Positions 1 to 64,000 of a stretch of 64,000 bases of DNA are shown piece after piece. The position numbers and the translations under genes were made by a program. This stretch comes from Gammaproteobacteria bacterium (GTDB taxonomy: Bacteria > Pseudomonadota > Gammaproteobacteria > Magnimaribacterales > D2472), in contig VMDH01000017.1 of NCBI GenBank assembly GCA_008080945.1, positions 271 to 64,270 of the forward strand. The letters run 5' to 3'. A model generated the notes under the pieces. That model did not search any database, was not told where the DNA came from, and saw only the letters and a list, made by a program, of their open reading frames with translations. Within the stretch, counting starts at the first letter, position 1. Every line of letters starts with the position of its first letter.

Positions 1-2
1 AA

Positions 3-1250
3 AGTGAGATTGCCGAAAATAATATTTTAGCCCTGCATGATATTTCAGATGGAGGCAGCCTTGTCAGTGCTCTAGAGATGTCCTTCGTTAACAAAGTTGG
101 GTTGAATATTAAAGTTGATAACAACAAACAAAAAGCATTCAAACATTTATTTAATGAAGAAATTGGTTTGCTGGTGCAGACAAAGGAAGGCGAAGCTGAA
201 GAAGTTATAAGAAAAGCCCAATCTCAGGGTCTGTATGCAGAGGTTTATGCTGAATTTAATACTACTCAAGATATTGTTTTATTTTCAGAAAACGAGGTCC
301 GTTTCAAGGAATCTATTCAAAATTTAGAACTTCTTTGGAATAGTACCTCAAAAAATATTAAGGCTATAAGAAATGGATCTAGTTTTGCAGAAGATGAGTT
401 TGTAAGCTTAATTAAGCAGCCTCATCCTCTGCATTTTGAACATACCTTTGAAAATGCGCCTATGATCAATACCCATTCACCAAAAGTTGCCATACTTAGG
501 GAACAAGGCATCAATGGTCATATTGAGATGGCCGCTGCATTTTCAACGGCAGGATTTGAATCTCATGATGTGCATATGACTGATCTAATTACAGGACATA
601 GAAAACTAGGAGATTTTGATGGGTTGGTCTTATGCGGTGGATTTTCTTATGGGGATGTTTTGGGGGCAGGAGGTGGCTGGGCATCTAACATTCTTTTTAA
701 TTCTTCACTAAAAGATCAATTTGCTGAGTTTTTTAATAGAGATACTGCTTTTACATTGGGAGTTTGTAATGGCTGCCAAGCACTGTCTGCTTTAAAGGAA
801 ATTATTCCTCAGGGAGACAACTGGGGACCATTCCAAAGAAATCTTTCCAAGCAGTTTGAATCCAGAACTACCCAAGTCACTATTGCAAATTCAAACTCTA
901 TCTTTTTTGAGGATATGGCTGGCTGGTCATTACCTATAGTGGTTGCCCATGGTGAAGGAAGACTTGATCTCAATAATAAAGCCTATCAATCTCTATTAAC
1001 AAACAATCAAATTGCTATGCATTTTACCGATAGAGAGAAGCAGCCAACCAATATCTATCCCATTAATCCAAATGGATCTTTTATGGGGGCGACTGCTATT
1101 ACTGCTGGTGATGGCAGAATTACAGCCATGATGCCTCATCCCGAACGAACTTTTTTAAATCAGCAGTTTTCATGGACTAAAGATAAAGAAATTGGTTTCA
1201 GTCCTTGGCATCAAATGTTCAGAAACGCTTACAAGTTCACTTCAAGTTAG
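3..1250 (+). CDS. purL: FGAM synthase (large PurL), C-terminal part incl. glutamine amidotransferase domain; 5' end outside window
   Basis: Frame is open from nt 3 (..HDISDGGSLVSALEMSF..). Has AILREQGINGHIEMAAAF, LCGGFSYGDVLGAGGGWA, VCNGCQAL and MPHPER motifs typical of the PurL GATase domain. Confidence 0.9.
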   Translation, partial: SEIAENNILALHDISDGGSLVSALEMSFVNKVGLNIKVDNNKQKAFKHLFNEEIGLLVQTKEGEAEEVIRKAQSQGLYAEVYAEFNTTQDIVLFSENEVRFKESIQNLELLWNSTSKNIKAIRNGSSFAEDEFVSLIKQPHPLHFEHTFENAPMINTHSPKVAILREQGINGHIEMAAAFSTAGFESHDVHMTDLITGHRKLGDFDGLVLCGGFSYGDVLGAGGGWASNILFNSSLKDQFAEFFNRDTAFTLGVCNGCQALSALKEIIPQGDNWGPFQRNLSKQFESRTTQVTIANSNSIFFEDMAGWSLPIVVAHGEGRLDLNNKAYQSLLTNNQIAMHFTDREKQPTNIYPINPNGSFMGATAITAGDGRITAMMPHPERTFLNQQFSWTKDKEIGFSPWHQMFRNAYKFTSS

Positions 1251-1254
1251 AAAA

Positions 1255-1875
1255 ATGAAAAAGGCGATTGATGTTTTTGGGAAGTGGGCTGAAACAGGTA
1301 AAGATGTTGGCATGGAGCAAGGTCATGCTAACTCGGTAAAGGAGATGCTTACCTTTGCTTTAGATGAAAGAGAAAGTATTGGTACAAATTTTAGCTTTTT
1401 AGATTTTGGATGTGGAAACGGTTGGGTTCCACGAATGGTCAAGGATAACCCTCTTTGCTCAAGAGCAGTGGGAATTGATGGTGCTGCACAAATGATTATC
1501 AATGCAAAATCTAGAGGAGGTGATGTTGAATATATTCATGCTGACATAAATACATATACTCCAAAATATAGGTTTGATCTTATTCATTCAATGGAGGTTT
1601 TATATTATTTGGAGGATCCAAAATACATTCTTAAAAAGATTGTGAGTGAATGGCTAACCGATGGCGGCAGATTAATAATCGGTATTGATCACTACTATGA
1701 AAACAAAGATTCTCACTCTTGGGAAGAGAAACTGCAAACACCAATGTTGATGTTAAAAGAGTCAGAGTGGCTGGATCTTTTTATATCATCTGGATTGAGT
1801 GAGATAAAGTCTTGGCGCTCTAATCAAGCTCAAAATTGGGCAGGCACGCTAGTGTTGACCGGGAAGAGGAACTAA
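1255..1875 (+). CDS. class I SAM-dependent methyltransferase
   Basis: Motif I is LDFGCGNGW and there is a downstream acidic loop. ATG at 1255 is chosen over the track start at 1192, which would overlap the purL end by 59 nt. Confidence 0.6.
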   Translation: MKKAIDVFGKWAETGKDVGMEQGHANSVKEMLTFALDERESIGTNFSFLDFGCGNGWVPRMVKDNPLCSRAVGIDGAAQMIINAKSRGGDVEYIHADINTYTPKYRFDLIHSMEVLYYLEDPKYILKKIVSEWLTDGGRLIIGIDHYYENKDSHSWEEKLQTPMLMLKESEWLDLFISSGLSEIKSWRSNQAQNWAGTLVLTGKRN

Positions 1876-1879
1876 TTCT

Positions 1880-2188
1880 ATGCATAAAATCATTTATTTT
1901 GTCCCAGAGGATAGCTTAGAAATCACCAAAAATGCCTTATTTGAAATAGGAGCTGGTTCTCAAGGAAATTACTCTCATTGTGCGTGGCAAACTCTTGGAA
2001 TAGGCCAATTTAAGCCACTTCAAGGCAGCCATCCTGAAAGAGGCATTCAAGAAACTATTAATTCAGTTGAAGAGTACAGAGTCGAGATGCTTTGTGAGGA
2101 TGCTTTGCTTTATGATGCGATAAACGTTCTAAAGGCATCTCATCCTTATGAAGAGCCAGCGATTGATATCGTTAAGTTAGAAAACTAG
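1880..2188 (+). CDS. small YqfO/NIF3-insert-domain-like protein
   Basis: 102 aa with IIYFVPE..GAGSQGNYSHCAWQ..G.GQFKPL..EEYRVEM..HPYEEPA pattern, recalled from stand-alone YqfO-family proteins. Confidence 0.5.
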   Translation: MHKIIYFVPEDSLEITKNALFEIGAGSQGNYSHCAWQTLGIGQFKPLQGSHPERGIQETINSVEEYRVEMLCEDALLYDAINVLKASHPYEEPAIDIVKLEN

Positions 2189-2721
2189 AAAAGCTTGATA
2201 TCTTCTTCTCTGAAATCAAAATTTCCTGATTTTCTGTCTTGGTAGAAATATTCTAAAGTCTTGGTAACTGTTGGAAATGCTATCTCTTTCCAAGGTATAT
2301 CTTTTTCTTCAAATAATTCTACCTCTTGGCTTTCGGGTGTAGGACCAAACTCAAGGCTTTTTAAGTTTGCCAAGTAGAAAAAATGCACCTGACTTATATG
2401 CGTCAAACTAAATGCAGTATAGGGTTGAAGTAACTCAATGCTTGCTAAGGTCTCTTCGTATACTTCTCGAGCAGCTCCTTCTCTCATGGTTTCTGCATTT
2501 TCCATAAATCCAGCTGGCAAAGTCCATAGCCCATGCCTTGGCTGAATATTTCTTTTTGCTAGCAAGATTTTATCTTCCCACATACATAAGGCTCCAACAA
2601 TTAGGTTGGGATTAGTATAAAAAATGCTGTCACACTCTGGGCAACAAAAACGCTTCAAAGAATCGTCAGCAGGAATCTTAAATTCAAGATTTCCGCTTCC
2701 ACATTTAGAACAGTACTTCAA
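2185..2721 (-). CDS. NUDIX hydrolase with N-terminal zinc ribbon
   Basis: CSKCGS...CPEC zinc ribbon followed by Nudix box GFMENAETMREGAAREVYEETLA. Confidence 0.75.
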   Translation of the reverse strand: MKYCSKCGSGNLEFKIPADDSLKRFCCPECDSIFYTNPNLIVGALCMWEDKILLAKRNIQPRHGLWTLPAGFMENAETMREGAAREVYEETLASIELLQPYTAFSLTHISQVHFFYLANLKSLEFGPTPESQEVELFEEKDIPWKEIAFPTVTKTLEYFYQDRKSGNFDFREEDIKLF

Positions 2722-2783
2722 TTTTTAGCCTTAAAAAATAAATACAAGAAGATTAAATTTTCTTATAAAGTTAAACTAACACA

Positions 2784-3362
2784 ATGATTGAGAGCGTTAA
2801 GTATAAACTAGAATCGATCAATATTGATAAACCCAGTCAGCAACCTAAGGCAGCTGTTTTACTGGGTATTTGTAATTATGAAGCTTATGTTGATCAGCCA
2901 GCTTTAATTTATACAGTTCGTTCTTCAAATTTATCCACTCATTCCGGTGAGGTCAGTTTCCCTGGTGGCAAAGCAGAGGAAGGAGATACCTCCTTGCACC
3001 ATACTGCGATAAGAGAGGCCCAAGAGGAAATTAATCTTAATCCTAATGATGTAAATTTCTTAGGGCGAATGAATTATTTGATCTCAAAACATAAGATTGA
3101 AGTAAATCCCATTGTTGCATCAATAGATAATCCTCAAAAATTTATTAAAAATCCTGAAATTGAGCACATCTTTACTGTGCCTATAAACTACTTACTAGAA
3201 AAAAATAATATTTTTGAAGAGACCATAGAAAGGCAGGGAGCAAAGTGGATTGTTCCAACATGGCGCTATGATAATCAAAAGATCTGGGGATTAACTGCAA
3301 TGATCACAGTAAACTTTTTAAACCATTGTTTTGATGCAGGCATAGAGATAAAGGCAGGCTAA
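2784..3362 (+). CDS. NUDIX hydrolase, CoA pyrophosphatase-like (NudL/YeaB type)
   Basis: [27 protein letters not shown] Nudix box. The upstream LLG../[12 protein letters not shown] context is typical of CoA pyrophosphatases. Confidence 0.65.
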
Positions 3363-3868
3363 TGAATTTGATAACTTTAGAAGGAAAAACACCTGAATTT
3401 AAGACGGATGATTATTGGGTTGCACCCAATGCAACACTAATTGGAAATGTAATTCTAGAACATGAAGCGAGCATTTGGTTCAATGCAACCCTGAGGGGAG
3501 ACAATGAACCCATTGTTATCGGAGAGGGGTCGAATATTCAGGATGGAACTATAATTCATACCGATCCCGGATTTAAATGCACTGTTGGAAAACGAGTTAC
3601 TGTAGGTCATATGGCGATGTTGCATGGTTGTCAAATTGGAGATGGTAGTCTAATTGGTATTGGCTCAGTAATTATGAATGGCGCAATTATTGGTAAAAAT
3701 TGTATTGTCGGTGCGAAAGCACTTATCACAGAAGGTATGACGGTACCTGATGGCTCTTTGGTGATCGGAATGCCAGGAAAGATTGCAAGAACACTTTCAG
3801 AAGATGAGCAGCTTATGCCAGGATTGAATGCTGATCACTATATTAATAACTACAAAAGATACAGATGA
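3362..3868 (+). CDS. gamma-carbonic-anhydrase-like left-handed beta-helix (hexapeptide repeat) protein
   Basis: [46 protein letters not shown] hexapeptide pattern (YrdA/PaaY family). Confidence 0.75.
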
Positions 3869-4572
3869 GCAAGGAGAAGTTGCTTCGCTATAATGCAGGC
3901 CCTCATGAGTGCCAAGGGTCATTTTTCCAGGCAGAAAATTCTGAACTTGCCCCAACTATTTTAGTAGGGCATACATGGAAGGGGAAATCTGATTTTGAAA
4001 TTGAAAAAGCAAGGGCTCTATCTAAGTTAGGGTATAACGCTTTAGCCATAGATTTATTTGGTGATGGTAAATTAGGCTCTTCAACTGAAGAAAATCAAGC
4101 CATGATTGAGCCTTTCGTATCAGATCGTGTGTTATTTAGAAATACACTCAAAGATACTGCTGATTTTGCAAAATCTATGGATTCATTTAATGGAAAACTT
4201 GGAATGATTGGTTTTTGTTTTGGTGGTCTTGCCACCATTGAATTAGCCAGATCTGGATATGATTTTATTGCAGGCGTAAGTTTTCATGGTTTGCTTAATG
4301 ACTCAAGCACTAAAACAGAGCCTATAAAATCTAGTCTTTTAATTTTGCACGGTTTTAAAGATCCAATGGTGCCTCCTGAAGTTGTAAGTTCTTTTCAAGA
4401 TGAAATGAATCGGCATGCTAGCGATTGGCACTTTATCTCCTATGGAGATGCTTATCATGCTTTCACAAACCCACTTGCTAATGATGTTAATCTTGGAACA
4501 ATTTATAATGAGGCAGTTGCTAATGATGCATGGGATCAAATGCAGAAATTTTTTAAATTAAGAATGCTGTGA
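3865..4572 (+). CDS. dienelactone hydrolase family protein
   Basis: Alpha/beta-hydrolase with GMIGFCFGG nucleophile elbow (Cys type) and C-terminal HAF motif. ATGA overlap with the upstream gene. Confidence 0.7.
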
Positions 4573-7127
4573 AAACTAAAGACATAAGAAAAAAATTTTT
4601 AGATTACTTTGAAGGCAAGGGCCATACTGTCTGTCCCTCAAGTATCTTAATCCCGTCCAACGATGAGACTTTGCTTTTTACTAATGCAGGCATGGTCCAA
4701 TTTAAAGATATATTTTTGGGTACAGAAAAGTCATCATTTGTGCGAGCAACTTCATCTCAAAGATGTATTAGAGCAGGCGGAAAACATAATGATCTTGAGA
4801 ACGTAGGTTATACATTAAGGCACCATACCTTTTTTGAGATGTTAGGTAACTTTAGCTTTGGTGATTATTTTAAGGAAGAAGCTATTAAATATGCTTGGGA
4901 ATTTTTAACTGAAGAACTGAAATTAGAAGAAAGTAAGCTTTGGATTTCAGTGTTTAAAGAAGATCTTGAGGCTGAAGAAATCTGGAAGAAAGTTATTGGC
5001 ATTGACCCTGAAAGGATTGTAAGGCTTGATGAGGAAGATAATTTTTGGTCTATGGGAGATACAGGTCCCTGCGGACCATGTTCAGAAATCTATTATGATC
5101 ATGGAGAAGGTTTTGAGGGGACTCCGCCAGGTCATCCAGGAGATGAGGGTGATAGATATGTTGAGATCTGGAATCTTGTATTTATGCAATTTAATCGCAG
5201 CAAGGACGGCAAACTTACCCCCCTGCCAAAGCCATCTGTTGATACCGGTATGGGTCTTGAGAGAATTGCTGCAGTTATGCAAGGCGTAGCATCTAATTAC
5301 TCTATTGATTTATTTCAAGATCTGATTAATGCAAGCGAGACCTTGCTAAAAAATACTGGTTCTAATTCTCACAAGGTGATCGCAGATCATATTAGATCAG
5401 TGAGCTTCTTAGTTTTAGATGGAGTTATGCCATCTAACGAGGGAAGAGGTTATGTTCTCAGGAGAATAATGCGAAGAGCTATCAGGCATGGATATAAATT
5501 AGGCGCACGCAAACCTTTCTTTTTTCAATTGGTTAAACCCTTGGCTAAAACCATGGGATCTCAATATCCAGAACTCAAGAAAGCTGCAAAAAAGATTGAA
5601 GAAGTTATTCAAACTGAAGAGCTCAAATTTTTTGAGACCTTAGGAAAGGGATTAAAGATTCTTGATGAAAATTTATCTTCTGGAGAAAAAGTTATTTCTG
5701 GAGAAGTTGCATTTAAACTACATGATACTTTTGGTTTTCCAATCGACTTAACCCAAGACATAGCTAGAGAGAAAGAAATTGAGGTAGATATCCCCGGTTT
5801 TAATAAGTTAATGTCAAAACAGCAAGAGGGTTCAAAGCAGGGAAGCTCCTTTGCAAAAGTTAATTTAGAGTTAGGTAATATCTCTGAGACTACTTTTACA
5901 GGCTATTCTGAACTTCAATCACAATCTTCAGTTTTGGGAATTTGGGAAGACGGACATCCAGTGAAAAAAACCAGTGGAAAAGGTATTGCACTGGTGGCTT
6001 GTAAGGATACTCCTTTTTATGGAGAATCCGGTGGCCAAGTTGGTGATCGGGGAGAGATATCTGCAAAAGGATTTGCAGGCAAAATACTTGACTGCCAAAA
6101 AGAAGGCAATATCTTTCTACATACTGTAAGTTCTTCAAAGGGATCTCTTAAACAGGGAGATGCTGTGCAGTTAACAGTAAATGAAGAGCTAAGAAATGAT
6201 ACTGCAAGAAATCACTCTGCAACTCATCTTTTGCATGCTGCTTTAAAGCAAGTGCTGGGCAGCCACATTGAGCAAAAAGGCTCGTTGGTAAATGATGAAA
6301 AATTAAGGTTTGATTTCTCTCACCCTAAACAGCTTAGTAAAGCTGAAATTAAATCCATAGAAGATTTAGTCAATCAAATTATTCTTAAAAACGAAGAAGC
6401 AAATACTAACTTAATGAAGTTGGAGGATGCTAAGGCTGCTGGCGCAGAGGCTATGTTTGGTGAGAAATATGATGATGAAGTGAGAGTGCTGACTTTGGGA
6501 GCTGGTTTTTCCATGGAGCTTTGTGGGGGAACTCATATTAAGCGCACCGGTGATATCGGTCTTTTTATGATTCAATCTGAATCTAGTGCATCCTCAGGGG
6601 TCAGAAGAATAGAGGCAATCACAGGAAGCAAGGCTTTAACTCATATTCACTCCCTCAGGGAGAATGTGAGTAAAATGCAAAACTCTCTTAACACCTCTCT
6701 TGATGATCTTCCTAATAAAGTTCAGAAGCTACAAGAGGAAAATAAGAACCTAAAAAAAGGAGTTTCAGCATCTTCGAACATTACATTTGAGGAAAGAAGC
6801 TTCGATCAAAAGGATATATCAATTTACTTTGCTTACTCGCATGATAAAGATGCTTCTGCTATGAGAGGTTTGGTTGACAGCAAAAAATCAAATCCTAAAA
6901 CTATAGCTGTTTGTGCAGGGGGTTTGCCAGAGAATCTTCTAATCATTGTGGGAGTTTCTAAGGATCTCACTAAGACTTACCAAGCTAAGGAAATTCTAGA
7001 TAATATTCTCAAGCCATTCAAAGGAAAAGGTGGTGGAAAAGAGGAATTTGCTCAGGGGACTCTTACAACAGACTCTAAAGCAGTGTTTGAGGAGACATTG
7101 CAGAAAATCATCGCAGAAACTATTTAA
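4569..7127 (+). CDS. alaS: alanine--tRNA ligase
   Basis: FTNAGMVQFK, QRCIRAGGKHNDLENVG, the editing-domain HSATHLLH motif and the C-terminal DHHA1-like GKGGGK motif. GTG start overlaps the upstream stop (GTGA). Confidence 0.97.
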   Translation: MKTKDIRKKFLDYFEGKGHTVCPSSILIPSNDETLLFTNAGMVQFKDIFLGTEKSSFVRATSSQRCIRAGGKHNDLENVGYTLRHHTFFEMLGNFSFGDYFKEEAIKYAWEFLTEELKLEESKLWISVFKEDLEAEEIWKKVIGIDPERIVRLDEEDNFWSMGDTGPCGPCSEIYYDHGEGFEGTPPGHPGDEGDRYVEIWNLVFMQFNRSKDGKLTPLPKPSVDTGMGLERIAAVMQGVASNYSIDLFQDLINASETLLKNTGSNSHKVIADHIRSVSFLVLDGVMPSNEGRGYVLRRIMRRAIRHGYKLGARKPFFFQLVKPLAKTMGSQYPELKKAAKKIEEVIQTEELKFFETLGKGLKILDENLSSGEKVISGEVAFKLHDTFGFPIDLTQDIAREKEIEVDIPGFNKLMSKQQEGSKQGSSFAKVNLELGNISETTFTGYSELQSQSSVLGIWEDGHPVKKTSGKGIALVACKDTPFYGESGGQVGDRGEISAKGFAGKILDCQKEGNIFLHTVSSSKGSLKQGDAVQLTVNEELRNDTARNHSATHLLHAALKQVLGSHIEQKGSLVNDEKLRFDFSHPKQLSKAEIKSIEDLVNQIILKNEEANTNLMKLEDAKAAGAEAMFGEKYDDEVRVLTLGAGFSMELCGGTHIKRTGDIGLFMIQSESSASSGVRRIEAITGSKALTHIHSLRENVSKMQNSLNTSLDDLPNKVQKLQEENKNLKKGVSASSNITFEERSFDQKDISIYFAYSHDKDASAMRGLVDSKKSNPKTIAVCAGGLPENLLIIVGVSKDLTKTYQAKEILDNILKPFKGKGGGKEEFAQGTLTTDSKAVFEETLQKIIAETI

Positions 7128-7132
7128 TTTTC

Positions 7133-8353
7133 ATGAAAACCATTGTGCTTAAATTTGGAGGTACCTCTGTTGGATCTATCGAAAGAATAAGTGCTGTTGC
7201 CAAAATTATCAGAGAAGCAAAAAAGGAAGCATTTCCCATTGTCGTGGTATCTGCAATGAGTGGAGAGACAGATCGTCTAATTAATCTAGCAAATGAAATA
7301 CATGAGAATCCTCCGAAACGAGAATTCGATGCCTTGATATCTACTGGAGAGAAGGTGAGTGCAGCCTTGCTTGCTATGTCTCTTAATAAAATAGATGTTC
7401 CGTCAAAATCTTACTCTGCTGCTCAAATTTCCATGAGGACAACTTCTCAATTTTCTAAAGCAAAGATTATTAATATTGATTTCACAAGGATAGAAGAGGC
7501 TATTCAAAATAATTTTGTTCCAGTGATTACTGGATTTCAAGGAATCACTGATGATGGAGATGTAACTACTTTGGGTAGAGGAGGTTCAGATACTACTGCA
7601 GTTGCACTAGCTGCAGCAATGAAATCTCTTAGATGCGATATTTATACAGATGTGGATGGTATCTATACCACTGATCCTAATGTTGTACCCGAGGCAAAAA
7701 AATTAGACAGAATTACTATGGAAGAAATGTTGGAACTTTCCGGTCAAGGGGCTAAAGTAATGCAAGTAAGAGCCGTAGAGTTCGCTAATAAATATAAAGT
7801 TCCGGTCAGAGTTCTTTCAAGTTTTACTTCGGGAGCCGGAACGCTCATTAGTTTAGAGGAGCCAGATATGGATACCATGGAGAAAGCAGTTGTCTCAGGC
7901 ATAGCTTTTCAAAAAGATCAAAGTAAGTTTACTTTTCAAGGAGTAAAAGATTCTCCAGGGATTGCATCCTCAATCCTCGGCCCCATTGCAGCTGAAGGTA
8001 TTGAAGTTGATGTGATCATTCAAAATATTAGTAACGATGGTAAGACCGATTTCACATTTACAGTTTCTTCGACTGATAGGAAGACAGTTGAGGCTATTTG
8101 TAACGATCAATTGCAAGATTTAGATTATGACAATCTTTTAATTGATAACAACGTTGGAAAGGTATCTATTGTGGGAGTTGGGATGCGAACTCATGCTGGG
8201 ATAGCATCTAGAGCATTCCAGGCTTTGGCTAGAGCAAGCATAAATATCTCTATGATTAGCACCTCTGAAATTAAGATCACCCTTGTAATTAATGTTGATG
8301 ATGTGAATAACGCAGTTCAAGTTTTGCACTCTGAGTTTGAGCTAGAAAAATGA
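7133..8353 (+). CDS. lysC: aspartate kinase with two C-terminal ACT domains
   Basis: VLKFGGTSVG, VVVSAM, TLGRGGSDTTAVALAA and DVDGIYTTDP motifs. Confidence 0.93.
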   Translation: MKTIVLKFGGTSVGSIERISAVAKIIREAKKEAFPIVVVSAMSGETDRLINLANEIHENPPKREFDALISTGEKVSAALLAMSLNKIDVPSKSYSAAQISMRTTSQFSKAKIINIDFTRIEEAIQNNFVPVITGFQGITDDGDVTTLGRGGSDTTAVALAAAMKSLRCDIYTDVDGIYTTDPNVVPEAKKLDRITMEEMLELSGQGAKVMQVRAVEFANKYKVPVRVLSSFTSGAGTLISLEEPDMDTMEKAVVSGIAFQKDQSKFTFQGVKDSPGIASSILGPIAAEGIEVDVIIQNISNDGKTDFTFTVSSTDRKTVEAICNDQLQDLDYDNLLIDNNVGKVSIVGVGMRTHAGIASRAFQALARASINISMISTSEIKITLVINVDDVNNAVQVLHSEFELEK

Positions 8354-9687
8354 TTGCCGATCTTGTTATCAAAAATTGCCTGCTAGTTAATGAACAAACT
8401 AGATCAGAAGTTGATATTGCTATCAAAGATTCCAGGATAGAAAAAATAGCTTCCTCTATTTCATGTGAAGCCAAGCAGGAAATAGATTCTCAAGGCAATA
8501 TAATTATTCCAGGTGTTATAGATGACCAAGTTCATTTTAGAGAGCCAGGGTTAACCCATAAAGGTAGTATCCATACCGAAACATTGGCTGCTTTAGCAGG
8601 AGGAACTACATCATTTTTTGAGATGCCCAATGTAAATCCTCCCACTACAAATTTAGAAAATTTAGAAGAAAAATTTTCCTTGGGAGCTTCAAAATCTCAT
8701 GCAAACTATTCCTTCTATTTTGGTGCCTCTAATACGAATATTGAAGAAATAAAAAAATTGGGCAAAAACGATGCCTCTGGGATAAAAATATTTATGGGAT
8801 CTTCAACGGGAGATATGCTTGTTGATGACGAGGAGGTATTAGAGCAAATATTTGCTCATGCCGCTGTCCCAATCGTTACTCACTGTGAAGATACGCCCAT
8901 GATTAGCGCATTAGAGGAAAAGTATAAAAGGGAGTATGGAGAAGAGGTACCTCCTGCTATGCATGCCCTCATCAGATCCCGAGAAGCTTGTTTAAAATCC
9001 TCTTCATTTGCAGTAGATTTAGCCAAACGGCATGGTTCCCAACTTCATATTTTGCATCTTACTACTGAGGATGAAATAGCCCTCTTAAGTAACTTACCAA
9101 TTGATAAAAAAAATATTACTGCAGAGGCTTGCGTACACCATTTATTCTATTCCGAAAAAGATTATGAAGAGTTAGGACATCAAATTAAATGTAACCCTTC
9201 TATTAAATCCGAAACAGATCGCCAAGCACTTTTAAGGGCTCTCAAGGATGGCACCATCGACATTATTGCTACAGATCATGCTCCGCATACATGGGAAGAA
9301 AAACAAAATTCTTATTTTAATGCTCCCAGCGGTCTTCCTTTGGTACAGCATACCTTGAATCTACTAATGGAGTTATCTCATCAGGGATATTTTTCAATAG
9401 AAGAAATTGTGCAAAAGACCAGCCACAATATTGCTGACAGATTTAAGATTAAGGACAGAGGATATATAAGAGAAGGCTATTATGCGGACCTTGTAGAAGT
9501 GAACCCCAATCAAACAATCACTGTTAATAAAGATGACTTGTATTATCTTTGTGGCTGGAGTCCGCTTGAAAATAAAACTTTACATGGCGTTGTTTCAAGG
9601 ACTTACTTGAATGGTTGCTTAGTCTGCGCTGATGGAAGAGTTATAGACCCAGCTCCCATGGGTATGAAGCTGGAATTTAATAGGTAA
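8350..9687 (+). CDS. pyrC: dihydroorotase-type cyclic amidohydrolase (long, class I)
   Basis: PGVIDDQVHFREPG metal-binding motif, ..TDHAPH.., 445 aa. The symbol is tentative; an allantoinase or hydantoinase relative is not excluded. Confidence 0.65.
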   Translation: MIADLVIKNCLLVNEQTRSEVDIAIKDSRIEKIASSISCEAKQEIDSQGNIIIPGVIDDQVHFREPGLTHKGSIHTETLAALAGGTTSFFEMPNVNPPTTNLENLEEKFSLGASKSHANYSFYFGASNTNIEEIKKLGKNDASGIKIFMGSSTGDMLVDDEEVLEQIFAHAAVPIVTHCEDTPMISALEEKYKREYGEEVPPAMHALIRSREACLKSSSFAVDLAKRHGSQLHILHLTTEDEIALLSNLPIDKKNITAEACVHHLFYSEKDYEELGHQIKCNPSIKSETDRQALLRALKDGTIDIIATDHAPHTWEEKQNSYFNAPSGLPLVQHTLNLLMELSHQGYFSIEEIVQKTSHNIADRFKIKDRGYIREGYYADLVEVNPNQTITVNKDDLYYLCGWSPLENKTLHGVVSRTYLNGCLVCADGRVIDPAPMGMKLEFNR

Positions 9688-9722
9688 TAATTTCTTAAAA
9701 GGTTATAATTTCTCACCCTAAC

Positions 9723-9813
9723 GGAGAGGTGGCTGAGTGGTCGAAAGCGGCACCCTGCTAAGGTGTTATACGAGTTTTTCGTATCGAGGGTTCGAATCCC
9801 TCTCTCTCCGCCA
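9723..9813 (+). tRNA. tRNA-Ser (anticodon GCU), encoded CCA
   Basis: Hand-folded cloverleaf: acceptor GGAGAGG/TCTCTCC, anticodon loop CT-GCT-AA, long variable arm ATACGA/TCGTAT, T-arm GAGGG-TTCGAAT-CCCTC. Confidence 0.93.
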
Positions 9814-9822
9814 TTTTAAGCG

Positions 9823-10779
9823 TTAAACCCTCTGGATGTATGCCTTATTGATTAAAGGTAGCAAATGATCCTCAGGAATACTTATACGCATTTTAATGTA
9901 ATCTTTGAGATTCCTTTCTTCTGAAATAAAGCCTAATTCTTCAAGTTTATATTTAATAAATGAGTATTTGTATGGAATTTTTATCCATCCTTTATACATA
10001 GAGCCATATAGCGCACTATGAATTTTTAGCTTTAAATTCTCAAAACCAAATTGTGTTGTTGATGATATGTAGACTATGTTCTGATTATTCATTACTTCAA
10101 AACCTGTTTTTTTCAATAGATCAGATTTGTTGAATACTAGTATTTGCGGAATATCAATTGAGAGCTCCTTAATAATTGATTGAGTCTGAGAGATTTTTTC
10201 TGTTTTTTCGGGATCGCTGGCATCAATAACATGCAGTAATAAATCAGCACTCCTGAGATCATCAAGGGTAGCCTTGAAGGACTCAATTAGATTTGTTGGG
10301 ATATTTGAGATAAAGCCAACTGTATCTGAGATTAATATTTCACCTAACCCAATATCTTGAGATGCTTTGCTGGTCTTAGAGTCTAGCGTTGCAAAGAGCT
10401 GATTTGCTGAATATTGCTTTTCATTTGTTAATGCATTAAAAAGAGTTGTTTTTCCAGCGTTGGTATAGCCCATTAAGGCGATAATTTTTTTATTACCTTT
10501 TTTTCTTTTATAACGATTAAGATCCTTTTGATTATGCTGCTTATCTAATTTTTTGCCGAGTTGCTTAATTCTATTACCTATTAACCTTCTATCTGTTTCA
10601 AGCTGAGTTTCTCCAGGGCCACGCAATCCAATTCCTCCTTTTTGTCTCTCAAGGTGGCTCCAACCCCTTACTAAGCGAGTCGAGAGATACTGAAGTTGAG
10701 CTAATTCTACTTGGAGCTTTCCGATATGACTGGAAGCTCGTCTAGCAAAAATATCCAAGATTAAGCCTTGTCTATCCAA
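9823..10779 (-). CDS. hflX: GTPase HflX (minimal model from first canonical start TTG; conserved N-domain continues in frame up to 11088)
   Basis: DRQGLILDIFARRA..GKLQVELAQL..GGIGLRGPGETQLETDRR, G1 GYTNAGKTTLFNALT, DTVGFI. The upstream 103 in-frame codons read like the HflX N-terminal domain (see finding). Confidence 0.9.
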   Translation of the reverse strand: MDRQGLILDIFARRASSHIGKLQVELAQLQYLSTRLVRGWSHLERQKGGIGLRGPGETQLETDRRLIGNRIKQLGKKLDKQHNQKDLNRYKRKKGNKKIIALMGYTNAGKTTLFNALTNEKQYSANQLFATLDSKTSKASQDIGLGEILISDTVGFISNIPTNLIESFKATLDDLRSADLLLHVIDASDPEKTEKISQTQSIIKELSIDIPQILVFNKSDLLKKTGFEVMNNQNIVYISSTTQFGFENLKLKIHSALYGSMYKGWIKIPYKYSFIKYKLEELGFISEERNLKDYIKMRISIPEDHLLPLINKAYIQRV

Positions 10780-11142
10780 GACTCTGCATTGAAGAAATTT
10801 TTCAATATTCCTTTCTTGGATTGGTGATAGATCCGCATCAATGATTACTAGAGGGTTTTTTTCAAGGTTAATTTGGGTCTTGATTTCTTCAAGCTTGCCT
10901 TTGCTTATATAGTGAGAAGCAGAAATCTGCCTTAATAGAAAACTACATTCAAAAATTATCTCAACATCCGATGATGCGCAGAGTTCTCTAAACTCATTTT
11001 CTTTAGAATGAGCCTCAAAGAATCTATCTAAAGATCTAAGATGAGGATGAACGATTACTGCTTTATTACTGATATTCGTATGGACTAATTAAAAATTAAT
11101 TTACCATAGATTGTATTACAATAGCTGCCTTTAATTATATAG

Positions 11143-11619
11143 ATGATTAAATTATTTCCACATATAGGTAAAACAGTAATTGTTCAAGAAGACATGTGTG
11201 ATTTTAACGGTCACATGAATGTTCTTCACATAAAAGATGTTTTTCAACAAGGGTGGGAATGGACAACCTCAGCATTTGGTTTAAATGACGAATATTTTAA
11301 TGATGGCTTCTCAACTTTTACATTAGAAGATAATTATAGATTTCAAAAAGAATTTCTCCTTGGCCAGAGTATTTTTCCAAGATTTAGGCTTCATAACCTA
11401 AACAAAAAATTATTTCATATTGTGGGAGGTCTTTTTGATGAGGCTGAGAATCTTTGTGCTATTTATGAAACAATTGAAGGACATATTGACATGAATATTC
11501 GAAAGATTGTTCCTTTCAGGGAAGACAAATTTCAAACAATGCTTGAAATAAATAAAATTCATGCCGCAACAGGCATCATCCCATTCGATATGAGACTAAA
11601 AATAAAGGACTTAACATGA
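11143..11619 (+). CDS. hotdog-fold acyl-CoA thioesterase-like protein (4HBT/YbgC type)
   Basis: The N-terminal V..EDMCDFNGHMNVLHIKDVFQQ pattern resembles the catalytic D-x-N-x-H-V-N segment of 4HBT thioesterases. Confidence 0.5.
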   Translation: MIKLFPHIGKTVIVQEDMCDFNGHMNVLHIKDVFQQGWEWTTSAFGLNDEYFNDGFSTFTLEDNYRFQKEFLLGQSIFPRFRLHNLNKKLFHIVGGLFDEAENLCAIYETIEGHIDMNIRKIVPFREDKFQTMLEINKIHAATGIIPFDMRLKIKDLT

Positions 11620-12416
11620 CAAAAAATACTTATGCTCTAATCACAGGTGCATCAGCAGGCATTGGATTTGAGCTTGCTCATCAATTTGCTGCAAAAGGCT
11701 ACAACATTGTTTTAACAGCTCGCAGAGAGGATAGGCTGCTTCAGCTTTCCAATACTCTAATGCAACAATATGGAGTAGATGCAAAATTTATTTCTGCAGA
11801 TTTATCAGATACGGATGCTCCTAAACAGATACATGATTTTTGTAAAAACAGTAACTTAGATATTGAAATATTAGTAAATAATGCTGGTTACAGCATTAAC
11901 AAAAAGTTCCACGATACCAATGAGGATGATGAAGATAAATTTTTAACTGTGCTTGGCACATCAGTGGTTCATCTAACTAAATTTTTTGTAAGAGATTTTC
12001 TAGCAAGAGGTAGTGGAAAGATTATGATGGTGTCATCTTTGGCTTCATTTGCACCTCCCTCATCTGGTTGGGGAATGATGTACGGACCAGTTAAGACTTT
12101 TGTTAATAGATTAGGCGATGCCATTAATATTAACTATAACTCCAGAGGCATTACTGCAACCAATGTTTGCCCTGGCTTTACCATCACAGAATTTCATACT
12201 GCCAGCGGCATGCAGGACAAAATGGATGCTGTGCCTAGTTTTATGAAAAAAGATGTTAAGTCTGTGGCAAGGGGTGCTGTGGAGGCAACTTTGAAAGGAA
12301 AGCAAGTTTGGGTGCCAGGTTTTCTAAATAAGTTTTTAGCTTTTTTATGCAATGTAATGCCTGCAAGGCTGATAATTAAAATCTCAGCTAGGCTTGCTGG
12401 AGGTCGATATGAGTAA
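11616..12416 (+). CDS. short-chain dehydrogenase/reductase (SDR)
   Basis: TGASAGIG cofactor motif, NNAG; ATGA overlap with the upstream gene. Confidence 0.8.
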   Translation: MTKNTYALITGASAGIGFELAHQFAAKGYNIVLTARREDRLLQLSNTLMQQYGVDAKFISADLSDTDAPKQIHDFCKNSNLDIEILVNNAGYSINKKFHDTNEDDEDKFLTVLGTSVVHLTKFFVRDFLARGSGKIMMVSSLASFAPPSSGWGMMYGPVKTFVNRLGDAININYNSRGITATNVCPGFTITEFHTASGMQDKMDAVPSFMKKDVKSVARGAVEATLKGKQVWVPGFLNKFLAFLCNVMPARLIIKISARLAGGRYE

Positions 12417-12642
12417 TATCAGCACTGAGAAAACAATTCTGCCAACCTTTTTATTATTTTTAATATTATCTTGGCCTCTCGCTGCTCATAGATTTTATCT
12501 AAGAAGATATGCTTCAGCTGTTCTTTTTATTATTACCTTTGCTGGTTTTGGAATTTGGTGGATCGTAGATTTTATTCTAATTGTTACTGGAAACATGAAA
12601 GATGATCTTGGCAATCAAGTCAAAGTTTGGGTTGAGAACTAG
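12409..12642 (+). CDS. TM2-domain small membrane protein
   Basis: Two hydrophobic helices with LAAHRFYL and GIWWIVDFILI motifs. ATG at 12409 (ATGAGTAA overlap) is preferred over the track start at 12394. Confidence 0.55.
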   Translation: MSNISTEKTILPTFLLFLILSWPLAAHRFYLRRYASAVLFIITFAGFGIWWIVDFILIVTGNMKDDLGNQVKVWVEN

Positions 12643-13292
12643 TCTTGTAGAACCGAATCTGCCACAAAGGCATTGTCTAATCTTTCTTGCCCAAACGTTG
12701 ATACAGGGCCATGCCCAGAAATAAAAATTACATCATCACCCAGCGGCCATAATTTAGTCTGAATAGAAGCCAAGAGGTCTGCATGGTTTCCTTTTGGAAG
12801 ATCAGTTCTTCCTATCGATCCTCTGAATAACACATCACCAACTATTGCGAGTTTAGAGTCGTTATTAAAAAAAATAATATGTCCGGGGGTGTGACCTGGG
12901 CAATGGAAAACCGATAATAAAGCTTCGCCTAGTATTACCTCATCCCCATCCTTCAGCCACTGTTGAGGCATACAATCGTTTGCCTCCATACCAAACATTC
13001 TTCCTTGGTCTTCCAAGCTTTGAAGTAGAAATAAATCTTCTTCGTGAGGACCAATGATGGCAATATCAAGCGTATTCGATAATTCGGTTGCACCTCCGGC
13101 ATGATCTGCATGTCCATGTGTGAGAAGAATTTTTGCTGGTATTAATTCATTTTCATGCGCAACTTGTATTAATGTTTCTATATCTCCCCCAGGATCAACA
13201 AATGCACATTGTTTTGTATTTTCACAATAGATAATGGGCGCATTTTGAGCGAAGGGCGTTACTGGGTTTATTAGGGCTTTTATCTTTGACAT
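12639..13292 (-). CDS. MBL-fold metallo-hydrolase (YcbL / glyoxalase-II-like)
   Basis: LTHGHADHAGG metal motif, CPGHTPGH, GRTDLP. ATG at 13292 is preferred to TTG at 13307. Confidence 0.8.
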   Translation of the reverse strand: MSKIKALINPVTPFAQNAPIIYCENTKQCAFVDPGGDIETLIQVAHENELIPAKILLTHGHADHAGGATELSNTLDIAIIGPHEEDLFLLQSLEDQGRMFGMEANDCMPQQWLKDGDEVILGEALLSVFHCPGHTPGHIIFFNNDSKLAIVGDVLFRGSIGRTDLPKGNHADLLASIQTKLWPLGDDVIFISGHGPVSTFGQERLDNAFVADSVLQD

Positions 13293-13329
13293 TGTTACAA
13301 TATGCAAGAAACATTATGGGAGAAGATAG

Positions 13330-14235
13330 ATGAATGTAAAGGGTCTCGAATATATTTTGATTGAAACCACTGATCTTTCAAAATGGGAGGATTATGGATT
13401 GAATGTGTGTGGGTTTATGAAAAATGAAACTGCTTCAAATTCAGAACAAATAGCTTTCAAAATTGATGAATCTCCATTCAGATTTCTTGTTACGAAAGGT
13501 AATTCAGAGCGTTACCTAGCAGGTGGCTTCTTATTGGAGGATGAAAGTGCTGTAGCTGCAGCTCAGCAAGAGCTTCATAATCATGGTGTTGAATGTGTTG
13601 AGCTTGATGAAAATCATAAAGCGGCAAGAAAGATTAGTGGGGGTTTTACATTTCAAGATCCTGCAGGCAATACACTAGAATTTATTTACGGAAGGGAACA
13701 AGACACTTCTTCTTTTGTATCTTCTCAAAACATCTCTGGATTTGTTACTCAAGGGCTTGGATTTGGCCATGTTGTTTTTGCCACCCTAAACATTGAAGAA
13801 ACTCATAATTTCTATACTGAGGTACTTGGCTTTGGTGATTCGGATATTATGGATTTGCAGATGAGCCCCAATCCTGAGGATCCCCCCATGCGTTTATACT
13901 TCATGCATTGTGATAACCCAAGACATCATACAGTTGCTTTTATGCAGGCTCCAACCCCTCCTTCTGGATTAATTCATACAATGGTTGAAGTTCAGAAAGT
14001 TGATGAAGTAGGGCATGCCCTGGACCGAGCACTAAAAAAGGATATTCATATTTCATCTAGCATGGGAAGGCATGTCAATGATGGAATGTTATCTTTTTAC
14101 ATGCAAACTCCATCTGGGTTTGATTTAGAGTATGGATGCGAGGGTATACAACCTAATTGGGAAAGTTTTGAAACCACCCATTCATCGTTGCCTAGTCACT
14201 GGGGCCATAAATTTACACCACCACCTGCAGAATAA
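13330..14235 (+). CDS. type I extradiol (catechol meta-cleavage) dioxygenase, two VOC domains; HsaC/TesB/BphC-like
   Basis: About 300 aa, GFGHVVF, HHTVAF and FDLEYG ligand contexts. SD GGGAGA upstream. Confidence 0.8.
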   Translation: MNVKGLEYILIETTDLSKWEDYGLNVCGFMKNETASNSEQIAFKIDESPFRFLVTKGNSERYLAGGFLLEDESAVAAAQQELHNHGVECVELDENHKAARKISGGFTFQDPAGNTLEFIYGREQDTSSFVSSQNISGFVTQGLGFGHVVFATLNIEETHNFYTEVLGFGDSDIMDLQMSPNPEDPPMRLYFMHCDNPRHHTVAFMQAPTPPSGLIHTMVEVQKVDEVGHALDRALKKDIHISSSMGRHVNDGMLSFYMQTPSGFDLEYGCEGIQPNWESFETTHSSLPSHWGHKFTPPPAE

Positions 14236-15107
14236 TGAACAAAGTTCACACTCTTGATCAATTTATTGCTCAGTTAGAAGATGGCATGACTATTGGTATT
14301 GGAGGTTGGGGCGCTAGAAGAAAGCCAATGGATCTTGTTAGAGCAATTTGTAGATCACCTCTAAAAGATCTAACCATAGTATCTTACGGAGGACCGGATG
14401 TAGGTTTGCTCTGCAGCGAAGGCAAGATCAAGGAGTTAGTCTTTGGGTTTGTATCTCTAGACTTAATACCACTAGAAGCACATTTTCGACAAGCGAGACA
14501 AAATGGAAATCTTAAAAATATAACAGAGCTAGATGAAGGAATGTTGCAATGGGGATTGCGAGCAGCTGCAATGCGACTTCCTTTTCTTCCCACAAAAATT
14601 GGTTTTGGTACAGATATTCTTAAACATAACTCTCATATTAAAACTATTACGTCTCCTTACTCAGACAAACAAGAGTTGGTGGCTATGCCGGCAATCCCTC
14701 TTGATGCAGCCCTGATTCATGTGAATAAAGCAGATAAAAAAGGCAATACCCAAATATTTGGACCCGATCCATTTTTTGATGACCTATTTGCAAGAGCTGC
14801 AACCAATACGTTTGTTTCTTCCGAAAAAATAGTTGATACAGACCAACTTGGCGGAGAACAAATGGCGATATTCAACAGGTTTGAAAGAAACTTTGTTACC
14901 GGTGTAATTGAGTGCCCCGGCGGGGCCCATCCAACATCTTGTGCCCCCGATTATGGTTTTGATCTTGAGCACTTAAAAAACTATTCTGCACAAGTTGAGA
15001 ATTATGCTGAATACAAAAAAGATTTTATAGATGTGAATCCTTCTGCTTATCATGAGGCAGTTGGCGGATTGCAAAAAATACTTTCAATTTCATTACCAAG
15101 ATTTTAA
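14235..15107 (+). CDS. CoA-transferase subunit alpha (IpdA/ScdL1-like)
   Basis: DGMTIGIGGWG..RKPMDLVRAI, family I CoA-transferase A-subunit pattern. TAATG junctions on both sides. Confidence 0.75.
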   Translation: MNKVHTLDQFIAQLEDGMTIGIGGWGARRKPMDLVRAICRSPLKDLTIVSYGGPDVGLLCSEGKIKELVFGFVSLDLIPLEAHFRQARQNGNLKNITELDEGMLQWGLRAAAMRLPFLPTKIGFGTDILKHNSHIKTITSPYSDKQELVAMPAIPLDAALIHVNKADKKGNTQIFGPDPFFDDLFARAATNTFVSSEKIVDTDQLGGEQMAIFNRFERNFVTGVIECPGGAHPTSCAPDYGFDLEHLKNYSAQVENYAEYKKDFIDVNPSAYHEAVGGLQKILSISLPRF

Positions 15108-15844
15108 TGGAAAATTTTAAACTCGCAGATTTATGTATTTCCCAAGCCGCAAAGGTTTGGGTTGATGATGGTGAAATACTTGCTACCGGAATAGGTCTCA
15201 TCCCAAGATTAGCGGCATATTTGTCTAAAATGGCTTTTAACGAAGCTTTAATGGTTACGGATGGTGAAACATATTTAATAGATGAGCCTTTCCCATTAGG
15301 TGTTGATAGAACACTAAAAGTTGAGGGGTACATGAGTTATAGCAGGGTATTTGAGAATCTTTGGGGGGGAGCTCGTCATGCAATGGTTACTCCAACTCAG
15401 ATTGATATGTATGCGCAAATGAACATAAGTTGCATTGGAGACTATGAAATGCCCAAAGTTCAGTTACTTGGTTCGAGAGGTTTTCCAGGGAACTCCATTA
15501 GTCATAAAAATAGTGTTTTTATCCCTGTTCACAGTAAAAAATCTTTTGTAGAAGGTGAGGTACACATGGTATCTAGCCTTGGCTATAAGGAGGATAATCT
15601 TTATGCACCGGAGATAGGAAAAGTGATCACCAACCTTGGAGTTTTTGATTTTAATGGAGATAACCATGCTTTTAGATTACTTTCAGTTCATCCTGGGGTT
15701 GAGGTTCAGGCAATCGAGGAATCTACAGGTTTTGCAGTGGATACCAGTCAATTCACTGAGACAGAGTTGCCATCTCCACAAGAAATAGAGATCATAGAGT
15801 ACTTAGATCCTAAGGGAATGAGACACAATATATTTGGGGGATAG
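15107..15844 (+). CDS. CoA-transferase subunit beta (IpdB/ScdL2-like)
   Basis: Paired with and translationally coupled to the alpha subunit. About 245 aa with LLGSRGFPGN and ..VIT.LGVF.. motifs. Confidence 0.7.
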   Translation: MENFKLADLCISQAAKVWVDDGEILATGIGLIPRLAAYLSKMAFNEALMVTDGETYLIDEPFPLGVDRTLKVEGYMSYSRVFENLWGGARHAMVTPTQIDMYAQMNISCIGDYEMPKVQLLGSRGFPGNSISHKNSVFIPVHSKKSFVEGEVHMVSSLGYKEDNLYAPEIGKVITNLGVFDFNGDNHAFRLLSVHPGVEVQAIEESTGFAVDTSQFTETELPSPQEIEIIEYLDPKGMRHNIFGG

Positions 15845-15846
15845 TT

Positions 15847-16710
15847 ATGCCAAGAGCAAAGCCAACAGTTATCTATAGGAAGCAAGAAGATATTGCTATT
15901 GTTTCTATGAATAGGCCAGAGTACAACAATGCCCAAAATGGAAAAATGACATACGATTTAGATCGTGCCTTTAAAAAAGCAGTTGATGATGATGATATTA
16001 AAGTCATAGTTTTAAAAGGAAACGGCAAGCATTTTTCTGCTGGTCATGATATTGGTACCCCCGGAAGAGATGTAGATAAATCTTACGACAGAAAAACTAT
16101 GTGGTACGACCATACCAACAAGCCCGGGGGAGAATTTTGGTACGTTAGAGAACAAGAAGTTTATTTAAATATGTGCAGACGCTGGAGAGACATACCTAAA
16201 CCCACAATTGCAATGGTTCAGGGAGCATGCGTTGCTGGAGGATGTATGCTTGCTTGGGTCTGTGATCTTATTATTGCATCCGATGATGCGTTTTTTGCTG
16301 ATCCGGTAGTTAGAATGGGTATTCCTGGCGTTGAATACTTTGCTCACCCATATGAGCTTAATCCAAGGATTGCCAAAGAATTCTTATTTTTAGGTGAAAG
16401 AATGTCTTCTACTAGGGCATATGAAATGGGAATGGTTAACCAGGTAGTTTCCAGAGATGAGCTTCAAGATAAAGTTATGGAGGTAGCTAAAAAGATAGCT
16501 GCTATGCCTAGACTGGGACTTACACTTACCAAGCAAGCCATTAATCATGCTGAGGATCTTCAAGGCAAAAGAAATGCAATGGAAGCTGCTTTTGCATGGC
16601 ATCATTTTTCTCATGCTCACAATGATTTGGTGACAGGAAATGTGTTATCAGGTTTTGATGCTAAGAAAATGGCAAAATCTCAAAGACAAAGTAAGTCTAA
16701 GAAAAAGTGA
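15847..16710 (+). CDS. enoyl-CoA hydratase/isomerase (crotonase) family, EchA20/ScdY-like
   Basis: Oxyanion-hole context FSAGHDIG and ACVAGGCMLA. Sits adjacent to the IpdAB-like pair, as in HIP clusters. Confidence 0.7.
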   Translation: MPRAKPTVIYRKQEDIAIVSMNRPEYNNAQNGKMTYDLDRAFKKAVDDDDIKVIVLKGNGKHFSAGHDIGTPGRDVDKSYDRKTMWYDHTNKPGGEFWYVREQEVYLNMCRRWRDIPKPTIAMVQGACVAGGCMLAWVCDLIIASDDAFFADPVVRMGIPGVEYFAHPYELNPRIAKEFLFLGERMSSTRAYEMGMVNQVVSRDELQDKVMEVAKKIAAMPRLGLTLTKQAINHAEDLQGKRNAMEAAFAWHHFSHAHNDLVTGNVLSGFDAKKMAKSQRQSKSKKK

Positions 16711-17768
16711 TCCAAACAGAATTATTTAAGAGGTTAGGCTCTGAGATTCCTGTAATACAAACTGCAATGGGGTGGGTTGCAACCCCCCAATTAGTTGCTG
16801 CTTCAACTCAAGCTGGCGCATTTGGTTTTTTAGCTCTTGCAACTTCAAGCAAAGATGAGGCAATAGCTTCTATAGATGAAACTCTTAGACTTACTGATAA
16901 GCCATTTGGAGTTAATTTACATATGTTCCAACCCGGAGCTGCTGAAATTATTGATTATGTAATTAAGCATCAAATTAGAGCAATTAGTTACTCAAGATCT
17001 CCTGTTCCTGAATACATTTCTAAGCTCAAAGCTGCAGGAGTTCTTTGCATTCCAACAGTTGGAGAGGTAAAACATGCTATTAAAGCTGAATCTCTTGGAG
17101 CTGATGCATTAGTGATTCAAGGGTCTGAAGGCGGTGGTCATACTGGAGAGACTCCTACCAGTCTATTGCTGAGTGAGGTACTTAAATCAGTCAAGATACC
17201 GGTGGTGGCTGCCGGTGGTTTTAGAGATGGGTTTGGTCTAGCCGCAGCCATTGCTTGGGGCGCTTCAGGAATTGCAATGGGAACTCGTTTTATGATGACT
17301 CAAGAAAGCCCCGTGCCTGATTCCACAAAAGAAGCATATCTCTCTTGTAATACCAGTGAGATTAGAGTTACTAAGAAATTCGATGGATTGCCCCACCGAT
17401 TAATATTTAACAAATATATTACATCTTTGGATAAGGCAAGTAGCCCAAGGATTTTTTTGCAAGCACTGGTTTCAGGTTGGAGATATAAGCAACTTTCTCA
17501 AGCATCCTTTAAGGACATTTTTAAAGCATTCTTTGGCATGCTTAAAGGTGATAAATTAACAATAGCTCAAACCATGATGGCGGCTAATAGCCCTGTGATT
17601 ATTCAAAAAGCCATGGTTGAGGGCAAACCCAATAGAGGGGCAATGCCAAGTGGTCAGGTGGCAGGATTAATCGTTGATTTGCCTACATGTGGCGATTTAA
17701 TAGAGCAAATTAAGAATGAATTTTTTATTGCCTCAAAAAATTTTAAGGAGATCTTAGATGAGAGTTGA
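16707..17768 (+). CDS. nitronate monooxygenase (NMO/FabK-like) family flavin oxidoreductase, IpdC-like
   Basis: IQTAMGWVA, GSEGGGHTG and AAGGF.DG..LAAA.AWGA.G..MGTRF motifs. GTGA overlap start. Confidence 0.7.
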   Translation: MIQTELFKRLGSEIPVIQTAMGWVATPQLVAASTQAGAFGFLALATSSKDEAIASIDETLRLTDKPFGVNLHMFQPGAAEIIDYVIKHQIRAISYSRSPVPEYISKLKAAGVLCIPTVGEVKHAIKAESLGADALVIQGSEGGGHTGETPTSLLLSEVLKSVKIPVVAAGGFRDGFGLAAAIAWGASGIAMGTRFMMTQESPVPDSTKEAYLSCNTSEIRVTKKFDGLPHRLIFNKYITSLDKASSPRIFLQALVSGWRYKQLSQASFKDIFKAFFGMLKGDKLTIAQTMMAANSPVIIQKAMVEGKPNRGAMPSGQVAGLIVDLPTCGDLIEQIKNEFFIASKNFKEILDES

Positions 17769-18519
17769 TCTTACCATTAATAATCATATTGCAGAGCTAG
17801 TTTTAAATGCCCCTCCAGTGAATGCCCTGAATTCTGACGAATGGCATGAGCTTGCTGATACGCTGGAACAACTTTCAGATAACAAAGACGTCCATGTATT
17901 ACTAATAAGAGCTCTTGGAAAGGGCTTCTGTGCCGGTGTTGATATAAAGGAATTACAAAAAGATCCAACAAAAATCACAGCTGTTAATGAAGGATGTTGG
18001 AGAGTTGCAAAAGCAATTCATAGCTGCTCTGTACCAGTAATTTCAGCCTGCCATGGGTTTGTTCTTGGAGGTGGCATTCTTATTTCGGGAGCTTCAGATA
18101 TTGTACTAGCCACAGAGGATGCTTTTTTTGGATTACCTGAAATTGATAGAGGGGCATTGGGAGGAGGAGCGCACTTAAGCAGATTATTTCCCCTTCAAGC
18201 TGTGAGAAAAATGATGTTTACTGGTAAACCTATTTCTGCTGAAAGAGCTCTAAGCTATGGCGCAATAGAGTCTATTCATATTGATCAGGATGCATTGTTA
18301 GCTGCTGCTATGGATATTGCAAAAGATATAGCTTCTAAAAGTCCCATTGCTATTCGACTTGCTAAAGAAGCTTTAAATGAGATAGAACCCTCAGATGTAA
18401 ATTTACATTACAAAAAAGAGCAAGCCTTCACCCTAAAATTGTATGAATCGTCAGATTCTCAAGAAGCACGAGATGCCTTTGTTGAGAAGCGTGATGCAGA
18501 TTTCTCAGATGAAAATTAA
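17758..18519 (+). CDS. enoyl-CoA hydratase/isomerase family protein
   Basis: LNAPPVNAL, GKGFCAGVDIKE, GFVLGGG, LPEIDRGALGG. Confidence 0.8.
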   Translation: MRVDLTINNHIAELVLNAPPVNALNSDEWHELADTLEQLSDNKDVHVLLIRALGKGFCAGVDIKELQKDPTKITAVNEGCWRVAKAIHSCSVPVISACHGFVLGGGILISGASDIVLATEDAFFGLPEIDRGALGGGAHLSRLFPLQAVRKMMFTGKPISAERALSYGAIESIHIDQDALLAAAMDIAKDIASKSPIAIRLAKEALNEIEPSDVNLHYKKEQAFTLKLYESSDSQEARDAFVEKRDADFSDEN

Positions 18520-19657
18520 ATTTACACAAGAACAGTCAACTTTTCGTGAAGAAGTCAGGTCTTGGATGAAGAGTAACGTTCCTTCACAGCCCTTGCATTC
18601 GCTGGATACGTCTAAAGGCTTTGAAGAGCATAGGGCTTGGGAAAAAACCCTCAATGAAGGGAATTGGTCCATGGTTACTTGGCCAAAAGAATATGGCGGA
18701 AGAGGCCTAGATTTGATTGAGTGGTTAATATTTGAAGAAGAGTATTACCGTGCAAAAGCTCCCACTAGAGTTAATCAAAATGGTGTTTTTTTGCTTGGTC
18801 CTACTCTTATGGAATACGGCTCAGAGCACCAAAAAGAAAGGTTTTTGAGTGCTATGGCGAAGGGTGAGCATATTTGGGCACAAGGTTGGTCTGAGCCAGG
18901 TGCGGGTAGCGATATGGCTGCAATAAGATCTACAGCAATAAGGGAAGAGAATAAATTTATTATCAATGGTCAGAAAACTTGGTCTTCAAGAGCAACTTAT
19001 GCAGATTGGACCTTTGGTTTGTTTAGATCTGATTCAGAATCATCAAGGCATCATGGGCTCTCTTTTATTCTTGTGCCCTTAGATGCTCCTGGAGTCACTG
19101 TTAGGCCCATCCCTCAGCTAGATGGAGAGCCAGGATTTGCAGAAATATTTTTCGATAATGTAGAGGTTCCCATAGAGAATTTAATTGGTGAAGAGGGTGC
19201 AGGCTGGAGTATTGCTATGGCTACCGCAGGGTTTGAGAGAGGCTTGATGTTAAGATCGCCCGCAAGATTTCAAGAAACTGCAGCACACTTAATCCGCATA
19301 GCTAAACAAGAATCTAATTTAGCTCCATCTATAAAAACTGCCTTAATTGATTGCTGGATAAAGGCCGAAGCCTACGCGCTAAATATTTATCAAACAGCAT
19401 CAAAACTGCAAGCCGGTAAGAAAATTGGCCCAGAATCTAGCCTTGGAAAAATTTTCTGGTCAACTTTGGACTACGAAATGCACTCTACAGCATTGAAAAT
19501 CTTAGGAACTCTTTCAGAGCTAAAGAACGAGGAAGCTTCCAATGCTGCAGCATGGATTAAGGGCTTTATGTTTTCTCTAGCTGGACCGATCTATGCAGGA
19601 ACAAATGAAATCCAAAAAAATATTGTTGCCGAAAGGCTTTTAGGGTTGCCGAGATAA
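18509..19657 (+). CDS. acyl-CoA dehydrogenase, alpha-type subunit of a heteromeric pair
   Basis: WPKEYGGRG, QGWSEPGAGSD, C-terminal YAGTNEIQKNIVAERLLGLP. ATG at 18509 (11-nt overlap) is preferred to the track start at 18443. Confidence 0.8.
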   Translation: MKIKFTQEQSTFREEVRSWMKSNVPSQPLHSLDTSKGFEEHRAWEKTLNEGNWSMVTWPKEYGGRGLDLIEWLIFEEEYYRAKAPTRVNQNGVFLLGPTLMEYGSEHQKERFLSAMAKGEHIWAQGWSEPGAGSDMAAIRSTAIREENKFIINGQKTWSSRATYADWTFGLFRSDSESSRHHGLSFILVPLDAPGVTVRPIPQLDGEPGFAEIFFDNVEVPIENLIGEEGAGWSIAMATAGFERGLMLRSPARFQETAAHLIRIAKQESNLAPSIKTALIDCWIKAEAYALNIYQTASKLQAGKKIGPESSLGKIFWSTLDYEMHSTALKILGTLSELKNEEASNAAAWIKGFMFSLAGPIYAGTNEIQKNIVAERLLGLPR

Positions 19658-20694
19658 TGAACTTTACTTTTGATAATGAATTAGAATCATTTGTTTCGAC
19701 AATCAATGATTTTATCCAGAAAGATTACACGCCCCAACATATAAGAAATGCCTGGAGTTCTGGAGATCCATTCTCTAACGAACATTGGAAGTCGATGATC
19801 AATTTAGGAGTAAGCCAAATGATTCTAGATGAAAAATTTCAAGGCATGGGCTTATCTCTTGATGAGGCAATTTTAGTTTATGAGGAATTAGCCTATGGAG
19901 GGGTCATAGAGCCTATCATTGAGCAAAGCATCCTTATCAATAATTTAGCTCATGAGTTTCCCCAGGGACTTCAGGATTTAATTGGAGAACGTCTTATTGA
20001 TCAGTATGTTGCTTTAACGCACCCATCTTCCCCATTCGTAAATCACTTAAGTCATGCATCTGGGCTTTTAAGTATTCAAAATAATGATATTTCTTTTGTT
20101 GAGTTAGAAGGTATCGAGAGTGAGTTGTTAGAATCTAATGACCCTTCACGAGTAGTTTCAAGCATTAAGAGCATAAAAAACTCTCACTCCTTTAAATTAG
20201 ATCCTTCATTAGAGAGAAAGATTGTCTCATCAGGCAAGCTTGTGTCAGCGCTAACAATAATAGGTTTATCTAGAAGATGCTTAGATATTTCCTCAGAGTA
20301 TGTTAAGACCAGAGAACAGTTTGGAAAACCTATCGGGTCTTTTCAGGCAGTCAAGCATATGCTTTCTGATATTGCAGTGAAAATAGAATTTGCAAAGGCT
20401 GCAATTTATCGAGCTGCTAATTCTATAATTTCAGATCACCCCTTACATGAATTACATTCTAATGTAGCAAAATATTTAGCTAATCAGGCCGGTGAAATTG
20501 CTACCAAGAATTCTATTCAAGCTCATGGGGCAATGGGATATACCTGGGAAGTTGATCTGCATATTTTTATGAGAAGAATTTGGGCTTTCAATTCTTTATG
20601 GGCAACACAAAGTGAAATTGAATTCGAAATAGAAAGCTTTCTTCATGAAAATACCGAAAAGCTAGGAGCAACATTTACATTTACTGAGGATTGA
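19657..20694 (+). CDS. acyl-CoA dehydrogenase family, beta-type (shorter) subunit
   Basis: REQFGKPIGSFQAVKH and IQAHGAMGYTWE motifs. Lacks the C-terminal xGTxEI segment. TAATG coupling to the alpha gene. Confidence 0.75.
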   Translation: MNFTFDNELESFVSTINDFIQKDYTPQHIRNAWSSGDPFSNEHWKSMINLGVSQMILDEKFQGMGLSLDEAILVYEELAYGGVIEPIIEQSILINNLAHEFPQGLQDLIGERLIDQYVALTHPSSPFVNHLSHASGLLSIQNNDISFVELEGIESELLESNDPSRVVSSIKSIKNSHSFKLDPSLERKIVSSGKLVSALTIIGLSRRCLDISSEYVKTREQFGKPIGSFQAVKHMLSDIAVKIEFAKAAIYRAANSIISDHPLHELHSNVAKYLANQAGEIATKNSIQAHGAMGYTWEVDLHIFMRRIWAFNSLWATQSEIEFEIESFLHENTEKLGATFTFTED

Positions 20695-20695
20695 G

Positions 20696-21850
20696 ATGAC
20701 AGAAGCTTATATTATTGAGGCAAAGAGAACTCCAGTTGGAAGAAAGAAAGGCTCATTAGCATCAGTTCATCCGGCTGATCTAGGCGGCCATATTTTAAAG
20801 TCTATTTTTGAGGACATTCAATTTGATCCAGGTTTAATTGATGATGTTATTTTTGGTTGCGTGGATACAGTGGGCCCTCAAGCTGGCGATATTGCCAGAA
20901 CATGCTGGTTAGCTGGTGGTTTGCCTTTGCATGTTCCTGGAACAACTGTGGATAGACAGTGTGGCTCTTCTCAGCAAGCTGTCCACTTTGCTGCCCAGGC
21001 AGTCATGTCTGGAACTTGCGATGCTGTTATCGCTGGGGGAGTTCAGAACATGAATCTAGTTCCGATATCTTATGCAATGATTGCAGGCAAAGAGCTAGGT
21101 TTTGATGATCCATTCAGGGGCTCTAAAGGTTGGATGGAGAGATTTGGAGATATTGAAGTTAGTCAATTTAATTCAGCGAACATGATTGCTCAAAAGTGGG
21201 GAATTACCAGAGAGGAAATGGAGATCTTTGCTCTAAATAGTCATGAAAAAGCTCTGCAAGCAATAGATGCTGGAGTTTTCAAAGATGAAATAGTGCCATT
21301 TGGAGACTTTGATACTGATGAAACTCCAAGAAGAGGAACTTCTCTGGAAAAGATGTCTGAATTAATCCCCCTAATAGAGGGCCACAACATTACTGCAGCA
21401 ATGGCATCACAGAATGCTGATGCTTCTGCAGCATTACTTATAGTTTCTGAAAGAATGCTGAAAGAGCATAACCTCACTCCTCTGGTTAAAATTAAACATA
21501 TCAGCGTATTAGCAGACGACCCAATTTGGATGCTAACGGCACCAATTCCTGCAACTAAAGCAGCATTAATGAAATCAGGCGTTAAGGCATCTGAAATTGG
21601 TGTGGTTGAGATCAATGAAGCTTTTGCTTCAGTAGTGATGGCTTGGAATAAAGAAATAGATATTGATCCTAAGCAAGTCAATATTCATGGGGGAGCTATT
21701 GCATTAGGTCATCCTCTCGGTGCCACAGGTGCTAGACTTATGACCACCCTAGTACATACAATGAAAAGAGACAAATTAAAGTATGGCCTGCAAACTATGT
21801 GTGAGGGGGGTGGTCAAGCTAACGTTACTATCTTAGAAAATTGTGAATAA
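20696..21850 (+). CDS. acetyl-CoA C-acyltransferase (thiolase), FadA6-like
   Basis: VDRQCGSSQQA active-site Cys, NIHGGAIALGHPLGATG and CEGGGQA motifs. Confidence 0.9.
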   Translation: MTEAYIIEAKRTPVGRKKGSLASVHPADLGGHILKSIFEDIQFDPGLIDDVIFGCVDTVGPQAGDIARTCWLAGGLPLHVPGTTVDRQCGSSQQAVHFAAQAVMSGTCDAVIAGGVQNMNLVPISYAMIAGKELGFDDPFRGSKGWMERFGDIEVSQFNSANMIAQKWGITREEMEIFALNSHEKALQAIDAGVFKDEIVPFGDFDTDETPRRGTSLEKMSELIPLIEGHNITAAMASQNADASAALLIVSERMLKEHNLTPLVKIKHISVLADDPIWMLTAPIPATKAALMKSGVKASEIGVVEINEAFASVVMAWNKEIDIDPKQVNIHGGAIALGHPLGATGARLMTTLVHTMKRDKLKYGLQTMCEGGGQANVTILENCE

Positions 21851-22625
21851 ATTAAAAAATCCAACTTATCCATCTGGCACCAATCTCTTCAAAGGAAAAG
21901 GGGTAATTTTAACTGCAGCCGCAGGAGCTGGAATTGGATTTGCTTCTGCAAAACGATTTCTTGAAGAGGGCGCAGATATTGTAATTTCTGACGTACATGA
22001 AACGAGATTAGCGGATGCTACCAAAAATCTTTCAGATCTTGATTTAGGAAAGGTTTCTTCTATTCTTTGTGATGTCACGGATGATAAAGCAATTGATGAT
22101 CTTTTTAGCTTTGCTAAGAGCAAGCTCGATTCAGTGGATGCGGTTATTAATAATGCAGGTCTTGGTGGAGAGTGTGAGCTTATCAATATGACCAATGATG
22201 AATGGAGCAAAGTTATTGATATTACCTTAAATGGTGCAATGAAGATTATGCGAGCAGCTATCCCAGCACTAGAGTCATCTCAAGGCTGTATTGTAAATAA
22301 TGCATCTGTTTTGGGTTGGCGAGCTCAAGCCGGGCAATCTCATTATGCTGCTGCCAAAGCTGGAGTTATGGCTCTTACCAGATGTGTAGCTCTAGAAACT
22401 GTTGAAAAGGGAATCAGGATTAATGCTGTTGCTCCTAGTCTGGCCATTAACCCGCACTTAGCTAAAACAAGTTCTCATGAATTGATTGATCATTTAGCAA
22501 GCCAAGAGGCATATGGTAGAGGTGCCGAACCATGGGAGATAGCTAATGTAATACTCTTTTTGGCCAGCGATCTAGCTAGCTACTTAACAGGAGAAGTTAT
22601 TTCAGTTTCCTCGCAGAGAGCTTAG
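21843..22625 (+). CDS. SDR family oxidoreductase (IpdF / 3-oxoacyl reductase-like)
   Basis: TAAAGAGIG, NNAG, SHYAAAKAG (YxxxK). Confidence 0.8.
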   Translation: MNKLKNPTYPSGTNLFKGKGVILTAAAGAGIGFASAKRFLEEGADIVISDVHETRLADATKNLSDLDLGKVSSILCDVTDDKAIDDLFSFAKSKLDSVDAVINNAGLGGECELINMTNDEWSKVIDITLNGAMKIMRAAIPALESSQGCIVNNASVLGWRAQAGQSHYAAAKAGVMALTRCVALETVEKGIRINAVAPSLAINPHLAKTSSHELIDHLASQEAYGRGAEPWEIANVILFLASDLASYLTGEVISVSSQRA

Positions 22626-23314
22626 TGCAAAAATTTATTTTTGTTCTATTCCAAAAGTCTCGTCTAGAAAATCTATACCCTTTTTCAACAAATACCCTCT
22701 CAATTGCCAAAGATCTTATTTCAGATTTGAAGGTTGGTAGATTTCAAATAAATGATATTTCTGGAGCAATTGAAAAAGGTAGCCATCATCGACAAGTCAA
22801 TCATTCCTTCCAACCAATTGGAGTTCTGACATTGTGGTTTGAGTCATTCAATAACATTGAACTAAAGAATTTGATTACTAACTTGCAAAAAGTTTTTGAC
22901 GATGTCTGGTATTTTGCAGTGGATGAAAAGGTAGTATTGAATAATAAAGCAATAGATGGTGAGAATTCATTCACTCAATATGCTCTTATATCCAAGCATG
23001 CAAACATATCTAAGACAACATTCTTTGATCACTGGCAAGATATTCACACTGAAATTGCAATTAATACTCAATCAACATTTTCATACATTCAGAACACTAT
23101 TACTCAAGATTTCTCTCAAAACCATGCTCCTTTTCTGGCAATTGTTGAGGAAAGTTTCCCAATAGCTGCATTAGAGGATCCAGCAATATTTTATAACGCT
23201 GATTCTCAAGAAGTTTTAGAAAAAAACATTGCAAGAATGATGGAATCCTGTCAAAAATTTTTAAACTTTGAAGAAATTATTGTATTTCCCACTAAGCAAT
23301 TGAATTTGCTGTAA
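22625..23314 (+). CDS. hypothetical protein; C-terminal half EthD-like (dimeric alpha/beta-barrel), N-terminal half possibly a degenerate copy
   Basis: The ..ISKHANISKTTFFDHWQDIHTEIA.. pattern resembles the EthD signature (F..HW...H). Weak, by eye only. Confidence 0.35.
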   Translation: MQKFIFVLFQKSRLENLYPFSTNTLSIAKDLISDLKVGRFQINDISGAIEKGSHHRQVNHSFQPIGVLTLWFESFNNIELKNLITNLQKVFDDVWYFAVDEKVVLNNKAIDGENSFTQYALISKHANISKTTFFDHWQDIHTEIAINTQSTFSYIQNTITQDFSQNHAPFLAIVEESFPIAALEDPAIFYNADSQEVLEKNIARMMESCQKFLNFEEIIVFPTKQLNLL

Positions 23315-23337
23315 TATTATTTAACTAGAGGTGGTAT

Positions 23338-24111
23338 ATGGAAGGTATAAAAGTTGCTTTGGTAACAGGGGCTGCTAGTGGAATGGGAAGAATTTCTGTT
23401 CGAAGATTGACTGATGCAGGCATTCAGGTTGCAGCACTCGATGTCAATGAAGATGGGCTTGAAGAGGTAAGACAGTCCTCCAATTTAGTTCAAACATTTG
23501 CTTGTAATATCGCTTCTAACAGTGAGGTGGTCAACACGGTGAAAGAGGTGCAATCACAGTTGGGACCTATTGATAGATTAACTCATGCTGGTGCAATCAT
23601 GCCACTTAATCCTGTTTCAAAAATGAGCGCAGAAGATATTAACAACATGATGCGCATCAATTATGAGGGCACTGTTAACATGGTAAAAGCAGTTTTACCT
23701 GAAATGGAAGCACGCAATAGCGGACAAATTATTCTTTTTGGCTCCATTGCTGGTACATGCCCTGAGAGAAATATGTCTGCATATTGTGCCAGCAAAGCAG
23801 CAGTCAACATGTTTGCAGAAATACTTTGGAAAGAATTAGAGAACACGGATATAAAGGTCCTTTTAGTCTGTCCTGCCATTACCAATACCCCACTAATGAG
23901 ATTTGTTACTGATGAAAATGCCCCAAATACTCTAAAAAATAGTCTTGCTCAAGGGAAGCTTAATGATCCTGAAAAAGTTGTTGATGCTATTGAAAAAGCT
24001 CTCACAAAAGAAGAACTTATTTGCTATCCAACACCCGATGCAGTTTACGCAACAAGAATAAGAAGATTTTTCCCAAATTACTGGTGGAAATTAATTTCAA
24101 AGAATTCTTAA
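23338..24111 (+). CDS. SDR family oxidoreductase
   Basis: VTGAASGMG, SAYCASKAA (YxxxK). Confidence 0.8.
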   Translation: MEGIKVALVTGAASGMGRISVRRLTDAGIQVAALDVNEDGLEEVRQSSNLVQTFACNIASNSEVVNTVKEVQSQLGPIDRLTHAGAIMPLNPVSKMSAEDINNMMRINYEGTVNMVKAVLPEMEARNSGQIILFGSIAGTCPERNMSAYCASKAAVNMFAEILWKELENTDIKVLLVCPAITNTPLMRFVTDENAPNTLKNSLAQGKLNDPEKVVDAIEKALTKEELICYPTPDAVYATRIRRFFPNYWWKLISKNS

Positions 24112-24112
24112 G

Positions 24113-25465
24113 ATGGCATTAACAAAAGCAATTTTAGAACCTGATAACTCTAATCTAGACCATTTTCCTGGAGAGTATGGAATACCTTTTTTTGGAAAAA
24201 TGCTCCAAGTCGTTGATGATTCTGTCAAGTTATGCGATGACCATTTCAAGAAATTTGGACCTGTTTCAAAGATTGATCTAGTAAAAAATCAGAAAGTCTT
24301 ACTGTGCTTAGGACCTGAATTTAATGAAGCCACTTTATTTGATAAAGACGATAGTTTTAGCTCAGCAGCTGGTTATCACAACTCATTAGGAACACTCTAT
24401 CCAGAAGGGATGCTTTTAAGGGATGGGGGAATGCATAAAAAAACTAGAAGAGCCTCTCAACCATCATTTAAGACCGATGCACTTAAATCTTATGTAGAAC
24501 TATTACTTCCCATTCAAGAAAAGCGTATTGCAGAACTTCCTGTGAATAAAGAGTTTTTATTTTATGACGCTATTCAACAAACGCTTATGGATGTGGCTGC
24601 ACGAGTCTTTTTGGGCTTAGATGAGACCAGCAGAATGGCAAAGAAACTGAATAATATTTTTACGACCATTAACAAGGGGCTAATTACCCCATTGCCATAC
24701 AATATTCCATTTTCAACGTTTAGTAGGGCTTTGAAAGCCAGAGAAAGACTACGAGCATATATTCACAGCAATATTCCCAAGAGGAGAGGAAGTGATGGGG
24801 TTGATATGTTCACTCGATACTGCAACGCGCAGGACGAAGAAGGGGCATTTCTAGATGATATAGATATTGATGGCCATATAGCCTTTTTAATGTTCGCTGC
24901 TTTTGATACAACTACCAGTGCTCTTACTAACATCCTTTATTACTTGGGAACCCATCCTGAATGGCAGGATAAGGTTCGCGCTGAAATCACTCAAATTGGA
25001 AACAAAGATTTAACCTATGAAGATGCCTCTTCTATGGTGCTTACAGAATATGTCTTTAATGAAACGCTTCGTTTTTATCCTTCGGTAATGATTTTAAATA
25101 GAAGGGCAACTAAAGATGTTGAGATAGCAGGCTACCACATTCCAAAAAATACCGTCTTAATGTTAAGCCCAGCCTATACCCATAGAATGCCTGAATGGTG
25201 GTCAAATCCAGAGACTTTTGACCCTATGAGATTTTCTCCTGAAAGAGCAGAGCATAAAAGACATGGTTTTAGTTATATTCCTTTTGGTGGAGGAGCGCAT
25301 AAATGCATAGGAATGCATTTTGCGCAGTTAAATGCCAAGCTTTACCTGTTTAGATTATTAAGAAAATATCGTGTTAAATTGAGAGAAAACTATAATCCAA
25401 AGTTTATGCATGTTCATCTCCCAAGACCAAAAGATAAGTTACCCATTACCTTGGAGCCTATTTAA
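24113..25465 (+). CDS. cytochrome P450
   Basis: Heme-thiolate loop FGGGAHKCIGMHFA, ExxR (ETLRF), I-helix AAFDTTTS. Confidence 0.9.
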   Translation: MALTKAILEPDNSNLDHFPGEYGIPFFGKMLQVVDDSVKLCDDHFKKFGPVSKIDLVKNQKVLLCLGPEFNEATLFDKDDSFSSAAGYHNSLGTLYPEGMLLRDGGMHKKTRRASQPSFKTDALKSYVELLLPIQEKRIAELPVNKEFLFYDAIQQTLMDVAARVFLGLDETSRMAKKLNNIFTTINKGLITPLPYNIPFSTFSRALKARERLRAYIHSNIPKRRGSDGVDMFTRYCNAQDEEGAFLDDIDIDGHIAFLMFAAFDTTTSALTNILYYLGTHPEWQDKVRAEITQIGNKDLTYEDASSMVLTEYVFNETLRFYPSVMILNRRATKDVEIAGYHIPKNTVLMLSPAYTHRMPEWWSNPETFDPMRFSPERAEHKRHGFSYIPFGGGAHKCIGMHFAQLNAKLYLFRLLRKYRVKLRENYNPKFMHVHLPRPKDKLPITLEPI

Positions 25466-26277
25466 TGCTTGAAAAAGGAAATTTTTTAACTCTTGGTTGT
25501 GGTTTTGAATTTCACTACCATCTTATTGGCAATGGTCCTTGTGTTTTATTTCTCCATGGAAGTGGAACAGGTGCGTCAGGAATGACAAATTTTAGAGGTA
25601 ATTTTCAAGCCTTTGTAGATAATGGTTTTTCTGTTTTAATCCCTGATTTACCTGGCTATGGTTTTAGCTCAAAACCTGAGGATGAAATTTATTCTTTGGA
25701 TTATTTTAATTCAAAGCTATCAAGTCTTCTTGAGGCTCTGAATATCCAAAAAGTTTCCATTGTAGGTAATAGTTTAGGAGGAGCATTGGCATTAGGGATG
25801 GCCATCAATACTCCTGAGTTAGTCGAAAAGCTTATCCTAATGGCTCCCGGCGGGCTTGAAGATCAAGAAGAATATAGTAAGATGCCAGGCATTGAAAAAT
25901 TGCTTGGAGATTTTTTAGGAGGTCCTATGACCCCTGAGAAAGTTGAAGGCCTGTTAAAGCTATTTCCCTATAATTCAGAAATTGTAACTCAGCAAATGAT
26001 TGATGACAGATTGGAAGTTTTACCCTTAATGAATCAACAAGTACTTGCAAGTATGCAAATCCCAAATCTTACTAAGCACCTGCAAGAAGTTAGAGTTCCT
26101 ATTTTAAGTATTTGGGGATTGAGCGATCAATTCATTCCCATAAGGGGTTCTGAAACATTAGAAAAATGTTGCAGTGATGTGAGAACAATTTCATTCAAGG
26201 AGTGCGGTCATTGGGTCATGATTGAGAAAGCTGAAGAATTTAATAATTATTGTATTAGTTTTTTAAAGAATTCATGA
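25465..26277 (+). CDS. meta-cleavage product (C-C bond) hydrolase, alpha/beta fold; HsaD/TesD/BphD-like
   Basis: LFLHGSGTGASG..NF, DLPGYGFS, nucleophile elbow GNSLGG, C-terminal CGHW. Confidence 0.8.
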   Translation: MLEKGNFLTLGCGFEFHYHLIGNGPCVLFLHGSGTGASGMTNFRGNFQAFVDNGFSVLIPDLPGYGFSSKPEDEIYSLDYFNSKLSSLLEALNIQKVSIVGNSLGGALALGMAINTPELVEKLILMAPGGLEDQEEYSKMPGIEKLLGDFLGGPMTPEKVEGLLKLFPYNSEIVTQQMIDDRLEVLPLMNQQVLASMQIPNLTKHLQEVRVPILSIWGLSDQFIPIRGSETLEKCCSDVRTISFKECGHWVMIEKAEEFNNYCISFLKNS

Positions 26278-27053
26278 CAGCCTCTATTTCAGACATAAGT
26301 CAGGAGCTTTATACAGCTCTTGTGGACAAAAAAACTTTAACCCCCATAACCACCGAGTTTCCAAATTTTTCTATAGATGATGCTTATGAAGTTTCTAAGC
26401 AGTTTCTTACCAAAAGAATAAATAATGGAGAGCAAGTGATCGGTAAGAAAATTGGGGTAACTTCAAAGGTAGTTCAAGAAATGTTAGGAGTCCATCAACC
26501 AGATTTTGGTTTCCTTACCGATGCAATGCAGGTAAAAAATGGTTCCCAGGTAGATCTTGCTTCTTTAATTCAACCTCGCGCTGAAGCAGAGATAGCTTTT
26601 ATTTTAAGTGAAAGTTTGAACGGTCCCGGAATTACAAGAGATGATGTAATTTCAGCAACTTCAGCAATTGTTCCATGTTTTGAGATTGTAGATTCAAGGA
26701 TAAATAACTGGGAAATCAAAATTCAAGACACTATAGCGGATAATGCATCTTGTGGAATTTTTTGCTTGAGTGAGGCATACGTTGATCCAAAAAAATTTGA
26801 TTTAGCGCTATTGGAAGCAACCGTATTTAAAAATGGTAATCAAATTTCCTCTGGTTTAGGCTCTGCAGTCCAAGGACACCCAGCAGAGGCAGTCGCTTGG
26901 CTTGCCAATACACTTGGAAATTATGGTATCTCATTGGATGAGGGAGATATTATTCTTTCAGGGTCCTTGGTCCCTCTTGAACCGATAATTTCCGGAGATC
27001 AATTTTCTATGGAAATTGCAGGTATAGGTAGATGCGATTTAAACTTTGTTTAA
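26274..27053 (+). CDS. 2-oxopent-4-enoate (2-hydroxypentadienoate) hydratase; HsaE/TesE/MhpD-like
   Basis: About 260 aa with G.KIG.TS..VQ, EAEIAF and ADNAS motifs of the FAH-fold hydratase family. Sits directly upstream of the ALDH-aldolase pair. Confidence 0.8.
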
Positions 27054-27054
27054 T

Positions 27055-27978
27055 ATGAAAAATATTAAATGTGCAATTATTGGATCTGGCAACATAGGTA
27101 CAGATCTTATGTACAAGATACTAAGAAATTCTAATTTACTCGACTGCCAAGCAGTGATCGGCATCGATCCAGAATCGGAAGGACTTGCCCTAGCCAAAGA
27201 CGAGGGTGTGTACATTGCTTCTCAAGGTCTGGCAGCATTTGCTGAAACAGATACATTTAAAGAAATAGAGATTTTTTTTGATGCAACTTCTGCTTATGCT
27301 CATGCAGAGCACCACAGCATTGTTTCAGAAGCAGGCAAACAACTCATTGATCTAACGCCTGCTGCAATTGGTCCTTATTGCATCCCAGTAGTTAATCTTG
27401 ATGAGCACCTCCAAGAAAACAATGTCAACTTAGTAACCTGTGGAGGCCAGGCAACCATTCCAATGGTTGCAGCAGTCAATCAAGTTTCTAAAGTTAATTA
27501 TGCTGAAATAGTTGCCTCTGTTTCTTCTAAGTCAGCCGGTCCTGGTACGCGAGCAAACATAGATGAATTTACCAAAACTACTGCGCTGGGTTTGGAAAAG
27601 GTTGGAGGAGCTACTAAGGCCAAGGCCATAATAGTATTGAATCCAGCAGAGCCTCCTTTATTAATGAGAAACACAGTTTTTACTTTATCTGAAGATACTG
27701 ATACCAAAATTATTGAAAAGAGTATTGAAGAGATGGTGCAAAGAGTGCAGGCCTATGTACCTGGTTACAGGCTCAAGCAAAAGGTGCAATTTGAAAGGTT
27801 TGGTTCAAATAATCCTGTAAGAATACCAGGCTACGGTGAATTTGAAGGAGTTAAATCTTCTATCTTTCTTGAGGTAGAAGGAGAGGGACACTATTTACCT
27901 AAGTACGCTGGCAACCTAGATATCATGACATCGGCAGCTCTTGGAACAGCCGAGGCGTTGGCAAGGAAAAGACTTTGA
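27055..27978 (+). CDS. acetaldehyde dehydrogenase (acetylating); HsaG/TesF/DmpF-like
   Basis: [23 protein letters not shown] active-site Cys, GNLDIMT. Confidence 0.9.
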
Positions 27979-27980
27979 AT

Positions 27981-28991
27981 ATGAAGAAAATCTATATTCA
28001 AGATGTAACCTTGCGAGATGGTATGCATGCCATTCGTCATCAATATGGAATTGAACATGTTAAATCCATTGCTAAAGCATTGGATGTTGCTGGTGTTGAT
28101 GCTTTGGAAGTAGCTCATGGTGACGGCTTATCGGGATCGTCATTTAACTATGGTTTTGGTGCTCATACAGATAAAGAATGGATTGCAGCAGTAGCGGAAG
28201 TTATTGAAAACATAGTATTAACAACTTTAATTTTGCCGGGTATTGCTGTTAAAGAAGATTTAGATTGGGCTTACAGCATGGGAGTTAGATCAGTGAGAGT
28301 TGCAACACATTGCACCGAAGCTGATGTATCCAAGCAGCATATTGAGTATGCAAGAAATTTAGGTATGGATACCATTGGATTTTTAATGATGTCTCATATG
28401 AACAGTCCAAAAAATTTAGCTCATCAAGCTAAACTGATGGAAGATTATGGTGCAAATTGTGTGTATGTAGTCGATTCTGGAGGGGCCTTAAATATGTCTG
28501 ATGTTGCAGATCGATTCAAGGCATTCAAAGATATTTTAGACTCTAAGACCCAAACAGGAATTCATGCACATCACAATTTATCATTTGGCGTTGCAAACTC
28601 TATTGTGGCTGTTGAAAATGGAGCGGATAGAGTAGATGCCAGTTTAGCAGGCATGGGTGCAGGAGCGGGCAATGCTCCTCTAGAAGTATTTGTTGCTGCC
28701 GCTGATCGAATGGGGTGGAATCATGGCACAGATCTATTTACGCTTATGGATGCAGCAGAAGACCTAGTCAGACCTCTTCAAGATCGACCAGTAAGAGTAG
28801 ATAAAGAAACACTAACTTTAGGATATGCCGGAGTATATTCTTCCTTCTTGCGGCATGCTGAAGCAGCAGCAGAAACATATGGGCTGGATACCAGAGAAAT
28901 ATTGGTTGAACTTGGAGAGCGTAAGATGGTTGGTGGCCAGGAAGACATGATCGTTGATGTGGCTCTAGACTTATTAAAAAAGAAATCCTAA
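27981..28991 (+). CDS. dmpG: 4-hydroxy-2-oxovalerate aldolase; HsaF/TesG/DmpG-like
   Basis: [25 protein letters not shown] and [11 protein letters not shown] motifs. Confidence 0.9.
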
Positions 28992-28994
28992 ATC

Positions 28995-29849
28995 ATGAAA
29001 ATTGGAATGACCTTGCCAGTTATGGAGAGAGATCTTTCTAGAAATATATTACTTGATTGGATGCAAAAAATTGATCATGGACCATGGTCAAGCATAGCTT
29101 TGGGGGAGAGAATTGTTTTTCACAACCCAGAATTTATAACTTTACTTGGAGGGGTTGCAGCAGCAACAAATAAAACTGAGATCATTGCAACTATTTCTGT
29201 CGCAACGATGCACAACCCAGTTTTACTGGCTAAACAAATAGCCACGCTAGATATGTTATCGGAAGGTCGATTTACTCTTGGCGTGGGAGTTGGGGGGAGA
29301 GAGGAAGACTATCTAGCAATAGGAGCTGATTACTCCAAAAGGCGCTGGGCAAATGTTGGAGAAAATATTAATACTATGAAATCTATTTGGGCTGGCGAGC
29401 ATAATCTTCACATAGGACCCAAGCCCTATACTTCTGGAGGGCCTCAGATTCTTGCAGGAGCTCTAGGTCCCAAAGCATTGGAGATTAGTTCAACCTTTGC
29501 AGATGGTATCGCCGGTTTTTCTTTTAATGCAGATATCAATGAAATTAAAGAATCTTTTGATTTAACCAAGAAATTTTTTAAACCTAATCCACGGTTAATA
29601 ACAAGCTTTTGGTTTGCTATTGAGCCCAATGGTAGGGTTCAACTTAAATCTCATTTGCAAACCTATTTAGCTTGGATGGGTGAAGAAATAGCTGAAATGT
29701 TATCTGATTCTGCTGGCTTTTGTGGCTCGGTTTCTGAATTGAAAGATTTTCTTGAGCAAATTTCAAATATTGGCGCATCCGATGTTTTACTTGTTCCAAC
29801 TAGCAAAGATGTTAAACAGCTTAAAATGCTTGAAGAGATAATTTTTTAA
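28995..29849 (+). CDS. LLM-class (luciferase-like) flavin-dependent oxidoreductase
   Basis: LDMLSEGRFTLGVGVGG..EDY pattern and about 285 aa TIM-barrel length. Confidence 0.65.
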   Translation: MKIGMTLPVMERDLSRNILLDWMQKIDHGPWSSIALGERIVFHNPEFITLLGGVAAATNKTEIIATISVATMHNPVLLAKQIATLDMLSEGRFTLGVGVGGREEDYLAIGADYSKRRWANVGENINTMKSIWAGEHNLHIGPKPYTSGGPQILAGALGPKALEISSTFADGIAGFSFNADINEIKESFDLTKKFFKPNPRLITSFWFAIEPNGRVQLKSHLQTYLAWMGEEIAEMLSDSAGFCGSVSELKDFLEQISNIGASDVLLVPTSKDVKQLKMLEEIIF

Positions 29850-29901
29850 TAAGATTTAACACTAATTAATATCTTGTTAGAATCTCTTAGGGAGATAATT
29901 C

Positions 29902-30333
29902 ATGACTGATAATTCAATCTTAGAAGCACCGGAGCTACCAGAGCAAAAAGACCCTAGTTCTAGTGATTTTCCAGATGGGTGGCATTATGTCGCAAATTCC
30001 AAAGACTTAGAGAAATCTAAGGCAATAGAGGTTATTAATTTTGCAACCCAAATAGTAGTTTGGAGAGGTTCTGATGAAAAGCTCTATGCTTTGGATATGT
30101 ATTGTAAGCACATGGGCGCATCCCTAGGTTGTGGAGAAGTTGATCAGAATGGTATTCGTTGTCCATTTCATGCTTGGAGATGGAATGGCTCCGGCGATTG
30201 CGATGACATTCCTTATGCAAAAAGAGTACCAGACAAAGCAAAAACAAGAAGCTGGACTCCATATGAGAAAGATGGAAAGATTTATGTTTGGTTTGATAGA
30301 AATGGCAACGAACCAGACTTTGATAGTATTTAA
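29902..30333 (+). CDS. stand-alone Rieske [2Fe-2S] domain protein, KshA N-terminal-domain-like
   Basis: CKHMG ... CPFHAWRW (CxH..CxxH) ligands. FPDGWHYV start and IYVWFD..NEPDF end match the full Rieske domain of KshA-type oxygenases. SD GGGAGA. Confidence 0.85.
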   Translation: MTDNSILEAPELPEQKDPSSSDFPDGWHYVANSKDLEKSKAIEVINFATQIVVWRGSDEKLYALDMYCKHMGASLGCGEVDQNGIRCPFHAWRWNGSGDCDDIPYAKRVPDKAKTRSWTPYEKDGKIYVWFDRNGNEPDFDSI

Positions 30334-30346
30334 TTGAGGAGAAACT

Positions 30347-31192
30347 ATGAGTCATTTACCAGATAGATTTCCAAGAGGTTGGTTTGTATTAGGTCACCAA
30401 CGTGAATTCTTGCCAAATGCAACTAAAGCTATATATGCATTTAATAGAAAAATTAGCGTCACCAGAGATAGTAACGGAGAGATAACGGTTGAGACCGGAG
30501 ATAGCCATCCTTGGCCAGTATTAGAGATCAATCAAATGGTATTAATTTGGCATGATATTGAAAAACAAGAGCCAGACTTCTATCCAAATAAAATCGAGGC
30601 TTGTTACTCTGAGGAATGGTCGGATTATTCTATGGCTAGCTTTTTGGTAAAAAATAATTGTAGAGAGCTGATAGATAATATGGCAGATAAGGGTCATTTT
30701 GGTCCAGTTCATCAGGCGCCATTCGAAGGATTTTGGAATGAAGCAAAAGACCATACCTATACTCAAGAAATGACAGCTAATAGTCCAATACTTGGAGGAG
30801 ATTTATTTTCTCAAGCAACCTATGAAGGTCCGGCTTATATGACAACCTATATGAGTGCTGTGCAGGATGGAAACACTGTTGAGAGTAGGCTTTTAGTTTC
30901 CCACTTACCTTTAACCATGACTTCTTTTCAAATCAATTTTGGTGTGATGGTAAAAAAAGTTCCAGGTATGAGCAAAGAGGAAGAGGATGCCTTTGTTCAG
31001 GGTTATGTTGATGCAAATAATTATGCCTTTGGTCAGGACGTTGCAATCTGGGAAAACAAGATCTATATACCTGATCCTGTAGTTTGCGATGGTGATGGCC
31101 CATTGCATAAGCTAAGAAAATGGTACGGTCAGTTTCTAGTGGATAGAGCCGATATTCCCAAAGGTCTTGATATGGAAAAAAGGGAATTTTAA
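30347..31192 (+). CDS. KshA-like oxygenase catalytic (mononuclear non-heme Fe) subunit with vestigial, ligand-less Rieske region
   Basis: NCRELIDNMADKGHFGPVH (D-x2-H-x4-H) and FGQDVAIWE (Fe-ligand Asp context). The N-terminus FPRGWFVLG...LIWHD..QEPDF is Rieske-like but has no Cys/His ligands. SD GAGGAG. Confidence 0.75.
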   Translation: MSHLPDRFPRGWFVLGHQREFLPNATKAIYAFNRKISVTRDSNGEITVETGDSHPWPVLEINQMVLIWHDIEKQEPDFYPNKIEACYSEEWSDYSMASFLVKNNCRELIDNMADKGHFGPVHQAPFEGFWNEAKDHTYTQEMTANSPILGGDLFSQATYEGPAYMTTYMSAVQDGNTVESRLLVSHLPLTMTSFQINFGVMVKKVPGMSKEEEDAFVQGYVDANNYAFGQDVAIWENKIYIPDPVVCDGDGPLHKLRKWYGQFLVDRADIPKGLDMEKREF

Positions 31193-31201
31193 AGATTTCT
31201 T

Positions 31202-31666
31202 TTGAAAAATAATCTCGATAATCTCGACATTCAGATTCTAGATCTATTAGAGGAAGATGGTAGAGCATCTGCTAAGTCTATTGCACTCAAACTAGGTATT
31301 ACTGAAGTTACGGCGAGCAAAAGAATATCAAAAATTATAAAGGGCGATCATTGTAAAGTGGTTGCCATTGCAGATTTTGAAAAATGCGGATTTGAATTTT
31401 TACTACCCATGGGTATCAGAGTTCATGGCAAACAACTTGAACAAGTTGCAGAGAAAATCTCATCCTTAGATGCAGTTTATAGTGTAAGCGCAGTTAGCGG
31501 TATTCAAGATTTAGAAATTTTATGTGCTACTAAAACCCTTGATGAAACTGTTGAGCTGCTTGATGTTACTTTGCCAGCTATTAAAGGCATTAAGAGTATA
31601 ACTCCTGCGATTTCATCAAAGGTATATAAATTTCAAACCGATTGGGCCCCGCTTGGAAATGATTGA
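31202..31666 (+). CDS. Lrp/AsnC family transcriptional regulator
   Basis: LD..D..IL.LL..DGR.S...IA..LG.TE..V..R wHTH pattern plus C-terminal RAM-like domain. TTG start. Confidence 0.75.
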   Translation: MKNNLDNLDIQILDLLEEDGRASAKSIALKLGITEVTASKRISKIIKGDHCKVVAIADFEKCGFEFLLPMGIRVHGKQLEQVAEKISSLDAVYSVSAVSGIQDLEILCATKTLDETVELLDVTLPAIKGIKSITPAISSKVYKFQTDWAPLGND

Positions 31667-32120
31667 TCATATTGATTCAAAGATCATTGCTTTGCTTGGT
31701 AAAGATGCAAGAATGCCGAACAATAAGATTGCAAAAGCAATCAATGTATCTGAAGGAACTGTCAGAAATCGCATTGCGAAGTTGCTCAAAAAAAACATCA
31801 TCAACATTTCTTTGATCAGGAATGTCAATCAGATGGATAATCCAGGTATTGCTTTCGTAGGCCTGGATGTTGAGGCTTCTTTGAAAGATAAAATTGCAAT
31901 GCAATTAAGCAAGATGCCAGAAGTGAGGTTTGTGTCCTCCTTAATGGGTAGGCATGATTTAATGGCTTTTGTTTTAGCAGATAATGCTACCGAACTTTCT
32001 CATATCCTCTATCAGAAAATTGCATCGCTTGAAGGCGTGCAGTTTACTGAATCCAGCATCGGATTAAAGTATTTCAAATACGACTACAAATGGGGAAGGT
32101 TATTAAGTGAAGCAAAATAA
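31659..32120 (+). CDS. Lrp/AsnC family transcriptional regulator (second, paired)
   Basis: IDSKIIALLGKDARMPNNKIAKAINVSEGTVRNRIAKL wHTH. ATG at 31659 gives an 8-nt overlap with the first regulator gene. Confidence 0.8.
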   Translation: MIDHIDSKIIALLGKDARMPNNKIAKAINVSEGTVRNRIAKLLKKNIINISLIRNVNQMDNPGIAFVGLDVEASLKDKIAMQLSKMPEVRFVSSLMGRHDLMAFVLADNATELSHILYQKIASLEGVQFTESSIGLKYFKYDYKWGRLLSEAK

Positions 32121-33624
32121 CTTTAGCACTATCCCAGAGGTTGTCGCGTATCGAGCAGAAAATCATCCGGACAGCATTGCATTCAAAAAAGACAATCAAG
32201 AGATTAGTTATTTTGATCTCGATCTGTATTCTTCCAACTTAGCACATACCTTATTGAGGAAAGGCCTATCCTACCAAGAGGCAGTAGCAATTTGGGCTCC
32301 AAACTCCATTGAATGGATTGTTGCGGCTATTGCAACTCATAAAGCAGGAGGAAAGATAGTTCCTATTAATACTCGAATGAAAGGTCCAGAGGCTGAATAC
32401 ATCCTGAATGCTTCTCATGCTAAATTTCTTTTTACCGTAAATAATTTTCTTGGCCAAGATTTCGGAGAGATTGCCAGGCAACAACATGTGCCTGATATTA
32501 AAGAAATCATTAATCTAGATAAAGACAATATCTTGCTTACAGATAGATTAGATCAAGCATCTGAGCTACCCACAATAAACCCCAAAGATATAGCAGACAT
32601 AATTTTCACCTCAGGAACCACTGGTAAACCAAAAGGTGTGATGGTTTCCCATGCCCAAAATATTAGAGTTTTTGATTATTGGTCTACTTACATCGGATTA
32701 ACCCAACAAGATAGATACCTTATAGTGAACCCCTTTTTTCATACCTTTGGTTATAAGGCTGGCTGGCTTGCTTGTTTGTTAAGAGGCTGCATTGGATTCC
32801 CATTAGATGTTTTTGATCCCAAAGTAGTTTTATCAAAAATTAATGATGAATCGATAACAATGTTACCGGGCCCACCTACTTTATATCAATCTATCATGCA
32901 ATCTGATGCTTTGTCAGAAAGCAACATCTCATCTTTAAGGCTTGGAGTTACTGGAGCAGCAGCAATACCGGTTCAATTAATTCATGATATGCGGAATATT
33001 CTAGGTTTTGAAACAATCATCACTGCATACGGCCTTACTGAATCTACCGGAGTAGTTACTATGTGTACTCCAAGTGATGCAGCAGAGATTATTGCTAATA
33101 CCTCAGGCAAAGCAATTGAAGGAGTGGAGGTCAAATGCGTTGCAATAGATGGAAATGAAGCAGCTTCTTATGAACAAGGAGAAATATTAGTTAGAGGATT
33201 TAATGTAATGGAGGGTTATTTTGAGGATCCAAAAGCAACCCAAGATGCCATCAATGAAGACGGTTGGCTTCATACTGGAGATATTGGATTTTTAGATGAA
33301 CATGGCTATTTAAAGATCACAGATAGGGTTAAAGACATGTTTATTGTTGGTGGTTTTAATGCTTATCCTGCTGAAATAGAAAATATCATGGCATCACATC
33401 ACGCTGTTTCTCAAGTTGCCGTGATTGGTGTGCCTGATGAAAGGATGGGCGAGGTCGCAAAAGCATTTGTAATTCTTAAATCTAAAGCCTCAATTAGTGA
33501 AGAAGAATTAATTGTTTGGTGCAAGGAGAACATGGCAAATTATAAAGTTCCTAGAAGTATTGAATTTGTAGAATCTCTACCAACCAATGCAGCAGGCAAA
33601 ATTATGAAATTTGAACTTAGATAA
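32107..33624 (+). CDS. acyl-CoA synthetase (AMP-forming), FadD3/ScdA-like
   Basis: AMP-binding motif FTSGTTGKPKGV, YGLTE, TGDIG, and the C-terminal PRSIEFV..LP.NAAGKI.K segment. Confidence 0.85.
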   Translation: MKQNNFSTIPEVVAYRAENHPDSIAFKKDNQEISYFDLDLYSSNLAHTLLRKGLSYQEAVAIWAPNSIEWIVAAIATHKAGGKIVPINTRMKGPEAEYILNASHAKFLFTVNNFLGQDFGEIARQQHVPDIKEIINLDKDNILLTDRLDQASELPTINPKDIADIIFTSGTTGKPKGVMVSHAQNIRVFDYWSTYIGLTQQDRYLIVNPFFHTFGYKAGWLACLLRGCIGFPLDVFDPKVVLSKINDESITMLPGPPTLYQSIMQSDALSESNISSLRLGVTGAAAIPVQLIHDMRNILGFETIITAYGLTESTGVVTMCTPSDAAEIIANTSGKAIEGVEVKCVAIDGNEAASYEQGEILVRGFNVMEGYFEDPKATQDAINEDGWLHTGDIGFLDEHGYLKITDRVKDMFIVGGFNAYPAEIENIMASHHAVSQVAVIGVPDERMGEVAKAFVILKSKASISEEELIVWCKENMANYKVPRSIEFVESLPTNAAGKIMKFELR

Positions 33625-34604
33625 TGAAAGTTATTATTTCCTCCATCACCCAACATTTATTTGAAAAACAATTTGAAGAATTTGAATCACAACATCAAAT
33701 TAATTTAGAAAAAATTATTCTTGATCCTCAAAATCCAAAAAATCCAGATTGGAGCGAGGTACCAGAGAGCGATGCATTTTTTTTAACCTATGAATTCATG
33801 TTTGCTGTTCGCGATGATAAATCACTAATTCCTGACTTGCTTTCAGTTTGCAAAAAAACAAAATTTGTACAAACAGGTTTGGCTGGGATGGATTCAGATT
33901 TTGCTCAGCAACTCCTCAAGATACCAAATCTTAGGGTAGCAAATGCTCGAGGTGTTCATGCCATTCCAATAGCAAACTATGTATTTGCTCAAGCCCTTAG
34001 GTGGACAAAGCGCATTGATGAGCATATTGATATGCAATCAAAAAAAAATTGGGCAGAGCTTGGAGGAGATGGAGAATTAACTGGTAAAACAATGATAATT
34101 TGGGGGTGTGGTGGAATTGGCCAAGAAATTGCAAGAATAGCAAAAGCTTTTGGAATGAATGTTGTGGGTGTTAGAAGATCAGTATTTACAAATCCAAACG
34201 TTGACCACGCTATCAGCCATGAGGATGTTTTTGATTGGTTACCATTTGCTGACTTTGTAGTGCTAGCATTGCCAGATTCTTCTGAAACAAGAGATATTGT
34301 TGATGCTCGTGTGCTTGATCAGTGCTCTCCACAATCTATGTTAATCAATGTGGGGAGGGGGACTGCTATTGATGAAGATGCTTTAGCACATGCATTGAAT
34401 TCAAAGCAGATTGCTTGTGCTGCCCTAGATACAACTAAAATAGAGCCACTGCCCGAAGATTCACCTTTATGGACAGCTCATAACTGTTTTATAAGCGCCC
34501 ATGATTCAGCACATTCATTGCAGGCAGTTCCAAGAACTTTTGCATTATTTTTACACAATCTTTCTAATTTGCTACATAAAAAAACTCTAGAAAATATTTG
34601 CTAA
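33624..34604 (+). CDS. D-isomer-specific 2-hydroxyacid dehydrogenase family, NAD-binding
   Basis: GCGGIGQEIARIAKAFGMNVVGVRR dinucleotide fold, INVGRG, ...HDSAHS. Confidence 0.7.
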   Translation: MKVIISSITQHLFEKQFEEFESQHQINLEKIILDPQNPKNPDWSEVPESDAFFLTYEFMFAVRDDKSLIPDLLSVCKKTKFVQTGLAGMDSDFAQQLLKIPNLRVANARGVHAIPIANYVFAQALRWTKRIDEHIDMQSKKNWAELGGDGELTGKTMIIWGCGGIGQEIARIAKAFGMNVVGVRRSVFTNPNVDHAISHEDVFDWLPFADFVVLALPDSSETRDIVDARVLDQCSPQSMLINVGRGTAIDEDALAHALNSKQIACAALDTTKIEPLPEDSPLWTAHNCFISAHDSAHSLQAVPRTFALFLHNLSNLLHKKTLENIC

Positions 34605-34661
34605 TAAATCAGTAAATTATTATTCCTTATGTATACTTATTAGACATTCATAGGGGGAATA

Positions 34662-35447
34662 ATGAAATTTAAATTACAACTGGCAAGCATCTTTTTTGCC
34701 TTATCCTTCTGCACCACAGCTATTGAAGCACAAGAATATACTTGGCGTTCAGAATTCTTTTGGTGCAAGCTTAATCCAGGTAAAACAGTACAAGATGTAG
34801 TTGCTGAAAATAAAAAGTATGGCGAGTTTTCTAAATCACAAGGAACTCAGTATATGCAAGCTGTAATGGTTCCAATGCATGCTGGAGATCAATCTGATTA
34901 TGATTATATTATTTGGGGTAGCTGGCCTGATGGAGAATCCATGTATAAAGAATGGGGCTCTTATGCAAATGATTATGAGGATTGGACTGGCAACCAAGAT
35001 GAGGATTCTTCAGCATCTAGTGCTGGCAAATGTTTTCATCAAGTTGCCATGTTTAATCATGCTGTAGCCCATAACAGAATTCCATGGGAAGAAAGAGATC
35101 AAAGAACTCCTATTCAATTTTCAAATTGTAAATTTACAAAACAAGGCAATCTTGAAAAGCTAGTCAAACAATATGCAAGAGAGCAAAAAGCACTTGATGC
35201 ATTTGGTTTTAAAGGCTGGGGAAGTCATGTTTTTGTTCCTTATCTTGGTTTTACAGATGAGTTTGATGCTGACTATGTAGCAATGAACCACTGGTATAGT
35301 TTTGATGCAAGAGCAGATATGGCACAAAATTATCAAAGTTTTGTAGAAGCAAATCCTGATTTTGAAAAAGAACAAGCAAAAATTTCCTCATGCAGTGGCG
35401 GAAATAGTTTTATTCTGGAATCTATCTTTAATAACTTTACTCAATAG
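34662..35447 (+). CDS. secreted protein of unknown function, internal tandem duplication (about 2 x 100 aa, alpha+beta-barrel-like)
   Basis: Signal peptide MKFKLQLASIFFALSFCTTAIEA|QE. The two halves align (C-K-L/F..G..VP...DY..W). Strong SD GGGGGA. Confidence 0.6.
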   Translation: MKFKLQLASIFFALSFCTTAIEAQEYTWRSEFFWCKLNPGKTVQDVVAENKKYGEFSKSQGTQYMQAVMVPMHAGDQSDYDYIIWGSWPDGESMYKEWGSYANDYEDWTGNQDEDSSASSAGKCFHQVAMFNHAVAHNRIPWEERDQRTPIQFSNCKFTKQGNLEKLVKQYAREQKALDAFGFKGWGSHVFVPYLGFTDEFDADYVAMNHWYSFDARADMAQNYQSFVEANPDFEKEQAKISSCSGGNSFILESIFNNFTQ

Positions 35448-35457
35448 GGGAGAAGGT

Positions 35458-36054
35458 ATGAAATTTACTTTAATGATATTTATTATTGCTGCATTTAGCT
35501 TAAGTGCTGGACACCACGAAGGTGGGAATACCAAAGATTGGGAAATTAAGACCTATAGCTCAGCTGCACCTGCATTTATAGGTGATCACGCTACAATTAT
35601 AGGAGCCTCTGGTAAAGTTCTCAGAGAAGGAACCAATGGATGGAGATGTGAGCCATTTATGCCCATGCCGGAGGGAGGATTTAAACATCCTCATGAATCT
35701 GCAGCAGCTTGCTCTGATAAGAATGCAGTTGCCTGGGCTAATGCCTATAAATCACAAAGCCAACCAGAACTTGAGGCAGATGGCTGGATTTGGATGCTCC
35801 ACGGAGACTTAGGTGTGGACAACTTTATACCTTACACAGACGGTCAAAAAGATGCTGGGCATAAACATTTCATTGAATCAGGAGCTCATCTTATGCTTAT
35901 GCCTAAAGATCCTGCTTCTTTAAAAGGCCAATCCACGGATTACACCACAGGAGGCCCATATGTAATGTTTGAAGGTACACCATATGTTCATCTCATGATT
36001 CCTGTAGCCGGCTATTATGATTATCAACCTGAATCAAAACCTCATGCGCACTAA
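35458..36054 (+). CDS. secreted His-rich protein of unknown function
   Basis: Signal peptide MKFTLMIFIIAAFSLSA|GHHEGG, two Cys, C-terminal KPHAH. SD GGGGAGAAGG. ATG at 35458 is preferred to the track start at 35362. Confidence 0.6.
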   Translation: MKFTLMIFIIAAFSLSAGHHEGGNTKDWEIKTYSSAAPAFIGDHATIIGASGKVLREGTNGWRCEPFMPMPEGGFKHPHESAAACSDKNAVAWANAYKSQSQPELEADGWIWMLHGDLGVDNFIPYTDGQKDAGHKHFIESGAHLMLMPKDPASLKGQSTDYTTGGPYVMFEGTPYVHLMIPVAGYYDYQPESKPHAH

Positions 36055-36063
36055 GGAGAAATT

Positions 36064-36564
36064 ATGAAGTTTTTAAATCTAACTTTTTTACTATTGTTTT
36101 TCTCATCAGCTGTATTTGCTGATGAAAAAGCAGTTATGGAAAACACTAAAACAGTAATAGCTAATATTGAAACTTATTGGGATGCAAGGAATTCAAAGGA
36201 TTGGGATACAGTCATAGCTTTAAGTAGCTCTCATGGCATGCTTAATTCTAATTCTGATGGTAGCTTTCATAAGCCGCTAGCAATTCAAACCGCTGCAGAT
36301 TGGGAAAAGCAAACTCCTGGCGCTGCTGGAACCATTACAGTTCATGCAGCAGAGGCTCATCAAATTAATGATGGGGCAGTTTTTGCTAGATATTATGCTG
36401 AGGGTGTAGTGCCTGATGGGAGCGGGGGATTCAAACCCTATAGAACTAGAGTAACGAGTTTATGGGTTTTAGAAGGAAAAAATTGGGTTGCAAAAACCAT
36501 GCATTTTTCATCTGCAAATTATGGAGGAGTTCACCAAACCACTCAGGCTGATTTTGAAGATTAG
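36064..36564 (+). CDS. secreted NTF2-like (SnoaL/DUF4440-type) protein
   Basis: Signal peptide ..SSAVFA|DE. The Y/WDARNSKDWD...W(V)LEGKNWVAKTMHFS pattern is typical of NTF2-fold proteins. SD AAGGAGA. Confidence 0.55.
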   Translation: MKFLNLTFLLLFFSSAVFADEKAVMENTKTVIANIETYWDARNSKDWDTVIALSSSHGMLNSNSDGSFHKPLAIQTAADWEKQTPGAAGTITVHAAEAHQINDGAVFARYYAEGVVPDGSGGFKPYRTRVTSLWVLEGKNWVAKTMHFSSANYGGVHQTTQADFED

Positions 36565-36585
36565 ATCCTAATAAACATCATTAAG

Positions 36586-36613
36586 AACCAGCTCTATAGA
36601 GCTGGTTTTTTTA
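36586..36613 (+). terminator. rho-independent terminator after the secreted-protein trio
   Basis: Stem CCAGCTC (36588-36594), loop TATA, stem GAGCTGG (36599-36605), followed by T7 (36606-36612). Abuts the 3' end of the convergent tRNA-Arg. Confidence 0.8.
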
Positions 36614-36688
36614 TGGTGCCCTCTGCAGGAATCGAACCTGCAACTAATCCTTAGGAGGGATTTGTTATATCCATTTAACTAAGAGGGC
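36614..36688 (-). tRNA. tRNA-Arg (anticodon CCU), encoded CCA
   Basis: Hand-folded: acceptor GCCCTCT/AGAGGGC, anticodon stem AATCC/GGATT, loop CT-CCT-AA, T-arm GCAGG-TTCGATT-CCTGC; 75 nt. Confidence 0.9.
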
Positions 36689-36741
36689 TTTCACCTATAA
36701 TACTTAAATATGAAAAACTCTCTATTATCTTGCCTTTCTAG

Positions 36742-37884
36742 ATGAAGATCATAATTGTTGGGGCTGGTATTAGTGGGCTCTCCTGCGCAATTTTTCTTAA
36801 AGAGGCAGGGTACAAACCCACTCTTATTGAAAAGAATACTGAGTTAAGATCTTTTGGTGCTGGTCTTCAACTTGGACCAAATGCGGTCTCTATATTAAAT
36901 AAATATGGTTTCAGCGAGGAGCTTGCAAAGCTAGCATCCTTTCCAAAAAAGATCAGATTTAATAACTTAAAAGGCAATCAGAATCTTTTAGAAGTTTCTT
37001 TGGAAGACTATGAAAATATATTTGGAGCCAAATACTGTTATTTAATGAGATCAGATCTCATCAATATGCTCTATAAAAAATGTTTGGATTTAGACATTGA
37101 TATAAGATTTGACCATATTGTTGAATCGGTTGAAGCTAACTCCAAAGAATGCATACTTAATACAAGTTTGGGTTCCATTAAAGCAAATAAGATTATTGGA
37201 GCAGATGGAATCAATTCTAAAGTAAGAGATTCGCTTACAAAGAACGAGCCAATTTTTTCAAACAAGGTCGCGTGGCGAGGAACAGCTCTATTATCGGATT
37301 TAGATCCAAATTTTTTTGAAGATGTAGGCGTATGGGTTAGCAATAACATGCACGCGGTTTTTTACCCAATTCTAGAAAAGAATATTTTAAATTTTGTAGT
37401 GATCACCAAGGAAAATGATTTTAAAGGATATAGTTCCAGCTACTCTAATTCGTTTGAAGTAGATGAATTGCTTCAAAAATTTGAGATTAATCAGAAACTC
37501 AAAAAAGCGATTAGTAAATCTCAAAATCTATTCAGATGGAATATTTATACTATGCCATCCTTTCAGTGGGCTTCTGCAAATGTCGGATTGATAGGTGATG
37601 CTGCTCATCCTATTTTGCCATTTATGGCTCAAGGGTCTTCTTTGGGTATAGAGGATGCCTATCAAGTTGCTCTCAATTTTGCTCAGAAAGACACGAATTT
37701 GGAAAATCTTTATAGGAAAAGAAAATTAAAAGTTACAAGAGTTGCTTATTATTCAAAAACAAGTGGGCAAATTTACCATCTTCCTTCAAGCTTAAGAAAA
37801 CTTGCCTTCACATTTAATTCCTATTTTCCATATTTTCTTTCTAGAAGGCTTTCTTTTGCATATAAAAATATACTTAATGACTAA
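36742..37884 (+). CDS. FAD-dependent aromatic-ring monooxygenase (group A, salicylate/3-hydroxybenzoate hydroxylase-like)
   Basis: IIIVGAGISGLSCA (GxGxxG), GADGINSKVR, GDAAHPILPFMAQGSSLGIEDA. Confidence 0.8.
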   Translation: MKIIIVGAGISGLSCAIFLKEAGYKPTLIEKNTELRSFGAGLQLGPNAVSILNKYGFSEELAKLASFPKKIRFNNLKGNQNLLEVSLEDYENIFGAKYCYLMRSDLINMLYKKCLDLDIDIRFDHIVESVEANSKECILNTSLGSIKANKIIGADGINSKVRDSLTKNEPIFSNKVAWRGTALLSDLDPNFFEDVGVWVSNNMHAVFYPILEKNILNFVVITKENDFKGYSSSYSNSFEVDELLQKFEINQKLKKAISKSQNLFRWNIYTMPSFQWASANVGLIGDAAHPILPFMAQGSSLGIEDAYQVALNFAQKDTNLENLYRKRKLKVTRVAYYSKTSGQIYHLPSSLRKLAFTFNSYFPYFLSRRLSFAYKNILND

Positions 37885-37956
37885 TTTTCAATCCATTAAA
37901 TTAGTTTAGAGCTCGTTTATTCATTACAATACCTGTATAAAATTAAGATTAAAAAG

Positions 37957-39879
37957 ATGATTTCAGTCACTTTACCAGATGGAAAAATTAGAGAGCTTGA
38001 AAAACCTCTCTCTGGGAAAGATTTTGCTAAAACCATCTCAAACTCTCTTGCAAAAGAAGTTGTGGCCATGGAAAAAGATGGAGAAATGGTTGATATTTCC
38101 ACAATTATTGATGCTGATTGCTCCATTAACTTGATTAAACTTTCTGACCCTCAAGGCTTAGAGTTATTGAGACACGACTGTGCGCACGTCATGGCTGAGG
38201 CAGTTCAAGAACTTTTTCCAGGCACACAAGTAACCATTGGTCCTGCTATTGAAAATGGTTTTTATTACGATTTTTTTAGAGAAGAACCCTTTACCACAAC
38301 AGATTTGGCTGCCATTGAAAAGAAGATGCGGCAAATAATCAAAGCTAACAGACCCTTTGAGAGAGAAGAGTGGGCAAAGAGCGAAGCCATTGAATTTTTT
38401 AATGGCATAGGCGAAACATTTAAAGCAGAAATCATTGAGGATCTTGATGAAGCAACAGTCTCTATTTACAAGCAAGGTGATTGGCTTGATCTGTGCAGAG
38501 GTCCTCATCTGCCATCTACAGGAAAAATTGGAAGCGCCTTTAAGTTAATGAAGGTTGCAGGAGCTTATTGGAGAGGTAATTCTGATAATGAAATGCTTAG
38601 CAGAATATACGGCACTGCATGGCGTAATGAAAAGGAATTAGATGAACACCTTAATTTCCTAGAGGAGGCTGAGAAGAGAGATCACAGGAAGCTCGCCAAA
38701 GTGATGGATTTATTTCATTTTCAGGATGAAGCGCCTGGCATGGCTTTTTGGCACCCCAAAGGTTGGAGTATTTATGTAGCTCTCGAAAACTTCATTAGAA
38801 ATAAGCTACTACATGCAGGCTACGATGAAATTAAAACTCCAGCTGTAGTTGATCGAAAACTATGGGAAGCTTCTGGTCACTGGGAGAAATATCGAGAGCA
38901 TATGTTTATTGCCGAAATTGATGAGCAGCATGCTAATGATAAAAGGACTAATGCTCTTAAACCTATGAATTGTCCTTGCCATGTTCAAATTTTTAACCAA
39001 GGTATCACCTCTTACAAAGATCTACCAATTCGTTTTTCTGAATTTGGTTCTTGTCATAGATACGAACCATCTGGGACTATGCATGGCTTAATGAGGGTGC
39101 GTGCCTTTACTCAAGATGACGGCCATATTTTTTGTACAGAACAACAGATTGAAGATGAAACATCGCAGTTTATTTCTTTGCTTTCATCGGTATATGAAGA
39201 TTTGGGCTTCAAATCATTCGATATAAGATTATCAACCAGACCTGCAATCAGGGTAGGGGATGACTCTGTTTGGGATAGATCCGAAGCCGCTCTCGAGCAA
39301 GCAATTCAAAAGTTAAGCATTCCTTACTTGGTCCAACCAGGTGAAGGAGCTTTCTATGGTCCCAAGTTAGATTTTGTATTACAAGATGCTATTGGGAGGG
39401 AATGGCAATGTGGCACGTTCCAACTCGATTTTATTTTGCCTGAAAGGCTCAATGCAGAATATGTTAATGAAAAAGGCGAAAAAGTCAGACCGGTAATGAT
39501 ACATAGAGCTATCTTGGGCTCATTTGAGAGATTTATTGGTATTTTATTAGAAAACTACAGTGGTAAATTACCATTGTGGCTGGCACCAACTCAAATATCT
39601 ATTTTATCTGTTACTGAAGATGCTAACGACTATTGCAATAAATTAAAAGAAATATACGAGAGTGAAGGAATAAGAGTAAATTTAGATATCCGAAATGAAA
39701 AAATTGGTTATAAGATTAGAGAGCATTCTAGTCAAAAGACTCAATTAATGGCAATCATTGGAATGGATGAAGTCAATAGTAAAACTGTTTCTATTCGAGA
39801 TATTTTTACTAGTGAAACCGAAACCTTAGAGCAGTCTGAGAGTATATCCAAAGTATTAGAGCTTTGTAAGAAGCCCTAA
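37957..39879 (+). CDS. thrS: threonine--tRNA ligase
   Basis: TGS domain start ISVTLPDG, RHDCAHVMA, class II motifs (..FRHE-like CHRYEPSG, QDDGHIF) and the C-terminal anticodon-binding domain. Confidence 0.97.
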   Translation: MISVTLPDGKIRELEKPLSGKDFAKTISNSLAKEVVAMEKDGEMVDISTIIDADCSINLIKLSDPQGLELLRHDCAHVMAEAVQELFPGTQVTIGPAIENGFYYDFFREEPFTTTDLAAIEKKMRQIIKANRPFEREEWAKSEAIEFFNGIGETFKAEIIEDLDEATVSIYKQGDWLDLCRGPHLPSTGKIGSAFKLMKVAGAYWRGNSDNEMLSRIYGTAWRNEKELDEHLNFLEEAEKRDHRKLAKVMDLFHFQDEAPGMAFWHPKGWSIYVALENFIRNKLLHAGYDEIKTPAVVDRKLWEASGHWEKYREHMFIAEIDEQHANDKRTNALKPMNCPCHVQIFNQGITSYKDLPIRFSEFGSCHRYEPSGTMHGLMRVRAFTQDDGHIFCTEQQIEDETSQFISLLSSVYEDLGFKSFDIRLSTRPAIRVGDDSVWDRSEAALEQAIQKLSIPYLVQPGEGAFYGPKLDFVLQDAIGREWQCGTFQLDFILPERLNAEYVNEKGEKVRPVMIHRAILGSFERFIGILLENYSGKLPLWLAPTQISILSVTEDANDYCNKLKEIYESEGIRVNLDIRNEKIGYKIREHSSQKTQLMAIIGMDEVNSKTVSIRDIFTSETETLEQSESISKVLELCKKP

Positions 39880-40278
39880 TTACTTCCTCCAGCCTTCTCT
39901 ATCAAAGAATCTTAAATAAGAAAGTTGGTCATGCTCAGAATCATTTACAACTTTGACGAAATCACCTGACTCAACAAGTACAACATCACCAGGTGTTAGT
40001 GCATAAGAGTCCTTATGTGCAATACCACTTGATGGATCTGCGCCGTGACCTTCCTTTGAATTATTATATTCAATGACTTCCATAGTCCCTGAGCCGCTAA
40101 TAATTACATAAGCGACATCAGAGTTAATCAGCTGATGCCCAAGAGTTGATTTTCCTGGTTGAATGACAGTTTTGCTGGCGATAATTTTCTGCAGAAGATC
40201 GTTAGTCCATACAGAGTATTCGTTTGTTGTTTTAAGCGGAGAACCGCCAACTCTAAAATTTACATATTTTCTAGCCAT
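39880..40278 (-). CDS. cupin-domain protein
   Basis: 132 aa, beta-rich, G.S...H...SDVAYVI.GSG and PGD.V.V..G pattern. Its stop codon directly abuts the thrS stop. Confidence 0.55.
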   Translation of the reverse strand: MARKYVNFRVGGSPLKTTNEYSVWTNDLLQKIIASKTVIQPGKSTLGHQLINSDVAYVIISGSGTMEVIEYNNSKEGHGADPSSGIAHKDSYALTPGDVVLVESGDFVKVVNDSEHDQLSYLRFFDREGWRK

Positions 40279-40305
40279 TGGAAGATTGTAATTATTTATT
40301 AGATC

Positions 40306-40333
40306 TTTACAAATTTTTTTAAAGCAATATCAT
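40306..40333 (+). promoter_or_regulatory. candidate sigma70 promoter for the metY leader
   Basis: TTTACA (40306-40311), 16-nt spacer, TATCAT (40328-40333). The predicted start lies a few nt before the riboswitch-like element. Confidence 0.35.
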
Positions 40334-40340
40334 TTCAATA

Positions 40341-40390
40341 GCGCCGATTTGTCTGGCTTGCGGGCGCCTATAAATACAGCTAAAAAAGGT
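40341..40390 (+). promoter_or_regulatory. candidate SAM-II / SAM-V-class S-adenosylmethionine riboswitch in the metY leader
   Basis: GCGCC-GAUUUGUCUGGCUUGCG-GGCGC hairpin followed by CUAUAAAUACAGCUAAAAAAGG. The CGAUUU, GCUU and AAAU..AGCUAAAAA blocks match the conserved SAM-II/SAM-V core as I recall it. It lies upstream of a methionine-biosynthesis gene. Confidence 0.55.
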
Positions 40391-40442
40391 CCTTCCTAAT
40401 TAGTAAATGCCTAAAAATAATTAACATTAATAAGGAAAAATA

Positions 40443-41738
40443 ATGTCAAAAGAGTACAAAAACCCAGAAACAATTGGCTTGCATGCTGGCTGGAGAAAAG
40501 ATCCAACAACCAATTCCGTTGCAGTACCCATTCATCAAACAACCAGTTATCAATTTAATGATACGGACCATGCTGCGAACCTTTTTGGTCTTTCAGAGCT
40601 AGGAAATATTTACTCAAGAATTATGAATCCAACCAATGCAGTTTTAGAGGATAGAATTTCTGCTTTTGAAGGAGGAGTAGGTGCATTAGCTGTTGCATCT
40701 GGTCAAGCAGCATCAGCATATTCAATCCAAAATTTATGTAAACATGGGGATAACATAGTAGCTTCTTCGCAGTTATATGGTGGAACATATAATCAGTTTA
40801 AAAATCCATTTGCAGATATGGGCATCGAAGTAAGATTTGTTGATCCCACTGATCCAGAAAATTTTAAAAATGCTACTGATGAAAAAACTAGGGCCTATTA
40901 TGGTGAGGTTTTACCTAATCCTAGTTTCAAAGTATTACCTATTGAAGAAATTGCTAACTTGGGAAGACCTTTGGGCATTCCCTTAATAGTTGATAACACA
41001 GCGGCACCAATAATTTGCAAACCTTTTGAGCATGGAGCCACCGCATTAATCCACTCAACAACTAAATATATAGGCGGTCATGGGACCTCAATTGGAGGCA
41101 TCATCGTGGATAGTGGTTCATTTGATTGGGAGGCGTTTCCAGAAAGACAGCCTGCCTTAAATACGCCAGATCCATCTTATCATGGTGCAATTTGGACTGA
41201 GGCTGTTAAGCCTCTTGGCCCTATTGCTTATATACTTAAAGCCCGAACTACTTTACTAAGAGATATGGGTGCTGCCATGAGTCCTTTTAATGCTTTTCAA
41301 TTTATTCAGGGATCAGAAACCCTTGCTTTAAGAATGAGGGAGCATAGCAAAAATGCCTCACAAGTAGCTGAATTTCTACAACAACATCCTAAGGTTGTTA
41401 GCGTATCTCATCCTAGTGTTGCCGAGGGTATCCATAAAGAAAGAGCTAAGAAATATTTAAATGGTGGATATGGAGGCCTCCTAGGTTTTGAAATTAAAAA
41501 TGGGCTTGAGGCCGGCAAAAAATTTATAAATGCTCTTGAGATGTTTTATCATGTTGCCAATATTGGCGACTCAAGAAGTCTGGCTATTCATCCTGCCAGT
41601 ACAACTCATTCCCAACTAAGCGAAGATGAAATGCTATCTGCTGGTGTAAGCCAAGGATTTATAAGGCTTTCTATAGGGTTAGAACACATTGATGATATTA
41701 TTGCTGATTTAGAGCAAGCACTGGAGGCAGCAGGTTAA
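40443..41738 (+). CDS. metY: O-acetylhomoserine sulfhydrylase (aminocarboxypropyltransferase), PLP-dependent
   Basis: GNIYSRIMNPT and HSTTKYIGGHG (PLP-Lys) motifs, 431 aa. Confidence 0.9.
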   Translation: MSKEYKNPETIGLHAGWRKDPTTNSVAVPIHQTTSYQFNDTDHAANLFGLSELGNIYSRIMNPTNAVLEDRISAFEGGVGALAVASGQAASAYSIQNLCKHGDNIVASSQLYGGTYNQFKNPFADMGIEVRFVDPTDPENFKNATDEKTRAYYGEVLPNPSFKVLPIEEIANLGRPLGIPLIVDNTAAPIICKPFEHGATALIHSTTKYIGGHGTSIGGIIVDSGSFDWEAFPERQPALNTPDPSYHGAIWTEAVKPLGPIAYILKARTTLLRDMGAAMSPFNAFQFIQGSETLALRMREHSKNASQVAEFLQQHPKVVSVSHPSVAEGIHKERAKKYLNGGYGGLLGFEIKNGLEAGKKFINALEMFYHVANIGDSRSLAIHPASTTHSQLSEDEMLSAGVSQGFIRLSIGLEHIDDIIADLEQALEAAG

Positions 41739-41913
41739 TAGAGTCTCTCAATCTCAAGGTCAAGCTATAGCTTTCATCATAGTTGATGAAAATCCATTCT
41801 ATAGTAGGAAGAGAGTTTACAAGACCGTAGAAAATTCGGAATGTATTTATATTAATCTTGCTAAAAATAGGGCTGATGCAATTATTGGCATTCTGACATC
41901 TCTGGATGTTAGC

Positions 41914-42237
41914 GTGCTTGTTTTTATTCCAGCAGGTAAATTTTTATCTAAAGCAAATCAGATAAGATTGTTAGAATATAGCTCTAACGATAATGAATTT
42001 TGGGGCTGGTTCGCTCCCAGTAACATAGATAAAAGCAAATTTAGAATCATGGCAGAAAGATTTAATTTTACTGAAACAGGTATGTTCTTAACCAATGAAC
42101 TCTTTTTTTCAATTGGTGGAGAAGATCTTAGAGATTTTCATGACTTTAAAAAGCTCTATAGTAAGCTAAATGCCAGATTAGTTCCCCAGAAAGCCTTATT
42201 ACCTCTCTTAAATAAAAACAAACCTAAAAAACTATGA
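41914..42237 (+). CDS. hypothetical protein (minimal model; frame is open upstream to 41740 without a canonical start)
   Basis: ORF track GTG start. The upstream in-frame sequence (..QAIAFIIVDENPFY..) looks protein-like (see finding). Confidence 0.35.
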   Translation: MLVFIPAGKFLSKANQIRLLEYSSNDNEFWGWFAPSNIDKSKFRIMAERFNFTETGMFLTNELFFSIGGEDLRDFHDFKKLYSKLNARLVPQKALLPLLNKNKPKKL

Positions 42238-42815
42238 TAGCTATAAAGAATCTTACATATTCTATCAATAAGAACACATTGTTTTCAGGCTTAACTTTTG
42301 AGGGAGCCTCAGGAAATATTTTGCAGATCTTGGGCTCTAATGGATCGGGAAAAACAACCCTTTTAAAGATTTTATCTGGTATTACTGAGCCTACAAAAGG
42401 GGATTTAGAAATAATTGGCTCCCCAAAGAAGCTCTTCTTAGGACACAAGATTCCAATTAAAGATTACTTTACAAACTTGCAAAACTTTTTGTCTTTGAAT
42501 CCAGATGCATCAGAATCCAACTTTAATCAGTATTGTGAACAGGTGAATCTTTCTACTTCCAAGACATTGCTTTCATCAGCTTTATCCTTTGGACAAAAAA
42601 AGAAATTATTACTTTCCAAAATTTTTCTTAGTTCTTATGACATATTATTTCTGGACGAACCTTTTGTGGGATTAGATAGGGAAACCATTGGAATTATCAA
42701 GGACAGAATCCTTGAAATGAAAGTAAATGGGACAACAATATTCTTAACCTCTCATCAAGAAGTGCTTGATGGAGATGTAGTGATCAATTTAGATAGCGGG
42801 CTTATCACAAAATGA
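42234..42815 (+). CDS. ccmA: cytochrome c biogenesis heme-export ABC ATPase
   Basis: Walker A GSNGSGKTTLLK, signature LSFGQKKK, Walker B ILFLDEP. First gene of the ccm operon. Confidence 0.85.
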   Translation: MIAIKNLTYSINKNTLFSGLTFEGASGNILQILGSNGSGKTTLLKILSGITEPTKGDLEIIGSPKKLFLGHKIPIKDYFTNLQNFLSLNPDASESNFNQYCEQVNLSTSKTLLSSALSFGQKKKLLLSKIFLSSYDILFLDEPFVGLDRETIGIIKDRILEMKVNGTTIFLTSHQEVLDGDVVINLDSGLITK

Positions 42816-43447
42816 ATGAGTTCAAAAAGCTATTTCAAAAAACTCGAAATTGGCTAGGTCCTATTCTAATTTTCACTATGGTCATGATTGCATTTCCATT
42901 AAGTTTAAATATTTATTCTTCCGAGCTCGTTTCATCTTTTGAATCTATTTTAGTCATTTCCCTGTTGATGACAGCTTTCATCTCCACAGAGGGAATTTTT
43001 AATGAAGACTATTCAGATGGAACTTTTGAGATGTATATCAGCGAGGATGGATCAATGTTTCAATTGGTATTAGAGAAATTTTGTGCCAATTTCTTAATGG
43101 TCTCTCTCCCGATTGCTTTAGTTGGGCTATCCTTTGCCGTTGCTAATGGTGCAATTTTAGAAAATTACCTTTCTGCATTGATTGGCATATTCTTTGTGAA
43201 TACCATTCTTACCTCTATATTTGCTTTTGGAAGTTCCATAAGTTTAAACAAAGGTGCCATTCTAGGAATTATTAGTGTCTTACCCTTTTCAATGCCAGCG
43301 GTGATTCTATTTGGTCGTTTTTTGGATAATTTATCCTTGGATCACATCTCGCTCAGTTTCTTACAATTGTTAGCAGGATTATCTATTATAAGTTTTCTAA
43401 TCTTTGCATGGCTTTCATCAAAAATTATTAAATTGCATCTTGAATAA
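42812..43447 (+). CDS. ccmB: heme exporter membrane protein CcmB
   Basis: About 210 aa polytopic membrane protein between ccmA and ccmC. ATGA overlap. Confidence 0.8.
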   Translation: MNEFKKLFQKTRNWLGPILIFTMVMIAFPLSLNIYSSELVSSFESILVISLLMTAFISTEGIFNEDYSDGTFEMYISEDGSMFQLVLEKFCANFLMVSLPIALVGLSFAVANGAILENYLSALIGIFFVNTILTSIFAFGSSISLNKGAILGIISVLPFSMPAVILFGRFLDNLSLDHISLSFLQLLAGLSIISFLIFAWLSSKIIKLHLE

Positions 43448-44152
43448 ATGAAAAACTTATTACTTCCATTGATTTCTATTAAGGAATACATCTCTTTAAA
43501 TCATAAGATCTATCCTTACGCAATGATATTAGGGATTGCTTTGGTACTAGTAGGTTGGGGCATGGGCCTATTTTTTGCTCCTATTGATGCTGTCCAAGGC
43601 CATTCATACAGAATTATTTATTTGCATGTTCCAATGGCTATTTATTCTCAGCTTATATATTGGTTCATGGCTATATGGTCATTTTGTTTTTTAGTTTGGA
43701 AGATCAAAATTGGCCCTTATATGACGATTTCGGCTGCATATGTGGGCTGCATGGTAACCTTTCTAGCTTTATTTTCAGGTTCAGTATGGGGCATTCCCAC
43801 TTGGGGAACTTGGTGGCAATGGGATGCAAGAATAACATCTACTTTTATCCTGCTTATTATGTATATTGCATTACTAACAATTAATAGTTCTTTTCAAAAT
43901 ATCAATAAGGCTGATCAAATTACAGCCTGGGTCGTTCTTGTTGGAGTTATTAACATCCCGATCATTAAAAAATCTGTTGATTGGTGGTCTACATTGCATC
44001 AACCTGCATCTATTTCTTTGTCATCTGAATCTTCAATTGATTCAAGTATGCTAATACCCCTTAGCATATCTATAGTTGGAGTCGGACTTTTTTTATTTGC
44101 TCTTGGTCTTAAGGTTTCAAGATTGATGATTTTAAAGCGCGAGGAAATATAA
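43448..44152 (+). CDS. ccmC: heme exporter protein CcmC
   Basis: IIYLHVP and the WGTWWQWDAR tryptophan-rich (WWD) motif. Confidence 0.9.
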   Translation: MKNLLLPLISIKEYISLNHKIYPYAMILGIALVLVGWGMGLFFAPIDAVQGHSYRIIYLHVPMAIYSQLIYWFMAIWSFCFLVWKIKIGPYMTISAAYVGCMVTFLALFSGSVWGIPTWGTWWQWDARITSTFILLIMYIALLTINSSFQNINKADQITAWVVLVGVINIPIIKKSVDWWSTLHQPASISLSSESSIDSSMLIPLSISIVGVGLFLFALGLKVSRLMILKREEI

Positions 44153-44314
44153 GTGGAGAAATTAAAGTTACAGTTTTCATCAATATCAGATGCATTGATG
44201 ATGGATGGTCATGGTATATATGTTTGGATAGTTTATTTGGTTGCTGCTTTAATTTTGATTGCCTTTTCAGCGGTAACAGATTCTAAGTTAAAAATGGCTA
44301 AAGACTGTGAATAA
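44153..44314 (+). CDS. ccmD: heme exporter protein CcmD (small, below the ORF-track length cutoff)
   Basis: GTG directly after the ccmC stop. The 53-aa product VEKLKLQFSSISDALMMDGHGIYVWIVYLVAALILIAF.. has the CcmD pattern (F.S...F..MGG...YVW..Y). 8-nt overlap with ccmE. Confidence 0.7.
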   Translation: MEKLKLQFSSISDALMMDGHGIYVWIVYLVAALILIAFSAVTDSKLKMAKDCE

Positions 44315-44708
44315 AGTTAGAACCCAAAAGGGAGCCAAGATATTTCTTGTAATCTTCCTTGCTGCAGTTGGCGCTGCATTAATCTTATTTTCTCTTAATA
44401 ACAAGTTAGATTATTTTTATTCTCCAAAAGATCTTGAAAGCATCGAAGCGCCCAGGGGAAATTTTAAGCTTGGAGGAATGGTGCAAGTTGGCTCTATAAA
44501 ATTGAATGGCACCCAAACGTCATTCATTTTGACGGATTTTGAATCTTCTATAAAAGTTAAATACACAGGTGTTACCCCTGACTTATTTAAAGAAAATTCT
44601 GGGGCAGTAGTATATGGATATCTGGATGCAAAAGAATTCATAGCTCTTGAGCTTTATGCTAAACATGACGAGAACTACATGCCACCAGCAATGCTAAATT
44701 TAGAATGA
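44307..44708 (+). CDS. ccmE: cytochrome c-type biogenesis heme chaperone CcmE
   Basis: N-terminal TM anchor, OB-fold, C-terminal AKHDENYMPP heme-binding His motif. Confidence 0.9.
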   Translation: MNKVRTQKGAKIFLVIFLAAVGAALILFSLNNKLDYFYSPKDLESIEAPRGNFKLGGMVQVGSIKLNGTQTSFILTDFESSIKVKYTGVTPDLFKENSGAVVYGYLDAKEFIALELYAKHDENYMPPAMLNLE

Positions 44709-46588
44709 TTCCAGAATTAGCTAATTTTATATTAATCCTATCCATGAGTTTGTTCTTCGGAACTTCTTTGCTAGGTATATATGCTCGAAAAATAGAATCA
44801 GCAAGAATAATAATCAAACCACTGTTTACTAATGCTAATTTGCTGCTACTGGCCTCTTTTGCGCTCTTAATATATCTTGCTGTAACTGATAATTTTTCAG
44901 TTAAATATATTGCCTCTCATTCAAATTCATCTCTGCCAGTTTTTTATAAAATTAGCTCAATTTGGAGTGCCCACGAAGGTTCCATGTTCCTGTGGATTGT
45001 ATTGCTTGGAAGTTGGAGCTTGCTATTTGTTAGAAACAATTACAAAACAGATCTTTATATAACAGATGTTCTAATAATTTTAAGCTCAATACTTTTTTTA
45101 TTTACCGCTTTTTTAATCTTTACATCAAACCCATTAGATAGAGTATTGCCACTTTCTCCTATAGACGGAGCAGATATTAATCCCATTTTGCAAGACCCAG
45201 GATTGGCTATTCATCCCCCGATGCTTTATATGGGTTATGTTGGATTTGTCATCCCATTTGCTGCAGCGCTAGCAAATCTAACTTCTTCATCAACCCATGC
45301 TTGGGAAAAATCAGTCAAACGCTGGACACTTGCAGCATGGGCATTTTTGACAGCTGGTATAGGCCTGGGAAGTGCCTGGGCATACTACGAATTAGGTTGG
45401 GGCGGATATTGGTTTTGGGATCCAGTTGAAAATATTGCTTTGCTTCCTTGGCTTTGTGGAACGGCTTTAGTTCATGCAATGGCTGTCTCTTCTAAAACTT
45501 CTAATCTCAAAGCTTGGGTTACTTTCTTAGCAATGCTGGTTTTTATCTTAAGTCTGTTTGGAGCATTTATCGTTAGATCAGGAATCATAGATAGTGTGCA
45601 TGCTTTTGCCAGCGATCCAACAAGAGGGCTTTATTTATTAAGCCTAATCGCAGGAATATCATTATTTTCATTTGCACTATTTATTTTTAAAGGCTTCAAC
45701 TATCAAAAGAAAGTGATGCTCTTTGGAAGTAAAGAGTCGTTTATATCACTGAATAATATTCTTCTGATGACTGCTATTTTTTCAGTATTTCTAGGAGTGT
45801 TATATCCACTTATTTACGAGACTATTTTGGGTCCGAAAATAAGTGTAGGACCACCTTTCTACAATACTATTTTTGCACCAATGGTTCTGATAGCTGGATT
45901 ATTTATCGGCTCCTCTATAGATTCGCAGTGGCAGAGACCCTTCAGGTCTATAAAGCTACTCAAGTTAGCTTACTGTTTGGTATTGATAGCAATCATTCTT
46001 GCTTTTTTGTATTTCTTCTTAGGTATTTCTTTCAGCGCTATAGAGGGCATGTCATTTATTGCCGGAAGTTTTATTTTAATTACCTATACATTAAGCATCT
46101 TTAACACTGATCGTAAAAGGCGCATAGCTAATATTGGTAGTTTTGTCTCGCATTTAGGTTTTGGGCTTTTATTAATAGGGATCCCTTTAAATTCTAACCT
46201 TAGTTATGAGGAGACGGTTGCTGTTGTGATCAATGAGCCGAAGCAAACAGAGCGAAATACAATCATTCTTAATAACATTTACGAAGCGGAGGGCCCAAAC
46301 TTTTCTAGCATAATTGCTGAGGTAGAGGTAAACCCTGGCACAAACGCAGTATTACTTATGCCAGAAAAAAGAAGATATGCTAACAGAGGGCAAGTTACAT
46401 CTGAAACAGCAATAAAATCTAGTTTCTTAAGAGATATTTATATCAATTTAGGTGAGTTAAATGATCAAGATCAATGGATATTGAGATTACAATCCAATTA
46501 CTTTATTTCATTGATATGGGGTGGAATCATGATCATGCTTCTCGGTATCCTAGTATTTTTGAGGAAAATAAAACATGCAGCTGATTAA
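44705..46588 (+). CDS. ccmF: cytochrome c heme lyase subunit CcmF
   Basis: 627-aa polytopic protein with the WGGYWFWDPVEN WWD motif. Confidence 0.92.
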   Translation: MIPELANFILILSMSLFFGTSLLGIYARKIESARIIIKPLFTNANLLLLASFALLIYLAVTDNFSVKYIASHSNSSLPVFYKISSIWSAHEGSMFLWIVLLGSWSLLFVRNNYKTDLYITDVLIILSSILFLFTAFLIFTSNPLDRVLPLSPIDGADINPILQDPGLAIHPPMLYMGYVGFVIPFAAALANLTSSSTHAWEKSVKRWTLAAWAFLTAGIGLGSAWAYYELGWGGYWFWDPVENIALLPWLCGTALVHAMAVSSKTSNLKAWVTFLAMLVFILSLFGAFIVRSGIIDSVHAFASDPTRGLYLLSLIAGISLFSFALFIFKGFNYQKKVMLFGSKESFISLNNILLMTAIFSVFLGVLYPLIYETILGPKISVGPPFYNTIFAPMVLIAGLFIGSSIDSQWQRPFRSIKLLKLAYCLVLIAIILAFLYFFLGISFSAIEGMSFIAGSFILITYTLSIFNTDRKRRIANIGSFVSHLGFGLLLIGIPLNSNLSYEETVAVVINEPKQTERNTIILNNIYEAEGPNFSSIIAEVEVNPGTNAVLLMPEKRRYANRGQVTSETAIKSSFLRDIYINLGELNDQDQWILRLQSNYFISLIWGGIMIMLLGILVFLRKIKHAAD

Positions 46589-47069
46589 GATATCGAGTCT
46601 AATACTGCTTTCTATTTTCTTTGTTTTTCTGGGAGGGATTATTCTAGATGGCAATGAATCTGAATCAGTTATCTCTGGAAAACCTTTTCCAGTATTTCAG
46701 CAAAAAACTTTGGATGGAAAGGATATTTCCAATAAATATTTTTCAGATAAGACAGTGCTTGTAAATATTTGGGCAAGCTGGTGCATTACTTGTTTAGTGG
46801 AGCATCCATTTTTAGAAAGCCTTGCAGAAGATATTAATATTGTTGGGGTTAACTATAAAGACGATCCAAAAAATGCATCAGACTGGTTAACCAAACATGG
46901 TAATTTTTTTACAGTTAATATTCATGATCCTCAGGGAAATTTAGCTATTGATCTAGGTGTTACTGGAGCGCCTGAGAGCTTTCTAGTAGTTAATGGAAAA
47001 ATTGTTTCTCATATAATAGGTGAGATGAACCAAAGAAAATGGGAGCAGCACTTTGCACCTAATCTTTAA
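46575..47069 (+). CDS. ccmG: thiol:disulfide oxidoreductase CcmG/DsbE
   Basis: Membrane anchor plus thioredoxin motif WASWCITC and GVTGAPESF. Confidence 0.88.
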   Translation: MQLIKISSLILLSIFFVFLGGIILDGNESESVISGKPFPVFQQKTLDGKDISNKYFSDKTVLVNIWASWCITCLVEHPFLESLAEDINIVGVNYKDDPKNASDWLTKHGNFFTVNIHDPQGNLAIDLGVTGAPESFLVVNGKIVSHIIGEMNQRKWEQHFAPNL

Positions 47070-47436
47070 GATTATTGGGGTTACGCTATTAATGCTCCCG
47101 CAACTAGTTTTTTCTCAATCTCAAGAATTTATATTTGAGAATGAGGAAATGGAATCCCGATTTTATGCATTGACTAATGAAATACGATGCCCTAAGTGTA
47201 CTAGTGGCAGTATCGCTAGCTCCAATGCGCCGATTGCTGAAGATTTAAAAAGAAAAGTTTATGAGCAAATACTAAGCGGAAAAACTAATGATGAGATTAA
47301 AGCCTATATTGTAGATCGTTACGGAGAATTTGCTGATTATCGACCTTCTTTTGATTCATGGAATTTATTTTTGTGGTTAGGACCCGGCTTTTTTCTTTTA
47401 ATTTTTGGATATTTATTCTTTAGGCAACAAAACTAA
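47053..47436 (+). CDS. ccmH: cytochrome c-type biogenesis protein CcmH
   Basis: Signal sequence, IRCPKC (LRCxxC) motif, C-terminal TM. TTG start overlaps ccmG. Confidence 0.85.
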   Translation: MHLIFKIIGVTLLMLPQLVFSQSQEFIFENEEMESRFYALTNEIRCPKCTSGSIASSNAPIAEDLKRKVYEQILSGKTNDEIKAYIVDRYGEFADYRPSFDSWNLFLWLGPGFFLLIFGYLFFRQQN

Positions 47437-48212
47437 TGCTAGTTTTTATAGCTACTTCAATTTTTATTGTTGCTCTGTTTCCGATTATCTACTTTTTGAT
47501 CATCCGAGATCAAACAACTAAAGCGTTTCCTTTTGCAGTTTTTTTGATCATAATTTTTGCATCCTTTTTTTTGTACTTCAATAAAGGAACTGCAATAGGC
47601 TCTTTCTCAGAATATCTTGTCCTTACAGAAATCAATCAGGACATTGGTGCAAATACCGCGCTTTCACCAGTTTCACTTACTAATTCGTTTACTAATCTTA
47701 GCCAAGATGAGAAAGCCATATTTATTAATCAATTGTTTCAAGATGCGCTTCAACAAAATTCATTAGAATCAGCTGCAAGTTTGCTAGCATTTGCTAATAG
47801 TGTTTTGCAGGATGGAGAGTACCAATCAATTTTATTGTTGATGTATGCAGATTTACGAGATAAGCGTTTTCCAGAACTGTTACAAAAATTTATAGAAATT
47901 AAATCCTATAAGAATGACTGCAAGATTTCTAAGTTTTATGGAGCAGCATTTTTAACCAATGGCCCAAAGATTCCAATTTCTGAGAGCTCTTCTGAAGCCA
48001 GCATTTTTAGATTAACGCAAGATGATTATGTGGTGAGAGGATTTGATTTGGTATCGGCAACTCTCAATAATGAGAATATCACTTTGTCATTAGATTTAGT
48101 ATGTGGAGAAACAAGCTATTTCACTTCATTAGAAATTGCTGGAGACGAGCTTTTAGCTAATGATATCGTTTTAGAGATTGAAAATAATGCATGGTTAAAA
48201 AGGGAACAATAG
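47436..48212 (+). CDS. CcmI/CycH-like cytochrome c biogenesis protein (short)
   Basis: Two N-terminal TM helices, position after ccmH, beta-rich C-terminus. Assignment is mainly by synteny. Confidence 0.45.
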   Translation: MLVFIATSIFIVALFPIIYFLIIRDQTTKAFPFAVFLIIIFASFFLYFNKGTAIGSFSEYLVLTEINQDIGANTALSPVSLTNSFTNLSQDEKAIFINQLFQDALQQNSLESAASLLAFANSVLQDGEYQSILLLMYADLRDKRFPELLQKFIEIKSYKNDCKISKFYGAAFLTNGPKIPISESSSEASIFRLTQDDYVVRGFDLVSATLNNENITLSLDLVCGETSYFTSLEIAGDELLANDIVLEIENNAWLKREQ

Positions 48213-48235
48213 TTTAAAATATCCTTTTAGAAACC

Positions 48236-50419
48236 ATGCAATTAAAGCATATAAAACTTTCAGGTTTTAAAAGCTTCGTGGATCCCACGAGGATATCTTT
48301 CCCTTCAAATATGGTGGCTGTTGTTGGCCCTAATGGTTGTGGTAAATCTAACGTAATTGATGCTGTCAGATGGGTATTAGGAGAATTATCCGCTAAGAAT
48401 TTGCGTGGTGAATCCATGACAGATGTTATTTTTAATGGCACTGATTCTAGAAAGCCCTCTGGGCAATGCAGTGTTGAGTTACTTTTTGATAATTCGCTTG
48501 GCAAGCTTGGAGGCGAGTATGCAAAATTTAATGAAATTTCTGTAAAGCGCTCTATGACCAGAGATGGCCAGTCCAAGTATTCAATCAATAATACCAATTG
48601 CAGGAGAAAGGATATTCAAGATATCTTTCTTGGTACCGGGCTTGGCCCCAGAAGCTATGCCATCATTGAACAAGGCATGGTTAGCAAAATAGTTGGAGCA
48701 AGACCTGAAGAGCTAAGAGTTTATATAGAAGAGGCAGCTGGAACCTCTAAATATAAAGAGCGAAAAAAAGAGACTGAGCAAAAAATTAAAAGCACCAAAG
48801 AGAATTTATCGAGAGTTAATGATATTCGTGATGAGATCAAGAGGCTGATATCTAGACTAGAAAAACAATCTAAGCAAGCTCAGAAGTATCAAGAATTAAC
48901 TCAAGAAGAAAAACAACTTAAGCTAGATCTAGCAATTATTAATATGCTTGAGGCAAAATCAAAAAAAGATTCTATCGAAACTACCATCGTGGGCCTTGAA
49001 AGAGATATTGCCACTAAAAACTCTCAGGTCAGTACAACCCAAGCTAAGATTGATCAAATTAAATTAGAACACAAGGAAACCCTTGATGCTTTTGATGAAG
49101 CTCAAAAAGAATTCTATACGCATCAAGCCGAGATTGCTCGTTACGAAACTAAACTAGAAAATCAAAAAAAATCTGAGGCTTCATTAAAAGAAGAATCTTC
49201 TCAGCTCGCTCAACGAGAGAAGGAGATAAATCAAAAAGTAGTTGATTTTGAGGCTTTATCACCTAGAGAAAAAGCCATTCATCTCTTAGATAAGATTATT
49301 AATGGGATAGATAACCAGAACATTAAAAGTATAGCCATTCAGCTTCGCGAACTTCTTATAGAGATATTAAATATAGCCGAGTCTCAATCTGAAACTATTA
49401 AACAAGAAATAATTAATAGGAAAAATAAGAATCAATCGCAGTTATCAGAAATTGCTACACAAGCAGAAGAAACCTCGGAAAGGCTGTCTTCACTAGCCAT
49501 TTTAAAGGGTAGCTCAGAGGCAAAGCTTAACCAACTCAGAGCAGAGCAATCAAATGTTGATGAGCAAATAAGGACTCTAGAAGGATCTCGTGGGAATATC
49601 GCTCTGGATATAAAAGCATTGGAAGAAAAGCTTAATGATCAAAAATTAGAGCGAAGAACTTTTGAGGTAAATTTAGAGAATGCAAACCAGCTGCTGATTA
49701 AGAACAAAATTGATTTTGAGTCTATAAATCAGCATCAATATGCTGATATGAATAGCAGTGAGCTTGCTGATAATTTAGCATCCATACAATCTAAGATTAT
49801 TTCTATGGGAGCTATCAATCTTGCTGCGCCTGAAGAAATTGAAGCAGAATCCGCAAGATTGGAAGAGCTCAACGAGCAAACTAATGATCTTGAAGAGGCT
49901 CTTGAAAAACTACAGGTGGCAATTAAAAAGATTGATGCAGAATCTAAAGCAAAGTTTGAAACTAGTTTCAATGCAGTTAATGAGAAATTAAAAGAACTTT
50001 TTCCTATTTTATTTGGTGGCGGCAAGGCTGAATTGGTAATGGTAGACGCGAACCCCCTAGATTCAGGGATTGCTTTTATGGCAACTCCTCCAGGAAAGAA
50101 AAATTCTACAATTTCCCAACTATCCGGTGGTGAAAAAGCTTTAACAGCTTTGTCCTTAGTTTTTGCACTTTTTGAACTCAATCCAGCACCCTTTTGCATG
50201 CTTGATGAGGTTGATGCTCCACTGGATGATCTTAATACATTTAGATTTGTAGAAATGGTCGAAAAAATGTCATCAAGAGTCCAGTTTATTTTTATAACTC
50301 ATAATAAAATATCTATGGAAAAAAGTGATCACCTTATGGGAGTCACTATGCAAGAGGCAGGAGTTTCTAGATTAGTTTCAGTTAATGTAAGCGAAGCTCT
50401 AGAAATGGCTGCATCCTAA
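48236..50419 (+). CDS. smc: SMC-family chromosome segregation ATPase, unusually short (727 aa), no recognisable hinge
   Basis: N-head LSGFKSF..VVGPNGCGKSNVIDA. C-head LSGGEKALTALSLVFALF and FCMLDEVDAPLD. smc-zipA-ligA synteny. Confidence 0.85.
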   Translation: MQLKHIKLSGFKSFVDPTRISFPSNMVAVVGPNGCGKSNVIDAVRWVLGELSAKNLRGESMTDVIFNGTDSRKPSGQCSVELLFDNSLGKLGGEYAKFNEISVKRSMTRDGQSKYSINNTNCRRKDIQDIFLGTGLGPRSYAIIEQGMVSKIVGARPEELRVYIEEAAGTSKYKERKKETEQKIKSTKENLSRVNDIRDEIKRLISRLEKQSKQAQKYQELTQEEKQLKLDLAIINMLEAKSKKDSIETTIVGLERDIATKNSQVSTTQAKIDQIKLEHKETLDAFDEAQKEFYTHQAEIARYETKLENQKKSEASLKEESSQLAQREKEINQKVVDFEALSPREKAIHLLDKIINGIDNQNIKSIAIQLRELLIEILNIAESQSETIKQEIINRKNKNQSQLSEIATQAEETSERLSSLAILKGSSEAKLNQLRAEQSNVDEQIRTLEGSRGNIALDIKALEEKLNDQKLERRTFEVNLENANQLLIKNKIDFESINQHQYADMNSSELADNLASIQSKIISMGAINLAAPEEIEAESARLEELNEQTNDLEEALEKLQVAIKKIDAESKAKFETSFNAVNEKLKELFPILFGGGKAELVMVDANPLDSGIAFMATPPGKKNSTISQLSGGEKALTALSLVFALFELNPAPFCMLDEVDAPLDDLNTFRFVEMVEKMSSRVQFIFITHNKISMEKSDHLMGVTMQEAGVSRLVSVNVSEALEMAAS

Positions 50420-50420
50420 G

Positions 50421-51026
50421 ATGCAAATTCTTTCCAATACTCAAATCTACCTTATTGCTTTGGCAATAGGTTTGTTTGCATTAGTGCTAGGTTTTTTTGC
50501 AAGAAAGACTTACAAAAAATATACCAACATTCAATCAGTCAAAGAAAAAAAGTCCAATCTTGATGAAGCTACGCAGGGTTCTTTGCTTGTAGATGAGGAA
50601 AAGGTTACTCCTATTTCTCAAGAATTAATAATCTTTAATATCTGTGCAGTTGATGGATCAATGTTTAATCCAGAACAACTGATGACGTTATTAAAGAATC
50701 TTGGTGGCAAGCTAACCGAAGGTTTTTTTATTTTTACAGATGAAGGGGGAAATGAATTATTCAGAGTCGCTAATGCTAAAAAACCTGGAACACTGGATCT
50801 AGAAACCCTTACCGACGTTATAGTTCTGGCTACCGATCTAAATAGAGCCTTTAATCCTGTTATTTCATTTGATGCTCTTGTAGATGCTGCTAACACCCTC
50901 ACTTCTAAGCTAGAGGGAGTCTTGTGTGATAGTGCTAGGTCTCCAATCTCTAAACAAATGATGATCCACTTAAGATCAAAAGCTCAAAATTTATCCATAG
51001 ATCGTAAACTTACTAATAGTTTGTAG
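50421..51026 (+). CDS. zipA: cell division protein ZipA (short, 201 aa)
   Basis: N-terminal TM anchor. The C-terminal domain LFRVANAKKPGTLD.. parallels E. coli ZipA LFSLANMVKPGSFD. Synteny with ligA. Confidence 0.75.
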   Translation: MQILSNTQIYLIALAIGLFALVLGFFARKTYKKYTNIQSVKEKKSNLDEATQGSLLVDEEKVTPISQELIIFNICAVDGSMFNPEQLMTLLKNLGGKLTEGFFIFTDEGGNELFRVANAKKPGTLDLETLTDVIVLATDLNRAFNPVISFDALVDAANTLTSKLEGVLCDSARSPISKQMMIHLRSKAQNLSIDRKLTNSL

Positions 51027-53747
<2,721 letters not shown>

Positions 53748-53751
<4 letters not shown>

Positions 53752-56585
53752 AATTTCTTAATTGTTAAGTCTAGAGCTTTCATCTCAGGTAAAAACTTTT
53801 CTCCGCCAATAGCTGAGATTGAATAGTGCTTATCTAATATATCTAAACCTGCATCAATTACGTCGTTTAGTTTTGCATCGATGATTTTCTTTCTGTATTG
53901 ATTTCTTTCCCTGGCTGATGTTTTAGAGTATCGCTCAATGAAGTCGCTTTTTGCAGAGCCTAAGGGGGTCAGGGGCTTATCTATAGCAGACACAACATTG
54001 AGTACCGCTTCTTCCAAATGTCTCTTTTTAGCATTATTTTTCAACCAATCCTTTGCTGCAAGGAATGTTTCCAAAGTATTCGAACAATAGGGATCCCTAT
54101 AGGAAAAGAACCTAAAGGTTTCAGTATTGGTATCGTGTTGAGCTCCTGCACCATAGGCTCCACCTTTTTCTCTAATTTCAGTGTGTAGAAAACCATTTCT
54201 TAACATAGCTGCAACTAGGGCTAAGTTAGAAGCATTTTTATGTTGAAGAGAAACTCCTTTGAATGCCAATGCGTTATAACAAATTTGTGAATTTATAATC
54301 CAACCGTTTTTATCTTGGGATTTTAATAATCCCTGTTGATTAAACTTTATCTGTTGAGCAATTTTTTCTTTATTTATCGATAAGAAAGATTCAATACTTG
54401 AACCTGCTCTGAAAATTCCTTGAGGAGTTTTTGAGATATTTTTTGATATTGCTTTTAAATGTCTTATAGCTTCATTCATGCCATGATCATCAGCAAGCAA
54501 GTCTTTAAAGTTTTTAAGTGCCGAAATTCCGTGCAAGTTTTCTTGTGCCCAAGCGAAAGGATTTAATCCTGCTGCAGCTGAGCTCATTGCCATAATGTGA
54601 CCACTTTGATTAAGATGCTCTTCCTCTCTAAGCAAATAAAGCTGCAAAAGATTCGCAATTCTTTCTTTTTCAGAGAACTTGGCTTGTGCAATAGTTTCAT
54701 TTATTAGCTTAATTGTTTTTGGAGTATTTTCAGGAAGCATCTTGGTGGATAAAGATAATGCCAAATTAAACTTTGAGGAGTTAGATTTATCTTTTAAAGT
54801 AGAAACTGATGCATCTAAGCCTGAGCATATTTCAGCTTGAAAAGCTTGAGCTCTTTCAGCGCTCTTTCTTCCATATCCTATGTTGGTAATTAAATAGGCA
54901 AGAGGATTTGCTAAATAGTAGTGTTCCTGAGAGAGTTTATTTAGGCCAAAGTAATAATTTACATAGTTAAGATTATTAGAAGCAATCTTATAGATTTCTT
55001 TATCTTTAAGAACTTTCCTAGAAACTTTCTTATTTACCTTCTTAGGTATATCGCGCTTGGTAACTTTAGGTAATAGCTCAGGGTCAGAGAATTCAGATTG
55101 ACGTTTATTGAGTTGTTCGGATAATTTTTTGATTTTTTTATTTTCTGCTGCACTGAGATTTTTTGATTTTGATTGAGCTAGCTTTGTTAGAGATTGCTCC
55201 AGCTTAAAGTTAAACCTTTCATCAGGTTCCAAGATAAAATCAATTCTGTGGGAGTTGTCGATAAGATGTTCTTTTACAAGGTTTTCAATATAACCAGGCT
55301 TCTTTAGGTTTTGTTTAAGTTGAGTAATATTATTTTCAAGATCAAGCATGTCTAGAGGATTTTCAAAATGAATTGCAGCATTTATACATGATAAGAAAAT
55401 TTGTAACCCTATAGGCATTCCGCCACCATTTACCTCTCGTTTGCTAAGTTCTAATTGATGAATAGCATTGCGAATAGAAGTTTTGTTTATTCCCTGAGAT
55501 GCAATCAGGCTAATTTCTGAATGCAAAGCTTTTAACGCTTTTTGAGTATGTTTTTTGCTTACCCCTTCAAAGCCTGCAGTAAATACTATTTCTTTGTTAC
55601 TGGGCTCAAGACCCAAGAGAGGGGTTGGAGCTTTAGCAAACTTATAATTTTCTAAAAATTTTCGTAGGGGAGAGGATGAATTATCTATCAAGATATTTAT
55701 CATCAAATATTTTTCTAAAAGATTATAGGAATCATGGCTGTGGCCAAGTAACCAGCTTGATGTTACGTGATGGGAATCTGATTCTCCGTTACCTGGTTGA
55801 TACTTTGCTTTGTTTAGTTGTGGTTTAGAGAGCTTAACCACATCATCAACAATAAACTTTTTCGTTGACGGCTTATGTTTACTAAATACTTTGTTTTCAA
55901 GATAGTCATGAATTTTATCAACCTTCATGTCTCCAAAGGTGAAAAAAATCGCATTGCTAGGATGGTAATGAGTTCTATGAAATTCCTTAAGATCCGCATG
56001 GGTTAGATGAAGGATATCTTTTGGATCGCCTCCACTATTGTTTTCATATGTGGTGCCTTTAAAGAGATGCTTGCTAATTCCATGCCAAAGCTGATCAGTG
56101 GCTCCGCTCATGGCTCCCTTCATCTCATTAAAGACTACTCCCTTAAAGTTACCCTTACCATCTTCATCAATTTCAAGTCTATGACCTTCTTGTAAAAAAT
56201 CTAATTTATTCAAATTAGGATAGAAAGCTGAATCAACATAAACATCAAGCAGGTTTTTAAAATCTTTTTCATTTTGAGTTGCAAAAGGATAAGCAGTCCA
56301 GTCGGTTGAAGTAAATGCATTCATGAACGAATTGATTGATCGTCGCAACATCATAAAAAAGGGATCGCGCACAGGATAATTTTTAGATCCGCACAAGGCA
56401 GTATGTTCTAAGATATGCGCTACTCCTGTTGAATCTGATGGTACGGTTCTAAATGCAACCATAAAAACTTTTTCATTATTCTTTGATTCAAAGTGAAGGT
56501 GCGCACTTCCAAACTTTTTATGCTGGTAATGCTTAGCATTAACTTCAAGGGAATCTATGTGACGCTTTTCTATTAATTCAAACAT
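53748..56585 (-). CDS. M16 (pitrilysin/insulinase) family Zn metallopeptidase, PreP-like long form
   Basis: Inverted zinc motif HILEHTALCGS (HxxEH) near the N-terminus. 945 aa, four-domain length. Confidence 0.85.
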
Positions 56586-56647
56586 AATTTATACTTACCG
56601 TTATTGAAAATAATGAGGACTGTATAGTACTCTATCAACATATAAAA

Positions 56648-57166
56648 ATGACCAATCAAATTAAAATAATCATAAGTTTTGCTTTGCTATTTACAGTAGC
56701 CTCCTGCAATACAACTCCATATCTTGATGTAAATGCTCGAGACAGTTTTGTCTTGATTGATGGTGCAAGCTTTACAGTTGTAACTAATAAGAGTGATTTG
56801 CCGGCAAATATTGACCCCATTTCAGTTGAATTAGCTGCTGAGGAGGCTAGTAGGTACTTTGCAGCAATGGGATTTGTTGAAAGCAAACAAAATAATCGAT
56901 ATACCTTGGAACTAACTGTATCAACCAAGGACAAATTAAGATTTGACGATTATAGGTATCGTTCTTATTACGGCTGGGGAAGACCGTATGATATTGATAG
57001 GGTAACATCTGTTCCTGAGTATTTTTTAAGAATCTCAGTAATTGATGAAGAGGGTTCTAAGACGCTCTGGACAGGTTTGACTAAATGGCGTGGAAGGTCT
57101 CTAAGTGGCAGCGTCAATTTAGATGATATTAAAGAATCAGTAGCCTATATTCTTGATCAGCTCTAA
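56648..57166 (+). CDS. lipoprotein (DUF4136-like)
   Basis: Lipobox TVASC; about 170 aa. The family call is tentative. Confidence 0.45.
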   Translation: MTNQIKIIISFALLFTVASCNTTPYLDVNARDSFVLIDGASFTVVTNKSDLPANIDPISVELAAEEASRYFAAMGFVESKQNNRYTLELTVSTKDKLRFDDYRYRSYYGWGRPYDIDRVTSVPEYFLRISVIDEEGSKTLWTGLTKWRGRSLSGSVNLDDIKESVAYILDQL

Positions 57167-57169
57167 GCT

Positions 57170-58948
57170 CTAAACTTCCAAATTTTCTAGCACCTCATCA
57201 TCTACAGGTATAAACCCACCTCTAATTTGATTGGCGACAACTTCTCCGCATAAAAAACTCGAAGAAAACCCTCTAGAGCCAAGTGCCCCAACAGCATATA
57301 AGCAGTGATTTTGGGAGATTTTTGCTGCAATAGGGAATTTATTACTTCTTGAAACTCTCTCTGAGGCTCGTACCAAGATTTCCTCATCAGGTATTTCATC
57401 TGATTTAAGGAACATTTTTTGAGCATTTAGAATTTTATATATTTGTTTACTAGAAATTTCTAAATCCCTATATTCATGCTCATATGTAGATCCCATCCAA
57501 ATATAATCGTTTAATGGGGGCAAAATATATCCTTGATGATGAATAGGTTGCGAAATTTTACGAACATACTTTTTTGGTATCCCAATAATATGTCCTTTGG
57601 AAACTTGAAGCCCTTCGATCCATTGCTGCAGGCCGCTCCCTATTGCTAATATCACTGCATCATATTCATAGCTTTTGCCATTAGCAAAGGAGAGAGTAGC
57701 AAGATTTGAATTATGCTTTATTGAAATAAGATCATGATTGAAATGAATTTTAGAAGGAGAATTTTTAAAAATTCTTTCAGTTAATTTTCTAGGTTCTAAA
57801 TAAGCTCCTTTGAGAAAGTCTGTTTGCGCTAGCACACCTCCCTGGATAGAAGCACTATTTTGTGCAACTTCTTTAAAAAGAGGAAATGAATCATTGGCAC
57901 CTACTCTCTCAATCCATTTAGCAGTTCTTTCATTCATTCCAAAAAACCTAGCTTTAGATGGATAAAATGATTCACTGAACTGAAGCATTTGTTGGTAGGC
58001 AAAGAAATAGCTTTGAACGAGAAATCTGTTCATAGCTGAATTATTAAATTGGAACTTTGGATACATCGCGGCAGCATGATTTCCTGATGCACCAGAATGC
58101 AAATGAGAATTTTTTTCAAATACATCGCAACTTATTCTTAACTTAGTAAAAGCATGAACCACCCCCGCAGCAGCAATACCACTCCCTATAACAGCAATTT
58201 TTCTTGGCAAAGGAGTGTTTGAAATATCATCTTTTGAGTTGAGCGAGCCCACAAGTTTGTGTCTTTTTTTAAATCCACTAACTTTTTGGTAGCCAATCTG
58301 ATTCTCATTTAAAGATTTCTTTAATAGACCTGAGGATGTATATGTTCCAAAGGTTGCATTATTTTTTGAACATTTATTTATGTTTTCAATTACCTTAGAT
58401 GTCCACATTTCTGGGTTTTGCTTGGGATCAAAGCCATCTAAAAACCAGGCATCAAATTTTCCAAAATTATGTTGTATCAACTTAAATGCGTCTTGGATAT
58501 CAGCATTTATGATGGTGAGAGCAGCATTAAATTCTGCTAAATGAATTTTTATAATGCCATTGTGTATTGGGTGATAGTGTTTTAAAAATATCTGACTGAT
58601 TTCTTCAAGCTCTGGAAAAAGTGAGGCTGCTTTCCTAATTTGTTTCACAGTAGGTAAAAACTTTTCTACTGACACAAAATCTAAGTAATTTAATGATTTT
58701 TTATTATGTTCTTTGAAAACTTTTAGTGTATAGAGAAAGCTTATTCCCAAACCAAAACCTAATTCACCAACTAGAGTAAATTTTTGGGATTTAAACTTTT
58801 CTCTTAAACTATTTGGCTCTATAAAAACATTCTCTATTTCTTCAAGAGCTGAATCTTGAAAATAACGATCATTAAATACCTTTGAGAAAGGTTTTTTATT
58901 TTTCCATTTTATTTCTTGATGACTTACTAGAAAGGGATTTTCAAACAC
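57170..58948 (-). CDS. mnmC: bifunctional tRNA (mnm5s2U34) methyltransferase / FAD-dependent cmnm5s2U34 oxidoreductase
   Basis: N-terminal MTase domain (FDAWFLDGF) and C-terminal DAO-type FAD domain (IAVIGSGIAAAG). Confidence 0.85.
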   Translation of the reverse strand: MFENPFLVSHQEIKWKNKKPFSKVFNDRYFQDSALEEIENVFIEPNSLREKFKSQKFTLVGELGFGLGISFLYTLKVFKEHNKKSLNYLDFVSVEKFLPTVKQIRKAASLFPELEEISQIFLKHYHPIHNGIIKIHLAEFNAALTIINADIQDAFKLIQHNFGKFDAWFLDGFDPKQNPEMWTSKVIENINKCSKNNATFGTYTSSGLLKKSLNENQIGYQKVSGFKKRHKLVGSLNSKDDISNTPLPRKIAVIGSGIAAAGVVHAFTKLRISCDVFEKNSHLHSGASGNHAAAMYPKFQFNNSAMNRFLVQSYFFAYQQMLQFSESFYPSKARFFGMNERTAKWIERVGANDSFPLFKEVAQNSASIQGGVLAQTDFLKGAYLEPRKLTERIFKNSPSKIHFNHDLISIKHNSNLATLSFANGKSYEYDAVILAIGSGLQQWIEGLQVSKGHIIGIPKKYVRKISQPIHHQGYILPPLNDYIWMGSTYEHEYRDLEISSKQIYKILNAQKMFLKSDEIPDEEILVRASERVSRSNKFPIAAKISQNHCLYAVGALGSRGFSSSFLCGEVVANQIRGGFIPVDDEVLENLEV

Positions 58949-58961
58949 TTTAAGATACGGT

Positions 58962-60671
58962 ATGCAAATTTATTCTAAATATATTTCTTTTATTTTAATT
59001 CTTTTTTTTGTGAGCTGCTCTTCCGAAGAGGAGTCTATAAAACCTATTCCAGATATATCAAAAGTTCAAAAGTTATTTCAGCATACTGCGGAGTTTGATC
59101 AAAAAATTATCAGTTATTCAGGAGGTATTCATTTAGCAATTGGCTTTGGGATAGCAAATGCTTATATGATCGAAGGAGAGGGAGGCAATATTATCATTGA
59201 TACTACAGATAGCACCTTCCAAGCAGAAAAAGTATTAGCCGAATTTCAAAAGATTAGCAATCAACCTATTGCGGCAATTATTTATACCCATAATCATGGC
59301 GATCATGTTTTTGGGGCTAAAACCTTTTTTAATTCTCAGCAAGAACCTCCCATTGTCATAGCTCATGACACTATGCACAAAAATGTTGAGAAGATTGTCG
59401 GCCTTATCAATCCAATCATAAGTGACAGAAGCTCAAAAATGTTTGGCACCCAGTTGGGAGAAGAATTAGTCAATGTTGGAATAGGTCCCTATTTGAGTGT
59501 TGGCATGTCTGCACCTGGCTACGTTAAGCCTTCGTTAACTTTTAGCAAAGATCTTCAGGTTGAAATTGCTGGTATATCGTTAGAGCTATTTCATGCTCCG
59601 GGAGAGACAGATGATCAATTAGCTGTATGGATTCCATCCAAATCTGCAATCTTTGTTGGAGATAATTTATACAAAACTTTTCCTAACCTTTACACAATCA
59701 GAGGAACCTCGCATAGGGATGTAAAGAAATGGAGTCAGTCAGTTAGAAAAATTCAGAGCTACCAAGCTAATTATCTGTTTCCTAGCCATACTCTACCCAT
59801 CATCGGTAAAGATAAGGTTCTAGAAATTACACGTCTTTATGCCGATGGCATTCAATACGTCCATGATCAAACCGTGCGCCTTATAAACCAAGGATTATCT
59901 CCTCAGGAAATAGAGGACAATCTTGAATTTCCTGAAATTTTTATTAATTCTCCATATTTTTATGAATTTTATGGGACCGTTAGATGGTCTATTCGTAGTA
60001 TTTTTAACGGTTATTTAGGTTGGTTTGATGGCAATATAGCAACCCTTGATCCATTAAGCTCAATTCAAAGAGCAAATAAAATATCCGGCCTGGTTGGAGG
60101 TCCTCAAAATCTTTTAGCTGCAATGCAACAAGCTGTTCAACAAGAAGATTACCAATGGGCTCTTGAATTGAGCGATCTTTTATTAACATTGGAATTTAAT
60201 ACAAAACAAGTCAAGGCACTTCGTGCAGAAGCGGCATCTAATCTTGCTCAAATTGAATCCAACCCCAATAAAAGGAATTATTTACTTTCTGCAGCAATGG
60301 ATTTAAAGGGTGAATTCACCGATGCCAGCAAGCTAGTTCAAAGAAGTCCTGATATCTTAGAGGAACTAGATCTAGAGATGTTTATTTCTGTATTGCAGGT
60401 TAATTTAAACCCTCAAAAACTATCCCCCTCAGAAAAGATATCTCTTTGTATCGAGTTTACTAATGGTGAATCACTCAACTTGCTTGTTGAGAATTTTGTG
60501 CTTAAAGAAGGCGACAACAATTACTGCTCAAGCAAGATTAAACTCTCTGAAGCAAACTTTAAAAAATTACTCTCTGGTGCGATTAATCCGATCATATTTT
60601 TTGCAAGCGATGAGGTAGAGACTGACAGGGCATCAGAGGCGCTTCAGTTTTTATCGCTGTTTAGGAATTAA
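58962..60671 (+). CDS. alkyl/aryl-sulfatase, MBL fold with SCP2-like C-terminal domain (SdsA1/BDS1 type); lipoprotein
   Basis: Lipobox FFVSC. YTHNHGDHVFG metal motif. Central dimerisation region (..DYQWALELSDLLL) and a hydrophobic-ligand-type C-terminal domain. Confidence 0.75.
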   Translation: MQIYSKYISFILILFFVSCSSEEESIKPIPDISKVQKLFQHTAEFDQKIISYSGGIHLAIGFGIANAYMIEGEGGNIIIDTTDSTFQAEKVLAEFQKISNQPIAAIIYTHNHGDHVFGAKTFFNSQQEPPIVIAHDTMHKNVEKIVGLINPIISDRSSKMFGTQLGEELVNVGIGPYLSVGMSAPGYVKPSLTFSKDLQVEIAGISLELFHAPGETDDQLAVWIPSKSAIFVGDNLYKTFPNLYTIRGTSHRDVKKWSQSVRKIQSYQANYLFPSHTLPIIGKDKVLEITRLYADGIQYVHDQTVRLINQGLSPQEIEDNLEFPEIFINSPYFYEFYGTVRWSIRSIFNGYLGWFDGNIATLDPLSSIQRANKISGLVGGPQNLLAAMQQAVQQEDYQWALELSDLLLTLEFNTKQVKALRAEAASNLAQIESNPNKRNYLLSAAMDLKGEFTDASKLVQRSPDILEELDLEMFISVLQVNLNPQKLSPSEKISLCIEFTNGESLNLLVENFVLKEGDNNYCSSKIKLSEANFKKLLSGAINPIIFFASDEVETDRASEALQFLSLFRN

Positions 60672-61906
60672 TTCGCGCTTCCTTGCGGGATGTCTTTGAA
60701 AGGTAGCCCCTTATCAGCTCTTGGATCTTGAGGCAGTCCCAATACTCTCTCTGCAATGATGTTCCTAAGGATTTCATCTGTTCCGCCAGCTATTCTTAAG
60801 CCTGGAGCTCCTAGCCAAGCCATCTGAAATGCATGCAGGTCTCCGCCAGAATCTTGGCGTAACATACCTGCCATATCTGCAGAATCAATGCCAAAGTTAC
60901 CAATAGATTGAAGTTTATTTGCACTAACAATTTTTGTGATAGATGCTTCAGGTCCAGGAGTACCTCCTCTAGATAGCGCTGAAATCGTTCTAAACTTGGT
61001 ATATTTCAAACCGTTGGCTTCAATAAACCAATCCGCTAGCTTTTCCCTAACTCCTCCATGTTTGATCAACGGCTCTCCATTGAAGTCTTGTTCTTTGGCC
61101 CATGTCAGAGCATCTTCTATGTCTGAGCCTCTAGCATCTCCCACCGCAAGTCTTTCATTCATCAAGGTTGTAATGGCTACTTTCCAGCCATCACCAATTT
61201 CTCCTAATCTTTGTGAATCAGGGATTCTTACGTCATTGAAATATACCTCATTAAAACCTGAGCCACTGCCGGCAGATCCAGTAATCTGCTTAATGGGTTT
61301 AACCTCAATTCCAGGCGATTTCATATCGACAAAGAAAAAGGTAAGACCTTTGTGTTTTTCTAATTCAGGATCGTGTCTTACAACTAAAATTCCAAAGTCA
61401 GAATAATGGGCGCCAGAAGTCCAAACTTTTTGTCCGTTTATAATCCATTCATCTCCATCTTGAACTGCCTTTGAACGCAGGCCTGCTACATCCGAACCTG
61501 CTGAGGGTTCAGAAAATAATTGGCACCAGATTTCTTTGCCCTCGGCCATGGGTGGTAAATATCTCTTTTTCTGTTCAGCAGTGGCATATTCCATCATGAC
61601 TGGCCCACACATACCCAATCCAATCTCAAAAACGCCGCCTGGCACATCAAACTTGGATTCCTCTTGAGACCATATGATTCTTTCAATAGGCGAGGCACCA
61701 ATACCTCCGTATTCTTCAGGCCAATGGAGCATGGCCCAACCAGCATCGTATTTCTTCTTCTGCCATGCCTTTGCTTTTTGAAGGTATTCATCAAGATTAC
61801 CTTCCACAGTTCTTCCTTGACCTACTTTCAATTCAGCGTTAGCTTCAAGCCATGAGCGACACTTTTCTCTGAATTGAGCTTGTTCTGGGGTATCTTTAAA
61901 ATCCAT
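60668..61906 (-). CDS. acyl-CoA dehydrogenase, alpha-type subunit of a second heteromeric pair
   Basis: WPEEYGGIG, QLFSEPSAGSD, C-terminal AGGTDEILRNIIAERVLGLP. Same architecture as the gene at 18509-19657. Confidence 0.8.
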   Translation of the reverse strand: MDFKDTPEQAQFREKCRSWLEANAELKVGQGRTVEGNLDEYLQKAKAWQKKKYDAGWAMLHWPEEYGGIGASPIERIIWSQEESKFDVPGGVFEIGLGMCGPVMMEYATAEQKKRYLPPMAEGKEIWCQLFSEPSAGSDVAGLRSKAVQDGDEWIINGQKVWTSGAHYSDFGILVVRHDPELEKHKGLTFFFVDMKSPGIEVKPIKQITGSAGSGSGFNEVYFNDVRIPDSQRLGEIGDGWKVAITTLMNERLAVGDARGSDIEDALTWAKEQDFNGEPLIKHGGVREKLADWFIEANGLKYTKFRTISALSRGGTPGPEASITKIVSANKLQSIGNFGIDSADMAGMLRQDSGGDLHAFQMAWLGAPGLRIAGGTDEILRNIIAERVLGLPQDPRADKGLPFKDIPQGSAN

Positions 61907-61914
61907 AATTTATC

Positions 61915-63033
61915 CTATTGGTTTGATCCTATTGAGTTTGATTTATCTAAGTTAGTAACTAATTTTTCCTTCCATGCTGCTTCTGAGCCAAGATTTAATG
62001 ATAAAACCTTTGAGCGCTTATAAAAGAGATGACAATCGTATTCCCATGTAAAGCCATTCCCCCCATGGGTTTGAATATTTTCTTTAGAGCATAGTTGGAA
62101 AGCTTTGGTTGCCGCTACTCTTGCTGTGGCTGCTGCCAACCCAAGTTCTGATGATCCTGATGAAAGTGCCCAAGCACCATAATAGCAATTGGATTTGGCT
62201 AATGTTAAAGAGATATACATATCTGCTAGCTTATGCTTAATAGCTTGATAGGAACCTATAGCTCTTCCAAAAGCATACCTTTCCATAGCGTAAGCTTTTG
62301 CCATATCAAGAGATGCTTGTGCGCCGCCCACTTGTTCAAATGCAACCAACACAGCAGCTTGATCTAATAAATGCTCCCATCTGCTCCATCCATCTTCACT
62401 GATAAGCTCTGATTCGACATCATTAAAATCAATTTGATAAAAGCTTTTGGATGGATCTATGTTCGCTTGCAAAGTCACACTTACACCGCTTGCATCCAAA
62501 GCAACAGAACGAAGTTCTACATTGTTGCCATTTTTGCATAGCACCATGACGTGGGTTGCCGCCTCAACATCAGGAACGGCAATTTTAGTTCCACTGACAG
62601 CATTATTAGTAACGACAGTTTGAATATTTTCGGAAGATACAGGCGCAAGACTTTCAGCTGCTGCGAAAGTACCCACAGCAGATCCATCGGCAAGGCTGGG
62701 AAGCAGTGAATTTTTAAGAGCCTCGTTGCCGCTTTCAATTAGGGCCTCTGTATACATATACACTGAGGAGGAAAAAGGGATAGGGGCCAAGCTTTTACCG
62801 ATTTCTTCAGCAATGACACACAACTCAAGATGAGATAAGCCTAATCCGCCATACTCCTCTGGGATGCGAATAGCAGTCCAGCCCAATTCAATGACTTTAC
62901 TCCAAAGCTCCTTATCATAGGGTTCATCAGATTCCATGATAGCTCTGGTGCGTTTTAAGGTATCCTCTTTGGTAAAGAATTTATTTGCTTCTTCTTGTAA
63001 AAATTTTTGGTCGTCAGAAAAATCTAAGTTCAT
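61915..63033 (-). CDS. acyl-CoA dehydrogenase family, beta-type subunit
   Basis: RYAFGRAIGSYQAIKH and IQTHGGNGFTWE motifs. No C-terminal xGTxEI segment. Same architecture as the gene at 19657-20694. Confidence 0.75.
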   Translation of the reverse strand: MNLDFSDDQKFLQEEANKFFTKEDTLKRTRAIMESDEPYDKELWSKVIELGWTAIRIPEEYGGLGLSHLELCVIAEEIGKSLAPIPFSSSVYMYTEALIESGNEALKNSLLPSLADGSAVGTFAAAESLAPVSSENIQTVVTNNAVSGTKIAVPDVEAATHVMVLCKNGNNVELRSVALDASGVSVTLQANIDPSKSFYQIDFNDVESELISEDGWSRWEHLLDQAAVLVAFEQVGGAQASLDMAKAYAMERYAFGRAIGSYQAIKHKLADMYISLTLAKSNCYYGAWALSSGSSELGLAAATARVAATKAFQLCSKENIQTHGGNGFTWEYDCHLFYKRSKVLSLNLGSEAAWKEKLVTNLDKSNSIGSNQ

Positions 63034-63089
63034 AGCTATTAATAATGGTTATAATTGAGAATCTTATTTAAGCATAATTTTACCAAATA

Positions 63090-63752
63090 ATGAGTAGAAA
63101 AATCTCTGCAGCCAGAAACTTTAAAGAGCAATTTGCTATGCACAAAGACAATATTTTTATTGGAATTTTTGCAAGCTTTGTCTTGGGAGCATTGCTTATT
63201 TTGACGATATGGATGAATGAGATATCAAAATCATCGGGATCTACTAGCAATATTCAAGAGGAGAGAATCGCTCTTCTAGAGGAGCAAATTATTTTAGTTG
63301 ACGCCACTTATGCAGACTTCATTACGCAAACTTCTGCTGATTTACAGCTATTTGATGAAGAAATTAGAAAACTCTGGGATTTGAGCAACAAACGTAACAG
63401 AAAAGATATTGATGCTTTGCGAGGTAGCGTCGATAAATTAATTGCAAACAATAATAAGTTTTCTGAAGAATTTAATATTGTTTCCAAAAACTTCACCAGC
63501 ATCCGATCAGACCTCATTTCTATTCAAGAGGAAATGAATGAGTTAGTTTTAGTATCCTCAGGAGTTAACAGCCTTAATTCAAAACTTAATGAGCTTGCAA
63601 CAAGACTCTCGTTTGCTGAAGAAAATTTAAGAAGCTTTGAGAACTATAGAAAGTCTCTGAATCAGACCTTAATTGAAATACAGGCTTCAATAAATTCTGC
63701 AGATAAGAGCGCAGAAGGTGAAGGTCAGGAAAGTGTTTTGGATAACCTATAA
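63090..63752 (+). CDS. membrane-anchored coiled-coil protein of unknown function
   Basis: One TM helix (IFIGIFASFVLGALLILTIW) followed by about 170 aa of heptad-like E/K/L-rich sequence. Confidence 0.5.
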   Translation: MSRKISAARNFKEQFAMHKDNIFIGIFASFVLGALLILTIWMNEISKSSGSTSNIQEERIALLEEQIILVDATYADFITQTSADLQLFDEEIRKLWDLSNKRNRKDIDALRGSVDKLIANNNKFSEEFNIVSKNFTSIRSDLISIQEEMNELVLVSSGVNSLNSKLNELATRLSFAEENLRSFENYRKSLNQTLIEIQASINSADKSAEGEGQESVLDNL

Positions 63753-64000
63753 AGCTGTCATGCTTTGGATCGTAGAGTTATAGCCAGCAATAGTTTCTTC
63801 AATAATTTCTTTTACAGTCTTAACTTTATCGATCAAGCCACAAGATTGACCCGTTAATGCAGGAGCTGCATTCATATTACCTCCAAAGTAAAGCTCCTTA
63901 ATATCGATCAGTGCAGTCATATCCATAGATCCTGATTCATGAATTGGTTGCGTAAACTCCGTCTTCAAAGCTCGAATACATGGCTTTGATTTTTTATTCA
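63747..64000 (-). CDS. C-terminal part of an NMO-family (nitronate monooxygenase/FabK-like) flavoprotein; 5' end outside window
   Basis: Frame is open to the window edge. The ..GGNMNAAPALTGQSCGLIDKVKTVKEIIEE.. tail parallels the C-terminus of the IpdC-like gene in this window (..GAMPSGQVAGLIVDLPTCGDLIEQIKNE). Confidence 0.45.
   Translation of the reverse strand, partial: NKKSKPCIRALKTEFTQPIHESGSMDMTALIDIKELYFGGNMNAAPALTGQSCGLIDKVKTVKEIIEETIAGYNSTIQSMTAL

Follow-up and report, generated by a model that had tools for sequence, protein, structure and literature searches.

A SAR86 gene cluster predicted to cover the greater part of the aerobic 9,10-seco pathway for steroid nuclei, including a KshA-like oxygenase carried on two genes

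The locus described here lies at positions 13330-34604 of the window (the whole 64-kb stretch of DNA that was analysed) and holds the following 24 open reading frames, given with coordinates, strand and the closest description that could be assigned to each.

13330..14235, + strand: extradiol (type I) dioxygenase, HsaC/TesB-like
14235..15107, + strand: IpdA-like alpha subunit, ring-opening hydrolase with a CoA-transferase fold
15107..15844, + strand: IpdB-like beta subunit
15847..16710, + strand: crotonase, NCBIfam PRK08290, candidate EchA20/ScdY-type ring hydrolase
16707..17768, + strand: NMO-family flavoenzyme, candidate IpdC/ScdK-type enoyl reductase
17758..18519, + strand: second crotonase, NCBIfam PRK07938 (318 bits, cut-off 260)
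18509..19657, + strand: acyl-CoA dehydrogenase (ACAD) alpha subunit; the reading frame opens at 18443
19657..20694, + strand: ACAD beta subunit without the middle domain, IpdE2-like
20696..21850, + strand: thiolase, NCBIfam PRK07801, candidate FadA6/ScdF
21843..22625, + strand: short-chain dehydrogenase (SDR), NCBIfam PRK07831, candidate IpdF-type ketoreductase
22625..23314, + strand: EthD-like protein (Pfam EthD, 29.8 bits)
23338..24111, + strand: second SDR (Pfam adh_short, 162 bits)
24113..25465, + strand: cytochrome P450, CYP120/CYP51/CYP136 type
25465..26277, + strand: meta-cleavage-product hydrolase, HsaD/BphD-like
26274..27053, + strand: 2-oxopent-4-enoate/2-hydroxyhexadienoate hydratase, HsaE-type (TIGR03220, 369 bits, cut-off 409)
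27046..27978, + strand: acylating aldehyde dehydrogenase, HsaG-type (TIGR03215, 451 bits, cut-off 282)
27975..28991, + strand: 4-hydroxy-2-oxoacid aldolase, HsaF-type (TIGR03217, 573 bits, cut-off 286)
28995..29849, + strand: luciferase-like (LLM) oxidoreductase (Pfam Bac_luciferase, 94 bits)
29902..30333, + strand: stand-alone KshA-type Rieske [2Fe-2S] protein, 143 aa
30347..31192, + strand: KshA-like catalytic subunit with a cluster-less Rieske-core domain, 281 aa
31202..31666, + strand: Lrp/AsnC-family regulator 1 (Pfam HTH_AsnC-type and AsnC_trans_reg)
31653..32120, + strand: Lrp/AsnC-family regulator 2 (Pfam HTH_AsnC-type and AsnC_trans_reg)
32107..33624, + strand: FadD3-family acyl-CoA ligase, candidate HIP-CoA ligase
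33624..34604, + strand: D-2-hydroxyacid dehydrogenase-family protein (Pfam 2-Hacid_dh_C, 155 bits)

A first-pass annotation made from the letters alone had described 24 co-directional genes in a compact, very AT-rich genome, and had guessed at a marine gammaproteobacterium with a small genome. All 24 reading frames were indeed recovered on the + strand at the coordinates it gave, coding sequence occupies 99.5% of the interval, and in this operon-like cluster most neighbouring genes either overlap or leave a gap of no more than 3 nt; with a GC content of 38.7% (37.3% for the window) the DNA is, however, only moderately AT-rich. The guess at the host was right, the organism being SAR86 (Magnimaribacterales), an abundant marine bacterium, and every gene family named earlier was reproduced in Pfam, NCBIfam and PDB searches.

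The part of the cluster predicted to act on the C and D rings, by way of the bicyclic acid HIP, is the one for which a steroid assignment is well supported by sequence comparison. The IpdA-like protein matches IpdA (PDB 6CO6/6CON) with 249 bits (E 3.5e-73) and its IpdB-like partner matches IpdB with 151 bits (6CON_B, E 4e-43; 6CO6_B, E 7e-40), whereas the corresponding scores against glutaconate CoA-transferase in the PDB are 74 bits (E 9e-20) and 53 bits (E 4e-13), so that a generic glutaconate CoA-transferase was rejected and the IpdAB-like identity proposed earlier was upheld. The pair also shares the peculiarities of IpdAB: the DEGM glutamate is kept in the alpha subunit, and the SENG-type (ENG) catalytic glutamate is absent from the beta subunit, which reads SRGFPGNS at that position and for which a Pfam search returned zero matches. 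The ligase exceeds the cut-off of the equivalog model NF005801, 'FadD3 family acyl-CoA ligase' (669 versus 657 bits), in line with its earlier designation, and curated cut-offs are likewise passed by the first crotonase (PRK08290, 450 bits, cut-off 280), the thiolase (PRK07801, 626.6 bits, cut-off 591) and the first SDR (PRK07831, 396 bits, cut-off 336), these models being the ones we take to represent EchA20, FadA6 and IpdF, respectively; a role of this SDR as IpdF-type ketoreductase is presumed. In the PDB the crotonase is closest to mycobacterial enoyl-CoA hydratases (3OME, 227 bits; 3T3W, 220 bits; the next match scoring 133).

The flavoenzyme matches Pfam NMO with 231 bits, its sole NCBIfam match is FabK, under that model's cut-off, and gene context suggests the IpdC/ScdK-type role. 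All three ACAD domains were found in the alpha subunit, which probably starts at 18509 and not at 18443, since profile matches begin at residue 23-28, and Pfam gives only the N- and C-terminal domains for the beta subunit, whose top NCBIfam model is IpdE2 (122.8 bits, under the cut-off) and whose PDB matches, among them Tcur3481 and ChsE5, are weak.

For the A/B-ring part the steroid assignment is backed less sharply. Cleavage of the HsaC/HsaD type had been proposed, and the families hold but a clean steroid type does not, the scores lying under the equivalog cut-offs: the dioxygenase obtains 257.8 bits with HsaC (equivalog cut-off 450) and 259.6 with BphC, also under its cut-off, although M. 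tuberculosis HsaC (2ZI8, 212 bits, versus 166 for BphC) ranks first among its PDB matches, and the hydrolase obtains 159 bits with HsaD (equivalog cut-off 400) and 145 with BphD, again under cut-off, and is slightly nearer BphD in the PDB (149 versus 130 bits for HsaD). The lower meta-cleavage trio of hydratase, aldehyde dehydrogenase and aldolase is complete. For both oxygenase genes the only strong match among solved structures is KshA, which bears out the KshA-like label given to them at first; no reductase or ferredoxin gene serving the oxygenase or the P450 was found among the ORFs scanned, and kstD, kshB and hsaAB are absent from the 64-kb window.

Five conserved genes fall outside the canonical pathway, namely those for the EthD-like protein, the second SDR, the P450, the LLM oxidoreductase and the 2-hydroxyacid dehydrogenase. 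The P450 is nearest to CYP120A1 (2VE3, 173 bits) and then CYP51 in the PDB, and its named relatives at 40-45% identity are labelled 'putative P450 136'; it is not of the CYP125/142 type.

Taken as a whole, the cluster most likely specifies the greater part of an aerobic 9,10-seco route for the steroid nucleus, its steps being read from homology and gene context, and the claim that the host breaks down steroid nuclei finds support in the IpdAB, FadD3-family, crotonase, thiolase and KshA matches. Side-chain oxidation and KstD/TesI, encoded at other loci of the genome, would yield a 3-keto-steroid, which would then be 9-alpha-hydroxylated by a two-polypeptide KshA-like oxygenase, in which the 143-aa protein would supply the [2Fe-2S] cluster and the 281-aa protein the mononuclear-iron active site, with a reductase presumably encoded outside the window. 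Ring B would thereby be opened and ring A aromatised; conversion of the phenol to a catechol would fall to HsaAB, which others have reported from other parts of such genomes; the P450 of the cluster is another possible candidate. The HsaC-like dioxygenase would cut ring A and the HsaD-like hydrolase would release HIP and a dienoate, the latter being converted to pyruvate and an acyl-CoA by the hydratase, aldolase and aldehyde dehydrogenase. HIP would be activated by the FadD3-type ligase, its side chain and rings processed by the heteromeric ACAD, crotonases, SDRs and NMO reductase, rings D and C opened hydrolytically by the EchA20-type crotonase and IpdAB, and acyl-CoA units released by the FadA6-type thiolase.

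It may be argued that the steroid names are merely those of the nearest characterised relatives and that the true substrate is a non-steroid alicyclic or polycyclic compound (other terpenoids, hopanoid-like compounds, carboxyl-rich alicyclic matter) funnelled through a HIP-like bicyclic acid. The lack of a clear steroid type in the A-ring enzymes, a P450 outside the sterol side-chain group CYP125/142 and the conserved EthD-like, LLM and 2-hydroxyacid dehydrogenase genes would fit such a substrate, but the matches of IpdAB, the ligase of the FadD3 family, the crotonase and the thiolase are specifically to steroid-linked families and reach curated cut-offs, and the oxygenase strongly matches KshA only. 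To our knowledge no non-steroid substrate of IpdAB-type hydrolases has been described, which also counts against this explanation, and we consider it unlikely.

It is still less probable that the cluster serves only to scavenge steroid fragments (seco-phenols, HIP) left by other microbes, intact sterols being spared. Such a habit would agree with the small genomes of SAR86 (e.g., a complete genome of 1.33-Mb) and with the window itself, in which kstD, kshB, hsaAB and side-chain genes were not found; the intact ring system is, however, the substrate of a KshA-type oxygenase, and published genome mining has located kstD, hsaA, tesI and fadE26 at other sites in SAR86 genomes of this kind (PMC4810484, PMC11582366). 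Bergstrand et al. 2016 (PMC4810484), whose threshold was the presence of no fewer than 6 of the 8 key enzymes for the nucleus, counted SAR86 genomes, SAR86E among them, as putative steroid degraders. In three SAR86 genera, Ramfelt et al. 2024 (PMC11582366) found kstD, kshA, hsaA, hsaC, fadD3 and tesI, and also fadD19 and fadE26. This independent mining agrees with the steroid-nucleus reading, which is supported but not new, having been predicted for SAR86 in both studies.

What is apparently new is the oxygenase on two genes, for which we found no description in the literature; database annotation gives kshA for both. The 143-aa protein aligns with residues 24-146 of KshA5 (4QDC; E 1.5e-37, versus 2e-4 for the Rieske ferredoxin CarAc), and the 281-aa protein with KshA residues 24-68 and 120-356, lacking the approximately 50 residues that bear the cluster ligands, so that its own Rieske domain has lost the [2Fe-2S] loops. 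The AF2 model of the 281-aa protein superposes on KshA with a TM score of 0.90; for other Rieske oxygenases the score does not exceed 0.69. The oxygenase had been called a split KshA; it is KshA-like, but not a single gene cut in two, since each gene has a copy of the Rieske-domain core, and its origin looks like a tandem duplication followed by reciprocal decay. A catalytic subunit without the cluster is very unusual for a Rieske oxygenase, and in other lineages the genes for related KshA_C proteins without the cluster lack a Rieske gene as neighbour, so that these proteins may have another function or none; this might suggest gene decay or an artefact (a pseudogene or frameshift) rather than a working two-subunit enzyme. 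We regard this as very improbable: this pair of ORFs recurs in 35 species-level genomes, each with a stop codon, separated by a spacer of 2-22 nt or a short overlap, with GGAG in most spacers (in the window, the 281-aa gene is preceded by a GGAG ribosome-binding site of its own and begins with ATG) and in all three relative frames. Furthermore, the CxH and CPFH ligands of the Rieske protein are unchanged across 34 sequences, the catalytic protein shows no variation in its iron ligands H117, H122 and D231, its identity is 76-87% within SAR86 and 54% to a clade farther removed, and its cluster-less domain is modelled at pLDDT >90.

The downstream half of the cluster, which runs from the thiolase gene to that for the 2-hydroxyacid dehydrogenase, is kept in order in a further 33 SAR86 species genomes, SAR86E being one of them, where it adjoins thrS and protein identity is 55-87% (lower for EthD), and is partly kept in 2 more distant genomes; given the recurrence in 33 species-level genomes, chance is not an issue for this gene order. 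An ordinary biphenyl/phenylpropionate-type meta-cleavage cluster beside generic fatty-acid beta-oxidation genes, for which the near-equal BphC/BphD scores and a lower-pathway trio common to all meta-cleavage pathways might speak, is barely credible when a single conserved array holds all the genes, the ring-hydroxylating dioxygenase alpha/beta pair and Bph-type dihydrodiol dehydrogenase are absent, and the assignments to IpdAB, the FadD3 family and a KshA-type oxygenase are specific. Among the accessory genes, that for the EthD-like protein keeps its position across SAR86, although identity is only 27-50% beyond the closest relatives of the window, and the 2-hydroxyacid dehydrogenase gene follows the ligase in most SAR86 loci. 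The cluster is probably regulated by the two Lrp/AsnC proteins, the first of which is missing from some SAR86 loci, in contrast with the TetR or LuxR regulators of model organisms.

The 24 open reading frames (ORFs) of the cluster at window 13330-34604 all lie on the plus strand with a coding fraction of 99.5%; most of their junctions overlap or are at most 3 nt apart, and the widest internal gap (52 nt) is located just 5' of the Rieske gene. The GC content is 38.7% for the cluster and 37.3% for the window. Pfam and NCBIfam scans reproduced the family names given to all 24 products in the first-pass annotation, and its reading of the locus as a gene set for degradation of the steroid nucleus is supported by the matches to IpdAB, FadD3 and KshA, being correct but corresponding to a prediction that has already been published. 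A scan for promoters and terminators found 30 and 9 sites, respectively, in the cluster and 54 and 15 in shuffled sequence; as the real sequence is poorer in such sites than the shuffled one, the scan is uninformative on operon structure. The best promoter-like site in the cluster is at 29856-29883, ahead of the Rieske gene. Genes of the cluster discussed below include the following:

13330-14235, plus strand, HsaC-like extradiol dioxygenase
14235-15107, plus strand, IpdA-like alpha subunit of the CoA-transferase-fold pair
15107-15844, plus strand, IpdB-like beta subunit of the same pair
24113-25465, plus strand, cytochrome P450
25465-26277, plus strand, HsaD-like hydrolase
29902-30333, plus strand, Rieske protein of 143 aa
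30347-31192, plus strand, KshA_C catalytic protein of 281 aa
32107-33624, plus strand, FadD3-family ligase

Judged from sequence comparison, the genes for rings C and D (the HIP module) are the best-supported part of the cluster. The CoA-transferase-fold pair, proposed earlier to be IpdAB, was tested against generic glutaconate CoA-transferase in a PDB search in which the solved IpdAB references are the ring hydrolases of R. jostii and M. tuberculosis, and both subunits proved far closer to IpdAB: the alpha protein gives 249 bits to 6CO6_A (E 3.5e-73) and 74 bits (9e-20) to glutaconate CoA-transferase, and the beta protein 151 bits to 6CON_B (E 4e-43) and 53 bits (4e-13), respectively. The beta protein has neither a Pfam match nor an ENG motif, and the segment aligned at the site of the latter, SRGFPGNS, resembles GSPGN of M. 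tuberculosis IpdB, while in the alpha protein DEGM is aligned to MDEGM of 6CO6_A, with the glutamate kept. Loss of the glutamate of the beta SENG motif, together with retention of the alpha-subunit glutamate, is said to distinguish IpdAB from true CoA-transferases, the alpha residue (Glu105 in RHA1 numbering) reportedly being essential. We regard the pair as a candidate IpdAB-type COCHEA-CoA ring-C hydrolase.

The ligase exceeds the cut-off of NF005801, 'FadD3 family acyl-CoA ligase' (669.1 bits, cut-off 657; next model 432 bits), and is a candidate HIP-CoA ligase. Cut-offs were also passed by one crotonase (PRK08290, 450 bits, cut-off 280), the thiolase (PRK07801, 627 bits, cut-off 591) and an SDR (PRK07831, 396 bits, cut-off 336), all three models bearing generic names, as well as by the second crotonase (PRK07938, 318 bits, cut-off 260). 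We take PRK08290, PRK07801 and PRK07831 to stand for EchA20, FadA6 and IpdF, respectively, since these models presumably contain Rv3550, Rv3556c and the KstR2-regulon SDR. The acyl-CoA dehydrogenase (ACAD) genes are adjacent, with a 1-nt overlap; according to Pfam the alpha protein carries the N, M and C domains and the beta protein only N and C, its FAD-binding middle domain being missing, and the top model of the beta protein is IpdE2, at 122.8 bits below the cut-off of 450. The domain architecture of the pair is that of the heteromeric steroid type (IpdE1-IpdE2). Gene context, by itself, suggests that the NMO protein is of the IpdC type.

The A/B-ring part is backed less sharply than the HIP module. 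The HsaC-like and HsaD-like names held at the level of family for both proteins, with neither of them reaching its equivalog cut-off. The dioxygenase scores 257.8 bits for HsaC (cut-off 450) and 259.6 bits for BphC among NCBIfam models, both below cut-off, and its nearest solved structure is M. tuberculosis HsaC (212 bits versus 166 for BphC). The hydrolase scores 159 bits for HsaD (cut-off 400) and 145 bits for BphD in NCBIfam, whereas in the PDB BphD (149 bits) precedes HsaD (130 bits); it is an MCP hydrolase that stands at about the same distance from HsaD as from BphD, so that HsaD specificity is not borne out. In the lower pathway, the aldolase and the acylating aldehyde dehydrogenase are above their equivalog cut-offs and the hydratase is slightly under (369 versus 409 bits). 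The P450 has CYP120A1 as its top solved relative, followed by CYP51, and is of a type other than CYP125/142; its homologue search found relatives named 'putative P450 136' at 40-45% identity in marine Cellvibrionales-type genomes and, besides these, only unnamed marine relatives, with no clue to a substrate. No pathway step is assigned to four conserved genes, those for the EthD-like protein, the LLM protein, the second SDR and the 2-hydroxyacid dehydrogenase. The assignments can be sorted into solid ones (IpdAB, the FadD3 family, the KshA-type oxygenase and the lower meta-cleavage pathway) and softer ones (HsaC, HsaD, the P450 and the accessory genes).

In the pathway we propose, a 3-ketosteroid produced by enzymes encoded elsewhere would be 9-alpha-hydroxylated by the two-protein oxygenase and a reductase, upon which ring B would open and ring A aromatise. 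The resulting phenol would be hydroxylated by HsaAB, from genes at another place in the genome, or perhaps by the P450 of the cluster, and the HsaC-like dioxygenase and HsaD-like hydrolase would then yield HIP and a dienoate, the latter probably being converted to pyruvate and an acyl-CoA by the hydratase, aldolase and aldehyde dehydrogenase. HIP would be activated by the FadD3-type ligase, and rings C and D dismantled by the ACAD pair, the crotonases, the SDRs, the NMO reductase, the EchA20-type crotonase, IpdAB and the thiolase. The two Lrp/AsnC proteins probably regulate the cluster. Family scans of the window ORFs found no kstD, kshB or hsaAB in the 64 kb; the contigs stop within 4 kb past the window end, where these genes are likewise missing and the sole additions are a further NMO gene and a pair of unannotated ORFs. 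For other genomes of the same SAR86 genera, kstD and HsaAB have been reported elsewhere in the genome (PMC11582366).

A non-steroid alicyclic substrate, passing through a HIP-like intermediate, would fit the softness of the A-ring assignments and the unusual P450, but the matches to IpdAB, FadD3 and KshA are specific, and we consider such a substrate unlikely. Less probable still is that the cluster only scavenges steroid fragments: it includes a KshA-type oxygenase, and kstD and hsaA have been published for SAR86 genomes of this kind, which together speak against a fragment-only role. A generic aromatic meta-cleavage cluster is very unlikely.

The feature that we did not find described is the oxygenase itself. 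The first-pass annotation had called it a split KshA, which stands insofar as there are two KshA-like ORFs; the layout with Rieske domain and KshA_C on one polypeptide is not what the locus encodes. The Rieske ORF (143 aa) aligns over its full length to the Rieske domain of KshA (4QDC residues 24-146, E 1.5e-37) and carries both ligand motifs, CKH and CPFH, the [2Fe-2S] ligands being invariant in 34 Rieske sequences; an ordinary Rieske ferredoxin, for which CarAc gave only 2e-4, was rejected on comparing these values. In the catalytic ORF (281 aa) the match to KshA covers residues 24-68 and resumes at 120-356, so that the protein comprises the Rieske domain's outer strands as well as the whole catalytic domain and lacks about 50 residues with the cluster-binding Cys/His loops. 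When aligned with its fused relatives (342-373 aa, about 40% identity) this appears as a clean deletion of exactly the cluster-binding segment, the DNMAD motif being invariant in the alignment, and the two His and one Asp iron ligands (H117, H122, D231) are invariant in 30 sequences. An AlphaFold2 model of the 281-aa protein (mean pLDDT 81, above 90 in the N-terminal beta domain) gave a Foldseek TM of 0.90 to KshA (4QCK, 4QDF), compared with at most 0.69 to other Rieske oxygenases. In the KshA trimer the Rieske domain of the adjacent subunit occupies the position next to the iron site.

In every SAR86 genome the Rieske ORF is closed by a stop codon and followed by the ATG of the catalytic ORF, with a spacer of 2-22 nt or a short overlap at the junction, usually a GGAG, and all three relative frames represented. 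A sequencing frameshift and a programmed frameshift were both rejected, given that spacer length, stop codon and frame vary by species and both ORFs are intact; the second ORF's own copy of the Rieske-core strands also counts against a frameshift origin. The Rieske and catalytic ORFs share two weak collinear segments flanking the deleted part, and tandem duplication of an ancestral kshA with later reciprocal loss is thus the best explanation of the pair. We thus favour, with moderate confidence, a SAR86 KshA-type oxygenase made of two polypeptides that arose by tandem duplication of kshA and reciprocal decay, one copy retaining only the Rieske part and the other the catalytic part with a cluster-less remnant. 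No KshB-like reductase is present among the window ORFs scanned, and kshB was not found in the table of Ramfelt et al. (PMC11582366).

Conservation was scanned with the KshA-like gene as query, using one genome per species. The gene occurs in its two-gene form in 35 genomes, 33 of them at 76-87% identity and two at 54%; most of the 33 bear the title SAR86 cluster bacterium, and SAR86E is among them, as is CP097973.1, a complete genome of 1.33 Mb. An identical FadD3-like protein was found on four contigs, one of which belongs to the MAG GCA_038146185.1. Within the 10-kb flanks compared, which take in the downstream half of the cluster, gene order is the same in all 33 genomes, with 55-87% protein identity for most genes: thiolase, SDR, EthD-like, SDR, P450, hydrolase, hydratase, aldehyde dehydrogenase, aldolase, LLM, Rieske, KshA_C, (Lrp, Lrp), ligase, (2-hydroxyacid dehydrogenase) and thrS, the Lrp/AsnC genes being missing from some SAR86 versions. 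The two distant genomes (loci L038 and L039, from a marine gammaproteobacterial clade, with KshA_C 54% identical) have a shorter array of SDR, EthD-like, hydratase, aldehyde dehydrogenase, aldolase, Rieske, KshA_C, ligase and 2-hydroxyacid dehydrogenase, in which the second SDR, P450, MCP hydrolase, LLM and Lrp genes are absent at that place and only 2 nt separate the Rieske stop from the KshA_C start. Given this shared order, the cluster is a stable trait that a subset of SAR86 has inherited vertically. There is no sign of a recent horizontal island, as the GC content of the cluster is close to that of the window and its location beside thrS is conserved across SAR86.

The cluster is already known for this lineage as a genome-based prediction. 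Bergstrand et al. (2016; PMC4810484) searched RefSeq for genomes carrying six or more of eight key nucleus-degrading enzymes, KshA and HsaC among them, and listed SAR86 genomes including SAR86E as putative steroid degraders with a 'testosterone/cholate' type of pathway. SAR86E carries the syntenic cluster, its proteins being 59-87% identical over the stretch that runs from second SDR to ligase and 50% identical in the case of the 2-hydroxyacid dehydrogenase, and the published prediction and the cluster described here evidently concern the same lineage and the same locus. Ramfelt et al. (2024; PMC11582366) state that a nearly complete enzyme set for converting androstenedione-like compounds to HIP and 2-hydroxyhexadienoate is found in several 'Suzuki'-family SAR86 genomes, and their Table S5 lists kstD, kshA, hsaA, hsaC, fadD3, tesI, fadE26 and an hcaD-type reductase for genera G01-G03. 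The same table gives a mean of 1.6-2 kshA copies, which is probably explained by the IMG label 'kshA subunit A' being attached to both ORFs. Both studies score presence by KO or reciprocal BLAST, and in the portions of them consulted, gene order, the individual HIP-module genes, the Lrp regulators, the type of P450 and the two-gene kshA are not described. What is added here is the gene-by-gene anatomy of the cluster, the sorting of firm from weak assignments and the recognition of the oxygenase as a conserved two-gene system, the latter being the remaining novelty. According to Ramfelt et al. (2024, PMC11582366), SAR86 contributes several percent of the bacteria in the surface ocean; if it mineralises sterol rings, it would represent a major seawater sink for this class of refractory lipids, a point already present in the literature as a genome-based prediction.

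Among characterised systems, the KstR2-regulon HIP genes of M. tuberculosis and R. jostii RHA1 (fadD3, ipdE1-E2, ipdF, ipdC, echA20, ipdAB and fadA6) have a homologue of each enzyme type in the SAR86 cluster, in which the TetR regulator (KstR2) is absent and two Lrp/AsnC genes take its place. Unlike the actinobacterial clusters, the SAR86 array merges C/D-ring and A/B-ring genes in one co-directional run and has extra EthD-like, LLM, P450 and 2-hydroxyacid dehydrogenase genes. The proteobacterial form of the same pathway is the tes/scd mega-cluster of Comamonas testosteroni (TesB, TesD, TesEFG, ScdA, ScdC1C2, ScdK, ScdL1L2, ScdY and ScdF), the 'testosterone/cholate' pathway type to which Bergstrand et al. 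assign SAR86. At 21 kb, the SAR86 array is by far the more compact of the two; TesA1A2 and TesH are missing from the window, and KshA is encoded by two genes.

With KshA (PDB 2ZYL, 4QCK, 4QDC, 4QDF) the SAR86 pair has in common sequence, predicted fold and the His-His-Asp iron site; however, KshA bears the Rieske cluster and the catalytic iron on one polypeptide, whereas in SAR86 the cluster is on the separate 143-aa protein and the catalytic one retains only a cluster-less remnant of the Rieske domain. The closest precedent is the NdmCDE N7-demethylase of P. putida CBB5, in which the catalytic Rieske-oxygenase subunit NdmC, itself devoid of a Rieske cluster, is supplied with electrons by one located on a separate polypeptide (PMC4408171). 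In that system the reductase NdmD carries the Rieske domain as a fusion and the GST-like protein NdmE is needed, whereas SAR86 encodes a free-standing Rieske protein directly upstream and has no GST-like gene in the cluster; the family also differs, NdmA matching the SAR86 Rieske protein at only 3e-10. No description of a split or stand-alone-Rieske KshA was found in the limited collection of literature searched. If our reading is true, this would be, after NdmCDE, a second Rieske oxygenase with cluster and active site on separate proteins, in a different architecture, and would bear on the possible ways of assembling Rieske oxygenases. KO-based surveys would score such an oxygenase as two kshA copies, and filters on length or domains may miss it.

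The homologue search of the KshA_C protein covered 1.8 billion representative proteins and found further KshA_C proteins without [2Fe-2S] loops in other lineages, at 23-44% identity to the window protein (P0241, P0249, P0265, P0266, P0289 and others, loci L076, L077 and L078), the iron-binding motif being kept in most. No Rieske gene lies within 6 kb at either of the two such loci examined outside SAR86, one of which has meta-cleavage lower-pathway genes and an MMPL/sterol-sensing-domain transporter around KshA_C. The cluster-less arrangement may thus be wider than SAR86, with an electron donor that is not always adjacent, a hint that KshA-like enzymes relying on external electron donors form a broader class that has gone unrecognised.

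Upstream, the cluster is flanked by housekeeping genes (purL, alaS, aspartate kinase, dihydroorotase and hflX) and then, towards the cluster, by genes for a thioesterase, an SDR, a TM2 protein and a divergent metallo-beta-lactamase (MBL)-fold protein. The listed HflX ORF (window 9823-10779, minus strand, 318 aa) matches only positions 93-350 of a 351-position model and lacks the N-terminal part, pointing to another start or frame upstream or to genuine truncation. The 4HBT-type thioesterase and the SDR (11143-12416, plus strand) lie in the orientation of the cluster just 5' of it, set apart by the TM2 and MBL-fold genes; the SDR has mycolate reductase as its top model and weak matches to 7-alpha/7-beta-hydroxysteroid dehydrogenases. 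Downstream there are two unannotated ORFs, a DUF4440 protein and, 2 kb 3' of the cluster, a group-A FAD monooxygenase (36742-37884, plus strand) resembling 3-hydroxybenzoate 6-monooxygenase or salicylate hydroxylase (193 bits, below cut-off), conceivably a phenol hydroxylase; the gene at the equivalent position in other SAR86 loci is only 29-55% identical, so it is probably not a conserved cluster member.

Further downstream are thrS, metY, ccm genes, an SMC-like gene, zipA, ligA and mnmC. The SMC-like protein (48236-50419, plus strand), followed by zipA and then ligA, has only 727 aa and matches the bacterial SMC model of about 1180 positions in two pieces (1-362 and 718-1163); Pfam SMC_N runs along the whole protein and the hinge domain is absent, so that it resembles an SMC that lacks the hinge and whose coiled coil is shortened. 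At window 58962-63033 an MBL-fold alkyl-sulfatase (Lactamase_B, Alkyl_sulf_dimr and Alkyl_sulf_C) adjoins a second ACAD alpha/beta pair on the minus strand, whose beta subunit has IpdE2 as its top model (169 bits, below cut-off), and after this pair another NMO-family gene lies just past the window end (10658-11578 of locus L073, which runs past that end). These genes may, speculatively, be further steroid- or sterol-sulfate-related genes.
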